Shown here: positions 1 to 64,000 of the stretch, piece after piece
How positions within the stretch are numbered: position 1 is the first letter of the stretch
How the letters are laid out: every line of letters starts with the position of its first letter
NCBI GenBank assembly: GCA_019894975.1
Contig: JAGXNO010000004.1
Coordinates: forward strand, 61,721 to 125,720
DNA length: 64,000 bases
Source: Promethearchaeota archaeon
Lineage (GTDB): Archaea > Asgardarchaeota > Lokiarchaeia > Sigyniarchaeales > SOKP01
Reading direction: 5' to 3'
Program-made: the position numbers and the translations under genes
The notes under the pieces: generated by a model
Database searches by the model: none
Told to the model about the DNA's origin: nothing
What the model saw: the letters and a program-made list of their open reading frames with translations, nothing else

Positions 1-116
1 AGAAAAAGGTTGTAAGTAAGATTTTTTTTGATCCCTTTTTTATAATTTATAAAATATAATATTTAAAGGAATTTTGATATTTTTTACTTTAAAGAAAATT
101 GAATGAGTGCTAGATT

Positions 117-1115
117 ATGAAATACTACTCAAATATTTTAAAGTTAATCGGTAGAACTCCTTTAGTCAGAATTGACAAAAGTAATCCAAATCCTAATGTG
201 CTTTTGTTAGCTAAATTGGAAAAATATAATCCTGCTGGTTCTGTTAAAGATAGAATAGCAATTTCCATGATTGAAGAAGCTGAGAAAGAGGGGATCTTAA
301 CCCCAGATAAAATAGTTATCGAACCAAGTAGTGGTAATACTGGTATAGGATTATCACTAGTATGTGCTGTAAAAGGATATAAATTAGAAATTGTTATGCC
401 TGAGACAATGTCAGTTGAACGTCGGAAAATTATGACTGCCTATGGTGCAAAAATAACATTAACTCCTGGGGATGATGGAATGAACGGAGCGCAAGATTAT
501 GTTAAAACCAGAGTTAAAGAAAATCCCGAAAAATACTTTTTTCCAAACCAATTTGCGAATGAAAATAATCCTATGGCACATTATAGATATACTGCTGAGG
601 AAATAATAGAAGATACTGATGGTAAAATTGATGTATTTGTCGCGGGACTTGGTACTACTGGTACTTTGATGGGAGTATCAAAAAGGTTGAAGGAACACAA
701 CCCCAATATTAGAATCATTGCCGTAGAACCTGAATCTGGAGCACCTGTTCAAGGATTAAAAAACCTTGAAACCTCATATGTACCAGATATTTATGATGAA
801 TCTCAAATTGATGAAAAGGTTTATATAAACATGGAACATGCGGAACATGCGTCAAGAATGCTTTCTCTGCAAGAAGGGATTTTTACAGGGATAAGTTCGG
901 GTGCCGCCATGTATGTAGCAATAGAAACTGCGAGAAAAATGAAATCTGGGACTATTGTTGTTCTATTACCAGATGGGGGTGAAAAATATATTAGTCACCC
1001 GATTTTCTCCCCGGAAAAATGCCTAGAATGCACTAAAAAGTGCAAGATTATGACGTTGTGGGATGATGAATATATCGCCTCAATAGCCGAGTGGTGGGAA
1101 AATAAACCTGAATAA
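117..1115 (+). CDS. cysK: Cysteine synthase (O-acetylserine sulfhydrylase, CysK/CysM family) with Cys-rich C-terminal extension
   Basis: PLP-lysine motif NPAGSVKDR, SSGNTG, GLGTTGT and GISSGA motifs. Confidence 0.9.
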   Translation: MKYYSNILKLIGRTPLVRIDKSNPNPNVLLLAKLEKYNPAGSVKDRIAISMIEEAEKEGILTPDKIVIEPSSGNTGIGLSLVCAVKGYKLEIVMPETMSVERRKIMTAYGAKITLTPGDDGMNGAQDYVKTRVKENPEKYFFPNQFANENNPMAHYRYTAEEIIEDTDGKIDVFVAGLGTTGTLMGVSKRLKEHNPNIRIIAVEPESGAPVQGLKNLETSYVPDIYDESQIDEKVYINMEHAEHASRMLSLQEGIFTGISSGAAMYVAIETARKMKSGTIVVLLPDGGEKYISHPIFSPEKCLECTKKCKIMTLWDDEYIASIAEWWENKPE

Positions 1116-1124
1116 ACTCTTTAA

Positions 1125-2408
1125 CTAAGGGCTGACATCCTTATTATTTTCAGATTTCAACCAGATTTCTAATAAAACGAAAATTATCAATCCAATTATG
1201 CACAGTAAGGCACCAATAAGGAATGCGCATTGATAAGCAAAAACTTCACTCTTACCTTCATTTATAAGAATGTTAATTAGGGGACCGCTGATTAATGTAC
1301 TAGCTAATCCCCATGAAAGAAAAAACGTTGTGTTGTATACTGCAAAAAGCTTACCTCTCATTTTAGCCGGAATTAGAATTGAGGCAATCGCATATGATGA
1401 AGCATATATAATAACTTCTGCGGCTCCCATTAAAAATCCACCTATGAAAATAAACTGTAGACTATTAGTAAGAGCGGTAATTAGTAGTGCAACTATCCCT
1501 ATCGATGTACCAAGAATCAACGCTCGAGAATGACCAAATTTCTTACTTAAATACCCTGCAGTAAATCCAATAATCATGGCTGCAACTGAACGCATGTTCG
1601 CGATAAAACTTAGCATAATACTATTTACATTAAATCCTGAATCCAAAGAGAGATATTGAGAATAAGGAACAGCTATAGAGTTTCTGCCGAAATTTATGAA
1701 AATCAAAGCTACTATAAACATGACGAAAATAAATAAATAGTTTTGATTATCTTGATCATTTATTGAATTCTCTTTCTCAATTACTTCTGTATCAACACCA
1801 CCTTCAGGGGCTAATAACATTGGTATTGATGAGACAAACATTACTGCTGATGCTACAAAAAATAGAGGTCCGTTTCTAAACCCAAAACCAGAATCATAAA
1901 GTGCACCTCCGATGAATATACCCATTATCCTTCCTAATCCACCTAAACTGGTCAATTGCCCCATTATCCTGCTTCTTTTTTCAGAAGGGTATAGATCGCT
2001 TATTAATGCACTCCACCCGATATTGGACATAGACCAAAACATTTCAACAAAACTAAGTCCAATTATGATTATATAACCTGCTATATACAAATTATAGAAT
2101 GCGAAATGTACAGCCCAAATTGTTAGAGTCCCTGTCCCAGCTAATATTTCTCCGCAAATTATGAATGTTCGACGACGTTGAATTTTATCAGTAATAGGAC
2201 CCCATAGAAAATTCTGGAATATAACACTCATTATCATAGGTAAAGTTGCGTACAGAGTTGTCTCCCAAACTGACAGACTCAAAAACTCCTTTAAATATAT
2301 TGATAGAAAGGTATAGAACAATCCCCTTCTAAACATTGCAAGCATTTGAAAAGAGGATAGACCAAAAAAAATTTGAGTTGTTGATTTTCTGCTATGCAAA
2401 ATTTCCAA
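1125..2408 (-). CDS. MFS transporter
   Basis: About 12 hydrophobic segments; motif-A-like GPITDKIQRRR and GYLSKKFGHSR; TTG start. Confidence 0.85.
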   Translation of the reverse strand: MEILHSRKSTTQIFFGLSSFQMLAMFRRGLFYTFLSIYLKEFLSLSVWETTLYATLPMIMSVIFQNFLWGPITDKIQRRRTFIICGEILAGTGTLTIWAVHFAFYNLYIAGYIIIIGLSFVEMFWSMSNIGWSALISDLYPSEKRSRIMGQLTSLGGLGRIMGIFIGGALYDSGFGFRNGPLFFVASAVMFVSSIPMLLAPEGGVDTEVIEKENSINDQDNQNYLFIFVMFIVALIFINFGRNSIAVPYSQYLSLDSGFNVNSIMLSFIANMRSVAAMIIGFTAGYLSKKFGHSRALILGTSIGIVALLITALTNSLQFIFIGGFLMGAAEVIIYASSYAIASILIPAKMRGKLFAVYNTTFFLSWGLASTLISGPLINILINEGKSEVFAYQCAFLIGALLCIIGLIIFVLLEIWLKSENNKDVSP

Positions 2409-2539
2409 TTAAAGAATGGTAACTGTTATTAAATAGTTAAAAGAAAGATTTTTTCTAATTATTTGCATACCTAAAATCCATTTTTAAAAGGATAAGATAA
2501 TATTAATCCTAAATTAGATGAGATTAAACAAATCCCAAT

Positions 2540-4963
2540 TTATTCAACCAAGGTTTGTTTCTTTTCAAAATCCTTGATGATTTCATTTAATAGGTTAAGA
2601 ACTTTAGGGGTATCTGGAATTTTTTCCATTTGTTCATAATATAAGGGATAGTATTGATGCAATTTATCTAGTAATTCAATCCAAGTTTTCTGAGATTCAG
2701 TTTCGGCTGGAATTTGTTTCTTTATTTGGAATAGAACCTTTTTTTCTTTCTTAGCTTTTAAATTTTTGAGAAAAGATTTAGTTACGATAATTCTGAAGTC
2801 AGAATATTCATCAGGTCTAAAGTTTGCTAAGGCATAATTCATATTATCATCGGCAAAAGGTAAAATCCTTATTTTCTTATCCTCGGGTTCATCTGGGTTT
2901 TTCACTAGAGTAATTTCGATATCATTTTTATTTAAATCCTCTAAAATAGGATACAATTCTCCGGGATTTATTTTCGTAGCTAATTCAATTTCGTTGGAAA
3001 TTTCAGATATAGGTATATAGAAATCAGGAGTTATTTCTGGGTTTTCCATCCTATAAATATATTCTTTTTTTATTATTTCAATAATTTGATGTTTAAAATT
3101 TTCGGTAAGATGCTCAGAACTAAATGAAAATTCTGCTTTTTTCAATTTTTCTTTCTGAATATCTGCATCCTTTTGTTTCTTACCATAATCAGTCGATAAT
3201 GAGGAAATAAAACTGTTTGTTACCTCACCCTTTTCTAAGTTACTTGTTAGTCTACTAGTTTTTCTATCTTTTTCTAGGGCAGTTTCTAAAAGTCTTTCAC
3301 TCAAATATCTTCTCGCTTTTTGCCTAGCGACTCCTTTTTTCTCAAAACGCTCAGTTACAGAAACAAAGTTAATCATCTTGATTGGTTTACCTAAATCTTG
3401 CTTTTCTTCAGAAATTACTATATCCATGTCCTTACTTGCTAATTGCTCAAGAAGTGCATAGACATTTCCTTTTGAGAGTTGAGTAGCTTTAATTAATTCT
3501 CTCTCAATTATTTCAACGGGGTAAGCTTCACCCCTCCTAATATATTCACTTTTCACTATTTTATAAACTCTTTCCATACTTTTCTCTTCTTCACTAACTG
3601 TCTCTTTTTGTAATCTCATAAACATGGATGTTTCATGAGGTTTTAAGTAATAAACTAATACTGTGCTACCTAAGAAAAATATCATTAAAACTGAAATAAT
3701 ATATTTATCCGCCATTAGTACTACACCAACATCACTTATTACTTGATTTTGTACCTGAGACGCTAATGCATAACGAGATAAAGTTTGAGCAAGCACACAA
3801 GCTAAACATAATAAAATTAAACCGTCTTTTTTAAATATAAGAATACGCCACCCTAAGGTTCTCCCCGTTTTTTTGACAATTCTATATAGAAAATACATTG
3901 ATATTATAAATTCAAATATAAAAATATATGATGATACGGAACCTGTTGCCCCAATACTGGCCTTTAAAGCAACAACAGTATCTTCCTGGAGGAGCATAAA
4001 CACGCTAATTTGAAAAATTTGAAAGAAAAAGATGAATAATACAATTAATGAAAAGGTAAAATTATCAAAAGTTCCCGCTCTTTTGGTTTCTGCTCGTCTC
4101 CGAGTTAACACAAATTCGAAGATAATAAAGACGAGTGTCATAACTAAACTGAAATAAATTAATGGCATTATTACACGCATTTCTAGATTATATACTTTAA
4201 CTGCGCTCGTTGGATCAGCGTTTCCAAAGAATTCTAAGGATAACCATACTAAAAAAAACCTATAAAACAATGAAATTACAACTAGCACTCCCAAGATAAA
4301 AAATGGAATAATTATAGCAACAAAATATCTTGGGATCGAATATTTTTTAATAAACCTTGCCTCTATTTTGGTTGAAAATTTTCTTGAATAGATATAGAAC
4401 CGACTGCTCAATAGCAGTAACCAAATCATTGCTAAGGTCAATAAATAAGTCATAATATTGAGATTTGTAACGGAAGATAAATATAAAAAGAGCAGATAAA
4501 ATACCGTTAATAAGCCAAAATATAATATTATTTGCTTGATAATTGTTTTTTCTTCAAAAATAAAGATTCGTACTTTATCGATACTCAATAGAATAGAAAG
4601 TGACAGAAAAAATGCGACAATAGCGTTTGAAAAAGCAAAAGGATTACCAAGCATTAATATATTAATCCAAGTGCTATTCGGGAAATTAATTGCACTAATT
4701 AATAGAAGAGAATACAGTATAAATATTCCATATAATCCCCAAAATTTTCTATGGAACGAATAAGATTTTGGTTCTTTTCCATCTACATAGACTTCTTGGT
4801 GAATAATTTTATCAGAATAAAAGACAGATAACTGGTTTTTTGCCTTTGATGATATATCTGTTAATTGGACTCTCTTTTTTGAAGAAAAGTCTTTAACTTT
4901 TTGTTTAATCCCAGTTTTATTTGTTGTTGACTTTTTTGAAGAATCAGATTGCTCATCAGACAT
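2540..4963 (-). CDS. Polytopic membrane protein with cytoplasmic C-terminal region carrying two winged-helix-like repeats
   Basis: About 11 TM segments in aa 75-440; internal repeat KSEYIRR...NVYALLEQL / KKEYIYR...ELYPILEDL. Confidence 0.7.
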   Translation of the reverse strand: MSDEQSDSSKKSTTNKTGIKQKVKDFSSKKRVQLTDISSKAKNQLSVFYSDKIIHQEVYVDGKEPKSYSFHRKFWGLYGIFILYSLLLISAINFPNSTWINILMLGNPFAFSNAIVAFFLSLSILLSIDKVRIFIFEEKTIIKQIILYFGLLTVFYLLFLYLSSVTNLNIMTYLLTLAMIWLLLLSSRFYIYSRKFSTKIEARFIKKYSIPRYFVAIIIPFFILGVLVVISLFYRFFLVWLSLEFFGNADPTSAVKVYNLEMRVIMPLIYFSLVMTLVFIIFEFVLTRRRAETKRAGTFDNFTFSLIVLFIFFFQIFQISVFMLLQEDTVVALKASIGATGSVSSYIFIFEFIISMYFLYRIVKKTGRTLGWRILIFKKDGLILLCLACVLAQTLSRYALASQVQNQVISDVGVVLMADKYIISVLMIFFLGSTVLVYYLKPHETSMFMRLQKETVSEEEKSMERVYKIVKSEYIRRGEAYPVEIIERELIKATQLSKGNVYALLEQLASKDMDIVISEEKQDLGKPIKMINFVSVTERFEKKGVARQKARRYLSERLLETALEKDRKTSRLTSNLEKGEVTNSFISSLSTDYGKKQKDADIQKEKLKKAEFSFSSEHLTENFKHQIIEIIKKEYIYRMENPEITPDFYIPISEISNEIELATKINPGELYPILEDLNKNDIEITLVKNPDEPEDKKIRILPFADDNMNYALANFRPDEYSDFRIIVTKSFLKNLKAKKEKKVLFQIKKQIPAETESQKTWIELLDKLHQYYPLYYEQMEKIPDTPKVLNLLNEIIKDFEKKQTLVE

Positions 4964-5139
4964 TATATGTATAAATTCTTCTTTTCAATTTAAACCTAAT
5001 TATAATACAAAAATGGAAATAGCCATTATCAATAGAATAGAGTAATCATATCAAGACAATTGATAAATTTCATATGAAATCTTTAAAAATACTCAAATAT
5101 AACAATAAATATAGTATATACATTATTTTTTTTGATAGT

Positions 5140-5418
5140 ATGAAAAAGACTCAAGTTGAAAGTAAGGAGAACCTAATTAATCTAGTTAGAAAAGCGATTG
5201 AATTACTTTGTGAAAAAAATATTTCGAGTGTTGTAATCTTATCATCATACAAAATAAACTCAGTCCTCAAAGAATCATTTGGTATTAATATAAAAGTAGA
5301 TAGAATAGGTAGAATATTAAGCCAGATAGCCAAATTAAATCAATTAAAAAGACTTAGTACTAATATTCCAAAATATAAATTACAGATTTCAAAAGTTTCA
5401 AGTCTACAATTTTATTAA
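5140..5418 (+). CDS. Small basic winged-helix-like protein (start probably ATG 5140 rather than 5074)
   Basis: ORF track; the upstream 22 codons look like AT-rich promoter sequence; helical pattern with IGRILSQ followed by a beta-hairpin-like tail. Confidence 0.5.
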   Translation: MKKTQVESKENLINLVRKAIELLCEKNISSVVILSSYKINSVLKESFGINIKVDRIGRILSQIAKLNQLKRLSTNIPKYKLQISKVSSLQFY

Positions 5419-5424
5419 AAAAGA

Positions 5425-6780
5425 TTAAGTTAAATTACGAAATTCGGTAATTGTTTTTTGGAGTTTTTCAAGTAAAATTCTAATCTCTGAATAACTATCT
5501 TTTACTGGTTTTAATTCTGTATCTATTTCTTCAAATTTACCATCAATTTGTGTATTAAAGGGAATGGTAACTTTTTCTAGATTCTCAGAAATACTTTTCA
5601 TAAGGTTTTTTATCTCATCATCTTTATCTGAGGTTAAATTATTTAATTCCATTATTGATGTTGATATCTGAGAGTTTAAATTTGAAGTTGATTCTAAAGC
5701 ATCTAATACTTCTTGTACTTTTCCTTCAAATGGGGTGGTTTTACTGTTTATTTGATTATCAATTGTTATTTTTGATTCTTCTATTGCGGAGTTTAGAATT
5801 TGAGAAATCTCAGTTTTTAATTCCTTCTGACCTTCAACACGTTTATTGATATATTCAGTAATATTTTTCTTAAAAAGACTAGAAATTTCCTCAAATGTAC
5901 TATTAAAATATTTTTTAACATCTCTTAGGCCGTCAGAAAGAGTATTTTTCAATTGATTTATCGATCTACTAATATGTTTCATACCCTTTAGAGTTCCTTG
6001 AGTTACGTCACCAACCCATACATTAAATTGAGTCTCATACGTATCAGCAAGAGCTTCATTTAATTTTGTGAATCCATTATTAAATCCAGAAGTTATCTGA
6101 TTAACCTGTTCTGAATAATCCTTCACGGTTTCATCTATTAAATCTTCTGTTGATAAAGGGATATCTTGAAGTTCTCTTAAAGATTGTTCCTTAATCTCAT
6201 TAATCATAACTGGAGACAATCTTTGAGAATCTTCTGCAAACTTCTGAACCCACCTAAAGAAATTTAAATTAGACGGTATCTCGAGCTCATACGAGATTTC
6301 AAAATAATCATTTGATTTTTTATATTCTTTTAATGAATTAATTGCAAATCCAAATCCCCTTTCTTTGCCCATTAGTGTATGATCAAAGATAATTACGAAA
6401 CCATGAGGATTTTTGTCTGTTTGGATAAACTTATGATTTTGAATAGTTATTTCAGTAAAATCTAGGCCCCATCCAGGCCTTGAGAGATACCAACCTACTA
6501 TTTTCATGTCTTTTTCTTGATATTCCTTTTCTAATCCAGCAAATAATTCAATATCTTCTTTAGAGAACCCTGTTGATACGTGAATTCCATGTTGAATTGG
6601 AATAATGTTTAATAAATTGATGACTTTGCTAGTTTCATCAACATTTCCTATACAAATACCCATAACTTCTATGCTTTCATCCAGTGCTTCATTTCCGAAT
6701 CTTAATACATGAGTCATCATTCGAATAAAAGCATCTGCCTTGATTATGACTTTAAAATCACTAATTCCGTGTGGCGACAT
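5425..6780 (-). CDS. MPN-minus (catalytically degenerate JAB1/MPN) domain plus long coiled coil
   Basis: EVMGICIG and GWYLSRPGWG where the active motif is GWYHSHPG; heptad-rich C-terminus. Confidence 0.8.
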   Translation of the reverse strand: MSPHGISDFKVIIKADAFIRMMTHVLRFGNEALDESIEVMGICIGNVDETSKVINLLNIIPIQHGIHVSTGFSKEDIELFAGLEKEYQEKDMKIVGWYLSRPGWGLDFTEITIQNHKFIQTDKNPHGFVIIFDHTLMGKERGFGFAINSLKEYKKSNDYFEISYELEIPSNLNFFRWVQKFAEDSQRLSPVMINEIKEQSLRELQDIPLSTEDLIDETVKDYSEQVNQITSGFNNGFTKLNEALADTYETQFNVWVGDVTQGTLKGMKHISRSINQLKNTLSDGLRDVKKYFNSTFEEISSLFKKNITEYINKRVEGQKELKTEISQILNSAIEESKITIDNQINSKTTPFEGKVQEVLDALESTSNLNSQISTSIMELNNLTSDKDDEIKNLMKSISENLEKVTIPFNTQIDGKFEEIDTELKPVKDSYSEIRILLEKLQKTITEFRNLT

Positions 6781-6786
6781 TTTTTT

Positions 6787-8277
6787 CTAGTCTCCTCCCT
6801 TTTCAAACTTATTTATTTTATTTGATAATTCTTGATTCTCAGCTCTAAGATCCTTCACTGTCTTTTGTAATTCCTTATTTTCTGTTTGTAATGTACTCAA
6901 TTTATTCTTGATAGGATTCTTTGAGCTTTCTAATAATATAATCGCTGCTTTTAAATCAGATAAGTAGTTTTTTGTTTCTTTATATAGATTATTAAGATTT
7001 CCTTTAATTTTACTAACCTTTTTATTAAAACTTGTTAATAGATCTTCTTGTACGGTGTTTAAATCGCTTTGAATTAGATTATTTATCGACTTATATTTTT
7101 CTGTGTATTTTTTTAGGGCACTACTTCCCCCATTTAAACTTTTAATATTATTTGAGAAATTATTATTAAAATCTGATATATTATTTGAGATTTTTTCCAT
7201 CTTTTCTAAAAGTTGTGTAAATCCTTTATCTTCAAATGAGCTTCTAATTTGATTTATACACTCGTCTTTTGATTTCTTAACCAACTCTTCAATTTTCTCT
7301 TTTTCATTATCTAAATCTTCAAGTTTATCATCAACGTAGAAATCTAAATCTTTTATATCATTTTGTAAATTATAATTGAAGGATTGCTGTAATGTTATAA
7401 TCTCATTACTCAATTTATCCCTAATCTCTTTTAAATCATTACGTATTCCCGTATTATTAATAGAAATCTTACCTACTATATCCTGTCCCCACGTATTTAA
7501 GAAGTATACCATAGGTTTAATTGATGATTCTAGAAAATTATCCATTCCATTTTTTAAAGTGGTAATAATTTCATCAAATCGTACTTCAGGTAATTTTGAT
7601 TCTATTTGCTCATCTTCAGGGATAAAAACATCACTAAATAAATCAACAGTTTCATTTAACTCAAGAATTTGGGGAACTCCCGTATGAACTTTGTTAATTA
7701 AGTCCACGATTTTCAAATAAAATTCAAGATTATCAGGAAATATTACATTTGCGTTTACTTCATGGTAATCTGATTTTAAAGCTAAGGAAGGGTCATCTAG
7801 ATTCGTTTCACTTAGTCTAAATGCTCTAAATCCAAGTTCATTTGGTTTTTCAAGATATGTGTGATCAAACACTAAACCTATACCACTTGGATTTTTTTGC
7901 CAAAAAATTTGGTTATATTTGTCAGTTTCACTAAAGAATATACCCAATCCTGGATGTGAATGGTACCATCCAACAGAAAACCAACCAAGATCACCATATT
8001 GCTCCCATATTTTCGTATCTAATTCTCCAAACGCTCCCAATTGATCAACCGAGAATTTAACTTCTATTGTGCCTCCATGAGAAACGGGTACTACATCTTC
8101 AATAATTACATTTTTAATTTCACCTTCTCCTTCAAGACGGCCAATCAAAACACCCATAACTTCAGATAATTTTGCATGTTCAATATATTTTGAACCAAAA
8201 CGTAACACATGAAGTAACATCTTATAGTAAGCAAGGGGTTTAATTGTTACTACACTTTGATCATTAATATTCCCCAT
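6787..8277 (-). CDS. MPN+/JAMM metalloprotease (Rpn11/CSN5-like) plus long coiled coil
   Basis: EVMGVLIG ... GWYHSHPGLGIFFSETD, an intact E/HxH-x7-SxxD motif. Confidence 0.88.
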   Translation of the reverse strand: MGNINDQSVVTIKPLAYYKMLLHVLRFGSKYIEHAKLSEVMGVLIGRLEGEGEIKNVIIEDVVPVSHGGTIEVKFSVDQLGAFGELDTKIWEQYGDLGWFSVGWYHSHPGLGIFFSETDKYNQIFWQKNPSGIGLVFDHTYLEKPNELGFRAFRLSETNLDDPSLALKSDYHEVNANVIFPDNLEFYLKIVDLINKVHTGVPQILELNETVDLFSDVFIPEDEQIESKLPEVRFDEIITTLKNGMDNFLESSIKPMVYFLNTWGQDIVGKISINNTGIRNDLKEIRDKLSNEIITLQQSFNYNLQNDIKDLDFYVDDKLEDLDNEKEKIEELVKKSKDECINQIRSSFEDKGFTQLLEKMEKISNNISDFNNNFSNNIKSLNGGSSALKKYTEKYKSINNLIQSDLNTVQEDLLTSFNKKVSKIKGNLNNLYKETKNYLSDLKAAIILLESSKNPIKNKLSTLQTENKELQKTVKDLRAENQELSNKINKFEKGGD

Positions 8278-8419
8278 TATAGATTCACTAGTTTTTTCAA
8301 ATTTATGATATATATATGGTTTGTATGGTTTTAAATATTTGAATAAAAAGTATTTAATTTAAAAAGAACTATTTTTTAATTCTACCCTAAAAAATCCATA
8401 AGTAAATAATAGGATGGTT

Positions 8420-9064
8420 TTAGACGTGTGGTAATGGTTTACCACAATAGGGGCAAAATTTCCAATCTAAATCCTTCCCGCAATGTGGACAAAAACTCGA
8501 TGCTTTTGAGGGAGTTGGTGCTACATCTCCCATTCCTTGTTTTGGGATGGAAGGTAATTCCCTAGTTGTCTTCAATGTTGCAGTATGATCATCTTCTTTC
8601 CTAGCAGCAACAGTAGCTTTAAAAGCTTCCCTTCTCTCTTCTTCGAGTTCTTGTTGAGTTTTTTCTCCCTCAACTTTAACCCATCCTTGAACTTGAGGTC
8701 TTTTCAATTCACTTTCAGGTACTTTTTCCAATTCAACTGAATTTGTTTCTGATAATGGGGCTACTACCTTTCTTTCTTCTTTCTTTTGAATTGCTTGTTT
8801 AACTAAGGCTTGTGTAGTCTTCATAACCTGATGAGGATTAATATTAGGAATTGCTACTGTACGTAAAACCCAACCTACGATAAGATTTTGATTTGGGAAT
8901 CCACCCTGAACATCTTCATCCTTATAAACATAGGAATCAATTACATCTCTTCCTTTTAACAGACGCGAGGCCCATTTATCATTAATCAATCCCAATTGGA
9001 TTCGATAGCTGGTTCCTGCAATACCCAATTGGCTTGTTAGTGGTTCAAATCCTCTTTCGGTCAC
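8420..9064 (-). CDS. Hypothetical protein with C-terminal zinc ribbon (two CPxCG knuckles)
   Basis: CPHCGK...CPYCGK; GTG start. Confidence 0.7.
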   Translation of the reverse strand: MTERGFEPLTSQLGIAGTSYRIQLGLINDKWASRLLKGRDVIDSYVYKDEDVQGGFPNQNLIVGWVLRTVAIPNINPHQVMKTTQALVKQAIQKKEERKVVAPLSETNSVELEKVPESELKRPQVQGWVKVEGEKTQQELEEERREAFKATVAARKEDDHTATLKTTRELPSIPKQGMGDVAPTPSKASSFCPHCGKDLDWKFCPYCGKPLPHV

Positions 9065-9320
9065 ATTTAATCACATTTTATCTAATAATTATTTGAAATA
9101 AGTAATATTATAATGGTAAATTTTGAATTTAAATTCTTATTTATCTCATGCTAAAATTTATTTCTATTATTAAAAGTTTTTTGGAATGGAATAATCCAAT
9201 AATTCAAATTATCCCATTTTCCTTATGTAAAAAAAAGATATAAATACAAAAATTTGTATTAATTTGTAAAATAATTATTAAAAACAGTTTTACTAAAAAA
9301 TAGGAATACTGGTTGAAAAA

Positions 9321-10308
9321 ATGACAGTAATAATCCAAAAAAGAGCTTACTTAACAATCGTAGCCGCATCAGTGAGATTTGCTAATGTCCGCATACCTAA
9401 AGATGATTGGTTAGAAGTGAGTGGTATTTTTACAGGTCGAAATGAAGGAAATGATGTTTTGGTTTCTAAAGCTTATCCCATTATGCATCAAGAACTAGAT
9501 AAAGATGCTGTTATCGATCAATACAAATGGTCAGATGAAGACTATGAATCACTTTATGTTATTGATGATGAAGCTTTTTCAAGAGATCCTCCTGAATTTG
9601 TTGTTGGTTGGTGGCACTCACATCCTGGTTTTATTTGAACTGGACTTACCAGACTTCAACTAAAAGGTTATGATGTCACATATCGATATTCGAACCACTC
9701 TCTCTTATCAGCAAAATAATCCTTTAGCAATTTCACTTGTATTTAATCCTCAAAGATTAATAAGACAAATTGAAGTTGCTGATAAAAAGGGAGACCCTGA
9801 TAAACAATTAAAAAATGATCCTGGGTTTAAAATTTTCCGATTAGATGATGTTAATAGTGGAACAGAAGCCTCTTATCATACTGCTGACTTTAAAATTGAA
9901 GAATATGAAAGCATGGAGCAGTTATTAAGGCTTACCCAAAAATTCATTGTTGATATAACTAATTTATTCCCAAAAGAGAAAGTTCCGCAAACTTATGAAA
10001 AAGTTGTGGATGAACGAATAGAACAATTAAACTCATTACTATTAGGTACTGAAGAATATTTAACAACATTAACCCGTCGTGGTGAAAAACATCGGATTCC
10101 CGAGGTACTAGAAAATCAAAATCAAGAAATTAACAGATTTATTGAAGAAACAAATAAGAAGATAGAGTTTATAAGAGAATTTATTGGATATTTAGAATTT
10201 AAAGAAAGAGACACTATAGTTCCTCAAGTGGAAAAGAATTTATCAAAGTGGGACGAGACTACGAAGGGTTTAGGAAAAAAGCTGAAAGATCTTTCCAAAA
10301 AGTTTTAA
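9321..10308 (+). CDS. MPN+/JAMM protease plus helical C-terminus; join(9321..9632,9664..10308), 318 aa after splicing
   Basis: ORFs 9321-9638 and 9670-10308 fuse after removing 9633-9663, giving GWWHSHPGF/KVMMSHID with exact HxH-x7-SxxD spacing. Confidence 0.85.
9633..9663 (+). other. Putative 31-nt BHB/BHL-type intron in mRNA
   Basis: Exon stem CCT/AGG; 4-bp helix GGTT(9627-30)/AACT(9658-61); 3-nt 3' bulge AA^A; 5' site TT^A; internal hairpin GAA-CTGG..CCAG-AC-TTC. Confidence 0.8.
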
Positions 10309-10445
10309 CCACTTTACAATCAAAAATATTTTTCATCTTATTTTTAATTTTGATAAATTTTTATTTGATTAAGCGTTAATTTGATTAAGAAAACTACGAG
10401 TCAAAATAATCGCTCTCTAGAGAAATAAAGATTGTATCTTCTATT

Positions 10446-12650
10446 ATGAAAAAACTTAATTTTCCATTCACAGCAATTCTCGGACAAGACAAGATGAAAA
10501 TGGGTTTAATTCTTAACCTAATTGATCCTTTAATTGGGGGAATCTTGATGACAGGTCAACAGGGTACAGGAAAAAGCACTGCTGTTAGAAGTCTCGTGGA
10601 ATTAATGCCCCAAATCGAAGTTATTAAAGGCTGCGATTTTTCTTGTGATCCTTATTCAGATGTAGATGATGTATGTGAAAACTGCAAAGAAAAAATCGAA
10701 AATAAAAATGTCGAAACGGAATTTAGAGACATGTGGTTGGTAAATCTACCTTTAGGGGTAACTGAGGACATGGTATGTGGCTCATTATCTATCGACAAGG
10801 TACTTACAGAGGGAATAAGAGCTTTACATCCTGGACTACTTGCTAAAGCAAATCGAGGAATTTTATATGTAGATGAAATTAATTTACTTCAGGATCATAT
10901 TGTTGATGTATTATTGGATTCTGCTGCTTCTGGTGTTAATATAATAGAAAGAGAGGGTATTTCAGTCTATCATCCCTCCAGATTCGTTCTTGTAGGAAGC
11001 ATGAATCCTGAAGAAGGAGACCTAAGACCACAAATTGCCGATCGTTTGGGTTTAGAGGTTCGGATCAAAGCCCCAAGAGATAATGAATTACGCGCTGAGA
11101 TAACCAAAAGAGTTATTAGTTTTGATGATAATCCAAAGGAATATATTAAACAATTTGAAAGTGACCAGGAAACACTCAGGAAGAAAATCATAAATGCTCG
11201 TAAGCTCGTAAAAGAAGTGCAAATACCTGGTTCAATATATGAATTTGTATCTAAAATCGTGAGTGAATTAGAAATATTCTCTCAAAGAGCAGATATTACT
11301 TTTATTCGATGTGCAAGAGCTAACGCTGCTTTAAATGCTAGGAAATTGATAACTAATGAAGATTTGACAGTAGCAATGGATTTGGTCTTTGAACACAGAA
11401 TTCAATCACTTCAATACGAAATGACTCCTGAAGAGATTAAATCTAAGATTGCAGAAGTTTATGGAAAAATTAAAGAAGCTTATGAAGATACGAATGTTCT
11501 TCAACCTAATCGAGAAACCGAGGGACCATTAAAACATGATGATGGGGAACAAAAAGAGTTTAAACGCCAATCTGTCGATCCTAATAAAGTAGATATCCCA
11601 GAATCAAGAGAACAGAAGCTCCCTCCGCCCAAATATCCTGATGATAAGAAGAGAAATCCTAAACCTGCTGGAGGTTGGAAAGTTAAAAATATTCCATATG
11701 ATGAAGATCTTCGATTTTTTGAAGCTAAAAATTCATCTCTACCATTTATATATCAAATGGAAAAAAAGATGACTTCCATCCTAGACAATATAAGAAAGGA
11801 TCGAAAGATTTCTGATTATGGAGGTAGAGGAATAGGTAGAAGAATTAAGATATCTTCATCTCAAAAAGGCAGATATGTATCATACAGATCACCTATGAGT
11901 GAACAGCCAAAACGGATTGCGTTAGATGCAACAATTAGGAATTATCTAAAAAATATAGCCTATAATGAAACTGATATAGATTTTCCAATACATTTTAACA
12001 AATATGATTTAATGGATAAGATTTATGAATACCGTGCTCCTTTAGCTCTTTTTTTTGTACTAGATAGTTCTGCATCCATGTATCATGTAATTAGACAAAT
12101 GACTGATGTAATATTAAGTCTGCATCGAGAAGGATATAGAAAAAGAGATAAAATATCTCTAATAATTTTTCGCGGTAAACAAGCTGTAGTTCTTCAGAAT
12201 CCCACTGTTAACTTTCAGATGGCGGTTAATAAATTGAAAAAGATCGAAGGTAAATCATACACACCCATGGCTGCAGCCCTTAAAAAGGTTTCAGATCTTA
12301 TCAAAATTGAAAAATTAAAGGATAGGAACATTATCCCAATTGTATTTGTATGTAGTGATTGTGGTGCTAATATTTCGGTCAAACATCCCGGTTTAATAGC
12401 TCAAGTTGAAACTGATTATATGTTAATTACAGAAGAACTGAAAGATTTAACAAAGAAATTATCAAAACAAAAAATACATATGGTGGTGCTGGAACCAAAA
12501 AAATCTTATGCTACTCAAGCTCTGGGGGTTCATACTTATTCCGCAGATAAAATTAAAAAGAATTTTAAAAAATATGCTGCTGCTCAGGTATATAAATTTA
12601 ACAAATACAATCCCAATTCATTAATTTTGGAATTGAAAAAAATTCTTTAG
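10446..12650 (+). CDS. Mg/Co-chelatase ChlI/ChlD-like AAA+ ATPase with C-terminal VWA domain
   Basis: Walker A GQQGTGKS, LYVDEINLL, SMNPEEG, Pro-rich linker, MIDAS DSSAS. Confidence 0.88.
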   Translation: MKKLNFPFTAILGQDKMKMGLILNLIDPLIGGILMTGQQGTGKSTAVRSLVELMPQIEVIKGCDFSCDPYSDVDDVCENCKEKIENKNVETEFRDMWLVNLPLGVTEDMVCGSLSIDKVLTEGIRALHPGLLAKANRGILYVDEINLLQDHIVDVLLDSAASGVNIIEREGISVYHPSRFVLVGSMNPEEGDLRPQIADRLGLEVRIKAPRDNELRAEITKRVISFDDNPKEYIKQFESDQETLRKKIINARKLVKEVQIPGSIYEFVSKIVSELEIFSQRADITFIRCARANAALNARKLITNEDLTVAMDLVFEHRIQSLQYEMTPEEIKSKIAEVYGKIKEAYEDTNVLQPNRETEGPLKHDDGEQKEFKRQSVDPNKVDIPESREQKLPPPKYPDDKKRNPKPAGGWKVKNIPYDEDLRFFEAKNSSLPFIYQMEKKMTSILDNIRKDRKISDYGGRGIGRRIKISSSQKGRYVSYRSPMSEQPKRIALDATIRNYLKNIAYNETDIDFPIHFNKYDLMDKIYEYRAPLALFFVLDSSASMYHVIRQMTDVILSLHREGYRKRDKISLIIFRGKQAVVLQNPTVNFQMAVNKLKKIEGKSYTPMAAALKKVSDLIKIEKLKDRNIIPIVFVCSDCGANISVKHPGLIAQVETDYMLITEELKDLTKKLSKQKIHMVVLEPKKSYATQALGVHTYSADKIKKNFKKYAAAQVYKFNKYNPNSLILELKKIL

Positions 12651-12735
12651 TTGTTAAAATATTTAATACACTTCAACAAAAGGTATAAAGGATTTCCTAG
12701 AAACTTCTTAAATTTTCTATTCTTAATGAAAATAG

Positions 12736-13983
12736 ATGGTAGATAAGACGAATTCTATTCTTGTAGTAGGCTTCAATACAAGACCGTTAGCTTATTCTTT
12801 GAATAAAGCAGGATATGAAATATATGCTGTAGATTTTTTTGGTGATTTGGATCTTTATCCAAGTGTGAAAGATAGTCTAATCTTGACTAAAGAGTTAGCA
12901 ACTAATTACGATTCAATTAAAAACAAATATGCTAAGCTATTTCCTGATTTTACAATAAAAATGTTGGAAAAGTATCCAGAAATAGATTATTTGATAATTG
13001 GAAGTGGATTAGATGATGCTTACAAAGAACGAGAAGATATTTTAAACGAAATACACAATGAGAAATATAAAATTATAAGTTTGAATAATGATGTAAAAAC
13101 AATCAAAAGAGCTCGTGATATTGAATTTATTTTCAAAAGGTTAAAAGCTCACGAATTTCGTGTCCCCTTTACCATATCTTATGATGGTTTAGAAAATTAT
13201 AGCAATAATCTTAGATTTCCATGTGTCCTCAAGAAAAAGAGGAGTGCTGGGGGAATAAATATTTTCAATATCAAAAATCCTGAGGAATTTTCGGCCATAA
13301 TTAAAAATTTAAAACTTAGGCAGTTTAATCCTTTAGACTGGGCGATTCAAGAATATATTAAAGGAATTCCTATTAGTTGTACAACTATATCAAATGGTAA
13401 AGAATGTGAAGTTATTTCGATAAATCAACAAATTATTGGGGAACAATTTTTAAATTCCCCAAAAGAGTTTATGTATTGTGGGAATATTGTACCTGCGGAT
13501 CTACAGGAAAGTGATGAACAACAAATATCCAAATTATCTATAATGCTATCAATTGAATTAGGTTTAAAAGGAATAAACGGGTTTGATTTTGTTTTGAAAG
13601 ACCATCGCCCATTTCTAATGGAAATAAATCCAAGAATCCCCGGGTCGATTAGAGCATCTGAAACAAGTTTAGGTTTGAATCTAATGGATTTACACATAAA
13701 AAGTTTTGCCCAAAATAAATGGGATAAAATTAAAAGTCAACTTAAATCATCAAAATTTAACTGCTATTCAACGAAATTTATATTTTTTGCCCCTAAGGAA
13801 ATCTATAAAACCCAAATTGTAAAAATAAATAACCTTGAAGGTATACATGATAAAACTGAACCAATAAGGAGTATATTAAAGGGGGAGCCTGTATGTACCA
13901 TTTTAGTTAAGAATAAAGTAAAATCGGAATCTTATAATAAAGCTTTAGAGATTGTCTCTAAAATCAATGAAATTATTGAATAA
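12736..13983 (+). CDS. ATP-grasp domain protein (archaeal C1/pterin-linked family)
   Basis: N-terminal VDFFGDLD, QEYIKG, GINGFDF, MEINPRIPGS. Confidence 0.8.
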   Translation: MVDKTNSILVVGFNTRPLAYSLNKAGYEIYAVDFFGDLDLYPSVKDSLILTKELATNYDSIKNKYAKLFPDFTIKMLEKYPEIDYLIIGSGLDDAYKEREDILNEIHNEKYKIISLNNDVKTIKRARDIEFIFKRLKAHEFRVPFTISYDGLENYSNNLRFPCVLKKKRSAGGINIFNIKNPEEFSAIIKNLKLRQFNPLDWAIQEYIKGIPISCTTISNGKECEVISINQQIIGEQFLNSPKEFMYCGNIVPADLQESDEQQISKLSIMLSIELGLKGINGFDFVLKDHRPFLMEINPRIPGSIRASETSLGLNLMDLHIKSFAQNKWDKIKSQLKSSKFNCYSTKFIFFAPKEIYKTQIVKINNLEGIHDKTEPIRSILKGEPVCTILVKNKVKSESYNKALEIVSKINEIIE

Positions 13984-14710
13984 TTGCTTTAATTTTGGCG
14001 ATAATTTGGTTTAATTTCCTCTCATCCGCTTCTGGAACTGCTAATGCAAGAATACGATTCTCATCCAAATCGTGAATAATGACAGATCCGTTATCCCCGC
14101 CGATTATAGAATACTCCATTCCACTTTCTAATAAAACACCTGATAAATTATATAGCGCTGCAACCATGGCTGATAGAATCGGTTCGGGCATAGTTGATTG
14201 AATTTTTATTGGTAAACCATCTTTTGTAATTATCGCTAGTACAAGGGTGTTAGGTATTGCTCTTTTCAATCCTTTGAATATCTCCTCTTTAAGGATATCA
14301 GAAGTCTCGATTATTGCCGAAATTTGTAAAGCTAATTTTTGTAATCTATTTATATGTGAATCCAATCCTTCAAGTTCTGCTAATTCTCGATTCAAATAAG
14401 TTATCATCGTAATATTTCCTGTGAGAATCGATAAGACAATTCGATCTTTCCCCGTAATTAAATTATATGCTACATCTTGGTTTAAGGAATCTTTTAACAT
14501 TTTAGACGAAAGGAATACTAAACTACTATTAGCTGCTGTAATCTCCCCCATTGTCATTTTAATCGACTTTTTAAACATATTTGCAATTTTAGTGCCTTCA
14601 GGAGTTCCAACATTAATTCCTAATAAAGCAGACGTTGATTCGAGTTCCTTTTCGAGGATATTAGATATATCCGATTCTAATTCCTCAAGAATCTTATCTT
14701 GTTCTTCCAT
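13973..14710 (-). CDS. Tandem Roadblock/LC7 domain protein
   Basis: Two repeats with GTPEGTKIA and ITKDGLPI..ILSAMVAAL roadblock patterns. Confidence 0.75.
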   Translation of the reverse strand: MEEQDKILEELESDISNILEKELESTSALLGINVGTPEGTKIANMFKKSIKMTMGEITAANSSLVFLSSKMLKDSLNQDVAYNLITGKDRIVLSILTGNITMITYLNRELAELEGLDSHINRLQKLALQISAIIETSDILKEEIFKGLKRAIPNTLVLAIITKDGLPIKIQSTMPEPILSAMVAALYNLSGVLLESGMEYSIIGGDNGSVIIHDLDENRILALAVPEADERKLNQIIAKIKAIIQ

Positions 14711-14772
14711 GAATCTATATTGTATATCTGAACATAAAAAGATAGTCTAATAATTCAGTAATAATAATAAAA

Positions 14773-15894
14773 TTGTATATGGAAATAAAATCTAATATTT
14801 ATATCATAATATTAGCTGCGGGGATAGCCACCAGATTAAAACCCCTCTCTGAAAAGATCCCAAAACCATTAATAGCTATTAGTGGTAAAACCCTTATATT
14901 CCGGATTATCTCGAATTTTAAAGAAGCAGGATTTAATAAATTCTGTATTGTTCTAGGTTATAAAAATGGGTTGGTTAAAAAGGAAATTTTAAAGATTAAA
15001 GATATTGAGGCGGATTTTATCGTTCAAAAAGAACCTACTGGTATGGCTGATGCTATTGCCTTCGCTATTAATTCCATCTTACTAAACCATAATGATGCCT
15101 CAAAATTCTTTATTACTGCAGCAGATATTATTTTCTCTAAAGAAGAGCTCTTGAAAATGTTTGAACTTCATAAAAAAGCTGATATTGTTTTAAGTTTGAT
15201 GAAATCTAATGATCTTGAGATTGCTAAAAGTCATGCAAATGTTAAAATATCAAAAGATTCAGGCTTAAGTAAAGATATCGATGAAAATCAAGGTTTAAGC
15301 TTAATCGATATAATTGAGAAACCGAAACCACAGGAGATTATGAGTGATTATTATTCATTGCCATTATATCTAACTAATCTGGAAATCTTGAGATATTTTA
15401 AGAATTTAGAAATATCTGAGCGTGGGGAAAGAGAATTTCAAGATGTTCTAAAAAATGCAATGCAAAATCATCTAGATATTCGAGGTATAAGAATTCTAAC
15501 TCCATTAATTACCGCAGAGAATATAGGGGAATTTCATTTAACCTGCTTACAAGATATAATTAGAATGAATAAAAGATTTTTAGTTGAAATTAAGAAGAAC
15601 TCGTTTAAAGGAAAAAAACCAAACATTATTGAACCATTAAGATTCGGAAACGATGTTAAAATCGGAGATAAATTGAAATTAGGCCCGTATGTTATTATTG
15701 GTGATTCATCCACTATAGGGGATTTTTCTGAGTTGTCCAATACAATTCTATTTAACAAGGTAAATTTAGGAAAATTCTGTGCATTAGAATGGTGTATTAT
15801 TGATGAGGGTGTATCTCTACCAGATAACTATTGTGCAAAAAATTGTTTTATCACGCGAGATAACAAAAATGATTTAGAAATCATAAATTTTTAA
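14773..15894 (+). CDS. Sugar-phosphate nucleotidyltransferase with C-terminal left-handed beta-helix
   Basis: ILAAGIATRLKPLSEKIPKPL, EKP, SERGERE, hexapeptide repeats. Confidence 0.85.
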   Translation: MYMEIKSNIYIIILAAGIATRLKPLSEKIPKPLIAISGKTLIFRIISNFKEAGFNKFCIVLGYKNGLVKKEILKIKDIEADFIVQKEPTGMADAIAFAINSILLNHNDASKFFITAADIIFSKEELLKMFELHKKADIVLSLMKSNDLEIAKSHANVKISKDSGLSKDIDENQGLSLIDIIEKPKPQEIMSDYYSLPLYLTNLEILRYFKNLEISERGEREFQDVLKNAMQNHLDIRGIRILTPLITAENIGEFHLTCLQDIIRMNKRFLVEIKKNSFKGKKPNIIEPLRFGNDVKIGDKLKLGPYVIIGDSSTIGDFSELSNTILFNKVNLGKFCALEWCIIDEGVSLPDNYCAKNCFITRDNKNDLEIINF

Positions 15895-15945
15895 ACTTTA
15901 CTTGGTATAGTAAATATTATAAATAGGAATTATTGTGATTTTGGT

Positions 15946-16758
15946 ATGGATGAGTATGAACGAATTAATGAATTGAAGAAGCTCTTAGAGACAAAAGAAA
16001 GGCTACTTCGTTTAAAAGACGAACAGGTACAAACTCTGGAAAATTCTTTAAAGTGGAAAGATGAGCAAATAAAAACACTGGAAAGTTCGCTAAGGATAAA
16101 AGATGAAAAGGCCAGCACACTAGAAAAAACAATTGAATTAAAAGAGGATGATATTAGGAAATTAACAGCAACTTCAATAAATAAAGATACTCTAAATGAA
16201 AAAGACGAGAAAATTTATCAGCTAGAAAAAGAATTAGAAATCCTTAACGATGAGTTAGCTAAAGCAGATGAAGATTTAGAAAGTTTAGAGCTTGAAAATG
16301 AGAAATTAAGAAAAGAGGAATCAAGTTCAACCGATAAAATTATCGATTTTACTAACGTAAAAATCACTAAAACCGAAATTCTTGAAAAGATGAGAGAAAT
16401 GCTTCCAAACGCTATCTCTAATGTAACCATTGTCGTCCCAGGAATAGAAGATTTGCAAGACCTGTACTTATATGAGGTTAGATCTTCTGTCGCTATGAAT
16501 ATCTGCTGCTCAATTAATCTTGAAAATGATGAACATTCTGAGCTCCATCAAGAATTCGAATCTTTAGATAATATTACAATCAAAAATTATGAACAAAAGG
16601 ATAGGATAGGTATTGTTAGAGATGCAGAAGAATTACTTATTGGAGTTATAGGTTCTTCAGAAACGAATCATTTAGTATCGCATACAAAAGATCCCAAGCA
16701 TATTCGATTGTTAAATTCATTGATAACCGAAGCTTGGATACGAAGCAGGAAAGTATAG
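15946..16758 (+). CDS. Coiled-coil protein with C-terminal TrmB/PLD-like domain
   Basis: 14-aa repeats (LKDEQVQTLENSLK/WKDEQIKTLESSLR); C-terminal alpha/beta domain resembling that of 50264-52204. Confidence 0.55.
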   Translation: MDEYERINELKKLLETKERLLRLKDEQVQTLENSLKWKDEQIKTLESSLRIKDEKASTLEKTIELKEDDIRKLTATSINKDTLNEKDEKIYQLEKELEILNDELAKADEDLESLELENEKLRKEESSSTDKIIDFTNVKITKTEILEKMREMLPNAISNVTIVVPGIEDLQDLYLYEVRSSVAMNICCSINLENDEHSELHQEFESLDNITIKNYEQKDRIGIVRDAEELLIGVIGSSETNHLVSHTKDPKHIRLLNSLITEAWIRSRKV

Positions 16759-16784
16759 AACTGCACATGTAAAATATTTTGAAA

Positions 16785-17507
16785 TTAAAAGAAAGGACAT
16801 TTCCCTTTCTCACATTTATCATTTATTTCTGAGAAATTACATTTATTATGCTCATAATTCATTTCAATGTTAAATTTCTCTTTTAAAAAGTCGAGTGTTT
16901 CACATATTGCTAATTTAACTGATCGTTTGCAACAATGCTCCAAATTATCCGCTATTTTAGCTAATGATTTTGAGGTCATTTCATTTGCAAGTGACCTCTG
17001 TGTGTTTGTTGAAGGCGTTGCTCCTGTCATAATACTAACTGCTATCCCAAATCCCATGCCTGCTCCACAAGAATCATAAAACCCACACCATCCTCCTGGT
17101 ATTTTAGACGCCCTTCTAATCCCTTCTTTAATATCAAACGGGGTAATGTCATCGCCATTTACCTTTTTTATATCATTATTTTTAAGGGCGGTTAGAATCA
17201 CCGCGGGAGTCAATACATGGTGTTCGGGACCATAAACCTTAAATTTATGATGTTTCATTATCAAATCTGCTAATTTAAAAGGATCTTTGATATTTGTTTC
17301 TTCACAAATTCTTTCGATAATTTCAATTGGATTTTTAGAATGACAATTATCACAAATATAATGTCCTTTTTCGCAGTAAATATTAGTAGTGAAAGACTCT
17401 TCACAGAACATACAGGTTAAATTCCGATGATTTTTCGGATCTGTTGCATATACCAAATTCCCCCCGCAAAATTCACACTTATCACTCTTTTTCTCTTTCA
17501 TTTTCAA
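16785..17507 (-). CDS. Cys-rich DUF5714-like protein
   Basis: CEFCG, CMFC, CEKGHYICDNCH, GPEHH, GGWCGFYDSCGAG, CCKRS. Confidence 0.7.
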   Translation of the reverse strand: MKMKEKKSDKCEFCGGNLVYATDPKNHRNLTCMFCEESFTTNIYCEKGHYICDNCHSKNPIEIIERICEETNIKDPFKLADLIMKHHKFKVYGPEHHVLTPAVILTALKNNDIKKVNGDDITPFDIKEGIRRASKIPGGWCGFYDSCGAGMGFGIAVSIMTGATPSTNTQRSLANEMTSKSLAKIADNLEHCCKRSVKLAICETLDFLKEKFNIEMNYEHNKCNFSEINDKCEKGKCPFF

Positions 17508-17520
17508 TCATCCTTAATAT

Positions 17521-18372
17521 TTAAATTTCTATAAATGTCCTTTTTCTATTATGATAATGTGCTAATTCACTATATCCTATCCTTTTTAAGATTTCTATCA
17601 TCTTATCAAATTTCCACGCAATCTCTTCTGGCCTATGGGCATCTGATCCTAATAAAACAGGGATATCAAGAAAGAACATCTCCTTTATAATTTGTACACT
17701 CGGATATTGTTCTTTACAATCTTTCCTCAATCCCCCTGTATTAATTTCCATTGCTACACCTTTTTTCTTAATTTGCTCAAGGGTCCTCATCATTTCCTCA
17801 TATACTTTCTCTTTATCTGTTGGGATATCATTAAATTTCTTTGGTAAATCAAAATGGGAAATTATATCAAAATCGAATTTGTCTGAATTTACCATTTTTT
17901 GTATCGACTGGTAATAGAATAAGTACACCGCATCGACTCCATAATACTCATATTCTTTTCTGAATCGGGAATCATCAAATCCCCATGCTCCTCTCCCATT
18001 AAAAAAGTTTAATATATGTATTGAACCTAAAATAAAATCTAACCTTTTTTTAATGGGATTTAAGTGAGTATTTAAAGCTGATTCTTGGTTTTTAAAATAA
18101 TCTATTTCAAAACCAATTCTAACAGTGATATCTTGTTTATATTTCTCTTTCAATTCCTCAGAGGTTGTTAGATATTTTTCGATTTCAGGTAGTGCTATAG
18201 CATATTCTTCATAAGGAATTCTCTCAATATCATTTAGAAATTCATAAGGAAAATGATCACTGACTCCGATTGTTTTTAATTTGAATTCTATCGCAATCTT
18301 CACATATTCCTCAATTTTACCGACTGCATGTTTGCACCCTTGGTTGTGAGTGTGCCAGTCTCCATATGCCAT
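17521..18372 (-). CDS. Histidinol-phosphatase, PHP (HisJ/HisK) family
   Basis: DWHTH..CKHA, SDH, GSIH, SHFDLPKK, EINTGG, GSDAH. Confidence 0.85.
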   Translation of the reverse strand: MAYGDWHTHNQGCKHAVGKIEEYVKIAIEFKLKTIGVSDHFPYEFLNDIERIPYEEYAIALPEIEKYLTTSEELKEKYKQDITVRIGFEIDYFKNQESALNTHLNPIKKRLDFILGSIHILNFFNGRGAWGFDDSRFRKEYEYYGVDAVYLFYYQSIQKMVNSDKFDFDIISHFDLPKKFNDIPTDKEKVYEEMMRTLEQIKKKGVAMEINTGGLRKDCKEQYPSVQIIKEMFFLDIPVLLGSDAHRPEEIAWKFDKMIEILKRIGYSELAHYHNRKRTFIEI

Positions 18373-18473
18373 TGAATAAAGATAATAGTCAAATTAAGAT
18401 AAAAATAATTATTCTAGAAGATAAACTGTTTATATTTATAATGGAATATAAAATAATTTGAAGGTAATCCTAT

Positions 18474-18962
18474 ATGACGAAATATCATATGAGAAGAGTA
18501 GAAAAGGAAATATCAGAAGAAAATGACATAACAACCATATTAAAAGGTGGAAAGTACACAATCATCTCATTGTGCAAAAAAAATGAAGCATACTTAGTAA
18601 CTTTAAGTTATGGTTATGATCAAAATAAGAATGCTCTTTATTTCCATTGTGCTAATGAAGGTCAAAAAATTGATTATATTAAGTTTAATCCAAATGTATG
18701 TGGTACAGTTATTGAAGACAATGGTTATGATGATGGTTGTGGGCAAGCATATCGTTCAGTTGTATTTAGAGGGAAGATGAATCTTGTAGAAGATCTACAG
18801 GAAAAAAAACATGGTTTTGATATCTTAATAAATCAGCTAGAGAATGATCCTCAAGCAATCAAACTTAGATTTTTAAAAGAAGATAAGACGTATGAGGAGA
18901 CTGGAATGTTAAGACTTGATATAAGAGAGATTTCAGGTAAAGAAGAGAAAGTAGAATCCTAG
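18474..18962 (+). CDS. Pyridoxamine 5'-phosphate oxidase-like (NimA-type) FMN-binding protein
   Basis: MRRVEKEI, LYFHCANEGQK, YRSVVFRG, ISGK. Confidence 0.85.
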   Translation: MTKYHMRRVEKEISEENDITTILKGGKYTIISLCKKNEAYLVTLSYGYDQNKNALYFHCANEGQKIDYIKFNPNVCGTVIEDNGYDDGCGQAYRSVVFRGKMNLVEDLQEKKHGFDILINQLENDPQAIKLRFLKEDKTYEETGMLRLDIREISGKEEKVES

Positions 18963-19744
18963 GACCTAGAACATTTTAAAACCGTTTGCCAACAATACTG
19001 CTTTAATACTTTTATTTTAGTTAAAGGGGATTCAATAATATTTAGAATTTTATAAAAACCTTTAAACAGAGCCTTATTTCTTATGAAATCTCTGAAAAAC
19101 ATTGCTAAAGGGGAAACTAGAAAATATTCATAATGTTCAAGATTACCAAATACTGCATTTGCAACCTCTATATCTGAAACATATAGGGGGTGCTCATGTT
19201 GAGTCCTTTTTTCTGGCGCAAAGAACTTTCTATTTAGCTCAACTATTATATTTTTTTTCAATGGTTCAATAAACACAATATATCCTTTATATTTGAGTAT
19301 TCTCTTACACTCTTTAAAGAATAATTCAAGATTAGGTAAATGGTGTATTACTCTTGACCCCACAATCATATCAAACGATTTATTTTCAAAATCTGGGATT
19401 TGAGCGTTCATTTCTCGAAAATCAATGTGTAATCCTCTTAATTTAGCTTCAATCTTACAAACTTCGATTGAATTTTTAGAGAGGTCTATTCCTGTTACAA
19501 TCGCACCTTTTTGGGCTAAATAAAAAGACAAAGTCCCACTGCCACATCCCACATCTAGAATTTTTTTATTTTTAACATCTCCTAACTTTTCTTTAAATTT
19601 TACATTCGCTCTGCGGAAGAAGCTTTCCCCTTCTAAATCATAATCTCCGCTGGAACTACCCACAGCTTTGCTATAATATTTTTTTTCGTTTTCGAAAATC
19701 TGATTATATTTTGAAAGGATTTTCTGACGTTCTTCTAAGTTCAT
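18959..19744 (-). CDS. Class I SAM-dependent methyltransferase
   Basis: ILDVGCGSG, GIDLS, VIHHL, FIEP. Confidence 0.88.
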   Translation of the reverse strand: MNLEERQKILSKYNQIFENEKKYYSKAVGSSSGDYDLEGESFFRRANVKFKEKLGDVKNKKILDVGCGSGTLSFYLAQKGAIVTGIDLSKNSIEVCKIEAKLRGLHIDFREMNAQIPDFENKSFDMIVGSRVIHHLPNLELFFKECKRILKYKGYIVFIEPLKKNIIVELNRKFFAPEKRTQHEHPLYVSDIEVANAVFGNLEHYEYFLVSPLAMFFRDFIRNKALFKGFYKILNIIESPLTKIKVLKQYCWQTVLKCSRS

Positions 19745-19862
19745 TATTCTTTCATATCAATATCCATTTTTTTTCAATTATAATTTCACTTGATATAAAA
19801 TGGAAAAAATTTCTTATTAATTATGGTTTAAGATTAAATAAGATTTAAAATATTTTAGAAAT

Positions 19863-21608
19863 ATGAATGAAACGAATACTCCAGAAGCGATTTATACCAG
19901 TATATTAGCTAAGAATATTAAAATTAAAAAAGGTATTATTTCCTTAATCCATTTATTACGAGAACTCGAAAATGATGATCTGTTGATTGATGCTAAAGAA
20001 ATTACTACCAAGTTAGCTACAAAATTTAAAGAAATCTATGATATTTTTATCCACATTTTCGAAACTGAACAAAATTCCTTAACGCGATTAGTAATTGTAA
20101 AACTTTTGATTATTACTTTCCCAGATAAATGTATAAGGTTTATACAAGAGCAAATAGAGCGAGAATCCTCAGCTATATTTCTAACTTTCCTTTATAGCTT
20201 CTTGAGATCTCAGACAACTGAAACATCTGAAATTTTAAAGAAGAATCTAGTTAAAAAATATGCAAATAAATATGATCTCGATTTAAAAGAATGTCCGTTT
20301 TTAATAGATTTAGAAAAAACTCAAATTAATAAGATAAAACAACTCGATATTACCATAGGTTATTTCAGGAAATTCGCTACAGATGATATTAATGTATTGG
20401 AGAATTCTTCCCATTTTAATTATGTTGTAAAGAATCGTCATATTCACGCATTGGACCTTAGTCGTTGGGAATTAAAAGAAATACCCGAATCTATTTGTTT
20501 ACTTTTAGAATTAACATATCTGAATTTATCGGGTCTTGGATTAACATCTTTACCTCAATCTATGGGGGATTTGTTAAAACTTGATTATATTAACTTGAGT
20601 GGTAATGAAATAAATAAAATACCGGAATGGCTACTTGAAATTGCGCGAATTCGAATCTCAAAAACTTATTTAAATGAAGGTGTTATATCCTCCGAAGTAA
20701 TTACATTAGCAATTATTGAGATTTTTAACGGGGAGAAGCTACAAAAGATCGAACAAACTGCTAATATTTTATATTGGGATACTGCTCTTCATTACAAAAT
20801 AAATAATGATGGAAACATTCTTGGTGTATATCTCAAAAATGAGAATTTAAAACTTAGTTTATTTCCAGAGCAAATTTGTGAGCTGAAATTTCTTGAAGAA
20901 TTAGAAATTCCTGATTCTTCTATTCAAACTCTACCTAAATGTATTGGAAACCTAAAATCTCTCAAATATTTTAATCTGTATAACAATAGGATTAATTTTA
21001 TTCCTAAAACAATTGAAAATCTAATAAATTTGGAATATTTGGATCTTGATGATAATGATATGTCTGAAAGTTTTTTATTGGGTTTAAGATGGTATAAAAT
21101 TGGGCAACAGTATCTAGAAGTAGGGGAATTTAACAATGCAATTTTAGAATTGAACGATACTTTGAAAATTTATCCAAAAAACAAGTATGGATGGTATCAT
21201 CTGGGTATTGCACATAAAGAATTAGGAGAAGATAAAGAAGCAGAAAAAGCTTTTAAAACTTTTTTAGAAATTGGTAATACTAATTCACTGGTATGGAGTG
21301 AATTGAGTGAAATCTATCATTCAAATATGGAATATAACAAAGCTATTGAAGCCATTAAACATGCTATTGATATGGAACCTGAAGTAGCCATTTTATATAG
21401 TAATCTTGCTTTTAATTACAAGAAATTAGGAAAATATGAAGATGCTATAAAAGCATACTCTCGTTCACTTGAAATCTTCCCTGATAATATATATGTATGG
21501 AGAGATCTTGCATCGATCTATCGAGACAAAGGTGAAATCATAAAGGCAATTGATGCTGATGAACATGCATTAGAATTAGAACGTAAATCTAATATTAACT
21601 TAGATTAG
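19863..21608 (+). CDS. Leucine-rich repeat plus TPR protein
   Basis: LxxLxLSxN repeats in two blocks, followed by about 5 TPR motifs. Confidence 0.88.
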   Translation: MNETNTPEAIYTSILAKNIKIKKGIISLIHLLRELENDDLLIDAKEITTKLATKFKEIYDIFIHIFETEQNSLTRLVIVKLLIITFPDKCIRFIQEQIERESSAIFLTFLYSFLRSQTTETSEILKKNLVKKYANKYDLDLKECPFLIDLEKTQINKIKQLDITIGYFRKFATDDINVLENSSHFNYVVKNRHIHALDLSRWELKEIPESICLLLELTYLNLSGLGLTSLPQSMGDLLKLDYINLSGNEINKIPEWLLEIARIRISKTYLNEGVISSEVITLAIIEIFNGEKLQKIEQTANILYWDTALHYKINNDGNILGVYLKNENLKLSLFPEQICELKFLEELEIPDSSIQTLPKCIGNLKSLKYFNLYNNRINFIPKTIENLINLEYLDLDDNDMSESFLLGLRWYKIGQQYLEVGEFNNAILELNDTLKIYPKNKYGWYHLGIAHKELGEDKEAEKAFKTFLEIGNTNSLVWSELSEIYHSNMEYNKAIEAIKHAIDMEPEVAILYSNLAFNYKKLGKYEDAIKAYSRSLEIFPDNIYVWRDLASIYRDKGEIIKAIDADEHALELERKSNINLD

Positions 21609-21616
21609 CAAATTCA

Positions 21617-22270
21617 TCAGGAGTCTCCCTCTATATAACCCTTAATGTATTGTCTTACGCTATCAGCAGGGCTATATATCCCAAAATGGCCCTCACATAA
21701 TATATCCGCATTCAAGTTTAGTAGTTTCCTTAGAGAATTTTGGTAATCCGTAAAATTACTGATACCTGGAATTATTGGGCCGTGTAAATCTTGACCAAAA
21801 AGAATTTTTTTTCCTTCTATTTCTATTAAAATAGAAATTGAACCTGGTGTATGTCCAGGGGTGTGGATACATTCAAAATCATATTTCCCAAGATGTAATA
21901 TTTCATCTTCTCTAAATCTCTTTGACAATTTTATAGGTTTATATTTTATGCTATACCACGAAGCAACTGTTTCTCGATCATGGCCTTCTTCTTCGATTGC
22001 ATCTGCATCTAAATCATGAGCGTAGAAGTTAACTTTGCTGTTGAATTGTTTGAGATCTGAGCAAATAGCTATGTGATCGATATGCATATGAGTCAGAATA
22101 CAATGTTTAATATCCATTGGGTTTAAACCTAGTTTTTTGATTCTTTTAATCATCCCTAAACTCATTCCACAATCAATTAAAACAAGACCCTCTTCACTTT
22201 GAGTATCAACCATAAAAACAGAGCATCCAGAATCTCCTACATGGTACACATTCTTAAAAACTTCTTTCAT
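21617..22270 (-). CDS. Metallo-beta-lactamase-fold hydrolase (glyoxalase II-like)
   Basis: THMHIDH, HTPGHTPGS, GQD, EGH. Confidence 0.88.
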   Translation of the reverse strand: MKEVFKNVYHVGDSGCSVFMVDTQSEEGLVLIDCGMSLGMIKRIKKLGLNPMDIKHCILTHMHIDHIAICSDLKQFNSKVNFYAHDLDADAIEEEGHDRETVASWYSIKYKPIKLSKRFREDEILHLGKYDFECIHTPGHTPGSISILIEIEGKKILFGQDLHGPIIPGISNFTDYQNSLRKLLNLNADILCEGHFGIYSPADSVRQYIKGYIEGDS

Positions 22271-22314
22271 AACTTATCAAATCCTATTTAATTATTATTT
22301 TCTTTTACTATATC

Positions 22315-23121
22315 TTATTTGTTTCCTAAAACCTCATTAAGTAGAAAATCTACACTTTGCAAAGTCTTTTTAACTGATTTATTTTCAATAATTAGATTTT
22401 TTTTTTTAAAACTTGGAACTTTCGAAAATAATGCTTTAATTGGAATTGTTCCCTCCTCCAAGCTTCCATGTGTATCTTTCCCAAAATTGTTTGATAAATG
22501 AATTGCAATTATAGGAAAGTCAAAAATAATAGAAATATCTTCTATTAAAGCGTTAGAATCAATATAAAAGGTATTCAGATGTCCTATATCGAGTAGGAAG
22601 TTTAGATCAGGGAAAATCTTGTTATAATAAAGGATATCATTTACATTTTCAATTAAACCCGTTGTTGTAGATTTTTGACGGTTTTCAAGTGCTAATGGTA
22701 TTGAATAGAAATCAGAGATTTTCATTAATTCTGAAATTGTTTTAATTTGTTGTTTATGGGCCTTTACTTTTACTGAAGGTACTTGATAAAACGTGTTACT
22801 AATCTTTCCCGTATGTACAACTGTATAAAGAGGATCCCATCTCTTTATGAAGACAATTTCCTTTTCCAATAATTTACTTGCAGAATAGCGCATATTATTA
22901 TCAATTGAGGCAATATTCACATCAATAAATGATAAATGGAAGGAGAGTTGTATGCCTGACGAGTTTAGTTTATTAATAAGTTTTATTGAATTTTTCCGAT
23001 ATTTTGGAATTTTAAATATTGGATTATCTAACTGAATTTCACATATATCGATATTTAGATTAAGAATTGAATTTAATATCCCTTCAAAATCCCAGTTTGC
23101 ACGAATTGAAATTCCTAACAC
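22315..23121 (-). CDS. Sugar phosphate isomerase/epimerase (xylose isomerase-like TIM barrel)
   Basis: VVHTG, ALEN, LDIGH, IHLSNN..DTH, IIEN. Confidence 0.75.
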   Translation of the reverse strand: MLGISIRANWDFEGILNSILNLNIDICEIQLDNPIFKIPKYRKNSIKLINKLNSSGIQLSFHLSFIDVNIASIDNNMRYSASKLLEKEIVFIKRWDPLYTVVHTGKISNTFYQVPSVKVKAHKQQIKTISELMKISDFYSIPLALENRQKSTTTGLIENVNDILYYNKIFPDLNFLLDIGHLNTFYIDSNALIEDISIIFDFPIIAIHLSNNFGKDTHGSLEEGTIPIKALFSKVPSFKKKNLIIENKSVKKTLQSVDFLLNEVLGNK

Positions 23122-23187
23122 AATAACACAAGTAATATTAATTCCTAAATAATTTTAGGGATTAAACTTAATACTTAATTGATATAA

Positions 23188-23808
23188 ATGCCAGCAAAAG
23201 GAGATGGTTTGGTTTCAAAATATATAAATAGACATATTTCTCGTCCATTAACAAAATTAATTTTGCATTTTTGGCCAAATTGTAACCCAAACATAATATC
23301 TATCACATCAGCTTTAACTGGAATTATTGGTTCAATTTTTTTTTGTATGAATTTTCCTCTTTTAGGAGGAATCATCGTCCAAATAGCAAGTATCATAGAT
23401 GGTTCTGATGGGGAAGTTGCCCGTGCTAATGAGAGAACTTCTTTTTTTGGAGGTTTCTTTGATTCTGTGATGGATAGGTATGTTGATGTTTTTATTTTTA
23501 TAGGTCTAACAATATACTCACTTAATGTTCTTTTGATTACACATGGATTTATACTGGGAATAATTGCTATCATAGGAGCCTATTCAATAAGTTACACTGC
23601 CGCTAAAGTTGAGTTGAAAGAAGGTATTGATTTTTCCAGAACAATTCAAGGACGTGATACAAGACTATTTATTGTGTTTTTAGCGGGGATTTGTGCAATC
23701 TTCTCAGACTGGGCAGTTCCAATATGTTTAATCTTAATTTCAATAATTACTCATTGTTCTGTTATTTTAAGAATCAATCAAGTTAGAAAAAAAAAGGATT
23801 TGTATTAA
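23188..23808 (+). CDS. CDP-alcohol phosphatidyltransferase, di-myo-inositol-phosphate phosphate synthase (DIPPS)-like
   Basis: KGDGLVSKYINRHISR N-terminus, DGSDGEVARA..GGFFDSVMDRYVD, RDTRLF; neighbours IPCT and ino1. Confidence 0.75.
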   Translation: MPAKGDGLVSKYINRHISRPLTKLILHFWPNCNPNIISITSALTGIIGSIFFCMNFPLLGGIIVQIASIIDGSDGEVARANERTSFFGGFFDSVMDRYVDVFIFIGLTIYSLNVLLITHGFILGIIAIIGAYSISYTAAKVELKEGIDFSRTIQGRDTRLFIVFLAGICAIFSDWAVPICLILISIITHCSVILRINQVRKKKDLY

Positions 23809-23877
23809 TATCCTTAATCACTCCTTAAATTAGCTAATTTTAAGTAGAAATTTTTTGTTTTATCTCAAAGGAGATAT

Positions 23878-25023
23878 TTATTTTTGAATTGAACTTGTTA
23901 TTTTATTTATTGATTGTATACTTACATCTGAAAGACCGTTAATAAATTCTTCTGTCAGGAGATGGGCTATATCATCACTATATTGTATCGGTGGATGTTT
24001 CATAAAATATGATGATGGTTCGTATAAAGCCCCACCTTGACTTCTTTCCAATGCTAATTTTAAACATCTGATTGCATCAATTACTACTCCCGCAGAATTA
24101 GGTGAATCTTCTACTGAAAGTCGTAATTCAAGATTTATTGGGATATCTCCAAAAATATTTCCCTCCATTCTAATAAAACATACCTTATTATCTTTTTGCC
24201 AAGGAACCCAATCACTTGGACCAATATGTATATTATCATTTTTCAATCTAATTGCTGTCTGTGACTGAACAGCCTCCGTTTTTGATTGCTTTTTAGAAAT
24301 TAATCTATGCTTATCAAGCATATTCAAAAAATCTGTATTACCACCTGTATTAAGTTGGTATGTACGCATAAGTTTTACTCCTCGATTTTTGAATAGATTT
24401 GTTAACACTCGGTGTACTATTGTTGCACCTAATTGAGACTTAATATCATCTCCTATTATTGGTAAGTTTTCATTTTTGAACCTTTGAGCCCACGTTGGAT
24501 CACTCGCAATAAATACAGGGATACAGTTTATGAATCCTACTTTTGCTTTTAACGCACACTCAGCATAAAACTTAGTTGCTTGTTCAGATCCGACCGGGAG
24601 ATAATTTAAAAGCATATCTGCACCTGAATTTCTAAGTTCTTGTATGATTTCTTCTTGTGTTGATTCTCTTTGATCAGATAAAATAAATGTATGTTGTTCA
24701 GTGTAAGAAGACATATGATCGGCAAAACCATCTAAAATTTTTCCCATTTTAACAATAATCCCTGTTTTAGAAATATTTTTATAAAATACTCTTGTACAAT
24801 TAGGTGGTTGAAAAATAGCCTTAGACACATCCTTTCCAACTTTCCTTTGATCAATATCAAAACCCGCCACAACTTCAATATCTCCGGGTTTATATCCACC
24901 AATCTCCCAATGCATTAAACCTATAGCATCATTACTTCTTTTATTTTTATAATAGTAGATTCCTTGAACTAAAGAACAAGCACAATTTCCAAATCCAACA
25001 ATCGCAATTTTAATTTTACTAAT
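23878..25023 (-). CDS. ino1: myo-inositol-1-phosphate synthase (381 aa from inferred ATT start; track starts at internal Met 24915)
   Basis: (M)SKIKIAIVGFGNCACSLVQG Rossmann motif upstream of the track start; NYLPVGS, GDDIKSQLGAT, GGNTDFLNM, DSPNSAG. Confidence 0.9.
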   Translation of the reverse strand: MSKIKIAIVGFGNCACSLVQGIYYYKNKRSNDAIGLMHWEIGGYKPGDIEVVAGFDIDQRKVGKDVSKAIFQPPNCTRVFYKNISKTGIIVKMGKILDGFADHMSSYTEQHTFILSDQRESTQEEIIQELRNSGADMLLNYLPVGSEQATKFYAECALKAKVGFINCIPVFIASDPTWAQRFKNENLPIIGDDIKSQLGATIVHRVLTNLFKNRGVKLMRTYQLNTGGNTDFLNMLDKHRLISKKQSKTEAVQSQTAIRLKNDNIHIGPSDWVPWQKDNKVCFIRMEGNIFGDIPINLELRLSVEDSPNSAGVVIDAIRCLKLALERSQGGALYEPSSYFMKHPPIQYSDDIAHLLTEEFINGLSDVSIQSINKITSSIQK

Positions 25024-25030
25024 TATTACA

Positions 25031-25037
25031 CACCTCC
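25031..25037 (-). promoter_or_regulatory. Shine-Dalgarno GGAGGTG 7 nt upstream of the inferred ino1 ATT start
   Basis: Minus strand reads GGAGGTG-TGTAATA-ATT-AGT-AAA. Confidence 0.6.
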
Positions 25038-25054
25038 ATAGTTTTCAAGTTGTA

Positions 25055-25936
25055 TTAATTTATTTTTAAGATTTTTTTTTTTTTAAACTCTATTTTTTCA
25101 TTATATTTGCTCTTTTCATCTGAACCTGTTGGATTTAGACCAAAAGGACAGATGTTAGAAGATATATTAAAAAGTTTTTTTAATTGATGATAATTTTTGA
25201 AATTATCAATATCTAACCAGATAATATCAGAAAAGTCATAATAACCAACATCTAAATCTGAATCCAGGGCTGATAAGACAATGTCTGTAACACTGAATTT
25301 ATTAAAATGCGATTCAACTTTCTTGCATATCTTTTTAATCACTTCAGTTTTTAATATAAATACTCCCATATCTAAACGATTATATTTAGTCAAATTTTTT
25401 CTAATTTTTAGAATGCTATTATTTTTTCCAAATACTTTTGTTGCATCATTAATGTCATAATATCCTTTTTTATACATTGGATCCGTCGCTAATAGAATAT
25501 CTCTTTTTTTCTTATAGCTCTTAATAATTTTGTTAAAAATATTTTCTGAAAAAATATGATCAGACATCGATAATATAGTATATTCTGAAGAAATTTTATT
25601 TAAACCTAAAAGAAGGCTGTATCCATTTTCTCTCTCTGGAAACTTATTTTCAATAATTTCTAAATCAAGATTTCCCAAACCAATCCATGATCGAGCTATA
25701 GATTTTAAAACCATTTTTCTATATTTAATATTATTAATTAGTCTACTAGTTACAATTTTTATTTTTGTTATTCCTGTTTCAATCATTCCTGAGATAATAT
25801 ATCCTAAAATATTAGAATTACCTAATTTTAAGAAATATTTCTTAAATCTGCCATCGATAAATTTAAATCGGCTAGAATTACCAGCTGCTAAAATTAAACC
25901 TTCTAATTGGTTATTATATGTCATTAATATTACCAT
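25055..25936 (-). CDS. CTP:inositol-1-phosphate cytidylyltransferase (IPCT)-like NTP transferase
   Basis: LILAAGNSSRF, ENGYSLL, MSDHIF, DATKV, DMGVF, WLDID; adjacent to ino1 and DIPPS. Confidence 0.75.
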   Translation of the reverse strand: MVILMTYNNQLEGLILAAGNSSRFKFIDGRFKKYFLKLGNSNILGYIISGMIETGITKIKIVTSRLINNIKYRKMVLKSIARSWIGLGNLDLEIIENKFPERENGYSLLLGLNKISSEYTILSMSDHIFSENIFNKIIKSYKKKRDILLATDPMYKKGYYDINDATKVFGKNNSILKIRKNLTKYNRLDMGVFILKTEVIKKICKKVESHFNKFSVTDIVLSALDSDLDVGYYDFSDIIWLDIDNFKNYHQLKKLFNISSNICPFGLNPTGSDEKSKYNEKIEFKKKKILKIN

Positions 25937-26393
25937 TCTCCATTCAGATTTTTATATTGAAGATAAGAATAAATAATTTAGATTGAATAAATTTTAAAAT
26001 TTAATTTCTATTGATTCCTATTACTACAATCAAGTAAAGATTTTTAAAATCTATCATATTTTAAAATTCAAAATAATTTATGAAACAATTTTAAAGTTCT
26101 TTCATAATAAAACTTCTGATTTATTTGTACTCTTAATAAGATCAATAGATATATAAGTTTTGGTTTTCTCTTAAAAATATAATTTTTTGATTAAACAATC
26201 CTTTAATTAAATAAACATGTGTTTTCATGATACATTTTTTATAAAATCTTATAAAAATTTTTTATTCATTTAAAAATGAGTAATACTCCTATTTTTATAT
26301 TTTAAATAGAACAAATTCATCCGGAAAACTTTCTATTAAACCATTCTTTTTATGGAAATTTAAATTATTATTACTTAATAATATCTGAATTTC

Positions 26394-27233
26394 TTGATTA
26401 GAATGGGAATAAATGAAGCAGAAAATGAAAAGGAAACAACTAAATCATTTACAACTAAATTAAAGAATTATTTAAAAAATCTTTTCGATTTTTCTCAGCT
26501 TGATACAAAAACAATTCTCTATATTATAATCTTTATAATACTAATTGTACTTTCCGTATTCTTGCTGTATTACAATTATTTTGTGGATGAAACATTTATT
26601 TATATACTAATTGCCAAGTGGTTTGTGAATCCAATATGGGATTTAGGCTTTATAGGCATCTTTCTCTTCATCGCAATTATGGGGATTCAGGGATTATTAG
26701 TCCCAATACCCTCGGAGGTAGTTTTATTAGCAACAGGAATTATTTGGGGTTGGTTTTTAGGGGGAATCATGGGGATTATTGGTTCAATGGGCGCGGCTTC
26801 ATTATGTTTTTATGTGAGTAGAAGAGGTGGAAGACCATTAGCTAAAAAGTTTATTGGAGAAAAGGGAATTGATATGGCTGATGATTTAATTCGTAAATAT
26901 GGGATTAAAGCAATAATAGTTTCTAGACTTATACCATTCATCTCTTTTGATGTTATTTCTTATGCCTCTGGACTCGTTGATATCGATTATAAAAAATATT
27001 CAATCGGGACATTAATAGGATCCATATTTCGAGCTTTCTTTTATTCAGTTTTAGGTGTTCTATTAGGATTTTCCCCGCCTATTGATACTGGAGATGTAGC
27101 CCAAATGAGATCTCAAGCAGAGGTATTTAATTGGGTTTTATTGATCGTATTGGCAGTATTAGTATTAATGGTGGTTGCCTATTTCTTCACTGCGAGGTAT
27201 TATGAAAAAAAAAAGCAAGAAATAAAAGATTAG
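26394..27233 (+). CDS. TVP38/TMEM64 (DedA/VTT) membrane protein
   Basis: QGLLVPIPSE, RRGGRPL, RLIPFISFDVISYASG. Confidence 0.88.
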   Translation: MIRMGINEAENEKETTKSFTTKLKNYLKNLFDFSQLDTKTILYIIIFIILIVLSVFLLYYNYFVDETFIYILIAKWFVNPIWDLGFIGIFLFIAIMGIQGLLVPIPSEVVLLATGIIWGWFLGGIMGIIGSMGAASLCFYVSRRGGRPLAKKFIGEKGIDMADDLIRKYGIKAIIVSRLIPFISFDVISYASGLVDIDYKKYSIGTLIGSIFRAFFYSVLGVLLGFSPPIDTGDVAQMRSQAEVFNWVLLIVLAVLVLMVVAYFFTARYYEKKKQEIKD

Positions 27234-27304
27234 ATTCAAACACACTATATTGTATTATTGTGATATTATTTCTTTTTTTAATGGTTATTTTTATATTTTA
27301 GCAC

Positions 27305-27475
27305 ATGAATGAAAAAGATAAACCTACACAAGAAGTATGGTTCAAAGAAAATAACATATATGATTTGAATATGACCGAGTTTTACAAAGAAATCAGTGCA
27401 GCAATAGAAAACAATAATTTACAAACAGTCTATCAACTTTCAAAGATTATTGCTAGATATCATTTTGGAAATTAG
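27305..27475 (+). CDS. Small hypothetical protein, 56 aa (not in ORF track)
   Basis: Manual translation MNEKDKPTQEVWFKENNIYDLNMTEFYKEISAAIENNNLQTVYQLSKIIARYHFGN in an otherwise empty gap. Confidence 0.5.
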   Translation: MNEKDKPTQEVWFKENNIYDLNMTEFYKEISAAIENNNLQTVYQLSKIIARYHFGN

Positions 27476-27726
27476 ATACTTAGAGATTTCATATAGTATT
27501 TTGATTTAATTCCATTTTTTGATATTCAGCTAATCTTCTTAAGGATTAAATCTCGATTTTTCGAATTTTTTGTATAAAAGTTTATGCCCACTACACTTTT
27601 TGTGTACAAAAACTTTTGTTCGTTATAATAATATAAAAATTTTATGATCCGAGAAATTTTATATAGATGAACTCTATTTACTAGATTAAAGGTATTAGAT
27701 ATATTTATTAATTATATTGATGAATT

Positions 27727-27984
27727 ATGAATCTTACCGCAGATTATGAAAAGCTTTTAGAGGATAATTTAAAAGAAGAATTGGAATGGGTGGTACAAGA
27801 GTTCCAGATGTTGTTTAAGCAAAAGATGCTTAAGCAATGTTATTCAAAAGATGATATTTCACTCGGAAACCAAATTCTGGATAACGTTATTGACAACATT
27901 AAAACTAATGAAAACGAAGAATTACTTAATTTATTAGGTACAACGTTAAATAGTATTGAAAAGCAATTTCCAGAATTCTTTTAG
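27727..27984 (+). CDS. Small acidic helical hypothetical protein
   Basis: 85-aa ORF with protein-like composition. Confidence 0.65.
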   Translation: MNLTADYEKLLEDNLKEELEWVVQEFQMLFKQKMLKQCYSKDDISLGNQILDNVIDNIKTNENEELLNLLGTTLNSIEKQFPEFF

Positions 27985-28190
27985 TAGGATTTAAATTCAT
28001 TTATAGCATGTGTTCATAAACGGCTTAATCGATTCCTTAATTTTGATATTTCTTCTTCTTTTTAGAGAAATCAATATTATAAACTCAAATCAGAATAAAT
28101 TAAGAAACCAAAATTCTTTTAAGAACAAGACGCATATTTAAAAAGAGAGAGTTAGTATTATTTATCATAAAATAAGAATTGTAATTTGAT

Positions 28191-29279
28191 ATGATTGAAA
28201 GGATAATTATAGTTCATTGGAGTCTCCAGATCGGACCGGAACCAATAATTCAATATCCTCCCGGAGAAGAAATCCTCCCTAAGGAAAATATCTTAAGAAT
28301 CTGGGCTAAACACGAGTTAAATAAAGAAAACACGATGATAGAATTCACTCCTGAAGAAGGTGAAAATAGCTTTATATCAATTATACAAAACTTTGAAAAT
28401 GAAATGTATTTTTTTATCTTAGTTTATAAAAAGGAAGATTTAATAAACCATTTTGGAAAGGAATCTCCTGATATATTAGCCATCATGAGTAAGAATCTAG
28501 TAGAGTTAATCAATACAAATAAGATTACGAGAGCTGTGTCAGAAGCATATACAACTATAAAAAATTATTCTAAACTAGATAAAGAAGAAAATCTAAAAAA
28601 CTTTTTTCAAGATAAAATAAAAAATACAATCCTACAAATCCTTAGGGATGGAGTGATCTCTAAATCGAATCTTACCAATAAACTAAGAAACGATTATGGA
28701 TTTTCAACATTAAATATTGATTTAATTTTAGTATCTTTTATACGGGAAGATTTAATTGTAAAAAAAAATGTACCTGGAAGCAAAGAGTGTTATTTTTTGA
28801 TAAATGACATAGTTTGTTTGCGAATTCCGCCTCCTATTCTTCCAATAGATCAGAATGATGCAAATCTAACTAAGAAATATAAAGATTCCATAGAAAATTT
28901 TTATTTTAGCTATGATTTAATCTCTGATTTAGAAAATAGAATTATAATACAGACCGTTTTACTAGATAAGGATGTCTTTTCGTTAATTAAAACGCTAAGA
29001 AAAGGAAAACTTTCTTTTAATGAGTGTTTAAATGTTTTAAATAACAACCAAGAACTATTGAACGAATTGTTGGAGAAACAATTCATATTTGAAGCGAAAG
29101 GTTATGTTTATCTCTTTTCAGATGTGAGATTTATAAAGTTTAAACCCTTTTTTGTAATCCAACGGTTATTAGAAAGATATAAACATCAAGAAATTTCTCT
29201 AAATGAATATCTAGCTCATTTAAAATTATTAGCAGAAGATAAAGAAATCCCTAATTCTTTAAATTATGAAATTATTTGA
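28191..29279 (+). CDS. Longin/uDENN-like (NPR2-like) N-terminus plus winged-helix-like domains
   Basis: IIIVHWSLQIGPEPIIQYP resembles the longin/uDENN first beta-hairpin; ILQILRDGVISKSNL is wH-like. Confidence 0.55.
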   Translation: MIERIIIVHWSLQIGPEPIIQYPPGEEILPKENILRIWAKHELNKENTMIEFTPEEGENSFISIIQNFENEMYFFILVYKKEDLINHFGKESPDILAIMSKNLVELINTNKITRAVSEAYTTIKNYSKLDKEENLKNFFQDKIKNTILQILRDGVISKSNLTNKLRNDYGFSTLNIDLILVSFIREDLIVKKNVPGSKECYFLINDIVCLRIPPPILPIDQNDANLTKKYKDSIENFYFSYDLISDLENRIIIQTVLLDKDVFSLIKTLRKGKLSFNECLNVLNNNQELLNELLEKQFIFEAKGYVYLFSDVRFIKFKPFFVIQRLLERYKHQEISLNEYLAHLKLLAEDKEIPNSLNYEII

Positions 29280-29372
29280 ATAATTGAAATTTAAAGAAAA
29301 TAAAAATATAAATATCTCGAAGTCTAAACTTCTTATATCACATAGTAAATAATATTAAAATGAGGAATATAA

Positions 29373-30125
29373 ATGGAATTAGTTGATGTATTACAAGGCA
29401 GTTTTTCTCTAATATTTGTCATTATATCTTTAATCATCGGTTTAACGATCTTTTCTAAATTTTTTGAACATAAAAACAGACTATTTGTTTTAGTTGGCCT
29501 CTCATGGATTGGTATTTGCATACCCTGGGTCCCTGATTCAACGAGTTTCATAATGAACCTATTCGTCCAACGGTTCCTACACGTAGGATGGTATTTTATA
29601 ATCGGTAATGTCTTTCTCCCCATCGCTCTTTTAACTTGGTTAATAGCTTACACAGATATGATTAAAAAAAAAGCACAAAAGAAGGTAGTGCTGATTACGG
29701 TCATTCTTTCAATTCTGTTTGAAATCATGTTCTTTGCCTTATTTTTAATTGACCTAGATTTGATTGGAGTAATCAATCCAAGCAGACCGTTTACTGTAGA
29801 TTTCGGTATATTCATAACGGTTTACTTGTTGTTAATTATCTTAGTAATGGTGGTAACCGGTGTGATATTTGCTCAAAAATCAGTTAAGTCAGGAGATCGA
29901 GAAGTAAGAGTAAAAGGAAAATTACTCCGTGCTGCATTTATTACTTTTGCAATAGCCGCTATATTAGACTCTCTCCTTGGAACTATTTTTGAGGACCCTA
30001 CTGACCCGTTATTAGCAGTAATGGTGGTCGTCGTCCGAATATTATTAATATTCAGCGCATTAGAATTTTATGGTGGTTTTCTTTTGCCTCGGTGGATGAA
30101 AGAGATTTTTATCAGAAATGAATAA
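29373..30125 (+). CDS. Seven-TM membrane protein
   Basis: Seven hydrophobic segments; no catalytic motif recognised. Confidence 0.7.
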   Translation: MELVDVLQGSFSLIFVIISLIIGLTIFSKFFEHKNRLFVLVGLSWIGICIPWVPDSTSFIMNLFVQRFLHVGWYFIIGNVFLPIALLTWLIAYTDMIKKKAQKKVVLITVILSILFEIMFFALFLIDLDLIGVINPSRPFTVDFGIFITVYLLLIILVMVVTGVIFAQKSVKSGDREVRVKGKLLRAAFITFAIAAILDSLLGTIFEDPTDPLLAVMVVVVRILLIFSALEFYGGFLLPRWMKEIFIRNE

Positions 30126-30203
30126 TCAGATTTCTTTTTTTTATTACTTTATTCACAATTCTTTTTATAACTAAAAACCCTTATTTTTATAAGAAATACC
30201 AAA

Positions 30204-30746
30204 TTGTCTAATAATAGGAAAATGGATGAATACTCAGATTCAGATTGGAACTGGGATTTCTATGAGGAACTTGTAGATGATGTTGAAGATAACAAAAACA
30301 TTATCCAGTGTATATCGTGTGGAAAGTGTGTAGGAGATTGTCCCGCTGCGAAGGTATCCAATTTTAATATAAGAAAAATTATCGGAAAAGTGTTACGTGG
30401 AGATAAAAGCGTCTTAAAAGATTCTGATATTTGGTTTTGTTACCTCTGTGAACGTTGCAAAAGAGTTTGCCCGAAAGACAATATTAATATTCCATTGCTC
30501 ATCATTAACTTACGGAATGAAAGTTTTAAAAAAGGCTTTGGCCCACGTTATAATGATTTGAGAAAGTATGTTGAAATGTCAGAGCGTTTTTTGACTTCAG
30601 GAGTCGTAGTTGAGGAACCCTTAGGAGAACCTCTTTTAAAAGAAAGGATTGAAGAATTAAATGAAATTTGTAACTTTGCTCGGATACAGTATGTATTTGC
30701 AAGTTCTACCAATAAAACTAAAAAAAAGAAGATAAAAAAGACTTAG
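30204..30746 (+). CDS. hdrC: Heterodisulfide reductase subunit C-like 4Fe-4S protein
   Basis: CISCGKCVGDCP and WFCYLCERCKRVCP. Confidence 0.8.
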   Translation: MSNNRKMDEYSDSDWNWDFYEELVDDVEDNKNIIQCISCGKCVGDCPAAKVSNFNIRKIIGKVLRGDKSVLKDSDIWFCYLCERCKRVCPKDNINIPLLIINLRNESFKKGFGPRYNDLRKYVEMSERFLTSGVVVEEPLGEPLLKERIEELNEICNFARIQYVFASSTNKTKKKKIKKT

Positions 30747-30747
30747 T

Positions 30748-31767
30748 TTGACAAACATGATTAAAAGCAATCTATCTTTAGATTTAGAAGAAATAGCGAG
30801 GACTCATTCAGATAGTCCCTTGGAATTTTTCACGGATAAGAAACTCTGTCTATTCAAAGCTTGCCTAGAATCTTATTTCCCCGGTGTAAGATTTGGCATC
30901 CAAGATTTACTCGAAGAGCTCAATTTGAAGGTGAGTGAGTGTAGCAACCAATCTTGTTGCAGTGGAACGTTCTTCCAAAGAAACCTGATGACACGAGCTC
31001 AATTTGCTGCCATAAATGAAAGAAATATCTATGAACTTAACCAGCAGGCTGATGTTGTATTTTTTAGTTGTAACGGTTGTTATAACTCCCTGATGAGAGG
31101 ACGCGAATTTCTAAAAACTCAAGAGGTAACTGAAAAGACTAATGAAATATTAAATAGATTAAAGAAAAAAGTAGGAAATAATAATCCAGAAAAATATAAA
31201 ATCTTAGAAAATCCACATGTTCGGTTTATTCATGATTTAGATTTCTTCCATTTAATTAGAAATGATGTACTAAACTCATTAAAATTTGATTTAAAAAATC
31301 TCAAGGTAGCTGTTCATTACGGATGCCATTACCTTAATCTATCAAGAGATAAACGAACGGTTGAACCCTATTTAAAAGATAAAACTAAGCTCGATAATTT
31401 AATAAAACTTTTTGGCGGTATCCCTGTAGATTATCAAGAAAAAGAGAGCTGTTGCGGTTGGGGTGCGTCACAAGTTTTAATCAATCCTAAAGAAGCCTTA
31501 AAAATAACTTTTAATAAACTAGCTAGTGCAGAAGCTGTGGGTGCTGATTTTTTGGTAACCCCATGTCCTACCTGTTTATACACATTAAGCAAACCTGAAT
31601 ATAGAGAAAAGATGCACAAATGGTATGGGAAAAAATTGGATATCCCTACAATTCACCTAAATGAATTAATCGCCATCCTAAGAGGATGTGAAGAAGAACG
31701 ATGCATTACCCTTCGTAGGAAAACTCCTCGTCTTGAAGAGATTTTTGAAATAATCACTCAAGAATGA
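30748..31767 (+). CDS. hdrB: Heterodisulfide reductase subunit B-like (CCG domains)
   Basis: SCCSG, CNGC, VAVHYGCH, SCCGWG, TPCPTC. Confidence 0.85.
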   Translation: MTNMIKSNLSLDLEEIARTHSDSPLEFFTDKKLCLFKACLESYFPGVRFGIQDLLEELNLKVSECSNQSCCSGTFFQRNLMTRAQFAAINERNIYELNQQADVVFFSCNGCYNSLMRGREFLKTQEVTEKTNEILNRLKKKVGNNNPEKYKILENPHVRFIHDLDFFHLIRNDVLNSLKFDLKNLKVAVHYGCHYLNLSRDKRTVEPYLKDKTKLDNLIKLFGGIPVDYQEKESCCGWGASQVLINPKEALKITFNKLASAEAVGADFLVTPCPTCLYTLSKPEYREKMHKWYGKKLDIPTIHLNELIAILRGCEEERCITLRRKTPRLEEIFEIITQE

Positions 31768-31772
31768 AATAT

Positions 31773-32168
31773 TTACATTTCTTCAATAGCATACCTCGGA
31801 CATGAGTCTAAGCATAACAAACAACCAATACATTTTTCATATGAGAATTCTAATCTCTCATCCCCGTTGAAATGTAACGCATCAGTTGGACATAATGAAA
31901 TACAGCTTCCGCAATCTATACATTTTTCAATGTCCACTATTACCCGTCCCTTTTTATTTACGATTATATTGCTTTCAATAAGTGATTCCGTTATGGTTTT
32001 TACTTTTTCTTCAGGGATGTCCAACAACAAATTTATACCAGCTGAACCCGTCGAAAATTTTAAAATGTTAAATGTAATATCATGCTTTAATATGTCATTT
32101 ACAACTTTCGAATAATCATCGATATCTTTAACCAATCCAAAGGGGATAGATATATTTATAATCGTCAT
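31773..32168 (-). CDS. NIL-domain ferredoxin (MA1822-type partner of DUF39 enzyme)
   Basis: Two CxxCxxCxxxCP motifs; directly downstream of the DUF39-CBS gene. Confidence 0.8.
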   Translation of the reverse strand: MTIINISIPFGLVKDIDDYSKVVNDILKHDITFNILKFSTGSAGINLLLDIPEEKVKTITESLIESNIIVNKKGRVIVDIEKCIDCGSCISLCPTDALHFNGDERLEFSYEKCIGCLLCLDSCPRYAIEEM

Positions 32169-32171
32169 TTT

Positions 32172-33644
32172 TTACATCAACTCCTCCGAAGTTATTATTC
32201 CGACTACTTTTTGGTTCTCATCGATAACGGGTAAAGCAGAAATGTTATTTTGTTTCATTTTTCTTGCTGCATTTCCGATTGGCTCATCATTAAATGTAGT
32301 AACCACACGTTTAGTAACAATTGAATCTAAATCATTCTTTTCATTCGCAATTGCTTTAGTAATATCAAAACTTGTTACAATCCCCTTGAGTCTATTTTCT
32401 CTATCAGTGATTACAATATGGTTAATATTTTCTTTAATTATTTTTTGGGCAACTACTTTAATATCACAATCCTCATAACAAATTTCTGCTTTTTTCTTCA
32501 AGTCCTTTACAAATTTTAATTTTATTATTTGTTTCATTGGTTTAAAGACCGTATCTGTTGGGAGTGTTTCGGCAGGAGGATTTAAATAGAATTTTCCCTT
32601 TTGAATCCATTCTTTAAGAGTGTTTGCAATTTTACGAGCATGATAAAATGAAGATAATGATGAACATTTTACTTTTTTACCATCCAATTCTATATACTCA
32701 CTTTTTAATTCTTTATAGTTAATTCGTCTCGGTTTTGGACGATCTCTCCTTGGTATTCCATAATCTACGATATCCGTTATAAGTTCCTCATCACTAATTG
32801 CAGTTTTTTTTGCTAGACCTTCGTTTAAAATAGGGATTGGTATCCCAAGACCTACAAATAAAGATGTGCCATAATTCTCATAAGTTACACCTCGTAAATA
32901 TTCGGCACTCATTTGTTTTAAATCACCCTTAACAAACAGAGTTCCAAATTGATTAGTTGGGCTATGTTGAGTACCCTCGCCAATTACATATCCAATTCCC
33001 CCACCTAAGAATATTCTAGTTCCAATACCTATAGTTTCGTAGTCAGGATCGTTACTTAATGGACTTAAGCATCCTGCCCCAGCATAATGAGCATTTCCAT
33101 AATGAGGTAATAATTTGCCCATATAAGTATATAGTGTTTTATCAGAGCTATTCACAGCACAAACATACCTTTGATATGCATTTCGCGGATTACATAAAAT
33201 TGCCTGATTAATTTCGTCTATAGTAAATTCTGTATCCACTTCTGCAAGAGGATAACAATCTGTGGTATAAGAATTACCTCTTAATCGTATTGGCTTTCCC
33301 GCAACAAGGTCTTCAATCACATGAGCACCGCCGTATTCAAAACGCTTTACATCTGATAGTTTAGTGCAACCAATATAACAATCAACTGCAGCATTACCAT
33401 GATATGCATTTACATCATTCAACCACAATTGTTCAAACTTTATCGGAGGATCAGAGTGCCCAAAATTCAAAAAAGCGCCACTAGAACACATTGGACCGAA
33501 CGTTCCAGTTGTTACAACATCAATCTCTTTAGCGGCTACCTTGACTCCATTATCGTTTACATATTTAACCATTTCTTCCGCAGTTAATACTACGGCATCA
33601 CCATTTTTAATTTTTTCATTAATTTCTGCATAAGTTTTAGTCAA
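32172..33644 (-). CDS. L-aspartate semialdehyde sulfurtransferase (DUF39 plus CBS; MA1821-type homocysteine biosynthesis)
   Basis: VDVVTTGTFGPMCSSGA-like motif, NPRNAYQ, YTYMG, GIGTRIFLGG, GTQH, C-terminal CBS pair. Confidence 0.9.
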   Translation of the reverse strand: MTKTYAEINEKIKNGDAVVLTAEEMVKYVNDNGVKVAAKEIDVVTTGTFGPMCSSGAFLNFGHSDPPIKFEQLWLNDVNAYHGNAAVDCYIGCTKLSDVKRFEYGGAHVIEDLVAGKPIRLRGNSYTTDCYPLAEVDTEFTIDEINQAILCNPRNAYQRYVCAVNSSDKTLYTYMGKLLPHYGNAHYAGAGCLSPLSNDPDYETIGIGTRIFLGGGIGYVIGEGTQHSPTNQFGTLFVKGDLKQMSAEYLRGVTYENYGTSLFVGLGIPIPILNEGLAKKTAISDEELITDIVDYGIPRRDRPKPRRINYKELKSEYIELDGKKVKCSSLSSFYHARKIANTLKEWIQKGKFYLNPPAETLPTDTVFKPMKQIIKLKFVKDLKKKAEICYEDCDIKVVAQKIIKENINHIVITDRENRLKGIVTSFDITKAIANEKNDLDSIVTKRVVTTFNDEPIGNAARKMKQNNISALPVIDENQKVVGIITSEELM

Positions 33645-33920
33645 ATCATCACCTAATTTTTCCTATGATATGATTTATTTGAGGTTCATTAAATTGTATT
33701 TAATATGAATATCTCCAATATAAATATTCAACATGTCAATTATGCATGTACCGCATAGAATATATTAAAAATGTGTATTTCTGATCTTATCACAAATTTT
33801 GTAGAATTAAGCTCAATTATCAGTAGAAGTTCATATTGTAATTGATCCAAATTATTTCTTAGAATGGTTTATATTCTTGTTTTGTTTTCAATAATTACCT
33901 AAAGCGTATTAAAAGATATA

Positions 33921-34829
33921 ATGGCAGAAATTACACCTTCCATGGGACCATCTAAAAGAAGTATAATCGCAATAGTTTTGTTAATCTTGACTACAGTATT
34001 ATGGGGTACCTCTTTTATTATTACTAAAGACATCACCAAAGATGTCCCAATCTTTTTTTACATTGGCTTAAGATTCACAATCGCTCTTGTAGGATTCATA
34101 CCATTCTTCCCTCATTTAAAGCATCTTAATAAAAAAATTCTTCTAATGGGTTTAGGAACAGGGATGCTTTACTTTTTTGGGTTTGCGATTCAAACTATAG
34201 GACTTCAAACAACTACACCGGGAAAAACCGGTTTTATAACGGGATTGAGTGTTATTATTGTACCATTTATTGCATGGATTGGCTTTAAAAAACCTTTAAA
34301 CAAAAGAATTTGGGTTGCGGTTGTCTTATCCGTTGTAGGAATGGCTTTACTATTAATAGAGGGTGAATCAGGGATAATAATTGGTGATTTATTAGTCATA
34401 ATTTGCGCTTTTTTTTGGGCATTCTATATTATTTATAATGATAAATTCGTTCGGCTCGTAGATATCTATAGTTATTCAATAATCCAAATAGTAGTTATAT
34501 GCTGTACAGGTTTTATATTTTCATTCGTAATTCAAGAATCTTATGGTTCCTTATCATTTTCCCCTGCTTTTTGGTATGTAATGATATACATGGGGATTGT
34601 CGTAATGACGTTATCAATCTTATTTCAAAATTGGAGTCAACAGCATATATCTGCTACTCAGACAGCAATTATTTTCTCTTTAGAACCTGTGTTTGCGGTC
34701 TTATTTGACTTCCTTATTAGGGGCGTAATTTTATCCATATTTGGCTGGTTTGGGTGTTCTTTAATCTTTATAGCGATTATCATAACTGTCATTAAAAATA
34801 ATGATAATAATGAAAACATTATAGAATGA
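33921..34829 (+). CDS. DMT/EamA family transporter
   Basis: LWGTSF, 10 TM segments, SLEPVFA. Confidence 0.9.
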   Translation: MAEITPSMGPSKRSIIAIVLLILTTVLWGTSFIITKDITKDVPIFFYIGLRFTIALVGFIPFFPHLKHLNKKILLMGLGTGMLYFFGFAIQTIGLQTTTPGKTGFITGLSVIIVPFIAWIGFKKPLNKRIWVAVVLSVVGMALLLIEGESGIIIGDLLVIICAFFWAFYIIYNDKFVRLVDIYSYSIIQIVVICCTGFIFSFVIQESYGSLSFSPAFWYVMIYMGIVVMTLSILFQNWSQQHISATQTAIIFSLEPVFAVLFDFLIRGVILSIFGWFGCSLIFIAIIITVIKNNDNNENIIE

Positions 34830-34938
34830 TACGTCTTAGTTGTATAATTATTCCTAGAGTATTTTGAAAATTCAGTAAGGTTAAAAAACATTTTTGCTTC
34901 CTTTTATTTAAAAATCCAGAAAGTATCGTGTTGAAATT

Positions 34939-35493
34939 ATGGATGTTGATGATAACAATTTCATAAGGTTATTCGGTTTTAAAGTTACATTAGATGTTGC
35001 TGTTATTCTCTCCTTTGTAGCAGTAGCAGCATTACTTCATTGTATTTCATGGATTTATAATGTCATATTATTTCTATTAAATACTGAATTCTTCATACTG
35101 TTTGAATTTCCTGAATATTTTAAAGATTTTTTCATAGAATTAGGTTTGAATCTTTTCCTTTTAATTATTTGCATATATCTTTTGGTTAAAATGGTAAATT
35201 TACGAAAAACTAATCCTAATAATGAAAAAAATGAAAATACATGGTTTAGATTTAGCTTAACACTTACATCTATAACAGTACTCACAACTCTATCAGTAAT
35301 AGGTCTAATAGAAAGTTTATTACCTCTCTACCATAATACAGATCAACTTATAGAATACCTTGAGTTTACAAATGATCTTGACAATATATTTTACTTATAC
35401 TTGGTCGATGTAATTCAATACACAATTCTACTACTGTTTTATATCTATACCTTAATACGTTGCAATCAAATTCGTAGTAGTAGGACGTATTAA
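34939..35493 (+). CDS. Membrane protein with internal duplication (2 x 2 TM)
   Basis: FIRLFGFKVTL and WFRFSLTL repeats; four hydrophobic helices. Confidence 0.6.
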   Translation: MDVDDNNFIRLFGFKVTLDVAVILSFVAVAALLHCISWIYNVILFLLNTEFFILFEFPEYFKDFFIELGLNLFLLIICIYLLVKMVNLRKTNPNNEKNENTWFRFSLTLTSITVLTTLSVIGLIESLLPLYHNTDQLIEYLEFTNDLDNIFYLYLVDVIQYTILLLFYIYTLIRCNQIRSSRTY

Positions 35494-35717
35494 TCTTCAA
35501 ATCCTAATCTTTTGAATCTCTTTTTAATCACATATTATGAACTTTTTATGCTATTCTGCGAGGAAATCCAAAAATCTTTACTTAAACACATATTTAAATA
35601 ATTAAAGAGCTATTAATATCTAAATAAGGGTTGTTTTATCGGCAAATTTTATATTTAATAGGTAAAATGAATAATTGATTTTTTAACAAGAATAATCAGC
35701 TAATTGTGAACTGATAC

Positions 35718-35876
35718 GTGACCGTACATGACTTAAAACCAAAAGATCTAACTATATGCAATAAGTGCGGAAACGTAATGATCCCAAGAAAAATCCGTAC
35801 CAATAATTCTAACGAAATCGAATTTCAAAAAATCCTTCAGTGTATCGTTTGTCGTCACTGGATTTCCGCTGACTAA
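35718..35876 (+). CDS. Small zinc-ribbon protein, 52 aa (not in ORF track)
   Basis: GTG start; MTVHDLKPKDLTICNKCGNVMIPRKIRTNNSNEIEFQKILQCIVCRHWISAD with two CxxC. Confidence 0.7.
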   Translation: MTVHDLKPKDLTICNKCGNVMIPRKIRTNNSNEIEFQKILQCIVCRHWISAD

Positions 35877-36304
35877 TAGAATAAACGAGATTTAGTCTTT
35901 CTATTTCTAATAAAATATATGAGTTCGATAGAAAGAATATTCAAAACTTCTATAAAAGCAGGATAAAAACGAAAGTTTTATTGTAAATTAGCACACTCAA
36001 TTTGCTCTTTCTATCATGATAAATAAAGAAAAGGTAAGGGAAAGAGAAGTCCACGCCTTTTAAATAAAATCAGGGAGAGAATTAGACTCAAAGAGCCTAA
36101 TAGAGGGCGAAATCCAATGTTAAGCGTAGAATTCTGTAATAATAAAGATTCCCTTCCTGCATTAGAATAAGATTATTTACTTAAAAATGAACTGATTATA
36201 TTTTATATATGTTCTAGTATAACGTAATAAGAATTTGCACAAAAATATCTCATTTTTATAACAAAAATGTCAAAAAAAACTTCATTTGAATCTCACCCCG
36301 AACA

Positions 36305-37111
36305 TTAAACTAATAATTTATTAATTTGTATCTTTAAACCATCTTCCGCGCCAATTATCCTTTTTATGTTTGTCTTTTCCTGCAATTTTTTTACTTGGCT
36401 TGGAACAAAATTTCTCTTTGAACGTGGACCATCCATCATTGATCCAAAATGAGTAATGATTAAGCTATTTAGTGGTGGTTCAATACTATTTAGATATGGA
36501 ATTATCTCATCAGTACATGCATGTCTTTTACAAGTCACTGAATCAGGGCGTAAAAGATTTAAAATAAGGATGTTTATGCCTGAATATTGCTTAGCAAAGT
36601 CATCAAATACCATAGTATCGCTAGTATATGCAAGAGAATATTCTTTGAGTTTAAAAATTATGCCAAATCCTTCATTAACAGGTGAGTGGATAACCTTAGT
36701 TCCAATGATAGTTATATCTTTATAATTATACGTATCACCTGCCTTAAATCTCACGACTTTCTCAAGCATATTTAGATGATAATCTGAAATTAAACCGACT
36801 ACCTCTGGAGTCGTAAGTAGGATTCCTTTTTTATGATAATTGTAATTTTTGTCATGCAAGGTTTCCCTTGAGCTTTCGATTATGGCACTGATATCATTGT
36901 AATGATCTACATGTGCATGGGTTGTAATAAATAATTCTGTTTTAACGGGATCTTCCTCATATTGATTGAGTCGTACAATAGCTCCTGGTCCAGGGTCAAT
37001 ATGGGCTTGCACTCCGTTAATTTTCAATAAAAACCCGCCTGTTGCTCGATGTTGAGTTCGGATATGATGCCTTCCCCCACCAGACCCAAGAATAACCAGC
37101 TGATCCTTCAT
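36305..37111 (-). CDS. MBL-fold metallohydrolase (PhnP/RNase Z-like)
   Basis: LGSGGG, IDPGPG, THAHVDH, YTSDT, ITHFG. Confidence 0.85.
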   Translation of the reverse strand: MKDQLVILGSGGGRHHIRTQHRATGGFLLKINGVQAHIDPGPGAIVRLNQYEEDPVKTELFITTHAHVDHYNDISAIIESSRETLHDKNYNYHKKGILLTTPEVVGLISDYHLNMLEKVVRFKAGDTYNYKDITIIGTKVIHSPVNEGFGIIFKLKEYSLAYTSDTMVFDDFAKQYSGINILILNLLRPDSVTCKRHACTDEIIPYLNSIEPPLNSLIITHFGSMMDGPRSKRNFVPSQVKKLQEKTNIKRIIGAEDGLKIQINKLLV

Positions 37112-37137
37112 GATTACTTAAATTTTGTCTTTTAAAT

Positions 37138-37656
37138 TTAATATTTACTAACTTCAATCAATTTTCTTGTTAATATTTCAAATGGTTTTTCAATATTGTA
37201 TCCTGATTTAGCAGAAGTTTTAATAAATTCAATCATATTAAAGGTGTTCTTGATGTGAAGGGCGCTATCATCATCCACAGCCACTACATCTTCTAAATCA
37301 TTTTTGGATCCGACTAATATGATCGGTAAATTAATATCATGAAGTCTAGCTATATTTACCCATTCTAATAAATCTCCTATTTTTGGCATTTTTGTTAGAT
37401 CAAAAAGAAGCAATGCTCCCCTAGCACCCATTACATAATTCTCAAGAAGGTATCTGAATCTTTCTTGACCTCCTAAATCCCAAAGCTGTAAAGTGCAGCG
37501 CATATTATCAAAGTGAATCTCTTTGATGAAGAACTCAACACCAACAGTCATTATTGTGCTATCATCGAAAAAACCATCTACAAACCTTCTTAACAGAGAT
37601 GTTTTTCCAACACTTGCATTTCCAGTAATCAGGATTTTAAATAAGTAATTACGCAT
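37138..37656 (-). CDS. Rab-like small GTPase
   Basis: G1 GNASVGKTS, G2 TVGVEF, G3 WDLGGQERF, G4 SKND, G5 TSAK; no C-terminal prenylation motif. Confidence 0.92.
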   Translation of the reverse strand: MRNYLFKILITGNASVGKTSLLRRFVDGFFDDSTIMTVGVEFFIKEIHFDNMRCTLQLWDLGGQERFRYLLENYVMGARGALLLFDLTKMPKIGDLLEWVNIARLHDINLPIILVGSKNDLEDVVAVDDDSALHIKNTFNMIEFIKTSAKSGYNIEKPFEILTRKLIEVSKY

Positions 37657-37823
37657 TTGTTTTTTATGAAAAGTTATGAATAGCTATATGATATATAATA
37701 GAAATTAAAACATCTATTTATTTTAATACCTCTTAATTTACTACATTTCAATATTTAGTTTTTTATACATTCTCGTTAAGAAATTGGTGTTAAATTCAAA
37801 TTTAATTCTTGAATTTAGGGAAC

Positions 37824-40079
37824 TTATGGTTTAAATTCATTAATAACAAGGTTATCAATTTGGTTTAGAATCAATTTTAATTCTTGGTTTAAAATATTTT
37901 GAATCTTATATTTTGAGAAGTTGTTCTCATTCTTTTTCAGAGTTTTTTTAACAAGAGATGTTACAATATCTTGACCCTCTTTACCTAGATGTGCTAATTT
38001 TTGATGGTTTTGATTACCAATGTCATACTTTTTAATAGAAATATTAAAGGGAAGTTTAAATATGTGTCTTGAGCTTTTCATAATTTTAATTTGTTCTGTT
38101 AAAAGCTTTGAATTTAATACTGCTGATAAGTAGTAAGCCTCGTTAAGATTACTCGTATTGAAAAAGCTTAAATCCCCAGTAACTAAAAAGTCTCCTTGAA
38201 TCACAGCTGAGTTTACAATTGAACCAGAATTGTTATAGACAACCTTAATCTTTGACATTTGTCTAGAATTTATCAATTTTGACCAACGATTGAGGTTTTC
38301 CATTAAGGAATTATGAGTAGTAGTTACTTTTTTATATTTGAGATATATTTTATTAATTTTATCATAAAAAATTTTAGAATTTCTGTCTAAATTAGTATAA
38401 TCAAAGCTCAAATCATTTTTTGAGAGAGGTAAGAAAACTTTATAGTCATCATATACACAAAATTTAACTAATTCTGTACTTTTAACTACTTTAAATAAAT
38501 ATTTCTTTTCGATGATCTCATCTGCAAACTCCCTTTTATTCCAAGGGATTTTAGATTTTTTAAAAATGCGTTTATCAGGATTAATTTTTACTAGTGAATC
38601 ACTAATCTTTTGCTCTTTGACAAAAATCAAATTTCTAGGATTTAAATCAGCACCTTTATGGAAAAGGTCTTTGTAGTAACTTTCACCTAATGGTAACAAA
38701 TCACCCTTTCTCTCTTTTGAAATTAATTTATTTATATACACTTTCTTACCTTTTCTTTCAACTGAGAAGGGAACGAAAAGTTCTTCTTTTTTCAATTTTA
38801 AATAGGTTTTATTAGATTTATTTAGTTCATTATTATCATGAGCTAAAGTAAAATGATATGTTGGAACCTCATAAGGAGCATAAACTGTTAAATCTAATGA
38901 TTTTTGTGCATACAGGCATATGAAATCGATGTTAAATATTTTCTCGAGCTTTTTATCAAATAACCATATTTTTAGATCTGAAAAACCTTTAAAATTACGA
39001 AATCTTGAAGCGTGAGAACCAGTAATTACTCCTTTGGTTATAACAAAAAAGATTTTTGCCTTATTTTTCATATAGTCTTTATTTGCTTTATAAAAAAATA
39101 AAGTAGAGACTTCTAAATTCAATATATTTTTTGGACGAGGTTTAATTTCTAAATGTTCTGCAAGGTTTTTTAATGCTTCTTGATAGCTTTTAGATTCGAC
39201 ATCTCTGTAGGTGTACCATGGAGGATTTCCGATAATTAGATCAAATCTTGATTTTAGTTCGCTTTTTTCATGGAACAAGAAGTCAATAGTATACATATTA
39301 AATCTGACTTCAGAGATGATATCTTTTACTAAGAATAATACGTTAATTTTTGTTAAATAAACTGAGATTGAATTAATATCAAAACCCCAAACATTATTAA
39401 TCGCCTTTATTTTCTCTTTTTTATTGGTGTCACATGAAAGAATTTGTAATATAATACCAACTAGAAAATTTCCTGAACCACAGCAGGGATCCAGGACTCT
39501 TTCCCCAAATGAATAAGTTTGACTAACCATTTTATTTACCAAAAAAGGAGGAGTATAGTACTCTCCTGCTTTATGTCTGAAAATAGGAGAAATTATTTTT
39601 TGATATAAATAATCAAAAATAAACACGGGATTAATTTTTAAATCGAATAAATAAGAAGTAATATCTGAAATAACCTTACAAAAAAAAGTTAAATCTTTCT
39701 TCTCTGAAAGTAAGAAGATTGGAGTAAAATACTCAAAATCGAGGATATTATGCTTTTTATATGTGTTTTTTATACGCTCTTCTAATATTTTTAGCTTTTT
39801 TATAGAAAAGTCTTGTTTCAGCCAAGTGCTACTTTCATCAAGAATAAATCTAGAAATAAAAAGAATTCCAATAAAATATATTAATGTATGATGGATATAT
39901 AGGCGCAGATTTGTCTCATTATCGCTATATATTTTTTTAAATTCTTCTAACCATTCTTTAAAGTGACCATTGCTATGAATATTGTATTCAGTTAAGAGGT
40001 TTTCTAATTTTTTAATTTTATTATTGATGTAATGGATATCTAAATCACTTTTTACGTCAATTTTTAAGTTACTAACCAA
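37824..40079 (-). CDS. N6-adenine DNA methyltransferase with C-terminal TRD-like region (type IIG/Eco57I-like, apparently orphan)
   Basis: GEYYTP, LDPCCGSG (motif I), IGNPPW (motif IV). Confidence 0.85.
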   Translation of the reverse strand: MVSNLKIDVKSDLDIHYINNKIKKLENLLTEYNIHSNGHFKEWLEEFKKIYSDNETNLRLYIHHTLIYFIGILFISRFILDESSTWLKQDFSIKKLKILEERIKNTYKKHNILDFEYFTPIFLLSEKKDLTFFCKVISDITSYLFDLKINPVFIFDYLYQKIISPIFRHKAGEYYTPPFLVNKMVSQTYSFGERVLDPCCGSGNFLVGIILQILSCDTNKKEKIKAINNVWGFDINSISVYLTKINVLFLVKDIISEVRFNMYTIDFLFHEKSELKSRFDLIIGNPPWYTYRDVESKSYQEALKNLAEHLEIKPRPKNILNLEVSTLFFYKANKDYMKNKAKIFFVITKGVITGSHASRFRNFKGFSDLKIWLFDKKLEKIFNIDFICLYAQKSLDLTVYAPYEVPTYHFTLAHDNNELNKSNKTYLKLKKEELFVPFSVERKGKKVYINKLISKERKGDLLPLGESYYKDLFHKGADLNPRNLIFVKEQKISDSLVKINPDKRIFKKSKIPWNKREFADEIIEKKYLFKVVKSTELVKFCVYDDYKVFLPLSKNDLSFDYTNLDRNSKIFYDKINKIYLKYKKVTTTHNSLMENLNRWSKLINSRQMSKIKVVYNNSGSIVNSAVIQGDFLVTGDLSFFNTSNLNEAYYLSAVLNSKLLTEQIKIMKSSRHIFKLPFNISIKKYDIGNQNHQKLAHLGKEGQDIVTSLVKKTLKKNENNFSKYKIQNILNQELKLILNQIDNLVINEFKP

Positions 40080-40194
40080 AAATTAAAGCTCCTCTCTCTT
40101 GATAACCTAATATAATCAATGAATTAATATTTAAATATTAATTAAATTCTTCAATATAATTTATTAAATTATATTCTTAAGAATTAGCATAATA

Positions 40195-40794
40195 TTGACT
40201 TCAATAGAAATAAAAATCTCAAAAATTCTTGAAAATGGCATTAGTTTTTCATGCCAAATGTGTGGTGATTGCTGTAGAGGATTTGATGAAGGTGAAGTAT
40301 ATCTTTATAACGATGATATTTTTCGATTAGCTGATTATTTAAACTTATCTGGAATGGAAGAATTAAGAGATTTTGCTAAAAAATATGTGAAAGTTATTAA
40401 TGACAGCTTTTTTTGGAAGAACCCCGAAGCTCAACAAGGTAAAACTTATCGATTTAAAACACTAGGATTTAGATTCACCGGAGAGGATGAACACTGTCAT
40501 TTCTTGAAGGATAATATGTGTAGTGTTCATGAACATCGTCCTTTTCAATGCCAATCATTTCCATTTTGGAAAATGATGGTCTCAAATCGAAAAATTTTTG
40601 AAAATTATACAAAAAAATGCCAAGGCTTGCAAAAATTAGAAGGTAAATATTACTCCAGAGAAGAAATCTTGGATTGGGCCAAAAGAGAGTATGAAATAGA
40701 AAAAAATTACTTTTTAGAAATGAAAAAACACAAATTTAACATTTTAAAAGTTTATCCATTTTTACCTAAGGAAATGCTACAAGAGGGAGAATAA
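40195..40794 (+). CDS. YkgJ-family cysteine-cluster protein
   Basis: CQMCGDCC, CHFL, CSVHEHRPFQCQSFPFW. Confidence 0.85.
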   Translation: MTSIEIKISKILENGISFSCQMCGDCCRGFDEGEVYLYNDDIFRLADYLNLSGMEELRDFAKKYVKVINDSFFWKNPEAQQGKTYRFKTLGFRFTGEDEHCHFLKDNMCSVHEHRPFQCQSFPFWKMMVSNRKIFENYTKKCQGLQKLEGKYYSREEILDWAKREYEIEKNYFLEMKKHKFNILKVYPFLPKEMLQEGE

Positions 40795-40796
40795 TC

Positions 40797-41168
40797 ATGC
40801 CAGAGGGGATATTTGTAATGAACTATAGGGATAAAGGTGGAATAGCAATTAAGGCTCAGTATCCCGAAGAGAAAATAAAATTGCATGAAAGCGCTCAAAT
40901 GCATATTCTTAACATTCATGAGTTTAGCAAAGAATCAGGAATTGCCAGTTTGACTGTGGATGATCTAAATATCACCACTTATTATTCCGGGGAGGATACA
41001 GATTACTTTATTGTAGTCAAATTGGATTCTCTTGAAGACCCTGATGACTTTGAGGAAAATCTTAAGGTAGTTTCACAGATTATTTTAGGTAATTTAGAGA
41101 ATAATAAATATAAAGAAATGCTTCCTTCTCTTTTCAAAAAAATATCAGGGGCTCCTGAGAATATTTAG
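40797..41168 (+). CDS. Stand-alone longin-like domain protein
   Basis: GIFVMNYRDKGGIAIKAQYP N-terminal hairpin; beta-beta-alpha-beta-beta-beta-alpha-alpha pattern. Confidence 0.55.
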   Translation: MPEGIFVMNYRDKGGIAIKAQYPEEKIKLHESAQMHILNIHEFSKESGIASLTVDDLNITTYYSGEDTDYFIVVKLDSLEDPDDFEENLKVVSQIILGNLENNKYKEMLPSLFKKISGAPENI

Positions 41169-41305
41169 AAATGAATTTGTAAAAAAGTTACAAAACAAAA
41201 TGCTCCTTTATATTTAGGAAGAGATAATTTGGAATAATTAATAAAAACTTAAATCTATAATAAACATAGAACTGCGAAAATATCATTATATTAAGTGGTG
41301 TTAAT

Positions 41306-43696
41306 TTGAAGATTGGATTATTTTTATGCGATTGTGGAAAAAATATTAGTGGTACTATTAATAATGAACAGTTGATTGAGCATTTTAGCAAATTTCCTGA
41401 TGTGCATGTATTAAAAGATCAATATTTATGTTCTGAACTAGGCTTAAATAATGTCACTGAAGAGATTAAAGAAAAAAAAATCGATAGGGTGGTAATTGCC
41501 GCATGTTCATTTAAACTACACGGATTATTATTTCGAAGAACTATCGAAAAGGCAGGTATTAATCGATTTTTGATATCTTTTGCTAATATTCGTGAACAAA
41601 ATTCATGGGTACATGCTGATGAGCCTGAAAGGGCAACCATAAAGGCGATCGATCAAGTTACTATGGCACTAGAAAGAGTCAGGCTTCTAGAACCTTTAGA
41701 TCTTCAATATTCCGAAATTAATCCCTCTACTTTGATAATTGGAGGCGGGATTGCAGGAATCAAAGCCGCTTTAATAATTGCTAATGCGGGATATCGTGTG
41801 TACTTAGTGGAAAAAGAGCCAACAATAGGTGGGCATATGGCTCTCTTCGATAAAACATTTCCTACTTTAGACTGTTCAATCTGTATTCTTGGACCTTTGA
41901 TGTCAGAAATTAAAGATCACCCTAATATCGAACTCCTTTCATACTCAGAAGTCGAACGGGTTAATGGTTACGTTGGAAATTTTGAGGTTAAAATCAAAAA
42001 ACACCCTCGTTTTATCAAAGAAGATGATTGTGTTGGATGTTTTGATATCTGTCGAGAAGTATGCCCAATTGATATAGAAGATACTTTTTTCCCAAGGAAG
42101 GCAATAGATATTCCCTATCCTCAAGCTATACCGTTATTTCCCAATATTTTAGAAGAATATTGTATTGGATGCAAGGTTTGTGCTCAGGCATGCGATAGAG
42201 ATGCAATCGATTTTGATCAAAAACCAGAAATTATTGATATTCAAGTGGGTTCAATAATTGTAGCAACTGGGTTAAAAACATTTGATCCTTCATTACTTGG
42301 TGAATATAATTATCTAAAAAGTCCAGATATTTTAACTACAATGCAAATGGAACGGATACTCAATAATGATGGGCCTTCTCATGGAAAAATCACGGTTCCT
42401 TCAAGCGGTAAACCTCCAAAGAAGGTTTCCTTTATTTTGTGTGTAGGATCTCGTAATAAACAAATTCACCATGAATATTGTAGTCAAGTGTGTTGTAATG
42501 TGGCGATAAAACAAGCAGTGTTAATCAAAAAAGAACATCCTGACACAGAAATTAATATCTATTATAATGATATCAGAGCCAATGGCAAAAATTGTGAAGA
42601 ATTTTATAATAGAGCACGGGAAACTTTCGGTATCAGATTTATAAAAAGCAATATTTCTGCTGTACTAAAAAGCGACACTTCGGATACCTTACTCGTTCGA
42701 GGAGAAGATGTAATTGAAGATAATTTATTTGAAAATAAAACAGATTTAGTTGTTTTGGCTGTTGGTATAGAACCTGCTGATAAGACTGATGAATTAAGTA
42801 AAATTTTGAATATTTCTCAAGATCCCAATGGGTTTTTATTAGAAAAACACCTAAAAGTTAGACCTTCGGAAACTTCTGTCAACGGAATTTTTCTCGCAGG
42901 TGCAATACAAGGACCTAAAGATATACCCTCTAGTATTGCCCAAGCAGAAAGTGCTGCAGCAAAAACAATTTCTCTAATTTCAATGGGAAAAGTTGAAATG
43001 GACCCCCATATTGTCTATTTTAATCAAAAAGATTGTGACTTATGTAGGTTATGTGAAAATATCTGTATGTTTAATGCCTTAAAAATCGAAGGTAATCAAT
43101 TGAAAATCACCCAGGCAAATTGTACTGGATGTGGGGCATGTGCTGCAATGTGCCACTCTGATGCGCTATACATTCCTGGATTTACAAAAATGCAGATTTC
43201 AGCTCAAATCCAATCTATTTTAAAACAAAAAAGTGAATCTCCATTAATTATTGCATTCTTATGTAATTGGTGTTCTTATACCGGAGCGGATCTTGCGGGA
43301 ACAAGTAAATTAACATATCCTACAAATGTAAGAACGATCCATGTTATGTGTACAGCAATGCTTAATCCCTCCTTAGTATTTGAAAGTTTTTTCTATGGAG
43401 CTGATGGTGTTTTAATTGCGGGGTGTTATCCACAAGATTGCCATTATCAAGAAGGATTCATTAAAGCAAAATCTCGATATGAGAGTATTAAGGAAGTGTT
43501 AATCGAAGCTGGGATAAATGAAAAAAGAGTAAAAATTATAAGTATCGCTGCGGGAGAAGGAGAGAAGTATGCAAAGTCCATTAAAGAATTTAAGCAAGAA
43601 CTAGATAAAATTGGCCCTATAAAGCCTAATGAATATGCAAAACCTTTATCATCCAAAAAGCAAACAGAAGAAAAAGCAAAATTGGATGAAATTTAA
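41306..43696 (+). CDS. hdrA: HdrA-MvhD fusion (FAD/FeS electron-bifurcating subunit)
   Basis: GLFLCDCG, ANIREQ, GGGIAG, DKTFPTLDCSIC, CVGSR, CSQVCC, ferredoxin motifs; C-terminal MvhD CNWCSY...GC..QDCHY. Confidence 0.93.
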   Translation: MKIGLFLCDCGKNISGTINNEQLIEHFSKFPDVHVLKDQYLCSELGLNNVTEEIKEKKIDRVVIAACSFKLHGLLFRRTIEKAGINRFLISFANIREQNSWVHADEPERATIKAIDQVTMALERVRLLEPLDLQYSEINPSTLIIGGGIAGIKAALIIANAGYRVYLVEKEPTIGGHMALFDKTFPTLDCSICILGPLMSEIKDHPNIELLSYSEVERVNGYVGNFEVKIKKHPRFIKEDDCVGCFDICREVCPIDIEDTFFPRKAIDIPYPQAIPLFPNILEEYCIGCKVCAQACDRDAIDFDQKPEIIDIQVGSIIVATGLKTFDPSLLGEYNYLKSPDILTTMQMERILNNDGPSHGKITVPSSGKPPKKVSFILCVGSRNKQIHHEYCSQVCCNVAIKQAVLIKKEHPDTEINIYYNDIRANGKNCEEFYNRARETFGIRFIKSNISAVLKSDTSDTLLVRGEDVIEDNLFENKTDLVVLAVGIEPADKTDELSKILNISQDPNGFLLEKHLKVRPSETSVNGIFLAGAIQGPKDIPSSIAQAESAAAKTISLISMGKVEMDPHIVYFNQKDCDLCRLCENICMFNALKIEGNQLKITQANCTGCGACAAMCHSDALYIPGFTKMQISAQIQSILKQKSESPLIIAFLCNWCSYTGADLAGTSKLTYPTNVRTIHVMCTAMLNPSLVFESFFYGADGVLIAGCYPQDCHYQEGFIKAKSRYESIKEVLIEAGINEKRVKIISIAAGEGEKYAKSIKEFKQELDKIGPIKPNEYAKPLSSKKQTEEKAKLDEI

Positions 43697-43822
43697 ATCA
43701 TAGTTCAATTAAAGATATAAACGAATTTAACTAAAATTTCTTAACCAGAAATATTAATTTTTTATTGATATCTCTCCTATAATTCTTATTAAAAGAATAT
43801 ATTTTAATTCTGTCGACTAAAA

Positions 43823-45109
43823 ATGCGAATAAGAGCAATCACTAACGGGCAAATTATCCCTTTCCTTTACAAAAATGAATCCATCTTATCCTTCATGCAA
43901 GAGAACCTTGAGAACTTTTCAAACTTAAATAATGAGTTAATTAATGCTTTTGAAGACATCGGAGTACAAGTTCAGACCAGGCGATTTTGCTCTCAACCTC
44001 TTTTTAGTTATGATAATAAATTATTTTACGAGAATAATTTAAAGGATACATTGGGAGATATAAAAGTCCAATTAAGATTTTTACAGAACATATTCCAAGA
44101 TTATGGTTTCGATTATTTTGCGTGTTGCATGATGCTTACCCACAAACTTCCCGAGCTAGGAATATTTGAGAGACTACTTCTTAATGAAGTTCCTGTATTT
44201 ATTAAAAATACTGACAATTTTTTCACTTCTTTACCCGTAGCTTCTACTCGAGATGGAATAAATATAACTGCCATAAAATCTGGGGCAAAAATAATAAAAC
44301 AACTCTCGGAACCAGATCCATTCAATAATTTAAATTTTTGTGTATCCGCAAATGTAGGGCCTAACTTTCCATTTTTCCCTGCAGCATATCATTTTTCAGA
44401 TAAACCTGCATTTTCTCTTGCTTTAGAAATGGCAGATGAAGTAATTATGGCAATCGAAGAATCAAATAGCCTAAAAGAAACCCAATTTAATTTGCTGTCA
44501 AAGTTTAATCAAATCTATGATGACGTGACATTCATTTGTGAGAAATTGGGACGGAAATTTGATATGGAATTTAAGGGTGTGGATCTTTCTCCGGCACCTT
44601 TCCCTGAGGAAAATAAGAGCATCGGGACAGCGATTGAAAAACTGGGCATTGAATATTTTGGAGCTAATGGTACACTTACAGGAGTTGCTCTAATTAAAAA
44701 TTCTATTCCAATTGATAAAGAAAAAGTTATTGGATTTTCAGGCTTCTTCCAACCGATCTTAGAGGATTATATCTTATCTAAAAGACTTGCTGAAGGCAAA
44801 TTTAACCTGGATTCACTATTGTTATACTCAACCATGTGTGGTGCAGGGTTAGATGTTATCCCATTACCTGGAGACATAACTGAGCAAGAATTATTCTATA
44901 TATTATTAGACCTTTGCACTATTTCAATCAGATTGAATAAACCGTTAACAGCTCGCTTAATGCCTATTCCTGGAAGAAATGTGGGTGATGAAGTTGAATT
45001 TGATTTTGAATATTTTGCACCTTCAAGGATTATTGACTTTCGTCGATTAACAGGTAATAAAAAGGATGATCTCTTTAATAGCAATGAAAAATTCTTCAAA
45101 TTTCTGTGA
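43823..45109 (+). CDS. DUF711 (UPF0210)-family protein
   Basis: PFFPAAYH, GVDLSPAP, GFSGFFQPILED, YSTMCGAGLDVIPLPG, KPLTARLMP. Confidence 0.8.
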   Translation: MRIRAITNGQIIPFLYKNESILSFMQENLENFSNLNNELINAFEDIGVQVQTRRFCSQPLFSYDNKLFYENNLKDTLGDIKVQLRFLQNIFQDYGFDYFACCMMLTHKLPELGIFERLLLNEVPVFIKNTDNFFTSLPVASTRDGINITAIKSGAKIIKQLSEPDPFNNLNFCVSANVGPNFPFFPAAYHFSDKPAFSLALEMADEVIMAIEESNSLKETQFNLLSKFNQIYDDVTFICEKLGRKFDMEFKGVDLSPAPFPEENKSIGTAIEKLGIEYFGANGTLTGVALIKNSIPIDKEKVIGFSGFFQPILEDYILSKRLAEGKFNLDSLLLYSTMCGAGLDVIPLPGDITEQELFYILLDLCTISIRLNKPLTARLMPIPGRNVGDEVEFDFEYFAPSRIIDFRRLTGNKKDDLFNSNEKFFKFL

Positions 45110-45143
45110 ATAAATTACGGATTTGAAAAATAGAAAAGCTCTA

Positions 45144-45473
45144 TTATAAATAGTCTACTACTTGTCCACTTTGAGTAATTTCAAAATAGATTATATTATT
45201 TTCTTCCACTTTTTTAACACAAAACGCTTTGACTAAATAATCCATGTTATAATTAAATGAAGATTCATCGCTAATTAAGTCGTTATTTAATAGAGTTTTT
45301 AACAAATCTTCTTTAGAAATCTTTTTAGCCTTATTAACTAGAATAAGAATTTCGCGACGAATTGGATGGTTGACCGCTTTAAGATATAAGGAGTGTAAAT
45401 ACTTTGAACCTTCCACAGTTTTACCATACTCTTCCATTGATTTGTAATCCTTAAAATCAGATTCATCAGGCAT
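45144..45473 (-). CDS. ArsR-like winged-helix protein
   Basis: AVNHPIRREIL, FNYNMDYL, EITQSG. Confidence 0.75.
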   Translation of the reverse strand: MPDESDFKDYKSMEEYGKTVEGSKYLHSLYLKAVNHPIRREILILVNKAKKISKEDLLKTLLNNDLISDESSFNYNMDYLVKAFCVKKVEENNIIYFEITQSGQVVDYL

Positions 45474-45595
45474 GTGTGTGAAAAATGCTCATAACAATTA
45501 AATTTTATCGAAAAGATGATTGTAGTTTTTAAATATTAACTTATAAGGTTTTATATAACAAGAGCATCAAGAAATTTCTAACAAGATGTATAGAT

Positions 45596-45880
45596 ATGGA
45601 AAAACCCAAAATTTTGAATGGAGCTAAAATTGAACCCATTACCAGTAAAGTAAAAGTCGCTAATAAAATAGACTCTTTATGGGATGGGAATTCTTCAAAT
45701 GGGGCTAAATTCAAAACTCGAAATAAGAAATTAGTTATAAAACTAGAATCCCAAGGAATTGAAACAAGAAAAATTTCTCTAAAATTGGAAAGTAGCAATT
45801 CAAATGTAAATACCAATAACTACAATCTCTTATCGGACATCTTAAAAGAATTTTTTAATGTTGATGATAATTCATCATAA
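45596..45880 (+). CDS. Hypothetical protein
   Basis: 94-aa ORF filling the gap; no motif recognised. Confidence 0.5.
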   Translation: MEKPKILNGAKIEPITSKVKVANKIDSLWDGNSSNGAKFKTRNKKLVIKLESQGIETRKISLKLESSNSNVNTNNYNLLSDILKEFFNVDDNSS

Positions 45881-46028
45881 TTTTTCGTCTTATTTTCTAC
45901 TCTAAATTAATGGATTGTTCTTATGGTAGTAAAGCTTTACGATATAATATCGCAGAAAACTATTTTATTCTCGGTATCTTATTTTTCTTTAATTTGAAAT
46001 TCGTAAAAATAATAAGAATGATATAAAA

Positions 46029-47090
46029 ATGGAATATAATGATATTAAGAATCTTCTAGGTGCAAAGGCAGATGATCTTTTAAACCATAGATGTACTGGA
46101 ATTCCAAAGGAGATGATTCATGCTCCAGGTCCTGATTATATTGATAGAGTGTTTGAACACACAGATAGAAATAATTTAGTACTAAACAATATGGGAAAAT
46201 TATTTAATTTAAGGGGTAGATTAGCAGGTACAGGTTATCTTTCAATTTTGCCTGTAGATCAAGGAATCGAACATACTGCTTCAGCAAGTTTTGCAATCAA
46301 TCCCTCATATTTTGACCCTGAAAATATAGTCAAATTAGCTATTGATGGAGGTTGTAGTGGGGTTGCTTCTACTCTCGGAGTATTAGGTTCTGTTGCAAGA
46401 CGTTATGCTCGTAAAATTCCTTTTATAGTAAAAATTAATCATAATGAGCTTCTTACTACACCCAATTTATCTGATCAAACACTTTTTGCTAACGTTGACC
46501 AAGCGTGGGATATGGGTGCTACTGGTATTGGAGCAACAATTTATTTCGGTTCCCCAAATTGTAGACGTCAAATTCAGGAAATAAGTGAAGCATTTAGATA
46601 TGCTCATGAATTGGGTCTAGTTTGCATTTTGTGGACATACTTAAGGAATACAGATGAATTCATAAAGGATGGAAAAGATTACCACACAGCAAACGATTTA
46701 GAAAGCCAAGCAAATTATCTAGGTGTAACTATTGAAGCAGATATCATCAAGCAGAAGCTATCTACTACAAATAGAGGATTTCTTGATTTAAATTTTGGAA
46801 AAACAGATAAACTAGTTTATGAGAAGTTAGCAACCGATCACCCAATCGAATGGAACCGTTACCAAGTTGCAAATTGCTATATGGGTCGAATAGGATTAAT
46901 CAATTCCGGTGGCCCCGAAGGAGATAATGATTTAGCTGATGCAGTATCCGCAGCGGTTATAAATAAGCGTTCTGGAGGCATGGGATTAATTCTTGGTCGT
47001 AAAGCGTTTAAAAGACCTACTTCTGAAGGAATAAAAATATTAAATGCGGTGCAGGACGTATATTTATCTAATGAAATAACAATAGCGTAA
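46029..47090 (+). CDS. fbaB: Class I fructose-bisphosphate aldolase (DhnA/FbaB)
   Basis: [45 protein letters not shown]. Confidence 0.95.
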
Positions 47091-47224
47091 AGATTCACAC
47101 TTTTTTTTTCTAATTTTAAATTTCGATTTCTAATTTGAAGTTAATAAGATAAATGAAATTTTCAGCTTTTAATTGAAACTAATTGAATTAAGTACATCTA
47201 ATTTTATATAAATTAAAAGGAATT

Positions 47225-48346
47225 TTAATCATCCATGCTAGGAATTTTAGGTAATTGTCTTCTACCACTTGGATTATTACTAATAGGTTTTTCTAGAATT
47301 TCAATAATATCAGCTTTTCGAGCAGTTGGTGGTAATTCTATTTTTTTGTCTTCAGCATAACTTTTAAGATCTTTTACTGTCATTGAATTAAAGTCTATTG
47401 AACCAGTCGGCATTGATTTTGGTTTGGTCGGCATTGGTGTCAAAGGTGCTTTTGCCGGACTGGCTTTTTTTGGACTGCTCCTTGGTTCTCCTTCCTTTTC
47501 TAATATTTCTACTGCTTCTACTATACCTTTTTCTCCATCAAAATAAATCCTTAATACATAATCCTCTAATTCAATCATATCCTTAGGAACTTTTGTAACT
47601 GGTTCCCATTCAGTTTCTTCAACTTCCTCTCCAAAAACTTTAGCTATTTTTGAGACTGCTGCTAATAGAGTGTGACCAAGAATTAAATTTATTCTTTTGT
47701 AGCTGTCTGAAATTTCGGCATTAAGGATTTTCTCTTTAATCTTTTCTTGTTCATCTTTTGACAAGCCTGCTACGGTTCTAGTCACAGGAGTTTTAGGGTA
47801 CGGAGTTATAGGTTTTGGTTTAGGTGCACTAGCTGGTTTAGAAGAGCCAGTTGAAAAAGTAGAGGTAACGACATTGCTGGATGTATCCTGAAGAGCAGGA
47901 GAGAAATATTCTTCTTCTTTCTTCTCAGTTGTTTGAGGAACAACATCAGAAATAACCGCTTCACTCATTTGTTCCTTTTCAATGTTTCGAACATATCGCA
48001 TATCTGCCAACCTTTCAGTTACTTCCATGGATTCTAATTGAAACGCACTTAGAAATTCCGAAGGTTCGTCACCAGCATCCACGGAGACGATTTTACATCG
48101 ATGCATGCTTGCATCCTTTCTCAGTTCCTCCTGGAGTTCTTGAGCGACTCTAGAACTAATAAATCGTTTTCGCACAGGTGATTTTGGACCTTTCCAAATG
48201 AAGATTCTTCTTAAATCTTCGCGTATGATTACCAATACCTGTTCTGGATGCAAATTTGACTGGAGTTCTGCTTCAGGTATGCTAATTCTATTTTTATCTC
48301 CGGAATCATCCAGTTCATATACCATAAAAGTTTCATATTCTGTCAT
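47225..48346 (-). CDS. Gelsolin-domain protein with Pro-rich linkers and C-terminal Rho-N/SAP-like helix-extension-helix
   Basis: LHPEQVLVI..RRIFIWKGPKSPVRKRF..VDAGDEPSEF gelsolin pattern; FNSMTVKDLKSYA..ARKADIIEIL. Confidence 0.8.
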   Translation of the reverse strand: MTEYETFMVYELDDSGDKNRISIPEAELQSNLHPEQVLVIIREDLRRIFIWKGPKSPVRKRFISSRVAQELQEELRKDASMHRCKIVSVDAGDEPSEFLSAFQLESMEVTERLADMRYVRNIEKEQMSEAVISDVVPQTTEKKEEEYFSPALQDTSSNVVTSTFSTGSSKPASAPKPKPITPYPKTPVTRTVAGLSKDEQEKIKEKILNAEISDSYKRINLILGHTLLAAVSKIAKVFGEEVEETEWEPVTKVPKDMIELEDYVLRIYFDGEKGIVEAVEILEKEGEPRSSPKKASPAKAPLTPMPTKPKSMPTGSIDFNSMTVKDLKSYAEDKKIELPPTARKADIIEILEKPISNNPSGRRQLPKIPSMDD

Positions 48347-48563
48347 TTTTATTCCCTAAGAATATCATATGTAATTTTTTAATTGGAGTATGAAATTTTT
48401 TTAGAATTCTATTTGAAATTTCTTTTCAAACGGATTTAATTTAAAGAACATATAAATTACATTTATAAAAATTTAGCGAAAAAAGAAAATGAGAAGTCAT
48501 TCTTTTGTGGTAATTTTTTGGTCCCTATTAATAAATAAAAAATTGAAAAAAAAAAGTTAAAAG

Positions 48564-49304
48564 TTACATATCATGCAGAACGTTATCTATAGAGAGGACA
48601 AATCCTAACAAGATCCTTCTATCTGTTTCATTGTCGAGTATCCTTAATGCGTATGTATCCTTAAAATCCATTAATCCACCAAGAAATACGTCTCTCCACC
48701 TGTCAGCCTTCTCAATTTCTGCAATTAATTTTCCTGACATGTCAGTAACTTTATAGGACCATCCCATAAATTTACCCTGAGCTTCGAAATACCTTTTTCC
48801 ATTAACATCTTCTAAGTAAAACTTCGGTCGGAAGACAGAAGTTATTTTTTTCTTTATCCTGGCTATCATATTCCCATATGGATCTTTTAAATCCTGAGCT
48901 CCGCGAGCTGAGACAATCTTGGCGTGAATTGTTGCTGCAATAGTACCATCTAATTCGATTAATTCAACTCTGCGTCTTATACTTAAGATAACTCTTTTCA
49001 TCCTCCCTATTACCTGGTTTTTTTCATCTAAGATATCACCGCTACCCCATTTGGGTTTAAATCTGGAGAAGATTTAAATATCCCAGTATTTTTCTTTGAG
49101 AATAAAATAATTGCGGTTAATATCGAATAGTCCCCCAGGACGATCATAAGGTTCAAACCCTAGTGTTGTTATGGGAGTACTTGTTGATGGTGTAGAAACG
49201 ACTTCCCTTTGTTGTTGAGGAGATGGTATTGCTGAACCACATTTCTCACAGAAGTGCTGATTTTCGGGATCTTTTATTTCAGCCCCACAATCTTTACAAA
49301 ACAT
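48564..49304 (-). CDS. Zinc-ribbon plus LURP-one/scramblase (tubby C-like) protein; join of 49304..49080 and 49049..48564, 236 aa after splicing
   Basis: CKDCG..CEKCG N-terminus; spliced junction KEKYWD/WGSGDILDEKNQVIGRMKR; C-terminal DTYAL..RRILLGFVLSID. Confidence 0.82.
49050..49079 (-). other. Putative 30-nt canonical BHB intron in mRNA
   Basis: TGGG[AT^A]TTTAAATCT-TCTCC-AGATTTAAA-CCCA[AA^T]: 4-bp helix TGGG/CCCA, two 3-nt bulges, 9-bp intron stem; contains in-frame TAA. Confidence 0.85.
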
Positions 49305-49453
49305 ATAATTTTCTCTTTATAATTTTTTATGATACAAATGGTAACTTGTGTTAATAAAGTTAAGTAAAAGAGGTAACTGCTTTTTATGTTATCAAAATGT
49401 TTTAATTGAATAAGGATTAATTAATATTAATATTAAACAATTAGGTAAAGAGA

Positions 49454-50224
49454 ATGTCAAGTAATAAGATTCCACAGCTACTAAAATTAAAAGATTTCAT
49501 AACACTTATAGGAACAAGCCTTGGAATAATAGCTTTAATTTGTGCGTGTCTTGGTACTCGTGCTACTCTTTCTTTAGGTTTTTTCTTGATCTCAATATCA
49601 ACAGGTACAGATATGATCGATGGGTATATTGCTCGTAAAACTAATACAGTGAATGAATTGGGAAAGGAGCTGGATTCTTTAAGCGATTCTTTAACATTTG
49701 GTATCGCGCCTGCTGTATTAGCTTACCAGAGCTTTAAAACTAACAGTCTCTTTGATATAGTTCTAATAATTGGTGCTATTTGTTTTGCTTTCGGAGCAAT
49801 TCTTAGATTAGCACGATTCAATCTATCGAATGTTCCGGGATACACGGGTGTACCCACTCCAATTAGCGCTTTGCTCTTAATTGTATTTTTTTATGCCAAT
49901 TATTTTTATGCTTTTGGGATGGGAGGTATAACATATCCATTTCTTGAAATCGCTTATTATTTACTACCGTTTATTATGATTATGATTGCTTGGTTTAATA
50001 TCACTACATTTATCAGTTTCGGTGAAAAAGACAAAACTGTTTATATAGTATTTCTGATCCTCGCACCTTTTTGTCCAATTTTCGGCATTATTGGTGTTTT
50101 GAACCCGAATTTCTTAGTTTCAATGATCGTTTCAGTTTTCTTTTTGAGTACTTTTCTATTTGCTCTAATTTTCATTTTTCGAGGATTTTTCTTATATAGG
50201 TCAAATAAAAAAAAGAACAAGTAA
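49454..50224 (+). CDS. CDP-alcohol phosphatidyltransferase, PssA/archaetidylserine synthase-like
   Basis: DMIDGYIARK..GKELDSLSDSLTFGIAPA, LRLARFN, GVPTP. Confidence 0.85.
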   Translation: MSSNKIPQLLKLKDFITLIGTSLGIIALICACLGTRATLSLGFFLISISTGTDMIDGYIARKTNTVNELGKELDSLSDSLTFGIAPAVLAYQSFKTNSLFDIVLIIGAICFAFGAILRLARFNLSNVPGYTGVPTPISALLLIVFFYANYFYAFGMGGITYPFLEIAYYLLPFIMIMIAWFNITTFISFGEKDKTVYIVFLILAPFCPIFGIIGVLNPNFLVSMIVSVFFLSTFLFALIFIFRGFFLYRSNKKKNK

Positions 50225-50263
50225 TATTGTTAGATAAGAAAGAGAATTTATCGAGGATTTTAT

Positions 50264-52204
50264 TTATCCCAGTTTTTCTTTCCAGTTTTCTATGTTATCC
50301 ATTATTTGTTTTGAATCACTTTCATTTAATAATATATCACTAAATCTATACTGATTGATTAAACTTCTTAGTTTATGTAAGGTAACAGAAAATCCTCGCT
50401 TTTCAAGAATTAGATCAGCAATCTTTTGGAGTTCGTTGCTAAAATCATCTCCCTTTATATTATATAATTTTTTAGATAATCCATCAAAGGCAGAATTGAT
50501 TAGACGACCAGCTTCATCTCCCTTTTTTCTGGTTGAAGAGGACACAAATGCTAATTTTTCCTGTAATTTCTTTTTTATTTCATCAATTTGAGGTTGATTG
50601 TCTGGTAAACTTGATGCTTTTTTGCTTTCTTGAGTTTTCTGTGCAATGGGTGATTTTCGCACAGTTTTTTCATACGGACTTTTAGTTGTGGTTATCGGTT
50701 TGACTCCCTTATATGTCTTAGATTCTACTTGACTTTTACTTGTTGGAGTTTGGGCTTTTTGTGAAGCATAAAAACTATCTGAATAAGCATCTTCCCATAA
50801 ATTTAGAATAATTGGATTTAGCAGTTCAATTAATGGCTTAAAATTAGATCCTATTCCTATAAAGTCATCAAGTGAACTTGTAGCATCTTCCCGAATAATA
50901 CCAATGGATATTTGAGTATCATCGCCTTTTAAAACTATTAAATTCTCGTTTTCAAGAGTTTTATAAATTATATTTGTAATAGATCTAAATTTCTTAACAC
51001 TACTATTTGTATGTGGTTCTGAAGCTGCAACTTTTATCTTTAAACTTTTTGGTATTTTTTCAAACTGTTCTACAGCTAAATGATTCTCAAGTTGAGGAAT
51101 TATAATTGTAAGTTCTTCTTTTGTTGTTGTCACCATTTTTTGAATTTCTTCATTAATTTTCGTAAGACTATTGATAGGCCAAATATTTGATATAGCTATA
51201 TGTTCTGATGATCTCATAGTATTGAAGTATTCCTTCATAATATCTTCAACGGGTTTACTCAAACCTGAAACTTGATCAACTGAATTTTGAATAACAATAT
51301 TTAAGTTTTCACCTAGCTTTGTTTCAAGATTTTTCATTTCGGTAGAAAGTAGATCATTGTTTTTCTTAATAAAATCATGAATTTTATTCATTTTGGTTTC
51401 AAAGTTATTTACCATATTAAGCAGAATTAATTTAAAATCATCTCTGTATTGTAATGAGGCATTTACCACCTCTTCTATAGGTTTAGCTGTATCTTTAAAT
51501 TTTTCTTCAATTAATTCGTGCAAATCAATAGAAAATTCCTGAACTAATTTATCCAATTTCTCTTTGAAAGTCTTGTCTATGATCGTTATTATTTCTTCTT
51601 TATGCTTCTTAAACTCTAGATTATTTATTTCATCAGTTATCTCTGATTTAATCCCTGAGATTTTTTTTATTAGATTAGCAAAATTCCTCTGAGTAACTAT
51701 TTTAATCTGTTGATTTAATTCAGCGACATTTTTATTTAAGCTTTTTAATTCTTCCATTCCTTCTACGATATCTTCTATCTCTTGTTTTTGAATGATTGTA
51801 TCTTCTTCAATATCTTTTCTGGATTCTTGGAATGACTCAAGAATTGTATCTAAATGGATCGTTTCATTTTTTTGAAAGGTTTGATTTACCGTATTTTTTA
51901 ATAAATTACTAATTGATACTTTTATGCTTTCTAAATTTGCATTTATGTTATCGTAATAGTTTATTATGGGTAGAAGTGGGGGTATCGCCAAATAATGTAA
52001 TAAAATTTCCTGCTTTTGAGGAACTATTTGAATTAACAAGCCCCCATTTATTAGTTGAGTTAAATCTTCTTCAAATTCATCCTGAGATCGGTTTGGAACC
52101 ATTGAATATAGTTCGTAAAAGGTAAGGGGACTCCTTCCTAATGATTCTACATATATCTTGATTGCATTATCAGAAAGCTGTAGTTTTTTTAAAAATTCCT
52201 CCAT
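50264..52204 (-). CDS. TrmB-like wHTH plus long coiled coil plus PLD-like domain protein
   Basis: FLKKLQLSDNAIKIY TrmB-like start, YLAIPP, coiled coil, EELTIIIP domain. Confidence 0.6.
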   Translation of the reverse strand: MEEFLKKLQLSDNAIKIYVESLGRSPLTFYELYSMVPNRSQDEFEEDLTQLINGGLLIQIVPQKQEILLHYLAIPPLLPIINYYDNINANLESIKVSISNLLKNTVNQTFQKNETIHLDTILESFQESRKDIEEDTIIQKQEIEDIVEGMEELKSLNKNVAELNQQIKIVTQRNFANLIKKISGIKSEITDEINNLEFKKHKEEIITIIDKTFKEKLDKLVQEFSIDLHELIEEKFKDTAKPIEEVVNASLQYRDDFKLILLNMVNNFETKMNKIHDFIKKNNDLLSTEMKNLETKLGENLNIVIQNSVDQVSGLSKPVEDIMKEYFNTMRSSEHIAISNIWPINSLTKINEEIQKMVTTTKEELTIIIPQLENHLAVEQFEKIPKSLKIKVAASEPHTNSSVKKFRSITNIIYKTLENENLIVLKGDDTQISIGIIREDATSSLDDFIGIGSNFKPLIELLNPIILNLWEDAYSDSFYASQKAQTPTSKSQVESKTYKGVKPITTTKSPYEKTVRKSPIAQKTQESKKASSLPDNQPQIDEIKKKLQEKLAFVSSSTRKKGDEAGRLINSAFDGLSKKLYNIKGDDFSNELQKIADLILEKRGFSVTLHKLRSLINQYRFSDILLNESDSKQIMDNIENWKEKLG

Positions 52205-52251
52205 TCATTTATCACCATCATTTCACGTATATTATATTTCTCTTAATCTTC

Positions 52252-52295
52252 TCTAAAAAATTTTAAGGTTTTTATTTTTCTAAAAAATTTTAAGG
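52252..52295. repeat. Perfect 17-bp direct repeat TCTAAAAAATTTTAAGG (52252-52268 and 52279-52295)
   Basis: Read directly; lies between divergent genes. Confidence 0.6.
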
Positions 52296-52357
52296 AGGTT
52301 TTATTATTATGATTTATAATAAAACATCAGCTATCTATTGATTTTTTGTAGCTAAAA

Positions 52358-53725
52358 GTGAAGAATATGAAGGAAGATATTTATTTTTACTTAGATTTAA
52401 CAAAAGATTTACTTAAAAAAAAGGAGATTATAAAAGCTATAAGGTACTACATTGAAGAAAAGAATAAAATCAATGTACAAGGGCACTATTCTCTTCTCAT
52501 TTTTCAAGAAGAGGGGAATCCAATATTTATAACAGATAAGAAAGATGCGGGGATAATTACAAATTCAATTGAAGAAAACTGGGGACTTCGACCAAAGAAG
52601 CAAAGTTTCTTTGAAAACGGTCTGTTCTATATTTTTTCTTACATAGCTGAAACAGTTAGAAAAAAATCTAAATTTAATAGAATAATAGTAATAACAGATA
52701 CTCCTTCTGATTTATCTGCCGATTACCAAGAAGCTTTGTTTAGTCTTGTTTCGAAAATAAAAAATTTTCCTACATTTATAGATATTATCCGAGTTTCTGA
52801 AACTACTAAACGGTTCTTTAGTGACGACGTTAAATTGAATATGCTAGCAAGCGATACAAAAGGATCAATCCATTACATTCAAGAAAAAAAAGAATTTACA
52901 ACTACAATTAAAAAATTAGTTAAAACTAAACAATTTACAAGCACTTTTGTTGATCAACCAGATCGTATCAGAATAAGTAAGGAAGACTATACATTTTATA
53001 ACTACTTGGCCAAACCCTTAAAACAATCGGAAGCAACAATGAAAAAATTAGTGTGTCACTTTTGTAATGAGGAAGTATGTCCAATTTGTACTGATATATA
53101 TGATATTCCATTATTTTGTGAGGATTGTAACGCTAAGTTTCACAAATGCTGCATTACAAATTACACTATAAACCACAATATAGGTATTCCTAATATTTTA
53201 CGTTGTCCCTCCTGTGATGTACTCCTTAAAATAGATGAAGATGAAATTATTGAAGTTTCTGGGGAAGTAGAGGTAAGCACAGTTAAAGATTTCATGGCAA
53301 AGGAAGTATTGGATCAAATTCCTAAACAACTTTCTAAATTAAAAGCTTTTCCAAAGTCTGCTCTTCCTATTGCTCCATTAGAAAGTGAAAAATTAGATTC
53401 TGCATCAACCACTAATAATTTAGATTCTGAAGGGGAGATCATTAAAACAGTCTATATTGGGGGATTTTTTGGAAAAGCATATACAGTTAAAAAAGTAAAT
53501 GATAAAATTGTATATGAGAGGATATCAACCAAAGCGACCTTCAAATCCAATAACTCAAATACCATTAAATTAGAAGAAAAACCGACAAACGTGAGCTCAT
53601 CAAACCCGAAGATTCTTACTAGAACAAAATCGAACTCGAATTTTATGATTTGTCAACAATGTGGAAGACATGTAAATCCAAACCAAGAAAGTAAATGTCC
53701 TAAATGTGGTTTTAGAATAACATAA
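52358..53725 (+). CDS. VWA-like plus RING/PHD-like finger plus C-terminal zinc ribbon protein (paralog 1)
   Basis: IIVITDTPS, FIDIIRV; CxxC..CxxC..CxxC...HxCC...CPSC; terminal CQQC..CPKC. Confidence 0.7.
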   Translation: MKNMKEDIYFYLDLTKDLLKKKEIIKAIRYYIEEKNKINVQGHYSLLIFQEEGNPIFITDKKDAGIITNSIEENWGLRPKKQSFFENGLFYIFSYIAETVRKKSKFNRIIVITDTPSDLSADYQEALFSLVSKIKNFPTFIDIIRVSETTKRFFSDDVKLNMLASDTKGSIHYIQEKKEFTTTIKKLVKTKQFTSTFVDQPDRIRISKEDYTFYNYLAKPLKQSEATMKKLVCHFCNEEVCPICTDIYDIPLFCEDCNAKFHKCCITNYTINHNIGIPNILRCPSCDVLLKIDEDEIIEVSGEVEVSTVKDFMAKEVLDQIPKQLSKLKAFPKSALPIAPLESEKLDSASTTNNLDSEGEIIKTVYIGGFFGKAYTVKKVNDKIVYERISTKATFKSNNSNTIKLEEKPTNVSSSNPKILTRTKSNSNFMICQQCGRHVNPNQESKCPKCGFRIT

Positions 53726-53878
53726 TGTTTTTTTAATAAATTTTTATAGAAATTATTAGTAATAGAAATTTAGACTATTTCAAAATCATAATAAATAAAA
53801 ATATATACAACTTCTAATATTATTTCTTTATAATTTAAGGATATAATTCATAGACCTATATATTAAAAAGATACAAAG

Positions 53879-55204
53879 ATGCTAACCGGTTCGGGCTCAA
53901 TAAATTCAGAGGAATTTATCTTTTTTATCGATATCATAACAGATTTTCTTAAGAAAAAGTCCTTAATGAAAGCAGTTAGTAGTTTCATTAAAGAAAAAAA
54001 TAAGTTTAACGCTTTAAGCTCATATGGCATCGTGATCTTTCAAAAGGATGAAAATCCAATAAATGATTATGATATAAAAGATTCTGAAACGGTTTTAAAT
54101 ACAATAAATAATGCATGGGAGACACGAGAGAAAACCCAGAGCTATTTAGAGAATGGGTTATATGAGATTTTAGCTTACATTTTTAGAAAAAGTAGAGATG
54201 CTCGAAAGAATTATCGTGTAATCATTATTTCAGATACGCCAAGTAAATTATCTGAAGATTATTACAATGCATTGTATGATTTGCTAATTAAGGCAAAGAA
54301 ATTTTCTGCGTTCATTGATATAATTCGAGTGGGGGGTGAGAAATTTTATGAAGATGATGTTAAGCTAAAAGTAATTTCAAGCGAAACTCATGGTGGTATG
54401 TTTTATTGCCAAGATGAAAAACTCCTACTTAATATTTTAGGATCTCTAACTCAAAATAAAAAGGAATTTAAAATCTTAAAAAATGATGAAATAGATCAAG
54501 TTCTAATTGAAGATAAAGTTTTTTATGAACGATTAGCAGTAGATCTTATAAGTCTTTCTCCAGATGATGAAGAAATATGCAATATTTGTGAACAAGAGTT
54601 ATGCCCTATTTGTGAAGCACATTCCGATGAGATCCATAAATGCTTTAATTGTAGTGCTAAATTTCACAGTTGTTGTGCCGCTAAATATTCCCTTGCTAAG
54701 AACATTGGAATACGCCACGTTTTCAGATGTCCTCAGTGCGAAACGCTATTAAAGATAGATGAGGAATTCGTTAATATGGTTTATGAAGAAGAAATGGAAG
54801 AAGAGTATCCTGAATTTGAATCAGAACAAATAATTACACCTGTATCCGAAGAATTAGAAATCGAACAAGAACCAATTGAAGAAGAAATAACGATCTCGGA
54901 AGATCAAATAGAAGAAGAGATTAATCTTGGAGGATTAAATCCTCCTATTTCTGCTCCAGAAACCACAAAAAAGGTAAAAGTTGGAGGATTTTTTGGTAAA
55001 GAAATTGAAATTAAGCTAAAAAAGGATTCAGACCCTATTACTGTAATTCCTCCCCCAATTAAAAAAGCGGAAAAACCCGTTTCCATTACTACTTTAAAAC
55101 CTCCAAGAAAAAGGGGTGCTACTTCAATTAAATTATGTAAAATATGTGGTACTACACTCCAAAATACTAAAAACTGCCCAATGTGTGGGGCAAAAGTCGA
55201 TTAA
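53879..55204 (+). CDS. VWA-like plus RING/PHD-like finger plus C-terminal zinc ribbon protein (paralog 2)
   Basis: VIIISDTPS, FIDIIRV; CNIC..CPIC..CFNC..FHSCC..CPQC; terminal CKIC..CPMC. Confidence 0.7.
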   Translation: MLTGSGSINSEEFIFFIDIITDFLKKKSLMKAVSSFIKEKNKFNALSSYGIVIFQKDENPINDYDIKDSETVLNTINNAWETREKTQSYLENGLYEILAYIFRKSRDARKNYRVIIISDTPSKLSEDYYNALYDLLIKAKKFSAFIDIIRVGGEKFYEDDVKLKVISSETHGGMFYCQDEKLLLNILGSLTQNKKEFKILKNDEIDQVLIEDKVFYERLAVDLISLSPDDEEICNICEQELCPICEAHSDEIHKCFNCSAKFHSCCAAKYSLAKNIGIRHVFRCPQCETLLKIDEEFVNMVYEEEMEEEYPEFESEQIITPVSEELEIEQEPIEEEITISEDQIEEEINLGGLNPPISAPETTKKVKVGGFFGKEIEIKLKKDSDPITVIPPPIKKAEKPVSITTLKPPRKRGATSIKLCKICGTTLQNTKNCPMCGAKVD

Positions 55205-55210
55205 ATGAAT

Positions 55211-55765
55211 TTAGTTGATCTCAAAATCCTCTATAAAGTGGATTCCTGACACTTGAGTTTCTTTGATAGCAACGAACTCTTTTTTCAAAATAAAAGCGCG
55301 TTCTCTCAACAATTTCAAGATTTCTATTATTTTCGATTTATGAAAATCATTTAGAGTTAGTGTGAATTTTTTTTCTGTTGTATGATTAAAAAAATGAAAA
55401 TAATATACATTGAAGGGTTTTAGTCGAAGTTTTTTCAGTTTAACTTCTATTTTTTCAAATTCGGACCATTGAATAAGAAATTGAGGTTTGTGAGGTAATG
55501 TAACTTCAATCTCTTCATAAGAAATTGATACTTTTCTGAGTTTTCCCGGAGACCTTGTAGCAACATAATAATAATATAAAACAAAGATGAGGATTAAACC
55601 AATACTTAATAATGTGGCGAGAGGTGACTCAGGGGTTGTAATCATTAAATAAATATTAAAAATTGCCAGAGCAGTAATAAAAACGATGATAATCCAGCAA
55701 GGCATTCTGAAGTTGTTAAATCTTTCTCCAGAGAAATCAATGATTTCTATTTTTTCACTCTCCAT
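55211..55765 (-). CDS. Two-TM membrane protein with beta-rich (PH-like) C-terminal domain
   Basis: Two hydrophobic helices then IQWSEFEKIEV pattern. Confidence 0.55.
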   Translation of the reverse strand: MESEKIEIIDFSGERFNNFRMPCWIIIVFITALAIFNIYLMITTPESPLATLLSIGLILIFVLYYYYVATRSPGKLRKVSISYEEIEVTLPHKPQFLIQWSEFEKIEVKLKKLRLKPFNVYYFHFFNHTTEKKFTLTLNDFHKSKIIEILKLLRERAFILKKEFVAIKETQVSGIHFIEDFEIN

Positions 55766-55895
55766 TTTCTTAATTTTACTTTAATTAAGTTCACATATAA
55801 ACTTTCATGAAAAATATTTCAATCATGGAAATATTAATCTAGTTAAATAAGATGTATATTTATAAGTTAATTAATCAAAGAAGTAGGTCTTTTAG

Positions 55896-57236
55896 ATGTT
55901 TATTAAAGAAGAGTTAGAGAAATTTCAGAAAGATAGACCAAAATCAGAACGGCTTTGGCAAAAAGCACTTGATGTTTTGCCCGGGGGAGTATCTCACAAT
56001 ATTAGAACCTTTGGTCTACCTTTAATTGGGAGTTTTCCCGTTTTTATTAAATCAAGTAATGGGGCATATTTGAAAGATATAGATAATAATGAATACATAG
56101 ATTGTTGGAATGGTCACTTTGCAATGATTTTAGGACATAATCCTCCAGAAGTACGAAACGAGATAAAGAAATATCTAGTGGAGGGATGGCATTTTGGTAC
56201 TAATACTGAATACCAAGTCGGACTTGCAGAAACAATAATTCAGAGGAATCCTGGAATTGAGAAAATCAGATTTTGTGTATCAGGGACGGAAGCAACTATG
56301 TATGCTTCACGGTTAGCCCGAGCATTTACTAAAAAAAGATTAGTAGCTAAAGCGAGATTAGGTTGGCACGGAGCAAATGATACCTTATTGTATGATATAG
56401 GATCCTTAAAACGTGATCAAGTTTCTCCAGGACTACTTAAAGCAGAACAAGCAGGAATTTTAAGTTTTCAAATCAATGATGAGAGTGCATTCGACTTAAT
56501 AAAAGAAAATTCTCATGATTTAGCTGCTATAATCATTGAACCTGTTTTAGGAGGTGGTGGAGGATTTCCTGTTGATTTAGAATTCCTAAAAAGGCTTAAG
56601 GAAGATTGCGAAAAGTATGGGATTCTTTTAATTTTTGATGAAATAATCACGGGATACCGTTTTGTAGATAGTTTTTTTCAGAATGAAGTGGGTGTGATTC
56701 CTGATTTAACGACAATGGGAAAGATTATAGGTGGAGGTATGCCAATAGGAGGTATAGGGGGGAGAAAAGATATTATTGATCGATCTAGCCCAGATGCAGA
56801 AAATCAAGTGCTAATAGGGGGCGGAACATTCTCAGGATATCCCCTTAGTATGATTGCAGGACTAAAAACTTTAGAAATATTAAAAGGTTCTCCCCATAAT
56901 TATGAAAGAATAAATAAGGAAGGAGAATCCTTATTAAATAATCTGAATAGATTTTTTAAAGAAGAAAAATCACAGATTAACGCGGTAGGGCATAAATCTA
57001 TGATAATGCTCCATGCTCTCTCGAAATGGATTGAAAATCCTTCAATGGAAGAGATTTTTAAATTCAAAGATAAAAAACGTGAAGCCTTACTTCAATTAGC
57101 CCTTTTTAATCGAGATATTTCAGGGTTGCATGGTTTGGGTTCAATATCCATGGCTCATACTCATGAGAATCTATTAAAAATTCAAGAGACGGTAAAGGAA
57201 ATCTCTCAACCAGTTTCTCAATCAAAGTTTAAGTAA
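55896..57236 (+). CDS. Class III PLP aminotransferase, glutamate-1-semialdehyde aminomutase-like
   Basis: LPGGVSHNIR, SGTEATM, LIFDEIITGYR, PDLTTMGKIIGGG, GGTFSG. Confidence 0.85.
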   Translation: MFIKEELEKFQKDRPKSERLWQKALDVLPGGVSHNIRTFGLPLIGSFPVFIKSSNGAYLKDIDNNEYIDCWNGHFAMILGHNPPEVRNEIKKYLVEGWHFGTNTEYQVGLAETIIQRNPGIEKIRFCVSGTEATMYASRLARAFTKKRLVAKARLGWHGANDTLLYDIGSLKRDQVSPGLLKAEQAGILSFQINDESAFDLIKENSHDLAAIIIEPVLGGGGGFPVDLEFLKRLKEDCEKYGILLIFDEIITGYRFVDSFFQNEVGVIPDLTTMGKIIGGGMPIGGIGGRKDIIDRSSPDAENQVLIGGGTFSGYPLSMIAGLKTLEILKGSPHNYERINKEGESLLNNLNRFFKEEKSQINAVGHKSMIMLHALSKWIENPSMEEIFKFKDKKREALLQLALFNRDISGLHGLGSISMAHTHENLLKIQETVKEISQPVSQSKFK

Positions 57237-57306
57237 AATCGTAAAAAATAAAGTAATACTTATATTTTCAAACTTATTCATAAAACACTAAAAAATTGGG
57301 ATAGTT

Positions 57307-58332
57307 ATGCATAAACCATTTGAGATTATACAAGTAGGATTGGGTCCTATGGGCAAAATAATAACATCTCTACTACTCAAAAGACAAAACATTTTGTTGA
57401 GAGGAGTTGTTGATATTAATCCTCAACTTATTGATAAAAAACTAAGTGATTTAGTAGATTGTGATAAGGACATAGATTTAATTATTGAATCGGATTTAAA
57501 TGCCGTGCTCTCAAGGGAGAAGGCTGATGTTGTTATTATAGCCACTTCTTCTTCTGTAGAAAAGATCTTTCCGACCATTGAAAAGGTAGTTAAATCAGGA
57601 ATACATGTAATATCAATTTGTGAGGAATTACCATATCCATTTCAATATCAAGCTGAACTTTCTAAAAAAATAGATATTCTGGCAAAGGATAATAATGTAA
57701 CTGTTGTTGGAACAGGAATTAATCCAGGTTACCTCATGGATTTACTACCTATTGTATTAACTGCCCCACTCCAGAGTGTTAATTCTATTAAAGTCACAAG
57801 AATGATGAATTCTGCTAAAAGAAGAGTACCTTTTCAAAAGAAGATCGGAACTGGTTTAAGTGTTAGTGAATTTCATAGAAAAATTAACGAAAAAGAAATT
57901 ACGGGACATGTAGGATTGACACAATCAATACAGATGATTGTAACGGCCTTAGGTTTAAAGTATGACGAAATAATTGAATTACCACCAAAGGAAATAATAA
58001 CTACTAAAGATTTCACTACTTCTTATGGTGAAACTGTGCAAGAAGGGTATGTGTGCCGCCTACAAAGTAAAGCTCTCGCAAAAAAGCAAGAAAAAGAAGT
58101 TATTACATTAGATTTTGTCGCATATGCGGGAGAACATGAAGAATATGATAGCATATCTATAGAAGGAATACCATCGATAGAACAAAAAATTAGAGGTGGA
58201 GTTCATGGAGATTTAGGTACATCAGCAATGGTAGCTAATTTAATACCGAAAGTCATTACTGCTAGACCAGGATTACTCACAATGAAAGATCTCCCCGTCC
58301 CGTGTAATACTGAAAACATATGGAAAACGTAA
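57307..58332 (+). CDS. 2,4-diaminopentanoate dehydrogenase-like (DapB-N Rossmann) oxidoreductase
   Basis: GLGPMG, ICEEL, GTGINPGYLMD, GHVGL, GGVHGD..T, PGLLTMKDLP. Confidence 0.8.
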   Translation: MHKPFEIIQVGLGPMGKIITSLLLKRQNILLRGVVDINPQLIDKKLSDLVDCDKDIDLIIESDLNAVLSREKADVVIIATSSSVEKIFPTIEKVVKSGIHVISICEELPYPFQYQAELSKKIDILAKDNNVTVVGTGINPGYLMDLLPIVLTAPLQSVNSIKVTRMMNSAKRRVPFQKKIGTGLSVSEFHRKINEKEITGHVGLTQSIQMIVTALGLKYDEIIELPPKEIITTKDFTTSYGETVQEGYVCRLQSKALAKKQEKEVITLDFVAYAGEHEEYDSISIEGIPSIEQKIRGGVHGDLGTSAMVANLIPKVITARPGLLTMKDLPVPCNTENIWKT

Positions 58333-58355
58333 ATCATTAAATTTAGAGAAAGAAA

Positions 58356-59342
58356 TTAAAATCCTGCACTAATTGGAAAATATAATATTATTGCAAGAAT
58401 AGCTGACATTGGAAAGGTCAATAACCATATCGCTACTATTTTCCATAATCCTTTCTTCATAGGAGCATTACTTGCTTTTGATAAACCTACTAAAGATGCC
58501 ACTAGCATGTGAGATCCAGAAAGAGGTATTTTTTGAATCGTTCCAATAAGCATAACTGCTGCTGTTGGTAATTGTGCTGCAAATGCAGTACTCGGGCGTA
58601 ATTCCGTCATTCTACCTAAACTTCTAATAACAATCCTCCCTAGCACTATGATACCCAAAGCTAAACCAACTCCCGTCAGAGCTAATAAAGCAGTTAGATT
58701 GAGATCTCCTTCAACTCCAAACACGATTCCAACGGCATTAGAACAATCATTTCCCGCTCTTGAGAAAGCGGTTATAAATATCACAACTAATATTATAAGG
58801 GCGTATCTGTTCTCTGATCTTTCAAAATCTTGAAATCCATTTAAATGTTTAACTTTATGCCTATTCAGTATTTTAACAACGAGATAAGTCACTACAAAAC
58901 CTACCACCGGTGATAATAGCCACCACATACTCATTCCTAATATTGTGTTCCAATCTACCCCATTACCCCCGCCTAACAATAATCCCAATCCCATAATTGA
59001 ACCTATTGTGGCATGAGTTGTAGAAATTGGAAGACCTAAAGCACTAGCTACTATTAACCAAATAGTAGTTGAGATTAAAATTGTCAAAACAACAGCATTC
59101 TGGTCAACACTTGCTGCAAAATTGTCTGTTAAAAGAATATCACCTCCTACAGATTTCGCAACTCCTTCTCCTAATAATAATGCCCCCAAGATAGCAAAAA
59201 TCGTCGCTAATATAAGGATTTGTTTCATATTTAAAATTCTTGAACCATAAATAGAAGCAAAGCTTTCGTCGTTCGCTCCAATGGCGATAGCAATAAGTAT
59301 GGATATTACCATAAATATTGTGAGTATTACGACAGGATCCAT
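58356..59342 (-). CDS. PiT-family inorganic phosphate transporter
   Basis: GANDE, GLPISTTHA, AGNDCSNA, PLSGSH. Confidence 0.9.
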   Translation of the reverse strand: MDPVVILTIFMVISILIAIAIGANDESFASIYGSRILNMKQILILATIFAILGALLLGEGVAKSVGGDILLTDNFAASVDQNAVVLTILISTTIWLIVASALGLPISTTHATIGSIMGLGLLLGGGNGVDWNTILGMSMWWLLSPVVGFVVTYLVVKILNRHKVKHLNGFQDFERSENRYALIILVVIFITAFSRAGNDCSNAVGIVFGVEGDLNLTALLALTGVGLALGIIVLGRIVIRSLGRMTELRPSTAFAAQLPTAAVMLIGTIQKIPLSGSHMLVASLVGLSKASNAPMKKGLWKIVAIWLLTFPMSAILAIILYFPISAGF

Positions 59343-59379
59343 GTTATTTTCGTCTCCCTATAAACAATATATTAGATTT

Positions 59380-60057
59380 TTATTTACTTGGATATTTCAC
59401 AATTAAGCTTCGTAAAAAATCACTAATTTCTTCAGCTCTGACAATCATATCAAAGATTTTGATGCATATTTTCGATGTTAGGTATACTCGGAGAGACTTT
59501 TCTTCTGGTTTTTTATAAAGTGTTCCCAAGATATTGTATTTTGCCTCACGAGCATCTCTTTTAAGAGTTTCAATGTGGAAGCTTTTTTCGTAAGCTGATT
59601 TGAAATCAGTCTCCATTAAATTTACCATATCCACTAACATATCAATTGTTTCTTGGTAAATGTCATTAATTATTTTCATATTCTCTTTAATATCATCAAG
59701 AAGTTTAAAGGGATACACTTTAAGACCTCTTGCTAGTTCTTCAGAGTTATCTGAGACAACATCTAAGTATTTAATAATTCGATAACGATCTTCAATTAAA
59801 AACGGAAGAGCTCGTTTATCCTTATATAGAACATTGATATAACTTTCCTTAGCAAGATCAGCTTTATGTTCACATTTTATTACATCATCTAATTTCTTTT
59901 TAACAATCTTTCCATTAATAAGATCATTAATGCATTCATGAAGTAACAGAGAACCTTCTAAAACTTCCATGTAGAATTTAGTTGCAGCATCTAATAATTC
60001 CCTTCTTTTATCTTTTTTGAGCTTTAATTTCAATTTTTTTAACTTCATTTCATTCAC
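59380..60057 (-). CDS. DUF47 (PhoU-like) phosphate transport regulator
   Basis: EHKAD, LPFLIEDR, AEEISD; upstream of PiT. Confidence 0.85.
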   Translation of the reverse strand: MNEMKLKKLKLKLKKDKRRELLDAATKFYMEVLEGSLLLHECINDLINGKIVKKKLDDVIKCEHKADLAKESYINVLYKDKRALPFLIEDRYRIIKYLDVVSDNSEELARGLKVYPFKLLDDIKENMKIINDIYQETIDMLVDMVNLMETDFKSAYEKSFHIETLKRDAREAKYNILGTLYKKPEEKSLRVYLTSKICIKIFDMIVRAEEISDFLRSLIVKYPSK

Positions 60058-60326
60058 ATAAAGAATTAACTATTGATCCATTTCAACTTAATAATCACAT
60101 TTATTATTTATTTCTTAAAAAAAATTGCATTTTCTCTTTGATAATAAATAGTTTCAGATTAAAATCGAAAAAAATATTATATAATTAGTCTTTTACCCCT
60201 TTAATTACGTTAAACAAAATCTCTTGCCATCTCTTAAAATAAAACTTGAAGATATAATTCTACTCCTATCAACGATTTCATGGAAGAAAATAACGACAAC
60301 TGGACTCCTCCTTGGAGCGATTTCGC

Positions 60327-61454
60327 CTAATCAAAATAATTAAAGTAATCTAATTTTTTTCTTAATTCTATAATTACATTTTCTGGCATAGTAAGTTCCT
60401 TATTACCAGACAGAGAGAGATGTGTTAACGATTCAAGCTTTTCTATTAGATCTAAGCCTGAATTTTGTAGATTTGAATGTTCGATTGTCAAATCTTCTAA
60501 ATTTTTTAAATTGACTATGGAATCAGGAAATTTTTCAAAATTTATACGATATAAAGAAAGCTTTTTTAGATTTGGGAGTTTACAAAACGATTTCTCAAGA
60601 TGGATAATAGCTCTACCAAAGAAACCAGCAATAGCTAAATTTTCTAAATTAGGAAAATAATAAATTAAATCTGGGATGACCACTACTCCACTACAAATAA
60701 TTCTTAGGGTTCGAACTGAGGCTGCTTCAAATTCTTCACCAAAGATATTTGGGGAAGGATAATTAATGTCGAGCATTAAGCGTTCTAAATTTGTTAAATT
60801 CTCAATGCTATTTGGAATATAGGTTATCTCTTCATCAATCCTCAATTCAAGATCCCAAATCTTTCCTTCCTTAACACTATATAATAAATAGTCTCTTTCT
60901 TGTTTTCTCATTAAATCGATATAAGGAATTGGTGAATATTTTTCCTTAGTCTTTAAGAATCTTTCCATAAACAACGCATCTTCTGGTGCGAGTATACCAC
61001 TCAGGACATCGTCATCAGTCAAATAGTTTAAATACCCCTCTTCAAAAAGGAATTCTTGGACAGAAAAACTCCCATATTTATACCTTCTAGTAATTTCTTC
61101 CTTAAAACGTTGCTTTGCTGTATGGTCTCCCCTCTCAGAAAGCTCTTTTAATAAAGGAAAGGCTAACGTTCGATGCAGTAACGTTGTAGTATATTGATTT
61201 TCTGCCCACGCTTGTAAGTTCGAGCAATGACCCATGAATTCCTCTTCCGGTGTTAAAGTTTCATCTCCCATATAAATTTCAAGGTGTTCTTCAGCCTCAT
61301 CTATAGAATTAATTTCTTGATTAAAATTTTCCACTACAGGTACGTTTAAGAGCAAGTGCTTACATTGTTCAAATTCCTTGTTATTGACGTAAATAATCGT
61401 TTTTCCATCAATTAAGCGGAGAGTTATTAACTCATTTACCCGAAATTCTTCCAT
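60327..61454 (-). CDS. Leucine-rich repeat protein with conserved N-terminal domain
   Basis: EFRVNELITLRL..EEEFMGHCSNLQAW N-terminus; C-terminal LxxLxL repeats. Confidence 0.8.
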   Translation of the reverse strand: MEEFRVNELITLRLIDGKTIIYVNNKEFEQCKHLLLNVPVVENFNQEINSIDEAEEHLEIYMGDETLTPEEEFMGHCSNLQAWAENQYTTTLLHRTLAFPLLKELSERGDHTAKQRFKEEITRRYKYGSFSVQEFLFEEGYLNYLTDDDVLSGILAPEDALFMERFLKTKEKYSPIPYIDLMRKQERDYLLYSVKEGKIWDLELRIDEEITYIPNSIENLTNLERLMLDINYPSPNIFGEEFEAASVRTLRIICSGVVVIPDLIYYFPNLENLAIAGFFGRAIIHLEKSFCKLPNLKKLSLYRINFEKFPDSIVNLKNLEDLTIEHSNLQNSGLDLIEKLESLTHLSLSGNKELTMPENVIIELRKKLDYFNYFD

Positions 61455-61799
61455 ATTTATTTTTTAGTTTCTTATGGTTATGATAGGTATATAGTTTCAT
61501 TGATATAAAGTTAGGGTCTAAAATCAATTTTTAAATTTGTTTAAAACCCATAAACAGTAAGTTTATAACCTATAAACATGGTGAAAAAATTCAGGGAAAT
61601 TGACAGTAAGTTGACCTTTATCTTAATTTTTAAAATTAAAATTAGAAGGTATTTGTTTACTAGATTTTTCTAACATTTGTTTGCGGTTTAAATTTAAGAT
61701 TTGGGATGGTATATTATGTTCTATACAATTGAAGAATTTACTAAAAAAGAAAAAGAAGATAATCCAGAAGTAAACGAGGAAAAAATAAATTAACCAAAA

Positions 61800-62357
61800 T
61801 TATTTAAAACATACCAAAGAAAATCGATATGCATATCGGATAGGGGGCCATTCCAGCTCAATATTTAATCTTGACACAGTTTCGTTCGTATTTATCCCCG
61901 CCCCCGTCATCGAATGCTGAAATTTTTCAGGATATTTACATGGTTCTCCGCTATTGTAAGTGCATCCTCTATCTTCCTTGTTATCACAGATGTTACACTT
62001 TGCAGGCCAAATTACCAAATATTCCTTATATTGTTTCTTATAATTATCAAGAGAACGAGAAATTTCTTCATAAATCTCATCATAGCTACTTTTTAGAAAA
62101 AATGAATTTCGTATCCGTTGTTCACTCCTTCTTGGATGTTTTTCCTTAACTTTTTTAACGTATGCATCTAAATCGTGCTTTGAATATATGAGATAAAACT
62201 CTTTAAATTGAGAAACATGGTCCCTTAAGAAAGTAGCAGCGGGTGGACAGCTATAGGAATGATTATAATTCGGACATGCGAATTTATCATTTACGCAATA
62301 TGAATACACTTCTCGATCGAAAACAATGTCATCGAATTCAATTTTAATATAGGACAT
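61800..62357 (-). CDS. DUF2284 metal-binding protein
   Basis: CPNYNHSYSCPP, CNIC..C...CKYP, SMTGAGIN. Confidence 0.8.
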   Translation of the reverse strand: MSYIKIEFDDIVFDREVYSYCVNDKFACPNYNHSYSCPPAATFLRDHVSQFKEFYLIYSKHDLDAYVKKVKEKHPRRSEQRIRNSFFLKSSYDEIYEEISRSLDNYKKQYKEYLVIWPAKCNICDNKEDRGCTYNSGEPCKYPEKFQHSMTGAGINTNETVSRLNIELEWPPIRYAYRFSLVCFK

Positions 62358-62606
62358 TGAATTAATGAATATTTCAATTCTATTATTATTATTGAAATAG
62401 TTTGTATAGTGTATAGAGACTGAAGTTTTTCATTTATTTTTTTTTATTACTTGGCATTTTCTAATTATAACAACTGATTGATTAGTGTCAAAAAAGACTT
62501 ATCAATACTTTGCATATTCCAACTTCTTCTGCTCTTCTTCTGCTATCATGAAAAATCAGAGAAATATTCTTGAAAAATAGATAACACCATCATTATATTA
62601 ATTTTA

Positions 62607-63029
62607 GTTGTCTCAAAATTTAATGAGTTTTTCCTTATTTATTATGAATTAGATTTGAACGAATACATAACAAAAGAAAAAGAAAAAAATCCTGATTCAA
62701 GTGAAGAAGGTATAAAAAATGAGCTTTATACGGGAAAATTTTTAAGAAATAAATTAGAAAAAGAGATTTATATGTTCCTTGAAAATTATCAAGACAATTA
62801 TGAAGAAAAGCTTATTTTATGGGATGGATTTTGCCGAGTCTGTTTTAATAAAACGGATAAAGGATGTACTTATGATAGTGGCAAACCCTGCCGATATCCT
62901 GACAAAAAACGCTATTCTATGGAAGCCACAGGTATAGCAGTCACAGATATGGTTAAAAAATTAAATCTAAAGATAGAATGGCCACCGACTAACTATGTAT
63001 ACCGTTTTGGGTTGATATGTTTTAAATAA
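62607..63029 (+). pseudogene. 5'-truncated DUF2284 paralog
   Basis: Similarity to 61800-62357 begins at VVSKFNEFFLIYYELDL; the N-terminal CPNY..SCPP part is missing and there is an in-frame TGA at 62571. Confidence 0.6.
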
Positions 63030-63124
63030 TCCAAAACTCCTAATGATAACAAAAAGTTAAAAATAAAAACTGGACTACATCTTTTTTTTAATGGATTAAT
63101 AATTACCTTCTATTGTGAATAAAT

Positions 63125-63634
63125 ATGAATATTGATTGGACTATACTTCAAACTGGTTGGGATTATGTTTGGCAAGATCCTATTGGATGGTTTTTAGCAT
63201 TACCCTTACTTACACAGATATTAGTTCTTATAGGAATTATCGCCCTTACTATAGCGGCTATTATTTTAGTTTATTATATCTTAAAGGGCGTTGCTTACTT
63301 ATTATACTATTTGTTTAAAGGATTATTTTATCTATTAAAAGGCCTATTTCTTGGTCTTTATAAATTATTTGAAGCTTTGTATTATGTTATTTCAGGGAAA
63401 CCAAAGAAAAAAGACGGGTCAATACCCCAAACTCTTGAACCTCCTCCAATACCTCCTGAACAGATCTCAAATTTAATTCAACATAATGAAATAAGAGTAC
63501 CAACCTACTGTACTGAATGTGGACAGAAGATAACAGGATCTATGGAGTCTCTTTTAACTTCAAGAGGTGTTGCTTTTTGCTTCTATTGTGGTAAACAATT
63601 TGAAATCAGAGCCGCAGAACAGCCTAATTTTTAG
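63125..63634 (+). CDS. Membrane-anchored protein with Pro-rich linker and C-terminal zinc ribbon
   Basis: Hydrophobic N-terminus with (L/F)KG(V/L) repeats; CTECG..CFYCG. Confidence 0.7.
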   Translation: MNIDWTILQTGWDYVWQDPIGWFLALPLLTQILVLIGIIALTIAAIILVYYILKGVAYLLYYLFKGLFYLLKGLFLGLYKLFEALYYVISGKPKKKDGSIPQTLEPPPIPPEQISNLIQHNEIRVPTYCTECGQKITGSMESLLTSRGVAFCFYCGKQFEIRAAEQPNF

Positions 63635-63879
63635 GACAATAAATCCAAAAAATAAAGAAATTCTAATGACTATCCTTAAACTAATATTTTCTAAATATTT
63701 ATTTCTTTAATTAGAAGATCACTTTCCCCCTTGTTCTTCAAATTTTCAGTAAAAGAGAGAAAATGATTAAAATAAGCCTCAAGATAAAAAGAATAAAAAA
63801 AGATTAAGTAACGCTTTTTTTCTTGCTCAGATTTCAATAACAATTTATGAGACTTACCAATGGATAAGAATGGTATCTC

Positions 63880-63999
63880 CTAGAAGAAATCATCATCCAG
63901 AGATATTGTTTCAGTTCTATCAGGACCAATTGAGATCATTGCAATTTCAGTTTGCAACTCATCTTTAATTGCTTGTATATATAATTTCATTGTATCAGG
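63880..63999 (-). CDS. purA: Adenylosuccinate synthetase C-terminus (partial, runs off window)
   Basis: Manual translation PDTMKLYIQAIKDELQTEIAMISIGPDRTETISLDDDFF matches the PurA C-terminal LP..YI..I..ISxGPDR.ET pattern. Confidence 0.8.
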   Translation of the reverse strand, partial: PDTMKLYIQAIKDELQTEIAMISIGPDRTETISLDDDFF

Positions 64000-64000
64000 G

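What the first reader, a model, noticed from the sequence alone, without database searches (positions are those of the whole stretch)
9611..9679. tRNA-type (BHB/BHL) micro-intron inside the catalytic JAMM motif of an MPN protease gene
Seen: ORF 9321 stops just after GWWHSHPGF and a second ORF in another frame begins KVMMSHID. Removing exactly 9633-9663 (ATTTGAACTGGACTTACCAGACTTCAACTAA, 31 nt) gives HSHPGFKVMMSHID. This is the HxH-x7-SxxD zinc-binding spacing, identical to the intact paralog at 6787-8277. The junctions also fold as an archaeal splicing motif: exon stem CCT(9624-26)/AGG(9665-67), extended by GTGGCA(9611-16)/TGTCAC(9674-79); 3-nt bulge AAA(9662-64); central 4-bp helix GGUU/AACU; then a 5' loop starting UUA and an intron hairpin. 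Established: archaeal EndA cuts after the second nucleotide of each bulge, which predicts cuts at 9632^9633 and 9663^9664, matching the frame-restoring boundaries. The 5' side is a 6-nt loop, so this is a relaxed BHL-type motif. The archaeal mRNA intron precedent I know is crenarchaeal cbf5. Inference: expression of this deubiquitinase-like enzyme depends on splicing.
Basis: partly seen in the sequence, partly recalled or inferred. Interest (0 to 1): 0.95.

Follow-up and report, generated by a model that had tools for sequence, protein, structure and literature searches.

The report
tRNA-type mini-intron in Asgard protease gene
A 31-base insert shaped like an archaeal tRNA intron breaks the active site of a deubiquitinase-like gene in an Asgard archaeon, and comparison with about 50 related genes indicates it is cut out of the mRNA, something the papers I could search report inside only one other archaeal coding gene (cbf5).

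Summary
Confirmed. Removing 9633-9663 joins two ORFs into a 318-aa MPN+/JAMM protein matching intact orthologues. The host is a Promethearchaeota (Loki-type Asgard) archaeon. Twelve of 50 same-genus genomes carry a 29-32-nt insert at this exact codon boundary, in all three frame classes. The 4-bp exon-intron helix pairs in 48 of 48 cells, with compensatory changes (GGUU/AACU, GGCU/AGCU, GACU/AGUU). Several carriers have a full intron-side helix; this one has the relaxed form. Carrier genes stay under purifying selection (branch dN/dS 0.08-0.26, like intron-less sisters). The genome encodes a two-subunit EndA with the broad-specificity loop, plus RtcB. I found two more such introns in this genome (window 49050-49079 and a dodecin-like gene). 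Carriers are scattered on the tree, and the near-identical 'type A' intron is not one clade on a neighbour-gene tree, which hints at lateral movement. Not shown: a spliced RNA (no run covered the junction); the motif fold here is 3.9 kcal/mol above the predicted minimum. This scan found this intron class many times before on other DNA, including this same intron in another genome (e1-5554146).

The parts
9321..9632 (+). Exon 1 of the MPN+/JAMM gene (codons 1-104; catalytic E32 and zinc ligands H99, H101)
   Evidence: (Pfam JAB, E 4e-8)
9633..9663 (+). 31-nt relaxed BHB (hBH / BHL-type) intron; in-frame TGA 9636-38; inner hairpin 9637-9657
9664..10308 (+). Exon 2 (codons 105-318; S109 at 9676-78, zinc ligand D112 at 9685-87; long helical tail)
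9627..9630 (+). 5' strand (exon) of the central 4-bp helix, GGUU
   Evidence: pairs in all 12 carriers with compensatory changes
9658..9661 (+). 3' strand (intron) of the central 4-bp helix, AACU
9631..9636 (+). 5' bulge/loop; predicted cut 9632^9633
   Evidence: a strict 3-nt bulge with an adjoining intron helix in 7 of 12 carriers
9662..9664 (+). 3' bulge AAA; predicted cut 9663^9664
   Evidence: AA^A in 11 of 12 carriers, AG^A in one
9611..9679 (+). Whole splice-motif region including exon-exon helices 9624-26/9665-67 and 9611-16/9674-79
49050..49079 (-). Second BHB micro-intron of this window (30 nt, in-frame stop) in the zinc-ribbon + LURP-one/scramblase-like gene 49304 to 48564
   Evidence: central UGGG/CCCA, 9-bp intron helix; absent in G025, G107, G018, G098

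Best explanation
[quoted passage not shown] The pre-mRNA folds into a relaxed bulge-helix-bulge motif. The two-subunit splicing endonuclease EndA cuts after the second base of each bulge (9632^9633, 9663^9664). RtcB joins the exons, and the mRNA then encodes a 318-aa MPN+/JAMM zinc protease with a helical tail. Unspliced mRNA gives a 105-aa fragment that lacks S109 and D112 and should be inactive. Shown here: the insert, its exact position, the covarying helix, selection on both exons and the presence of the enzymes. Inferred: cleavage, ligation and protease activity. The intron is most likely a tolerated passenger that is gained and lost precisely, not a needed regulatory switch.
For: (1) Same-site inserts of 29, 30, 31 and 32 nt in 12 of 50 genus genomes; removal restores a full-length ORF with the invariant motif in all 12. 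(2) Central helix 48/48 pairs with two-sided changes; permutation p=0.004. The correct register scores 48, the best slid register 44 and most far lower. (3) The exon codon inside the helix is GGC/GGT/GAC in 12/12 carriers; GGC in 9/12 carriers versus 1/37 non-carriers; GGA/GGG in 18/37 non-carriers and never in carriers. (4) Register fixed by G098 and G103 at the EndA-predicted cuts. (5) Branch dN/dS 0.08-0.26 in carriers versus 0.09-0.33 in intron-less sisters; 0.17-0.18 on this genome's branch; pairwise 0.07-0.17 among carriers, in both exons. (6) Two EndA paralogues and RtcB in the genome. The catalytic subunit is closest to the structure whose numbering matches Aeropyrum pernix EndA (3p1z, E 1e-34), with Y143/H151/K182 and the specificity-loop lysine K60 = K44, which PMC3241643 shows is needed for BHL cleavage. 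(7) Two further ORF-breaking 30-nt inserts in this genome have perfect central helices at the frame-restoring cuts.
Against: No RNA covers the junction, and no exact spliced junction of this allele is in the metagenome collection. In this genome and G026 the motif fold is about 4 kcal/mol above the minimum and the central helix has probability about 0.01, so splicing here may be inefficient. Kin are not independent, so the permutation p overstates. Part of this genome's terminal branch may predate the intron, which weakens the branch dN/dS for this one allele.
Confidence: 0.9

Rival explanations
1. Translational recoding: the ribosome hops over or frameshifts across the insert (gene 60 / byp style), with no RNA cutting.
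For: The insert has a hairpin and an early stop right after the junction, as in bypass elements (own knowledge); no spliced RNA was seen.
Against: No usable matched take-off/landing codon pair exists in G000, G004, G026 or G096, and none is shared by all carriers. Lengths 29-32 need three different frame changes. The conserved feature is the exon-intron 4-bp helix with 3-nt bulges, which is the EndA substrate.
Confidence: 0.03
2. Pseudogene: the insert inactivates a dispensable third MPN paralogue, either in all carriers or only in the alleles whose motif folds poorly (such as this one).
For: Two other MPN genes lie beside it; the fold in this genome is unfavourable in silico; dN/dS on this branch (0.18) is above that of G107 (0.085), though equal to G025 (0.16).
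Against: No second lesion in any of 12 carrier genes; all JAMM residues kept; carrier pairs such as G015/G013 and the G004 group show dN/dS 0.10-0.17; this allele carries a two-sided helix change relative to the near-identical G098 and G004 introns.
Confidence: 0.04
3. Split gene: two separately translated halves (105 aa, and 212 aa from ATG 9670) assemble into one enzyme.
For: An ATG lies at 9670, and both halves are under selection.
Against: The break lies inside the zinc-binding motif; the K-V codons between the insert and the ATG are kept in all 12 carriers; the first half would end in unrelated tails of 1-12 residues; the helix covariation is unexplained.
Confidence: 0.02
4. Assembly or sequencing artefact.
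For: All carriers appear to be metagenome assemblies; I had no DNA reads over the site for this genome.
Against: Twelve genomes plus one metagenome contig carry different but related inserts at the same base.
Confidence: 0.01

Closest known systems
cbf5 pre-mRNA intron of Crenarchaeota (Desulfurococcales, Sulfolobales; Watanabe 2002, Yoshinari 2006, Yokobori 2009 = PMC2738675)
   Same: Short intron of similar size (33 and 39 nt are quoted) in a coding sequence, at the catalytic motif, with BHB or relaxed motif, hetero-oligomeric EndA, variable frame effect and lineage-specific absence.
   Different: Different phylum (Promethearchaeota) and gene (JAMM protease). At least three genes per genome here, not one. 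cbf5 was read as one ancient gain with about two losses; here carriers are scattered among close species and the intron types conflict with the host tree. cbf5 splicing was shown by cDNA; this one is not yet.
BHB intron in the 5' UTR of Haloferax HVO_1309 (PMC7714728)
   Same: EndA substrate in an mRNA.
   Different: Lies in a UTR, 46 nt, does not break a reading frame.
Asgard tRNA introns (bioRxiv 10.64898/2026.10.13.758758)
   Same: Same superphylum, BHB motifs, repeated recent gains, two-subunit EndA, unknown route of arrival.
   Different: That census covers tRNA genes only; the word mRNA does not occur in its main text.
Host protein: MPN+/JAMM proteases CSN5, Rpn11, BRCC36 and archaeal CsRpn11
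   Same: E32, HxH-x7-SxxD motif, MPN fold followed by helices.
   Different: Only distant similarity (best E 1e-8); substrate and partners unknown; not assignable to one eukaryotic subfamily.

Membership tests
Archaeal BHB/BHL (EndA-spliced) mRNA intron, cbf5 type | 4-bp central helix between exon 1 and the intron 3' end | tested here: met
   48/48 pairs in 12 carriers, with compensatory changes
Archaeal BHB/BHL (EndA-spliced) mRNA intron, cbf5 type | 3-nt bulges (or one bulge and one loop) with at least one outer helix | tested here: met
   This allele: exon helix of 3 bp and 6-nt 5' loop (hBH). Five carriers have the exon helix directly; seven have an intron helix of 3-7 bp
Archaeal BHB/BHL (EndA-spliced) mRNA intron, cbf5 type | Cuts after the second base of each bulge restore the reading frame and the conserved protein | tested here: met
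   Gives [G/D]FKVM in 12/12; shifts of -1 or -2 fail in all, +1 fails in two
Archaeal BHB/BHL (EndA-spliced) mRNA intron, cbf5 type | Motif is a stable fold of the precursor | tested here: inconclusive
   Minimum-energy fold in 6 of 12 carriers; 3.9 kcal/mol above the minimum in this genome
Archaeal BHB/BHL (EndA-spliced) mRNA intron, cbf5 type | Host has a broad-specificity hetero-oligomeric EndA and RtcB | tested here: met
   Two EndA paralogues, catalytic triad and loop lysine conserved; RtcB present
Archaeal BHB/BHL (EndA-spliced) mRNA intron, cbf5 type | Spliced mRNA or excised intron observed | tested here: inconclusive
   RNA runs did not cover the gene; no spliced junction in the metagenome collection
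Archaeal BHB/BHL (EndA-spliced) mRNA intron, cbf5 type | Cleavage by EndA in vitro | not testable with these tools
   needs bench work
MPN+/JAMM metalloprotease | Catalytic Glu plus HxH-x7-SxxD in an MPN domain | tested here: met
   E32, H99, H101, S109, D112 invariant in 26 intact orthologues; Pfam JAB E 1e-12; PDB hits CSN5 and Rpn11
MPN+/JAMM metalloprotease | Isopeptidase activity on ubiquitin-like modifiers | not testable with these tools
   inferred from the family only
Translational bypass element (T4 gene 60 / byps) | Matched take-off and landing codons | tested here: not met
Repeated mobile element (MITE-like) | Multiple copies in the genome | tested here: not met
   Single copy in this genome; the type A core occurs only at this site, once each in 5 of 54 genomes

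The most novel reading that the evidence does not exclude
Loki-type Asgard archaea splice many mRNAs (very roughly 1% of genes) with the tRNA machinery, and these 30-nt introns, which encode no endonuclease, move laterally between species into the same codon of the orthologous gene with little or no flanking exon carried along.
Probability: 0.5. Interest if true: 0.85.

Novelty: new member of a known kind. Interest (0 to 1): 0.7.

Why it matters
The literature I could search confirms a BHB intron inside an archaeal coding sequence only for cbf5 (PMC2738675; PMC7714728 states this as of 2020). Introns in several protein genes of an Asgard archaeon would mean that the closest prokaryotic relatives of eukaryotes already splice mRNAs routinely, by the endonuclease-ligase route that eukaryotes use for tRNAs (own knowledge). 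In practice, gene callers split or truncate these genes, so inventories of Asgard eukaryotic-signature proteins (here a ubiquitin-system protease) can undercount. The allele series is a natural experiment: strict and relaxed motifs, and sisters with and without the intron at 89% protein identity. It makes intron gain, loss and transfer directly testable.

Tried and rejected
RNA evidence: three runs held only 6-13% of the stretch's words, and no contig covered the junction, so they say nothing either way. An exact spliced junction of this allele was not found in metagenome contigs. A wider pattern gave 11 loci: 4 with the intron, and 7 intron-less genes of distant relatives (72-76% identical to any reference), so no intron-less copy of a carrier allele. 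A motif-plus-ORF scan of the genome without homology was no better than slid controls (542 versus 512-547 loci) and gives no count; the first attempt timed out. The AlphaFold model has low confidence over residues 102-177, so it does not show active-site geometry. Type A monophyly on the MPN gene alone is only weakly rejected (AU 0.027 on DNA, 0.072 on protein); the neighbour-gene tree carries that claim. Rejected: artefact, MITE or repeat, selenocysteine or other stop read-through (lengths not divisible by three in 9 of 12 carriers), and ribosomal bypass. G109 (N-terminal half replaced by unrelated sequence) and G148 (1-nt frameshift elsewhere) were not scored as carriers.

Full report
Observation. 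The sequence is as described. ORF 9321-9638 stops at a TGA three bases into the insert, and a second frame opens at KVMMSHID. Removing 9633-9663 gives a 318-aa ORF whose motif HSHPGFKVMMSHID has JAMM spacing. The insert occurs once in the genome. On this sequence alone the case is modest: 6.8% of shuffled inserts give a full central helix. The motif fold is also 3.9 kcal/mol above the minimum-energy fold, in which the intron pairs with itself instead.

Host and gene. Most relatives are labelled Promethearchaeota; the genome has 31.6% GC. The intact orthologue matches Pfam JAB (E 1e-12) and, distantly, CSN5, Rpn11 and BRCC36. E32, H99, H101, S109 and D112 are invariant in 26 intact orthologues. 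The intron lies between F104 and K105, so it separates the two zinc histidines from the serine and aspartate. The gene is divergent from a zinc-ribbon gene and an MPN+/MPN- pair, and lies upstream of an AAA+/vWA gene.

Orthologues. Of 50 genus genomes with the gene, 12 are interrupted at this site. None of 71 matches in other genera of the family shows the same break, judged by open-frame length, which would miss a stop-free in-frame insert. I read the junction directly in 49 genes. Thirty-seven lack the insert, including the nearest relative G107 (89% identical). Twelve carry 29, 30, 31 or 32 nt at the same base, and removal restores a full-length ORF in each. The three 30-nt inserts contain in-frame stops. 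A thirteenth allele came from a metagenome contig.

Structure across alleles. The four exon bases and four intron bases that form the central helix pair in 48 of 48 cells: GGUU/AACU twice, GGCU/AGCU eight times, GGCU/AGUU and GACU/AGUU once each. Dealing the 3' strands out at random gives p=0.004 on 11 distinct alleles (relatedness not corrected). The best slid register reaches 44 of 48 and most score far lower. The 3' bulge is AA^A in 11 of 12. Seven alleles have a strict 3-nt 5' bulge with an intron helix of 3-7 bp; five, including this one, have the exon helix and a 5' loop. The exon codon in the helix is GGC, GGT or GAC in every carrier, while GGA or GGG occur in 18 of 37 non-carriers. Two alleles whose intron starts with G or C show that only the predicted cuts give the conserved FKV.

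Selection. Pairwise dN/dS among carriers is 0.07-0.17, in both exons. Branch counts give 0.08-0.26 for carriers and 0.09-0.33 for intron-less sisters. No carrier has a second lesion. The interrupted genes behave as working genes.

Machinery. The genome has two EndA paralogues and RtcB. The catalytic subunit is closest to 3p1z (E 1e-34), whose numbering matches Aeropyrum pernix EndA. It keeps Y143, H151, K182, R175, W199 and the loop residues K60 and R62, equal to K44 and R46. PMC3241643 shows that this loop lysine allows cleavage of bulge-helix-loop substrates. That fits the relaxed motif here; activity is inferred.

Not a single case. Comparing a 412-kb contig of G002 (267 genes with an orthologue) and syntenic stretches of other relatives showed two more ORF-breaking 30-nt inserts with perfect central helices in this genome. 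One is in a gene that looks like a dodecin (own reading of the sequence) at C124:316. The other is at window 49050-49079 (minus strand) in a zinc-ribbon + LURP-one-like gene. In that gene 12 of 30 orthologues carry an intron, at two sites four codons apart, all with 4/4 central pairs. Three in about 270 genes suggests roughly 1% of genes; this is a small sample.

History. Carriers do not form a clade (AU 1e-40), and most have intron-less sisters with full support. The introns fall into two sequence types. Type A (this genome, G098, G004, G096, G026) shares 26 or more bases, 28 of 31 between this genome and G004, although synonymous exon sites are near saturation (pS about 0.7). On a tree of five neighbouring genes a single split between A and B carriers is rejected (AU 3e-47). 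On the MPN gene alone the rejection is weak (0.027 DNA, 0.072 protein). So either the intron moved between lineages at least once or the type converged; I favour movement. Serine codons 4 codons upstream and 5 codons downstream differ between the two A groups, so any transferred flank was short. The types were defined from the sequences themselves, type B introns are also well conserved (20-27 matches), and rows G109 and G148 were left out. This remains a lead.

RNA. No run covered the junction, and no spliced junction of this allele was found in metagenome contigs. Splicing is therefore inferred, not seen.

Literature. PMC2738675 describes the cbf5 intron and says introns in other protein genes were only predicted. 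PMC7714728 adds a Haloferax 5' UTR intron and calls cbf5 the only other mRNA case. A 2026 preprint on Asgard tRNA introns does not treat mRNAs. Seven searches found no report of Asgard mRNA introns, but the library lacks most subscription journals.

Earlier notes of this scan. The class was noted many times, in other genomes and in other genes of this genome, and the same JAMM intron was followed up in another genome. Some notes claim RNA support for other genes; I did not check those and do not count them as evidence.

Verdict. A real EndA-type mRNA micro-intron with about 90% confidence. It is a new member of the cbf5 kind in a new phylum and gene, one of several in this genome, with a hint of lateral movement. 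It is probably not a regulatory switch, because close sisters do without it.

Noticed in passing
window 49050-49079 (-), gene 49304 to 48564: Second BHB micro-intron (30 nt, in-frame stop) in a zinc-ribbon + LURP-one/scramblase-like gene. Among 30 orthologues, 7 have an intron at this site and 5 have a different one four codons upstream; none of the 30 has both.
   Followed up: partly
G000 C124:316-345 (+): 30-nt BHB intron with a stop (central CAAG/CUUG, 8-bp intron helix) in a small gene that looks like a dodecin; the G002 orthologue lacks it.
   Followed up: partly
G000 C22:42270 (+) and C133:6801 (-): Candidate 30-nt and 38-nt BHB inserts from the motif scan whose removal gives plausible conserved peptides (the first looks like a dehydratase activase); not checked against orthologues.
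   Followed up: no
window 5425-12650: Cluster of three MPN genes with helical tails (MPN- 5425-6780, MPN+ 6787-8277, the intron-bearing MPN+), a zinc-ribbon gene and an AAA+/vWA (ChlI/ChlD-like) gene; the neighbours recur beside the gene in most relatives checked.
   Followed up: partly
G109 C2:12066-12644 (L056): The orthologue has lost its N-terminal half to unrelated sequence, possibly an inserted element; a real broken copy.
   Followed up: no
G148 C11 (L057:770-830): Orthologue with a 1-nt frameshift near codon 37, without an insert; assembly error or pseudogene.
   Followed up: no
G033 C86:2924-3448 and G073 C9:8080-8448: Part of exon 2 matches within open frames of 1181 and 1008 codons, perhaps a fused or distant paralogue.
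   Followed up: no
G000, contig not recorded: ARAGORN calls a selenocysteine tRNA and about a dozen intron-containing tRNAs in this genome.
   Followed up: no

Follow-up and report, generated by a model that had tools for sequence, protein, structure and literature searches.

Two protein-coding genes of an Asgard archaeon, both in the window (the whole stretch of 64,000 nucleotides analysed here), are each interrupted by a short hairpin insert that resembles a tRNA intron in shape; judging from dozens of related genomes, the inserts must be cut from the mRNA by tRNA-splicing enzymes. We put the probability at roughly 85% that both are archaeal BHB introns in protein-coding sequence, with a predicted EndA cut and RtcB ligation that would restore the reading frame. 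Both inserts are real and beyond chance, and their exact placement is confirmed.

Two coding sequences with precisely placed inserts

Exon 1 of the JAB/MPN gene (9321-9632, + strand) is an open frame of 104 codons ending in WWHSHPGF. Its residues 1-104 align to orthologs that are themselves uninterrupted, and it matches Pfam JAB PF01398 (E 4e-8, profile positions 5-97 of 117). Intron 1 (9633-9663, + strand; 31 nt, ATTTGAACTGGACTTACCAGACTTCAACTAA) lies between CAT CCT GGT TTT upstream and AAG GTT ATG ATG downstream. It carries a TGA stop as its second codon and shifts the frame by +1. Removal of the intron gives HSHPGF/KVMMSHID (here and below, a slash marks the junction) and restores the JAMM spacing H-x-H-x7-S-x2-D. 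Exon 2 (9664-10308, + strand; 214 codons plus stop) begins with KVMMSHID, and its frame is open over the full length in all intron-bearing orthologs.

The zinc-ribbon/LURP-one (LOR) gene is on the opposite strand. Exon 1 (49080-49304, - strand) is an open frame of 75 codons that ends in KEKYWD and matches Zn_Ribbon_1; in relatives it runs straight into exon 2, in open frames of 235-260 aa. Intron 2 (49050-49079, - strand; 30 nt, ATTTAAATCTTCTCCAGATTTAAACCCAAA) is in frame, with TAC TGG GAT upstream, TGG GGT AGC downstream, and a TAA stop as its second codon. Exon 2 (48564-49049, - strand; 161 codons plus stop) matches Pfam LOR PF04525 (E 1.3e-8, profile positions 32-186 of 187) and has 0 stops in 12 intron-bearing orthologs.

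A sequence-only reading of the window had described both introns as phase 0, starting with ATTT(G/A)AA, ending in AA, and carrying a stop (TGA or TAA) in the second codon, all of which the sequence bears out. It had also given them a shared motif, CCAGAYTTYAA; intron 1 matches this motif, but intron 2 does not and reads CCAGATTTAAA.

Intron 1 is exact extra DNA relative to 57 of 68 relatives, in which the JAB exons are exactly contiguous; 11 other genomes have homologous inserts of 29-32 nt at the same nucleotide position. The LOR exons are exactly contiguous in about 32 of 50 relatives and the rest have homologous inserts at identical nucleotide positions, with a second insert site 12 nt upstream of the first. 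Among same-genus relatives, about one in six carries the JAB insert and about one in three the LOR insert (29-32 nt), and the latter is also borne by the closed chromosome CP070831.1. Presence is patchy among close relatives, the closest of which are without the intron, and since all the genomes compared are MAGs, within-population variation is invisible in this comparison.

Purifying selection acts strongly on the exons that follow the stops (dN/dS 0.04-0.15). The dN/dS of JAB exon 2 is 0.07-0.15 at dS >1, and the median for LOR exon 2, computed on a protein-guided codon alignment, is 0.039; the L033 exon-1 pairs, distorted by indels, are left out.

Exon-intron pairing and covariation

In both genes, exon 1 at its end pairs with the intron in its 3' part to give a 4-bp helix H, as a BHB fold requires. 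In JAB, GGTT of the exon (9627-9630, + strand) pairs with AACT of the intron (9658-9661). The predicted 5' cut is after TT (9631-9632), which comes next to GGTT. AACT is followed by a 3-nt bulge, AA/A (9662-9664; H' plus bulge, 9658-9664, + strand), and the 3' cut is placed after 9663, the second bulge base. The outer helix h pairs CCT (9624-9626) with AGG (9665-9667). In LOR, TGGG of the exon (49082-49085, - strand) pairs with CCCA of the intron (49052-49055). The bulges are AT/A (49081-49079) on the 5' side and AA/T (49051-49049) on the 3' side, and the intron body forms a 9-bp stem (49070-49078 with 49056-49064) with the loop TCTCC.

The complementarity of AACT and CCCA, just ahead of the terminal AA, to GGTT and TGGG, 2 nt before the 5' junction, had already been read from the two sequences, and the sequence agrees. 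The suggestion that it reflects compensatory matching of intron to exon is also upheld: the changes are truly compensatory across species, and the pairing is the central BHB helix. In particular, helix H of JAB is 100% paired in sets of 6 and 7 orthologous introns, in the variants GGTT with AACT, GGCT with AGCT, and GACT with AGTT. Exon changes, synonymous or other, are mirrored in the intron (GGT>GGC with AACT>AGCT; GGC>GAC with AGCT>AGTT). For JAB type B in 7 species, 90.5% of positions are paired, 6 pairs have changes in both partners where 1.3 would be expected, and none of 500 shuffles scores as high; both bulges of these orthologs are 3 nt, and h is 67% paired. For LOR site A in 7 species, 98% of cells are paired, again with 0 of 500 shuffles as high, and at most 68% are paired when the partners are slid. 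Across the same 7 species, the LOR intron stem is 96.8% paired, and in 4 pairs both partners have changed. Helix H of LOR is 100% paired, H' being CCCA, CCTG, CTCA, or CTCG with TGGG as the partner every time.

Both window introns are relaxed BHB forms, neither being strict hBHBh'. In the JAB intron of this genome, the 3' bulge is clean and h has 3 bp, but the 5' bulge extends to 6 nt, and a different pairing is favoured in the MFE fold. In the LOR intron, the 5' bulge is clean and h' has 9 bp, but one C-G pair makes up the whole of h, the exon-exon helix at the closure of the 3' bulge, and the z-score of the fold is only -0.7. Where the host has an (alpha-beta)2 EndA, relaxed HBh' and hBH forms are counted as BHB introns (PMC5829648). 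By the rule stated for cbf5, EndA cuts after the second bulge base (PMC2738675), and the frame-restoring junctions fall at just this point in each bulge of both window introns, EF-1alpha, BcrAD, C101, and C164. The verified inserts of C55 and C115 CobO misfit the canonical register altogether.

Splicing enzymes and predicted pathway

The sequence-only reading named EndA subunit make-up and RtcB as a check, and the genome indeed encodes alpha-like and beta-like EndA paralogs as well as RtcB (562 bits). The two EndA paralogs match PF01974 with 101 and 66 bits; the catalytic Y/H/K pattern, read from the sequence, is present in one (C22) and absent from the other (C55). Asgard EndA is reported to belong to the (alpha-beta)2 class, with an L1 loop that gives relaxed specificity (PMC5829648). 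A suspected break in AtpA beside EndA is a locus-edge effect, and AtpA is intact.

In the pathway that we propose, the last bases of exon 1 in the pre-mRNA would pair with the 4 nt ahead of the final two bases of the intron to form helix H, the intron body would fold into a 7-9 bp hairpin h', and the junctions would lie in short bulges on opposite strands. In each bulge, heteromeric EndA would cut behind the second base, and the exons would then be ligated by RtcB. The product would be a single open frame, which in the MPN gene would contain the restored JAMM active-site motif and in the other gene would encode a zinc-ribbon/LURP-one fusion. On unspliced mRNA, translation would end at the stop in the second codon of the intron. 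EndA and RtcB are presumably the acting enzymes, and splicing is presumably efficient and constitutive.

Alternative explanations

The ribosome might instead cope with an mRNA that is never cut, by bypassing the 30-31 nt, as happens in T4 gene 60, or by reading through the stop. With its hairpin and a stop close behind the junction, each insert is superficially bypass-like, and the LOR, EF-1alpha, and BcrAD inserts are in frame. However, take-off and landing codons are not matched (TTT...AAG in JAB, GAT...TGG in LOR), inserts of 31-32 nt would demand a frame change in addition to the bypass, and the orthologous inserts have no conserved peptide and often two stops. The conserved feature is the pairing of the exon 1 end with the intron 3' end, kept up by compensatory changes as EndA needs; to our knowledge, no bypass signal involves such pairing. 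We consider recoding very improbable. Still less probable is that the inserts are inactivating, as small mobile or repair-derived hairpins, and that the host genes are pseudogenes in the carrier species. Their patchy presence among close relatives and the truncation of the unspliced products would fit, but the downstream exons are intact and selected at saturated dS across intron-bearing species, the insert evolves by compensatory change, the sizes are uniform (30-31 nt), and an insert of the same class sits in the sole EF-1alpha gene.

An assembly or sequencing artefact is scarcely credible, although the MAG consists of 175 contigs with 8.55% estimated contamination and its EF-1alpha insert is unique to it: homologous inserts occupy the same sites in many independently assembled genomes, closed chromosomes such as that with the LOR insert among them. 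It is also conceivable, though unlikely, that EndA and RtcB do splice these mRNAs but conditionally, as a HAC1/XBP1-like on/off switch for the host proteins and not as constitutive removal of a passenger. A truncated product of unspliced mRNA and the location of several introns exactly in catalytic or nucleotide-binding motifs would suit a switch. Against it, the host genes share no function, and the absence of the intron from the closest relatives is more in keeping with neutral or selfish passengers than with a conserved mode of regulation.

Probable introns across the genome

At least eight introns, the two of the window included, are verified in this genome, all of 30-31 nt and often inside conserved motifs. 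The host genes (MPN, LURP-one, EF-1alpha, acyl-CoA ligase, sugar epimerase, CobO, and BcrAD) have no common function. The full-length match of BcrAD_BadFG has one TAA inside. Phase 0, which the sequence-only reading noted for both window introns, is not a rule, as introns occur genome-wide in phases 0, 1, and 2. Nor do the two window introns belong to one family by sequence. A blastn-short search of seven introns against the genome returns self matches and chance matches of 15-20 nt, with no paralogs, and an origin as a repeated element by sequence is therefore rejected; the CCAGA likeness is not kept among LOR orthologs. What the introns share is size (~30 nt) and structural class.

The sole EF-1alpha copy in this genome scores above the cut-off of TIGR00483 (583.6 bits) and contains a 30-nt, in-frame insert with two TAA stops at DAPGHAD/FVKNMITG. 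None of the other 50 genus genomes with a match has an insert at this site (29 junctions read base by base). At least four different EF-1alpha intron sites occur within the genus, each in one or few species, which implies recent gains and is in line with the earlier description of the introns as spreading. The assembly of a closed relative, G005, is without EF-1alpha.

In a pairwise census, all credible ORF-breaking inserts are 30-31 nt, five of them in this genome and at least three in G005; the census covered 76% of G005, and the counts are thus a lower bound. The density is roughly 10-20 introns per 3.9 Mb genome. The expectation of many introns per genome holds to the extent of the verified set, the sole EF-1alpha included, but not at the ~120 extrapolated from two per 64 kb.

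A structural scan (helix H, a 3-nt bulge, and a hairpin of at least 4 bp, at positions where two open frames, each with 60 codons or more, are fused) gives 2318 matches genome-wide and 2303 in a mirror-image control. The excess over control envisaged for such a scan is therefore absent overall, and it appears only in the narrow class with a stem of at least 7 bp and a length of 25-33 nt (15 vs 3). With these totals the scan is useless as a census, and it served as a candidate list. Candidates outside the verified set are C36, C115:24024, C89, and C99. The match at C84:40623 is a false positive, since the supposed intron encodes the DEAD-box sequence VLVATDVAS in another frame.

The two window introns would thus be members of a population of ~30-nt micro-introns, which in this genus are probably inherited vertically, with frequent precise loss and occasional gain at new sites. 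We regard it as an even bet that Promethearchaeia have an active, turning-over population of ~30-nt endonuclease-spliced coding introns, with new sites arising in single species and old ones lost precisely and repeatedly.

Relation to known splicing systems

Within the literature searched, archaeal protein-gene splicing by tRNA-splicing enzymes is confirmed for cbf5 only, the pseudouridine synthase gene whose pre-mRNA contains a BHB intron in Crenarchaeota (Watanabe 2002; Yoshinari 2006; Yokobori 2009, PMC2738675). The cbf5 and Asgard introns are alike in being short, inside coding sequence, and mostly of relaxed ('unconventional') BHB form, with cuts after the second bulge base; in both cases the host has a heteromeric EndA with relaxed specificity, introns are gained and lost patchily among relatives, and a catalytic motif is interrupted. 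Unlike the cbf5 intron, the Asgard introns are found in a different phylum (Asgard/Promethearchaeota), in at least eight unrelated host genes per genome instead of one, at a very uniform ~30 nt, and at several sites per gene in one genus (two in LOR, at least four in EF-1alpha), and their splicing is predicted from sequence. In this genome, CBF5 (TIGR00425) is encoded by a single frame of 344 aa that no stop interrupts, and the cbf5 intron is absent.

Archaeal mRNA splicing has been treated as a one-gene curiosity. About 10-20 spliced genes per genome, with the essential EF-1alpha among them, would make it a normal step of expression. If an active, turning-over population of this kind exists, routine mRNA splicing and coding intron gain and loss would characterise the archaeal lineage that is nearest to eukaryotes, and the machinery used would be that of tRNA splicing, which eukaryotes inherited too. 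As the hosts are Asgard archaea, the introns may be relevant to how protein genes with interruptions, and the means of dealing with them, could be older than spliceosomal introns or a parallel to them. At present, annotation renders every such gene wrongly, as a pair of ORFs, a frameshift, or a pseudogene, and metabolic reconstructions and completeness estimates of Asgard MAGs are affected. Patchy, fast turnover combined with recognisable homologous introns would provide a natural system in which to study how introns are gained and precisely lost.

In eukaryotic HAC1/XBP1 splicing, which is non-spliceosomal, Ire1 cuts the mRNA and tRNA ligase or RtcB joins it. The likeness lies in the mode of action: structured sites of an mRNA are cut by a protein endonuclease, a ligase of tRNA type joins the ends again, and a product with an altered reading frame results. 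However, Ire1 is not EndA/TSEN, the target is single and regulated, and a stem-loop is recognised instead of a BHB; the relation is one of analogy, not membership. BHB introns in archaeal pre-tRNAs and pre-rRNAs, among them the non-canonical and the transposing tRNA introns in Thermoproteales, have the same geometry (H, h', and bulged cuts) and presumably the same enzymes, whereas the host here is an mRNA, with reading frame, stops, and translation at stake. A simple motif finder gives no clean picture of the tRNA introns of this genome. Its tRNA genes are heavily intron-bearing: about 10 of the 29 Rfam tRNA matches are 101-113 nt long, and only 16 tRNA genes are found by aragorn.

Two genes in the window are interrupted by short inserts

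The JAB/MPN ORF at 9321–9638 (+) ends with a TGA stop directly after WWHSHPGF, and the remainder of the domain resumes at 9664 in the +1 frame. Removal of 31 nt (9633–9663, +) gives HSHPGFKVMMSHID, which has the JAMM H-x-H-x7-S-x2-D spacing. On the minus strand, a zinc-ribbon ORF ends with KEKYWDI and TAA, and is followed in the same frame by a LURP-one (PF04525) domain; deletion of 30 nt (49050–49079, −) joins the two frames of this gene (LOR). The presence of both inserts is confirmed. The features that the sequence-only reading listed for them are also present, with one exception. The motif CCAGAYTTYAA, described as common to both, fits the JAB insert only; the LOR insert reads CCAGATTTAAA.

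Orthologs of JAB exon 1 are found in all 36 sampled genomes of the same genus. In most of them, the open frame has 320–340 aa and the two exons directly adjoin each other by tblastn, whereas six genomes, including the studied one (G000), have a gap of 30–32 nt at the identical codon boundary. In a wider set of named public records from Promethearchaeota/Promethearchaeia MAGs, the gene is contiguous in 57 cases and carries a 29–32 nt insert in 11. The JAB inserts are mutually homologous: TGGAnTTnCCA at the apex and TT(T)AGCTAA at the tail are common to them. Two variants of the stem occur, ATTTGAAC... (type A) and AAAAG... (type B). The LOR gene is interrupted in about 18 of 50 genus genomes, at two distinct sites 12 nt apart. 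Site A, the site of the window, has TACTGGGAT before the insert, which starts ATTTAAA. At site B, AAGGAA precedes an insert that starts AAATCC and ends TTCTTTAA, and AAATATTGGG follows.

The inserts fold as relaxed bulge-helix-bulge motifs

In an archaeal bulge-helix-bulge (BHB) intron, helix H joins two 4-nt stretches, one in exon 1 that stops 2 nt short of the cut and one in the intron that stops 2 nt short of the intron's 3' end. The body of the intron folds into a hairpin (h'), and an outer helix (h) links the two exons. Each bulge is cut 3' of its second base (PMC2738675). The exon–intron complementarity noticed from the sequence alone (GGTT/AACT and TGGG/CCCA) is exactly helix H.

In seven species, LOR site A has the layout H, 5' bulge AT/A (slash, cut), 9-bp h', and AA/T. 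Ninety-eight percent of the cells are paired, and at four pairs both partners have changed. Covariation scores 0.43, compared with 0.25 in shuffles (0/500 as high), and sliding the partners lowers pairing to 68% or less. JAB type B, also in seven species, is 90.5% paired, with both-side changes at six pairs against 1.3 expected (0/500). Its helix H is 100% paired and includes two exon–intron compensatory pairs: exon GGT>GGC goes with intron AACT>AGCT, and exon GGC>GAC with intron AGCT>AGTT.

Both motifs in the window are relaxed rather than strict BHB, and the inserts belong structurally to the BHB class in this relaxed form. The 3' bulge of the LOR motif is closed by a single C–G pair only. 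In the window's JAB intron (type A), the 3' bulge is clean and h has 3 bp, but the 5' bulge measures 6 nt; folded without constraint, the MFE structure favours a competing UUUA/UAAA pairing. Type A has an intact h, while in type B h' adjoins H and h has decayed; one half of the motif thus stays well formed in either variant, a pattern (hBH/HBh') known from hosts with a tRNA-splicing endonuclease (EndA) of relaxed specificity (PMC5829648).

The interrupted genes are under constraint

The six orthologs with the intron all have an open JAB exon 2, whose dN/dS is 0.07–0.15 at a dS of 0.16–2.4 (dS > 1 in 13 of 15 pairs). LOR exon 2 is open in 12 of 12, and its median dN/dS in the codon alignment is 0.039 (range, 0.012–0.095). 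Insert-bearing genes could be pseudogenes, or the stops in the inserts could be read through. The inserts, however, vary in an RNA-like, compensatory way and not as codons do, and in several orthologs the insert contains two stops; this argues against both explanations. Ribosomes might instead bypass the inserts, but the take-off and landing codons do not match, and inserts of 31–32 nt would demand a change of frame; these points argue against bypass. Judged from sequence, the inserts are probably spliced BHB introns, a reading to which we give a probability of about 85%.

Similar inserts interrupt other genes

We scanned the genome for BHB structures with an ORF-fusion test, using the mirror image as control. 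An excess of hits over the control is absent overall (2318 vs 2303) and appears only where the stem has 7 bp or more and the length is 25–33 nt (15 vs 3). The structural scan is swamped by gene-boundary noise; despite this, its top matches are convincing. They are in the genes for EF-1alpha (30 nt, between DAPGHAD and FVKNMITG), a BcrAD/BadFG activator (30 nt, phase 2, in MND-K-CAAGTGRFLE), an acyl-CoA synthetase (contig C101, 31 nt), and a UXS-type epimerase (contig C164, phase 1, 31 nt). The EF-1alpha gene, the only one in the genome above the TIGR00483 cut-off, has two TAA codons within its reading, and the activator matches Pfam profile BcrAD_BadFG over positions 1–271 with one TAA inside.

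For an unbiased count, 76% of the closed chromosome of a relative (G005, CP070831.1) was compared with G000, using ORFs of at least 80 aa and tblastn in both directions. The ORF-breaking inserts present in G000 and absent in G005 are those of the synthetase and the epimerase, the 31-nt insert of JAB, 31 nt in a hexapeptide-repeat protein (contig C55), and 30 nt in the GKGKTTAA P-loop of a CobO-type adenosyltransferase (contig C115, ~6330–6360, −), between GRGK and GKTTAA. The C55 and C115 inserts are off the canonical BHB register. Conversely, G005 has inserts absent in G000: 30 nt each in UPP synthase (between DG and NRRW), a MoaB/CinA-like gene (between GGL and GPT), and a zinc-ribbon gene, and an identical stop-containing 30-nt insert, TAAAATTAAGCAATCTGCTTAGTCTGGGTA, between YSCNL and CAVTFGAFGMKK in two copies of a repeated gene (~337487 and 691070). 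This last intron was evidently duplicated along with its host gene. All credible cases in this comparison are 30–31 nt long.

At least eight predicted mRNA introns are verified in G000, and the total is plausibly 10–20. The expectation of many introns per genome thus holds for multiplicity but not for density, since two per 64 kb would extrapolate to about 120.

The proposal that the two window introns form one sequence family fails. By blastn-short, seven introns match nothing in the G000 genome besides themselves, and the CCAGA block is unconserved even within LOR orthologs. The ATTT(A/G) start recurs in the JAB, LOR, UPP synthase, and G001 EF-1alpha introns, but the genome is AT-rich. The introns are a single class in structure and size, with no sequence family.

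Outside the window, an 11-nt direct repeat, GGTAAAACAAC, with copies 36 nt apart, flanks the C115 insert and may hint at how inserts arise. At C132:14872–15006 (−), a 127-nt insertion relative to G005, longer than the 30-nt class, breaks a conserved gene between PPFPEHP and QTAMGGDVLSRL; judged by eye, an open frame of ~40 codons may lie on the reverse strand of this insertion.

Probable losses and gains of the introns

On a LOR exon 2 tree of 30 species, the states none, A, and B need 12 changes, the same as shuffled labels, and well-supported sister pairs differ in intron state. JAB needs nine state changes over 67 taxa, with the intron missing in the genomes closest to that of the window. 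The simplest history for both window introns would be acquisition before the genus radiation and many exact losses afterwards, because homology between orthologous introns can still be recognised and their distribution broadly follows the clades.

There are gains as well. In the 50 other genomes of the genus with a match, EF-1alpha lacks the G000 insert. Other species of the genus carry EF-1alpha inserts of about 30–32 nt elsewhere: in G018 at codon ~12, before the P-loop (L310, ~1471–1500); in G001 within the P-loop, between GHIDHGK and ST (L312, 32 nt, between 2766 and 2736, −), with a 4-bp Watson–Crick H (ATGG/CCAT); and in G068 near the C-terminus (L311, ~1250 nt into the gene, −). The inserts of G004 and G064 look the same as that of G001. 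Across the class, 12 of 147 EF-1alpha genes have in-frame stops, which shows that such interruptions extend beyond G000.

The G018 gene has a second in-frame stop at alignment position 167, with no insertion alongside; it is TAA by elimination (one TAA is counted inside profile positions 12–423). TIGR00483 detects no EF-1alpha gene in the 'closed' 3.34-Mb chromosome of G005, where a paralog with 112 bits scores best. The explanation is either an incomplete assembly (90% by markers) or a gene broken up into fragments too small to score.

Known systems and splicing machinery

In the searchable literature, splicing of archaeal coding sequences is confirmed only for cbf5 of Crenarchaeota, other cases being only 'predicted' (PMC2738675), and we find there no description of BHB introns in coding genes of Asgard archaea or Lokiarchaeota. 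The Asgard inserts would work like the cbf5 intron and tRNA introns, but the host gene differs, as cbf5 is uninterrupted in G000. The main claim of the sequence-only reading, that an Asgard archaeon has putative EndA-type mRNA introns, several per genome and with turnover, is supported.

The G000 genome comprises 3.93 Mb in 175 contigs (31.6% GC). Aragorn finds 16 tRNA genes, six of them intron-containing, and Rfam RF00005 gives 29 matches, ~10 of which are 101–113 nt long. Some apparent tRNA introns lie outside position 37/38. Given the few genes recognised, the long ones, and these positions, the tRNA set is heavily disrupted and probably incompletely detected.

The genome has two EndA-domain genes of ~200 aa each. 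With motifs read by eye from the sequence, the copy on contig C22 has the catalytic pattern FVVY, EHS, and VRKK, and F, Q, and others occupy these positions in the C55 copy. The pair fits the (alpha-beta)2 EndA that PMC5829648 reports from Asgard archaea, a type with an L1 loop. The ligase RtcB is encoded as well (562 bits), so that the suggested check of the machinery finds a catalytic-type EndA copy, a non-catalytic-type copy, and RtcB all present.

What the first reader, a model, noticed from the sequence alone, without database searches (positions are those of the whole stretch)
49032..49124. Second mRNA intron with a canonical bulge-helix-bulge, in a zinc-ribbon/LURP-one (scramblase-like) gene
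Seen on the minus strand: ...TAC TGGG AT^A TTTAAATCT TCTCC AGATTTAAA CCCA AA^T GGGGT... This gives a perfect 4-bp helix UGGG/CCCA, two 3-nt bulges on opposite strands and a perfect 9-bp intron stem. The exon stem immediately closing the 3' bulge is weak (one C-G pair), but a distal exon-exon helix GAUAUU-A-ACCGC/GCGGUGAUAUC (49113-49124 with 49032-49042) supports it. Cutting after bulge position 2 excises 49079-49050 (30 nt, with an in-frame TAA). This joins the 76-aa and 145-aa ORFs into one 236-aa protein (KEKYWD/WGSGDILDEK). TAA read-through is an unlikely alternative, and the fold independently predicts the boundaries.
Basis: partly seen in the sequence, partly recalled or inferred. Interest (0 to 1): 0.93.

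Follow-up and report, generated by a model that had tools for sequence, protein, structure and literature searches.

The report
tRNA-type mini-intron in Asgard LURP-one gene
A conserved gene of an Asgard archaeon is interrupted by a 30-base hairpin insert shaped like the introns that archaea cut out of tRNAs, and comparison with about 45 related genomes indicates that the messenger RNA is cut and re-joined, which in print is known for only one other archaeal gene.

Summary
On the minus strand, a zinc-ribbon/LURP-one gene (49304-48564) is broken by 30 nt (49079-49050) carrying an in-frame TAA.

- **Exact insert.** All 17 aligned orthologous proteins, and the DNA of the closest intronless ortholog, lack exactly these 30 nt. 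The junction YWD|WGSG is invariant.
- **Boundaries fit the fold.** The insert boundaries, fixed by the orthologs alone, fall after position 2 of both 3-nt bulges of a bulge-helix-bulge (BHB) fold.
- **Conserved structure.** Nine other species of the same genus carry a 30-nt insert at the same site. Five of the 9 stem pairs show compensatory changes, and the 4-bp central helix is always paired.
- **No read-through.** Every insert has a stop at its second codon, and all three stop codons occur.
- **Gene still in use.** The exons are under strong purifying selection (dN/dS 0.04-0.07), and the gene is single-copy.
- **Second site.** Eight other species carry a second BHB insert 14 nt upstream. Three of these are 28-29 nt long and shift the frame.
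- **Enzymes present.** The genome encodes a catalytic and a structural EndA paralogue, and RtcB.

Best reading: an mRNA intron spliced by EndA and RtcB (confidence 0.85).

Caveats: no RNA read spans the junction, the exon helix next to the 3' bulge is only 1 bp, and the BHB is not the minimum-energy fold.

The scan has already noted such introns in other genes of this genome.

The parts
48564..49304 (-). Whole interrupted gene: N-terminal zinc ribbon, low-complexity linker and LURP-one (LOR, tubby/scramblase-like) domain. 236 codons after removal of the insert.
   Evidence: ORFs and translation. Pfam Zn_Ribbon_1 in exon 1 and LOR PF04525 at 35.2 bits (cut-off 24.5) in exon 2. 473 homologs, the best 93% identical and 235-241 aa long.
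49080..49304 (-). Exon 1 (75 codons, ending in YWD)
49050..49079 (-). 30-nt BHB mini-intron, equal to exactly 10 codons, with TAA at its second codon (49076-49074)
   Evidence: Absent from all 17 aligned orthologous proteins. Absent from the DNA of the closest intronless ortholog, with a unique gap placement. Present as 30 nt at the same site in 9 other species.
48564..49049 (-). Exon 2 (161 codons plus stop, starting with WGSG)
49082..49085 (-). 5' strand of the 4-bp central helix H (UGGG, exon 1; the W and D codons)
   Evidence: Pairs with 49052-49055. 100% of cells are paired in the 10 carriers, and all changes on the intron side are wobble-compatible.
49052..49055 (-). 3' strand of central helix H (CCCA, inside the intron)
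   Evidence: The variants seen in other species all still pair with UGGG.
49079..49081 (-). 5' three-nucleotide bulge. The inferred cut lies between 49080 and 49079.
   Evidence: The cut after bulge position 2 equals the ortholog-defined boundary.
49049..49051 (-). 3' three-nucleotide bulge. The inferred cut lies between 49050 and 49049.
   Evidence: The cut after bulge position 2 equals the ortholog-defined boundary.
49056..49078 (-). Intron hairpin h': 9-bp stem (49078-49070 with 49064-49056) and 5-nt loop (49069-49065)
   Evidence: Found by MFE folding. Five of 9 pairs have changes on both sides that keep the pair, and 97.8% of cells are paired.
49113..49124 (-). 5' strand of a possible distal exon-exon helix that closes the motif
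   Evidence: Found by MFE folding. 93.6% paired in carriers, with one pair switching C-G to G-C. It is also complementary in 17 of 26 intronless orthologs, so it is only suggestive.
49032..49042 (-). 3' strand of the possible distal exon-exon helix

Best explanation
The 30 nt at 49079-49050 are a bulge-helix-bulge intron in a pre-mRNA.

Proposed mechanism (inferred, not observed):
1. After transcription, the W-D codons of exon 1 (UGGG) pair with CCCA near the 3' end of the insert.
2. A 9-bp intron hairpin stacks on this 4-bp helix.
3. Two 3-nt bulges are left on opposite strands.
4. The genome's two-subunit tRNA splicing endonuclease EndA (one catalytic and one structural paralogue) cuts after the second nucleotide of each bulge.
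5. RtcB joins the exons and probably circularises the 30-mer.
6. The spliced mRNA encodes the full 236-aa zinc-ribbon/LURP-one protein. Unspliced mRNA would stop after 76 residues.

Shown here: the insert, its exact absence in orthologs, the fit of its boundaries to BHB cuts, conservation of the fold with covariation, purifying selection on the exons, and the presence of the enzymes.

Inferred: that cleavage and ligation take place, and that EndA and RtcB carry them out.
For: 1. **Exact 10-codon gap.** All 17 aligned orthologs have the gap, and the junction YWD|WGSG is invariant. The DNA of the closest intronless ortholog shows one 30-nt gap with a unique placement.
2. **Register fits.** That placement equals the cuts after position 2 of both bulges. 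The BHB register has no freedom left to adjust.
3. **Same insert in nine other species.** Nine further same-genus genomes carry a 30-nt insert at the same site. For the named BHB structure, 96.4% of cells are paired, against 29-53% when the partners are slid. Five of 9 stem pairs have compensatory double changes, H is 100% paired, and 0 of 500 shuffles reach the observed covariation score.
4. **All three stops occur.** All ten inserts have a stop at codon 2: TAA five times, TAG four times, TGA once. No single recoding or read-through explains this.
5. **Exons under selection.** After removal of the inserts, no stop remains in any same-genus ortholog examined. dN/dS is 0.04-0.07, including between two carriers at dS 0.89. 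The insert diverges less (mean p-distance 0.31) than third codon positions (0.48).
6. **Single copy.** The gene gives one match in this genome and in each carrier.
7. **A second site.** A second insert site 14 nt upstream in 8 other species has the same H-plus-bulges register. Insert lengths are 27-30 nt, including 28 and 29 nt, which shift the frame and cannot be translated through.
8. **Enzymes present.** There are two EndA paralogues. One keeps the Tyr/His/Lys positions and aligns to the catalytic repeat. The other lacks Tyr and His and aligns to the structural repeat. RtcB is present. Published work assigns Asgard archaea an (alpha-beta)2 EndA with the loop linked to broad substrate range (PMC5829648).
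9. **Other broken genes in this genome.** A census with a mirror-image control found three other ~30-nt BHB inserts that break long reading frames, against none for the mirror motif.
Against: - No RNA evidence exists. The only RNA-library contigs that lay on the gene come from relatives and stop short of the junction.
- The exon helix adjacent to the 3' bulge is one base pair, so the motif is relaxed on the exon side.
- The BHB conformation lies 4.8 kcal/mol above the minimum-energy fold. RNAalifold prefers other partners for the UGGG and CCC runs.
- The wobble-compatible changes in H fit that alternative pairing equally well.
- Shuffle controls overstate significance for related sequences.
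Confidence: 0.85

Rival explanations
1. Pseudogene: a small palindromic DNA insertion (a miniature mobile element or a replication slip) has inactivated the gene, and nothing removes it.
For: An in-frame TAA truncates the product at 76 residues. The closest relatives on the gene tree lack the insert. No spliced RNA has been seen.
Against: Ten species keep the same 30-nt insert with compensatory stem changes. The exons have dN/dS of 0.04-0.07 with no other lesion. The insert is more conserved than synonymous sites. There is one copy of the element in the genome and no enriched sequence family. There is no second copy of the gene.
Confidence: 0.04
2. The insert is translated: stop-codon read-through or recoding yields a 246-aa protein with a 10-residue loop.
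For: The insert is exactly 10 codons long and in frame in all ten carriers.
Against: The stop at insert codon 2 is TAA, TAG or TGA depending on the species. One carrier has a second stop in its insert. The 'peptide' is not conserved, whereas the base pairing is. At the neighbouring site, inserts of 28 and 29 nt shift the frame.
Confidence: 0.02
3. Programmed translational bypassing: the ribosome hops over the hairpin, as in phage T4 gene 60, without any RNA processing.
For: A stop codon lies one codon after the last exon codon, and a stable hairpin follows it. This is superficially like the gene 60 gap (recalled from the literature, not tested here).
Against: There is no matching take-off and landing codon pair. 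GAU precedes the gap and AAA ends it. The conserved features are the 4-bp helix and the two 3-nt bulges in EndA register, which bypassing does not need.
Confidence: 0.03
4. The insert is removed at RNA level, but by a nuclease other than EndA, or by EndA only with help from the distal helix or another factor.
For: The adjacent exon helix is 1 bp, and the BHB is not the minimum-energy fold. A distal exon helix is predicted and partly covaries.
Against: The cut positions, bulge sizes and helix length are exactly those of EndA substrates in 10 of 10 carriers at this site, and also at the second site. The two-subunit EndA type is reported to accept relaxed motifs outside tRNA (PMC2738675, PMC5829648).
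Confidence: 0.06

Closest known systems
BHB intron of the cbf5 (pseudouridine synthase) pre-mRNA in Crenarchaeota (Watanabe 2002; Yoshinari 2006; Yokobori 2009, PMC2738675)
   Same: [quoted passage not shown] Both occur in hosts with a hetero-oligomeric EndA and show a patchy presence or absence among relatives, read as gain and loss.
   Different: The gene (zinc-ribbon/LURP-one) and the phylum (Loki-type Asgard) differ. The architecture here is a uniform 30 nt. There are two alternative sites 14 nt apart that never occur together. Splicing of cbf5 was shown experimentally, whereas here it is inferred.
Archaeal tRNA and rRNA BHB introns (hBHBh' motif, and the relaxed HBh' form)
   Same: Two 3-nt bulges lie on opposite strands of a 4-bp helix, with a cut after bulge position 2. 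One strand of H comes from the exon and the other from the intron. An intron hairpin h' is present. The presumed enzymes are the same (EndA, RtcB).
   Different: The substrate is an mRNA with no tRNA body to position it. The exon helix h next to the 3' bulge is 1 bp, and a helix about 30 nt further out may replace it.
Unconventional HAC1/XBP1 mRNA splicing in eukaryotes (Ire1 nuclease, with tRNA ligase or RtcB)
   Same: Both involve protein-only excision of a very small intron from an mRNA at two structured sites. Ligation is by the tRNA-splicing ligase. The unspliced message gives a different or truncated product.
   Different: The nuclease is Ire1, which recognises stem-loops, not EndA on a BHB. 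That system is stress-regulated, and no regulation is shown here. This comparison rests on recalled literature and was not tested.

Membership tests
Archaeal BHB intron (EndA substrate) | [quoted passage not shown] | tested here: met
   Present in the window. Present in 10 of 10 carriers, with H 100% paired.
Archaeal BHB intron (EndA substrate) | Cuts within the bulges give a functional, precisely joined product | tested here: met
   Cuts after bulge position 2 reproduce the intronless ortholog junction exactly. The spliced reading frames have no stop.
Archaeal BHB intron (EndA substrate) | Flanking helix h' on the intron side | tested here: met
   A 9-bp stem, with 5 pairs showing compensatory changes.
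Archaeal BHB intron (EndA substrate) | Flanking helix h on the exon side, adjacent to the bulge (strict hBHBh') | tested here: not met
   Only one C-G or U-G pair is adjacent. A distal 11-bp exon helix may substitute, but it is only suggestive. The motif is therefore the relaxed HBh' form, not the strict one.
Archaeal BHB intron (EndA substrate) | The host encodes EndA of a type that accepts relaxed motifs, and an RtcB ligase | tested here: met
   A catalytic and a structural EndA paralogue are present, and so is RtcB. The specificity loop itself was not examined.
Archaeal BHB intron (EndA substrate) | Excision observed in RNA (spliced junction, or a circular or linear intron) | tested here: inconclusive
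LURP-one-related / tubby-scramblase-like domain (Pfam PF04525) | Match above Pfam's gathering score | tested here: met
   Exon 2 alone scores 35.2 bits against a cut-off of 24.5, over profile positions 32-186 of 187. The homologs carry PF04525.
cbf5-type pre-mRNA intron | Located in the cbf5 gene at the homologous position | tested here: not met
   The host gene is a zinc-ribbon/LURP-one gene. It works like the cbf5 intron but is not a member of that intron lineage.

The most novel reading that the evidence does not exclude
This gene may be a window onto a fast-turnover population of ~30-nt, EndA-dependent mini-introns in protein-coding genes of a Loki-type Asgard genus. Two alternative sites 14 nt apart never occur together. 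Each is scattered over the gene tree, needing at least 6-8 gains or precise losses. Under this reading, BHB introns are repeatedly inserted at proto-splice sites and precisely erased, for example through spliced RNA. The stop kept at insert codon 2 would make protein output depend on splicing, giving either a 76-aa zinc-ribbon peptide or the full 236-aa protein. That would be a regulatory switch analogous to HAC1/XBP1.
Probability: 0.3. Interest if true: 0.9.

Novelty: new member of a known kind. Interest (0 to 1): 0.78.

Why it matters
In the searchable literature, splicing of archaeal messenger RNAs by the tRNA-splicing enzymes is documented for a single gene, cbf5 in Crenarchaeota. Four full-text searches found no report for Asgard archaea.

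[quoted passage not shown] Interrupted protein-coding genes that need RNA cutting and re-joining therefore bear directly on how split genes and mRNA splicing could be tolerated before the spliceosome.

There is also a practical consequence. Gene callers split or truncate such genes: here into 76-aa and 145-aa ORFs. Asgard proteomes and pseudogene counts are biased until these mini-introns are modelled.

This locus offers a compact test substrate. It has 10 natural variants with covarying stems, and a second site nearby.

Tried and rejected
- **RNA evidence.** The single run search found four DNA runs holding the whole stretch (possibly the source of the assembly). RNA-library runs held only small shares. 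When laid, two contigs from relatives (14 and 19 differences) covered 48748-48894 and 48748-49012. Neither reached the junction, so this says nothing for or against splicing.
- **Plain MFE and RNAalifold folding.** Neither returns the central helix. They pair UGGG and CCC with other partners. Because folding programs penalise the two 3-nt bulges, I tested the named structure by pair counts instead.
- **Loose genome census.** With a 6-bp stem and 50 open codons on each side, it gave 118 loci against 106 for the mirror-image motif. That is pure noise. Only the strict version (8-bp stem, 80 codons) separated the two, 3 against 0. It misses this locus because exon 1 is only 75 codons long.
- **Sequence family shared with the other intron in the window.** The shared motif occurs 13 times in the genome against 20 for the reversed control, so no mobile sequence family is shown.
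- **Vertical inheritance of the insert.** Intron distance against exon distance gave Mantel r = 0.24, p = 0.054, and Spearman 0.04. This is inconclusive.
- **Comparison with this genome's tRNA introns.** ARAGORN finds only 16 tRNA genes, 6 of them with introns, and its boundaries are imprecise. I made no use of this.
- **Known RNA families.** Rfam gave no match at E up to 1. No tRNA lies in the window.

Full report
**What is in the sequence**

On the minus strand a single frame runs from ATG 49304 to the stop at 48566-48564. It is broken only by TAA at 49076-49074.

Exon 1 holds a CxxC...CxxC zinc ribbon (Pfam Zn_Ribbon_1, just under the cut-off). Exon 2 matches the LURP-one (LOR) domain above Pfam's cut-off, from profile position 32 onward, so the start of the domain lies in exon 1.

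- UGGG 49085-49082 pairs with CCCA 49055-49052.
- The 3-nt bulges lie at 49081-49079 and 49051-49049.
- A perfect 9-bp stem (49078-49070 with 49064-49056) closes a 5-nt loop.
- A possible exon-exon helix joins 49124-49113 to 49042-49032.

The arrangement is exon-H, bulge, intron hairpin, intron-H, bulge, exon. This matches my recollection of an archaeal pre-tRNA with an intron after position 37, where exon nucleotides pair with the 3' part of the intron.

**Orthologs**

The read-through translation finds 473 relatives, named as Promethearchaeota, Lokiarchaeota, Thor-, Hod- and Hermodarchaeota. The best are 93% identical and 235-241 aa long. In an alignment of 17 of them, every one lacks exactly the ten insert codons, and YWD|WGSG is invariant.

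The DNA of the closest intronless ortholog (L001, from a metagenome contig) aligns without any other gap. The 30-nt gap can be placed in only one way, between GAT and TGG. That placement is the cut after position 2 of each bulge.

The ortholog comparison fixes the boundaries, and the BHB register then has no freedom. The agreement is therefore an independent test, and it passes.

**The insert is conserved as a structure**

A six-frame search of 154 genomes of the same order finds the gene in 131, as one copy in this genome. About 19 orthologs are interrupted by stops, and all but one of them belong to the same genus.

After fetching those loci, a DNA alignment shows two insert sites.

*Site A* is the site in this window.
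- It is occupied in ten species, always by 30 nt.
- On the gapless alignment of these ten (A3), the named BHB structure has 96.4% of cells paired. Sliding the partners by 1-3 columns gives 29-53%.
- The intron stem has compensatory changes on both sides in 5 of 9 pairs.
- The central helix is paired in all cells. Its exon strand is fixed by the W and D codons, and its intron strand changes only in wobble-compatible ways.
- No shuffle out of 500 reaches the observed covariation score. The sequences are related, so I take the shuffles as indicative only. The slide control and the double changes carry the argument.

*Site B* lies 14 nt upstream.
- It is occupied in eight other species by inserts of 27-30 nt.
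- In seven of the eight, a script that tried every register showed that the exon-restoring boundaries fall in a BHB register. H is AAGG or AAAG with CCTT or CTTT, and both bulges are cut after position 2.
- The eighth insert (27 nt) fell below that script's stem threshold. It fits the same register when read by eye from the sequence printed.
- Three of the eight are 28 or 29 nt long, so they shift the frame.

**The gene is in use**

- With the inserts removed, no same-genus ortholog has a stop.
- dN/dS of this gene against its nearest intronless relatives is 0.04-0.055 at dS of about 0.53.
- Against the nearest other carrier, dN/dS is 0.065 at dS 0.89. The median among carriers is 0.07.
- The insert diverges less than third codon positions (0.31 against 0.48), so it is itself constrained.
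- All ten site-A inserts carry a stop at their second codon: TAA five times, TAG four times and TGA once. One insert has a second stop.

Read-through or a reassigned stop cannot explain this, and a pseudogene cannot explain the selection. No take-off and landing codon pair exists for ribosomal bypassing.

**The machinery**

The genome has two EndA paralogues of about 200 aa.
- One retains the Tyr, His and Lys positions and aligns to the catalytic half of the two-repeat enzymes.
- The other lacks Tyr and His and aligns to the structural half, with a weak match to a 'subunit beta' model.

This fits the (alpha-beta)2 architecture. Kaneta et al. report that architecture for Asgard archaea, together with the loop associated with broad substrate range (PMC5829648, read). 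Yokobori et al. link it to the relaxed motif of the cbf5 pre-mRNA intron (PMC2738675). RtcB is present.

**Distribution**

On a maximum-likelihood tree of the spliced coding sequences, site A needs 8 changes (at least 6 on well-supported branches) and site B needs 8 (at least 7). Neither is more clustered than shuffled labels, and no gene has both.

The nearest relatives of this gene (L001, L005) lack the insert, while the next carrier (L011) differs from it at only 2 of 30 insert positions.

I cannot tell repeated gain at proto-splice sites from ancestral presence with many precise losses or allele exchange. The distance correlation is inconclusive.

**Caveats**

- No RNA read spans the junction.
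- The exon helix next to the 3' bulge is a single pair, so the motif is the relaxed HBh' form rather than strict hBHBh'.
- The distal helix has one pair that switches C-G to G-C, five against five, among carriers. The same complementarity holds in 17 of 26 intronless orthologs, and both strands are coding.
- The BHB conformation is 4.8 kcal/mol above the minimum-energy fold, and RNAalifold prefers alternative partners.

**Context and novelty**

A strict census with a mirror-image control found three other ~30-nt BHB inserts that break long reading frames in this genome, and none for the mirror motif. Two of these correspond to genes that earlier notes of this scan had flagged: EF-1alpha and a dehydratase activator.

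The scan has therefore found this phenomenon before, on other DNA of the same genome. A further candidate lies in this window at about 9633-9663, in a JAMM/MPN gene.

In four full-text searches the only printed case of a BHB intron in an archaeal coding sequence is cbf5. A recent preprint on Asgard tRNA introns does not treat protein-coding genes.

I file this as a new member of a known kind, namely an EndA-type intron in a pre-mRNA. It comes from a lineage and on a scale that make it of high interest.

Noticed in passing
L008, L009, L015, L037, L041, L045, L046, L047 (orthologs of the window gene; the site corresponds to window position ~49094/49093, minus strand): A second BHB mini-intron site lies 14 nt upstream of the window's site, in eight other species of the genus. 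Inserts are 27-30 nt, and three of them shift the frame. It never occurs together with the site-A insert.
   Followed up: partly
window 9633-9663 (+): A 31-nt insert with a TGA at its second codon lies between the HSHPGF and KVMMSHID parts of a JAMM/MPN+ gene. Its H helix fits the BHB register (GGUU with AACU), but the inner stem needs a 2-nt bulge. It resembles the 49079-49050 insert in sequence, but the shared motif is not enriched in the genome.
   Followed up: partly
L044:301-1008 (ortholog in another genus, G021): A single in-frame TAA lies in the variable linker after the zinc ribbon, inside an imperfect hairpin. No insert is evident from the alignment. It could be a third intron site, a real lesion or a sequencing error.
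   Followed up: no
own genome G000 (all contigs): ARAGORN finds only 16 tRNA genes, 6 of them with introns, in a 3.9-Mb genome rated 95% complete. This suggests that most tRNA genes are too interrupted to be recognised.
   Followed up: no
G000 contig C153, minus strand, reverse-complement offset 65133: A hairpin begins with the same 10 nt as the window's insert and has the same stem ends, sitting between T-rich and coding-like flanks. I did not check whether it interrupts a gene.
   Followed up: no
window 49454-50224 (+): The divergently transcribed neighbour is a CDP-alcohol phosphatidyltransferase-like membrane protein. The same neighbour lies beside the intronless ortholog on L001, so synteny is conserved.
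   Followed up: no
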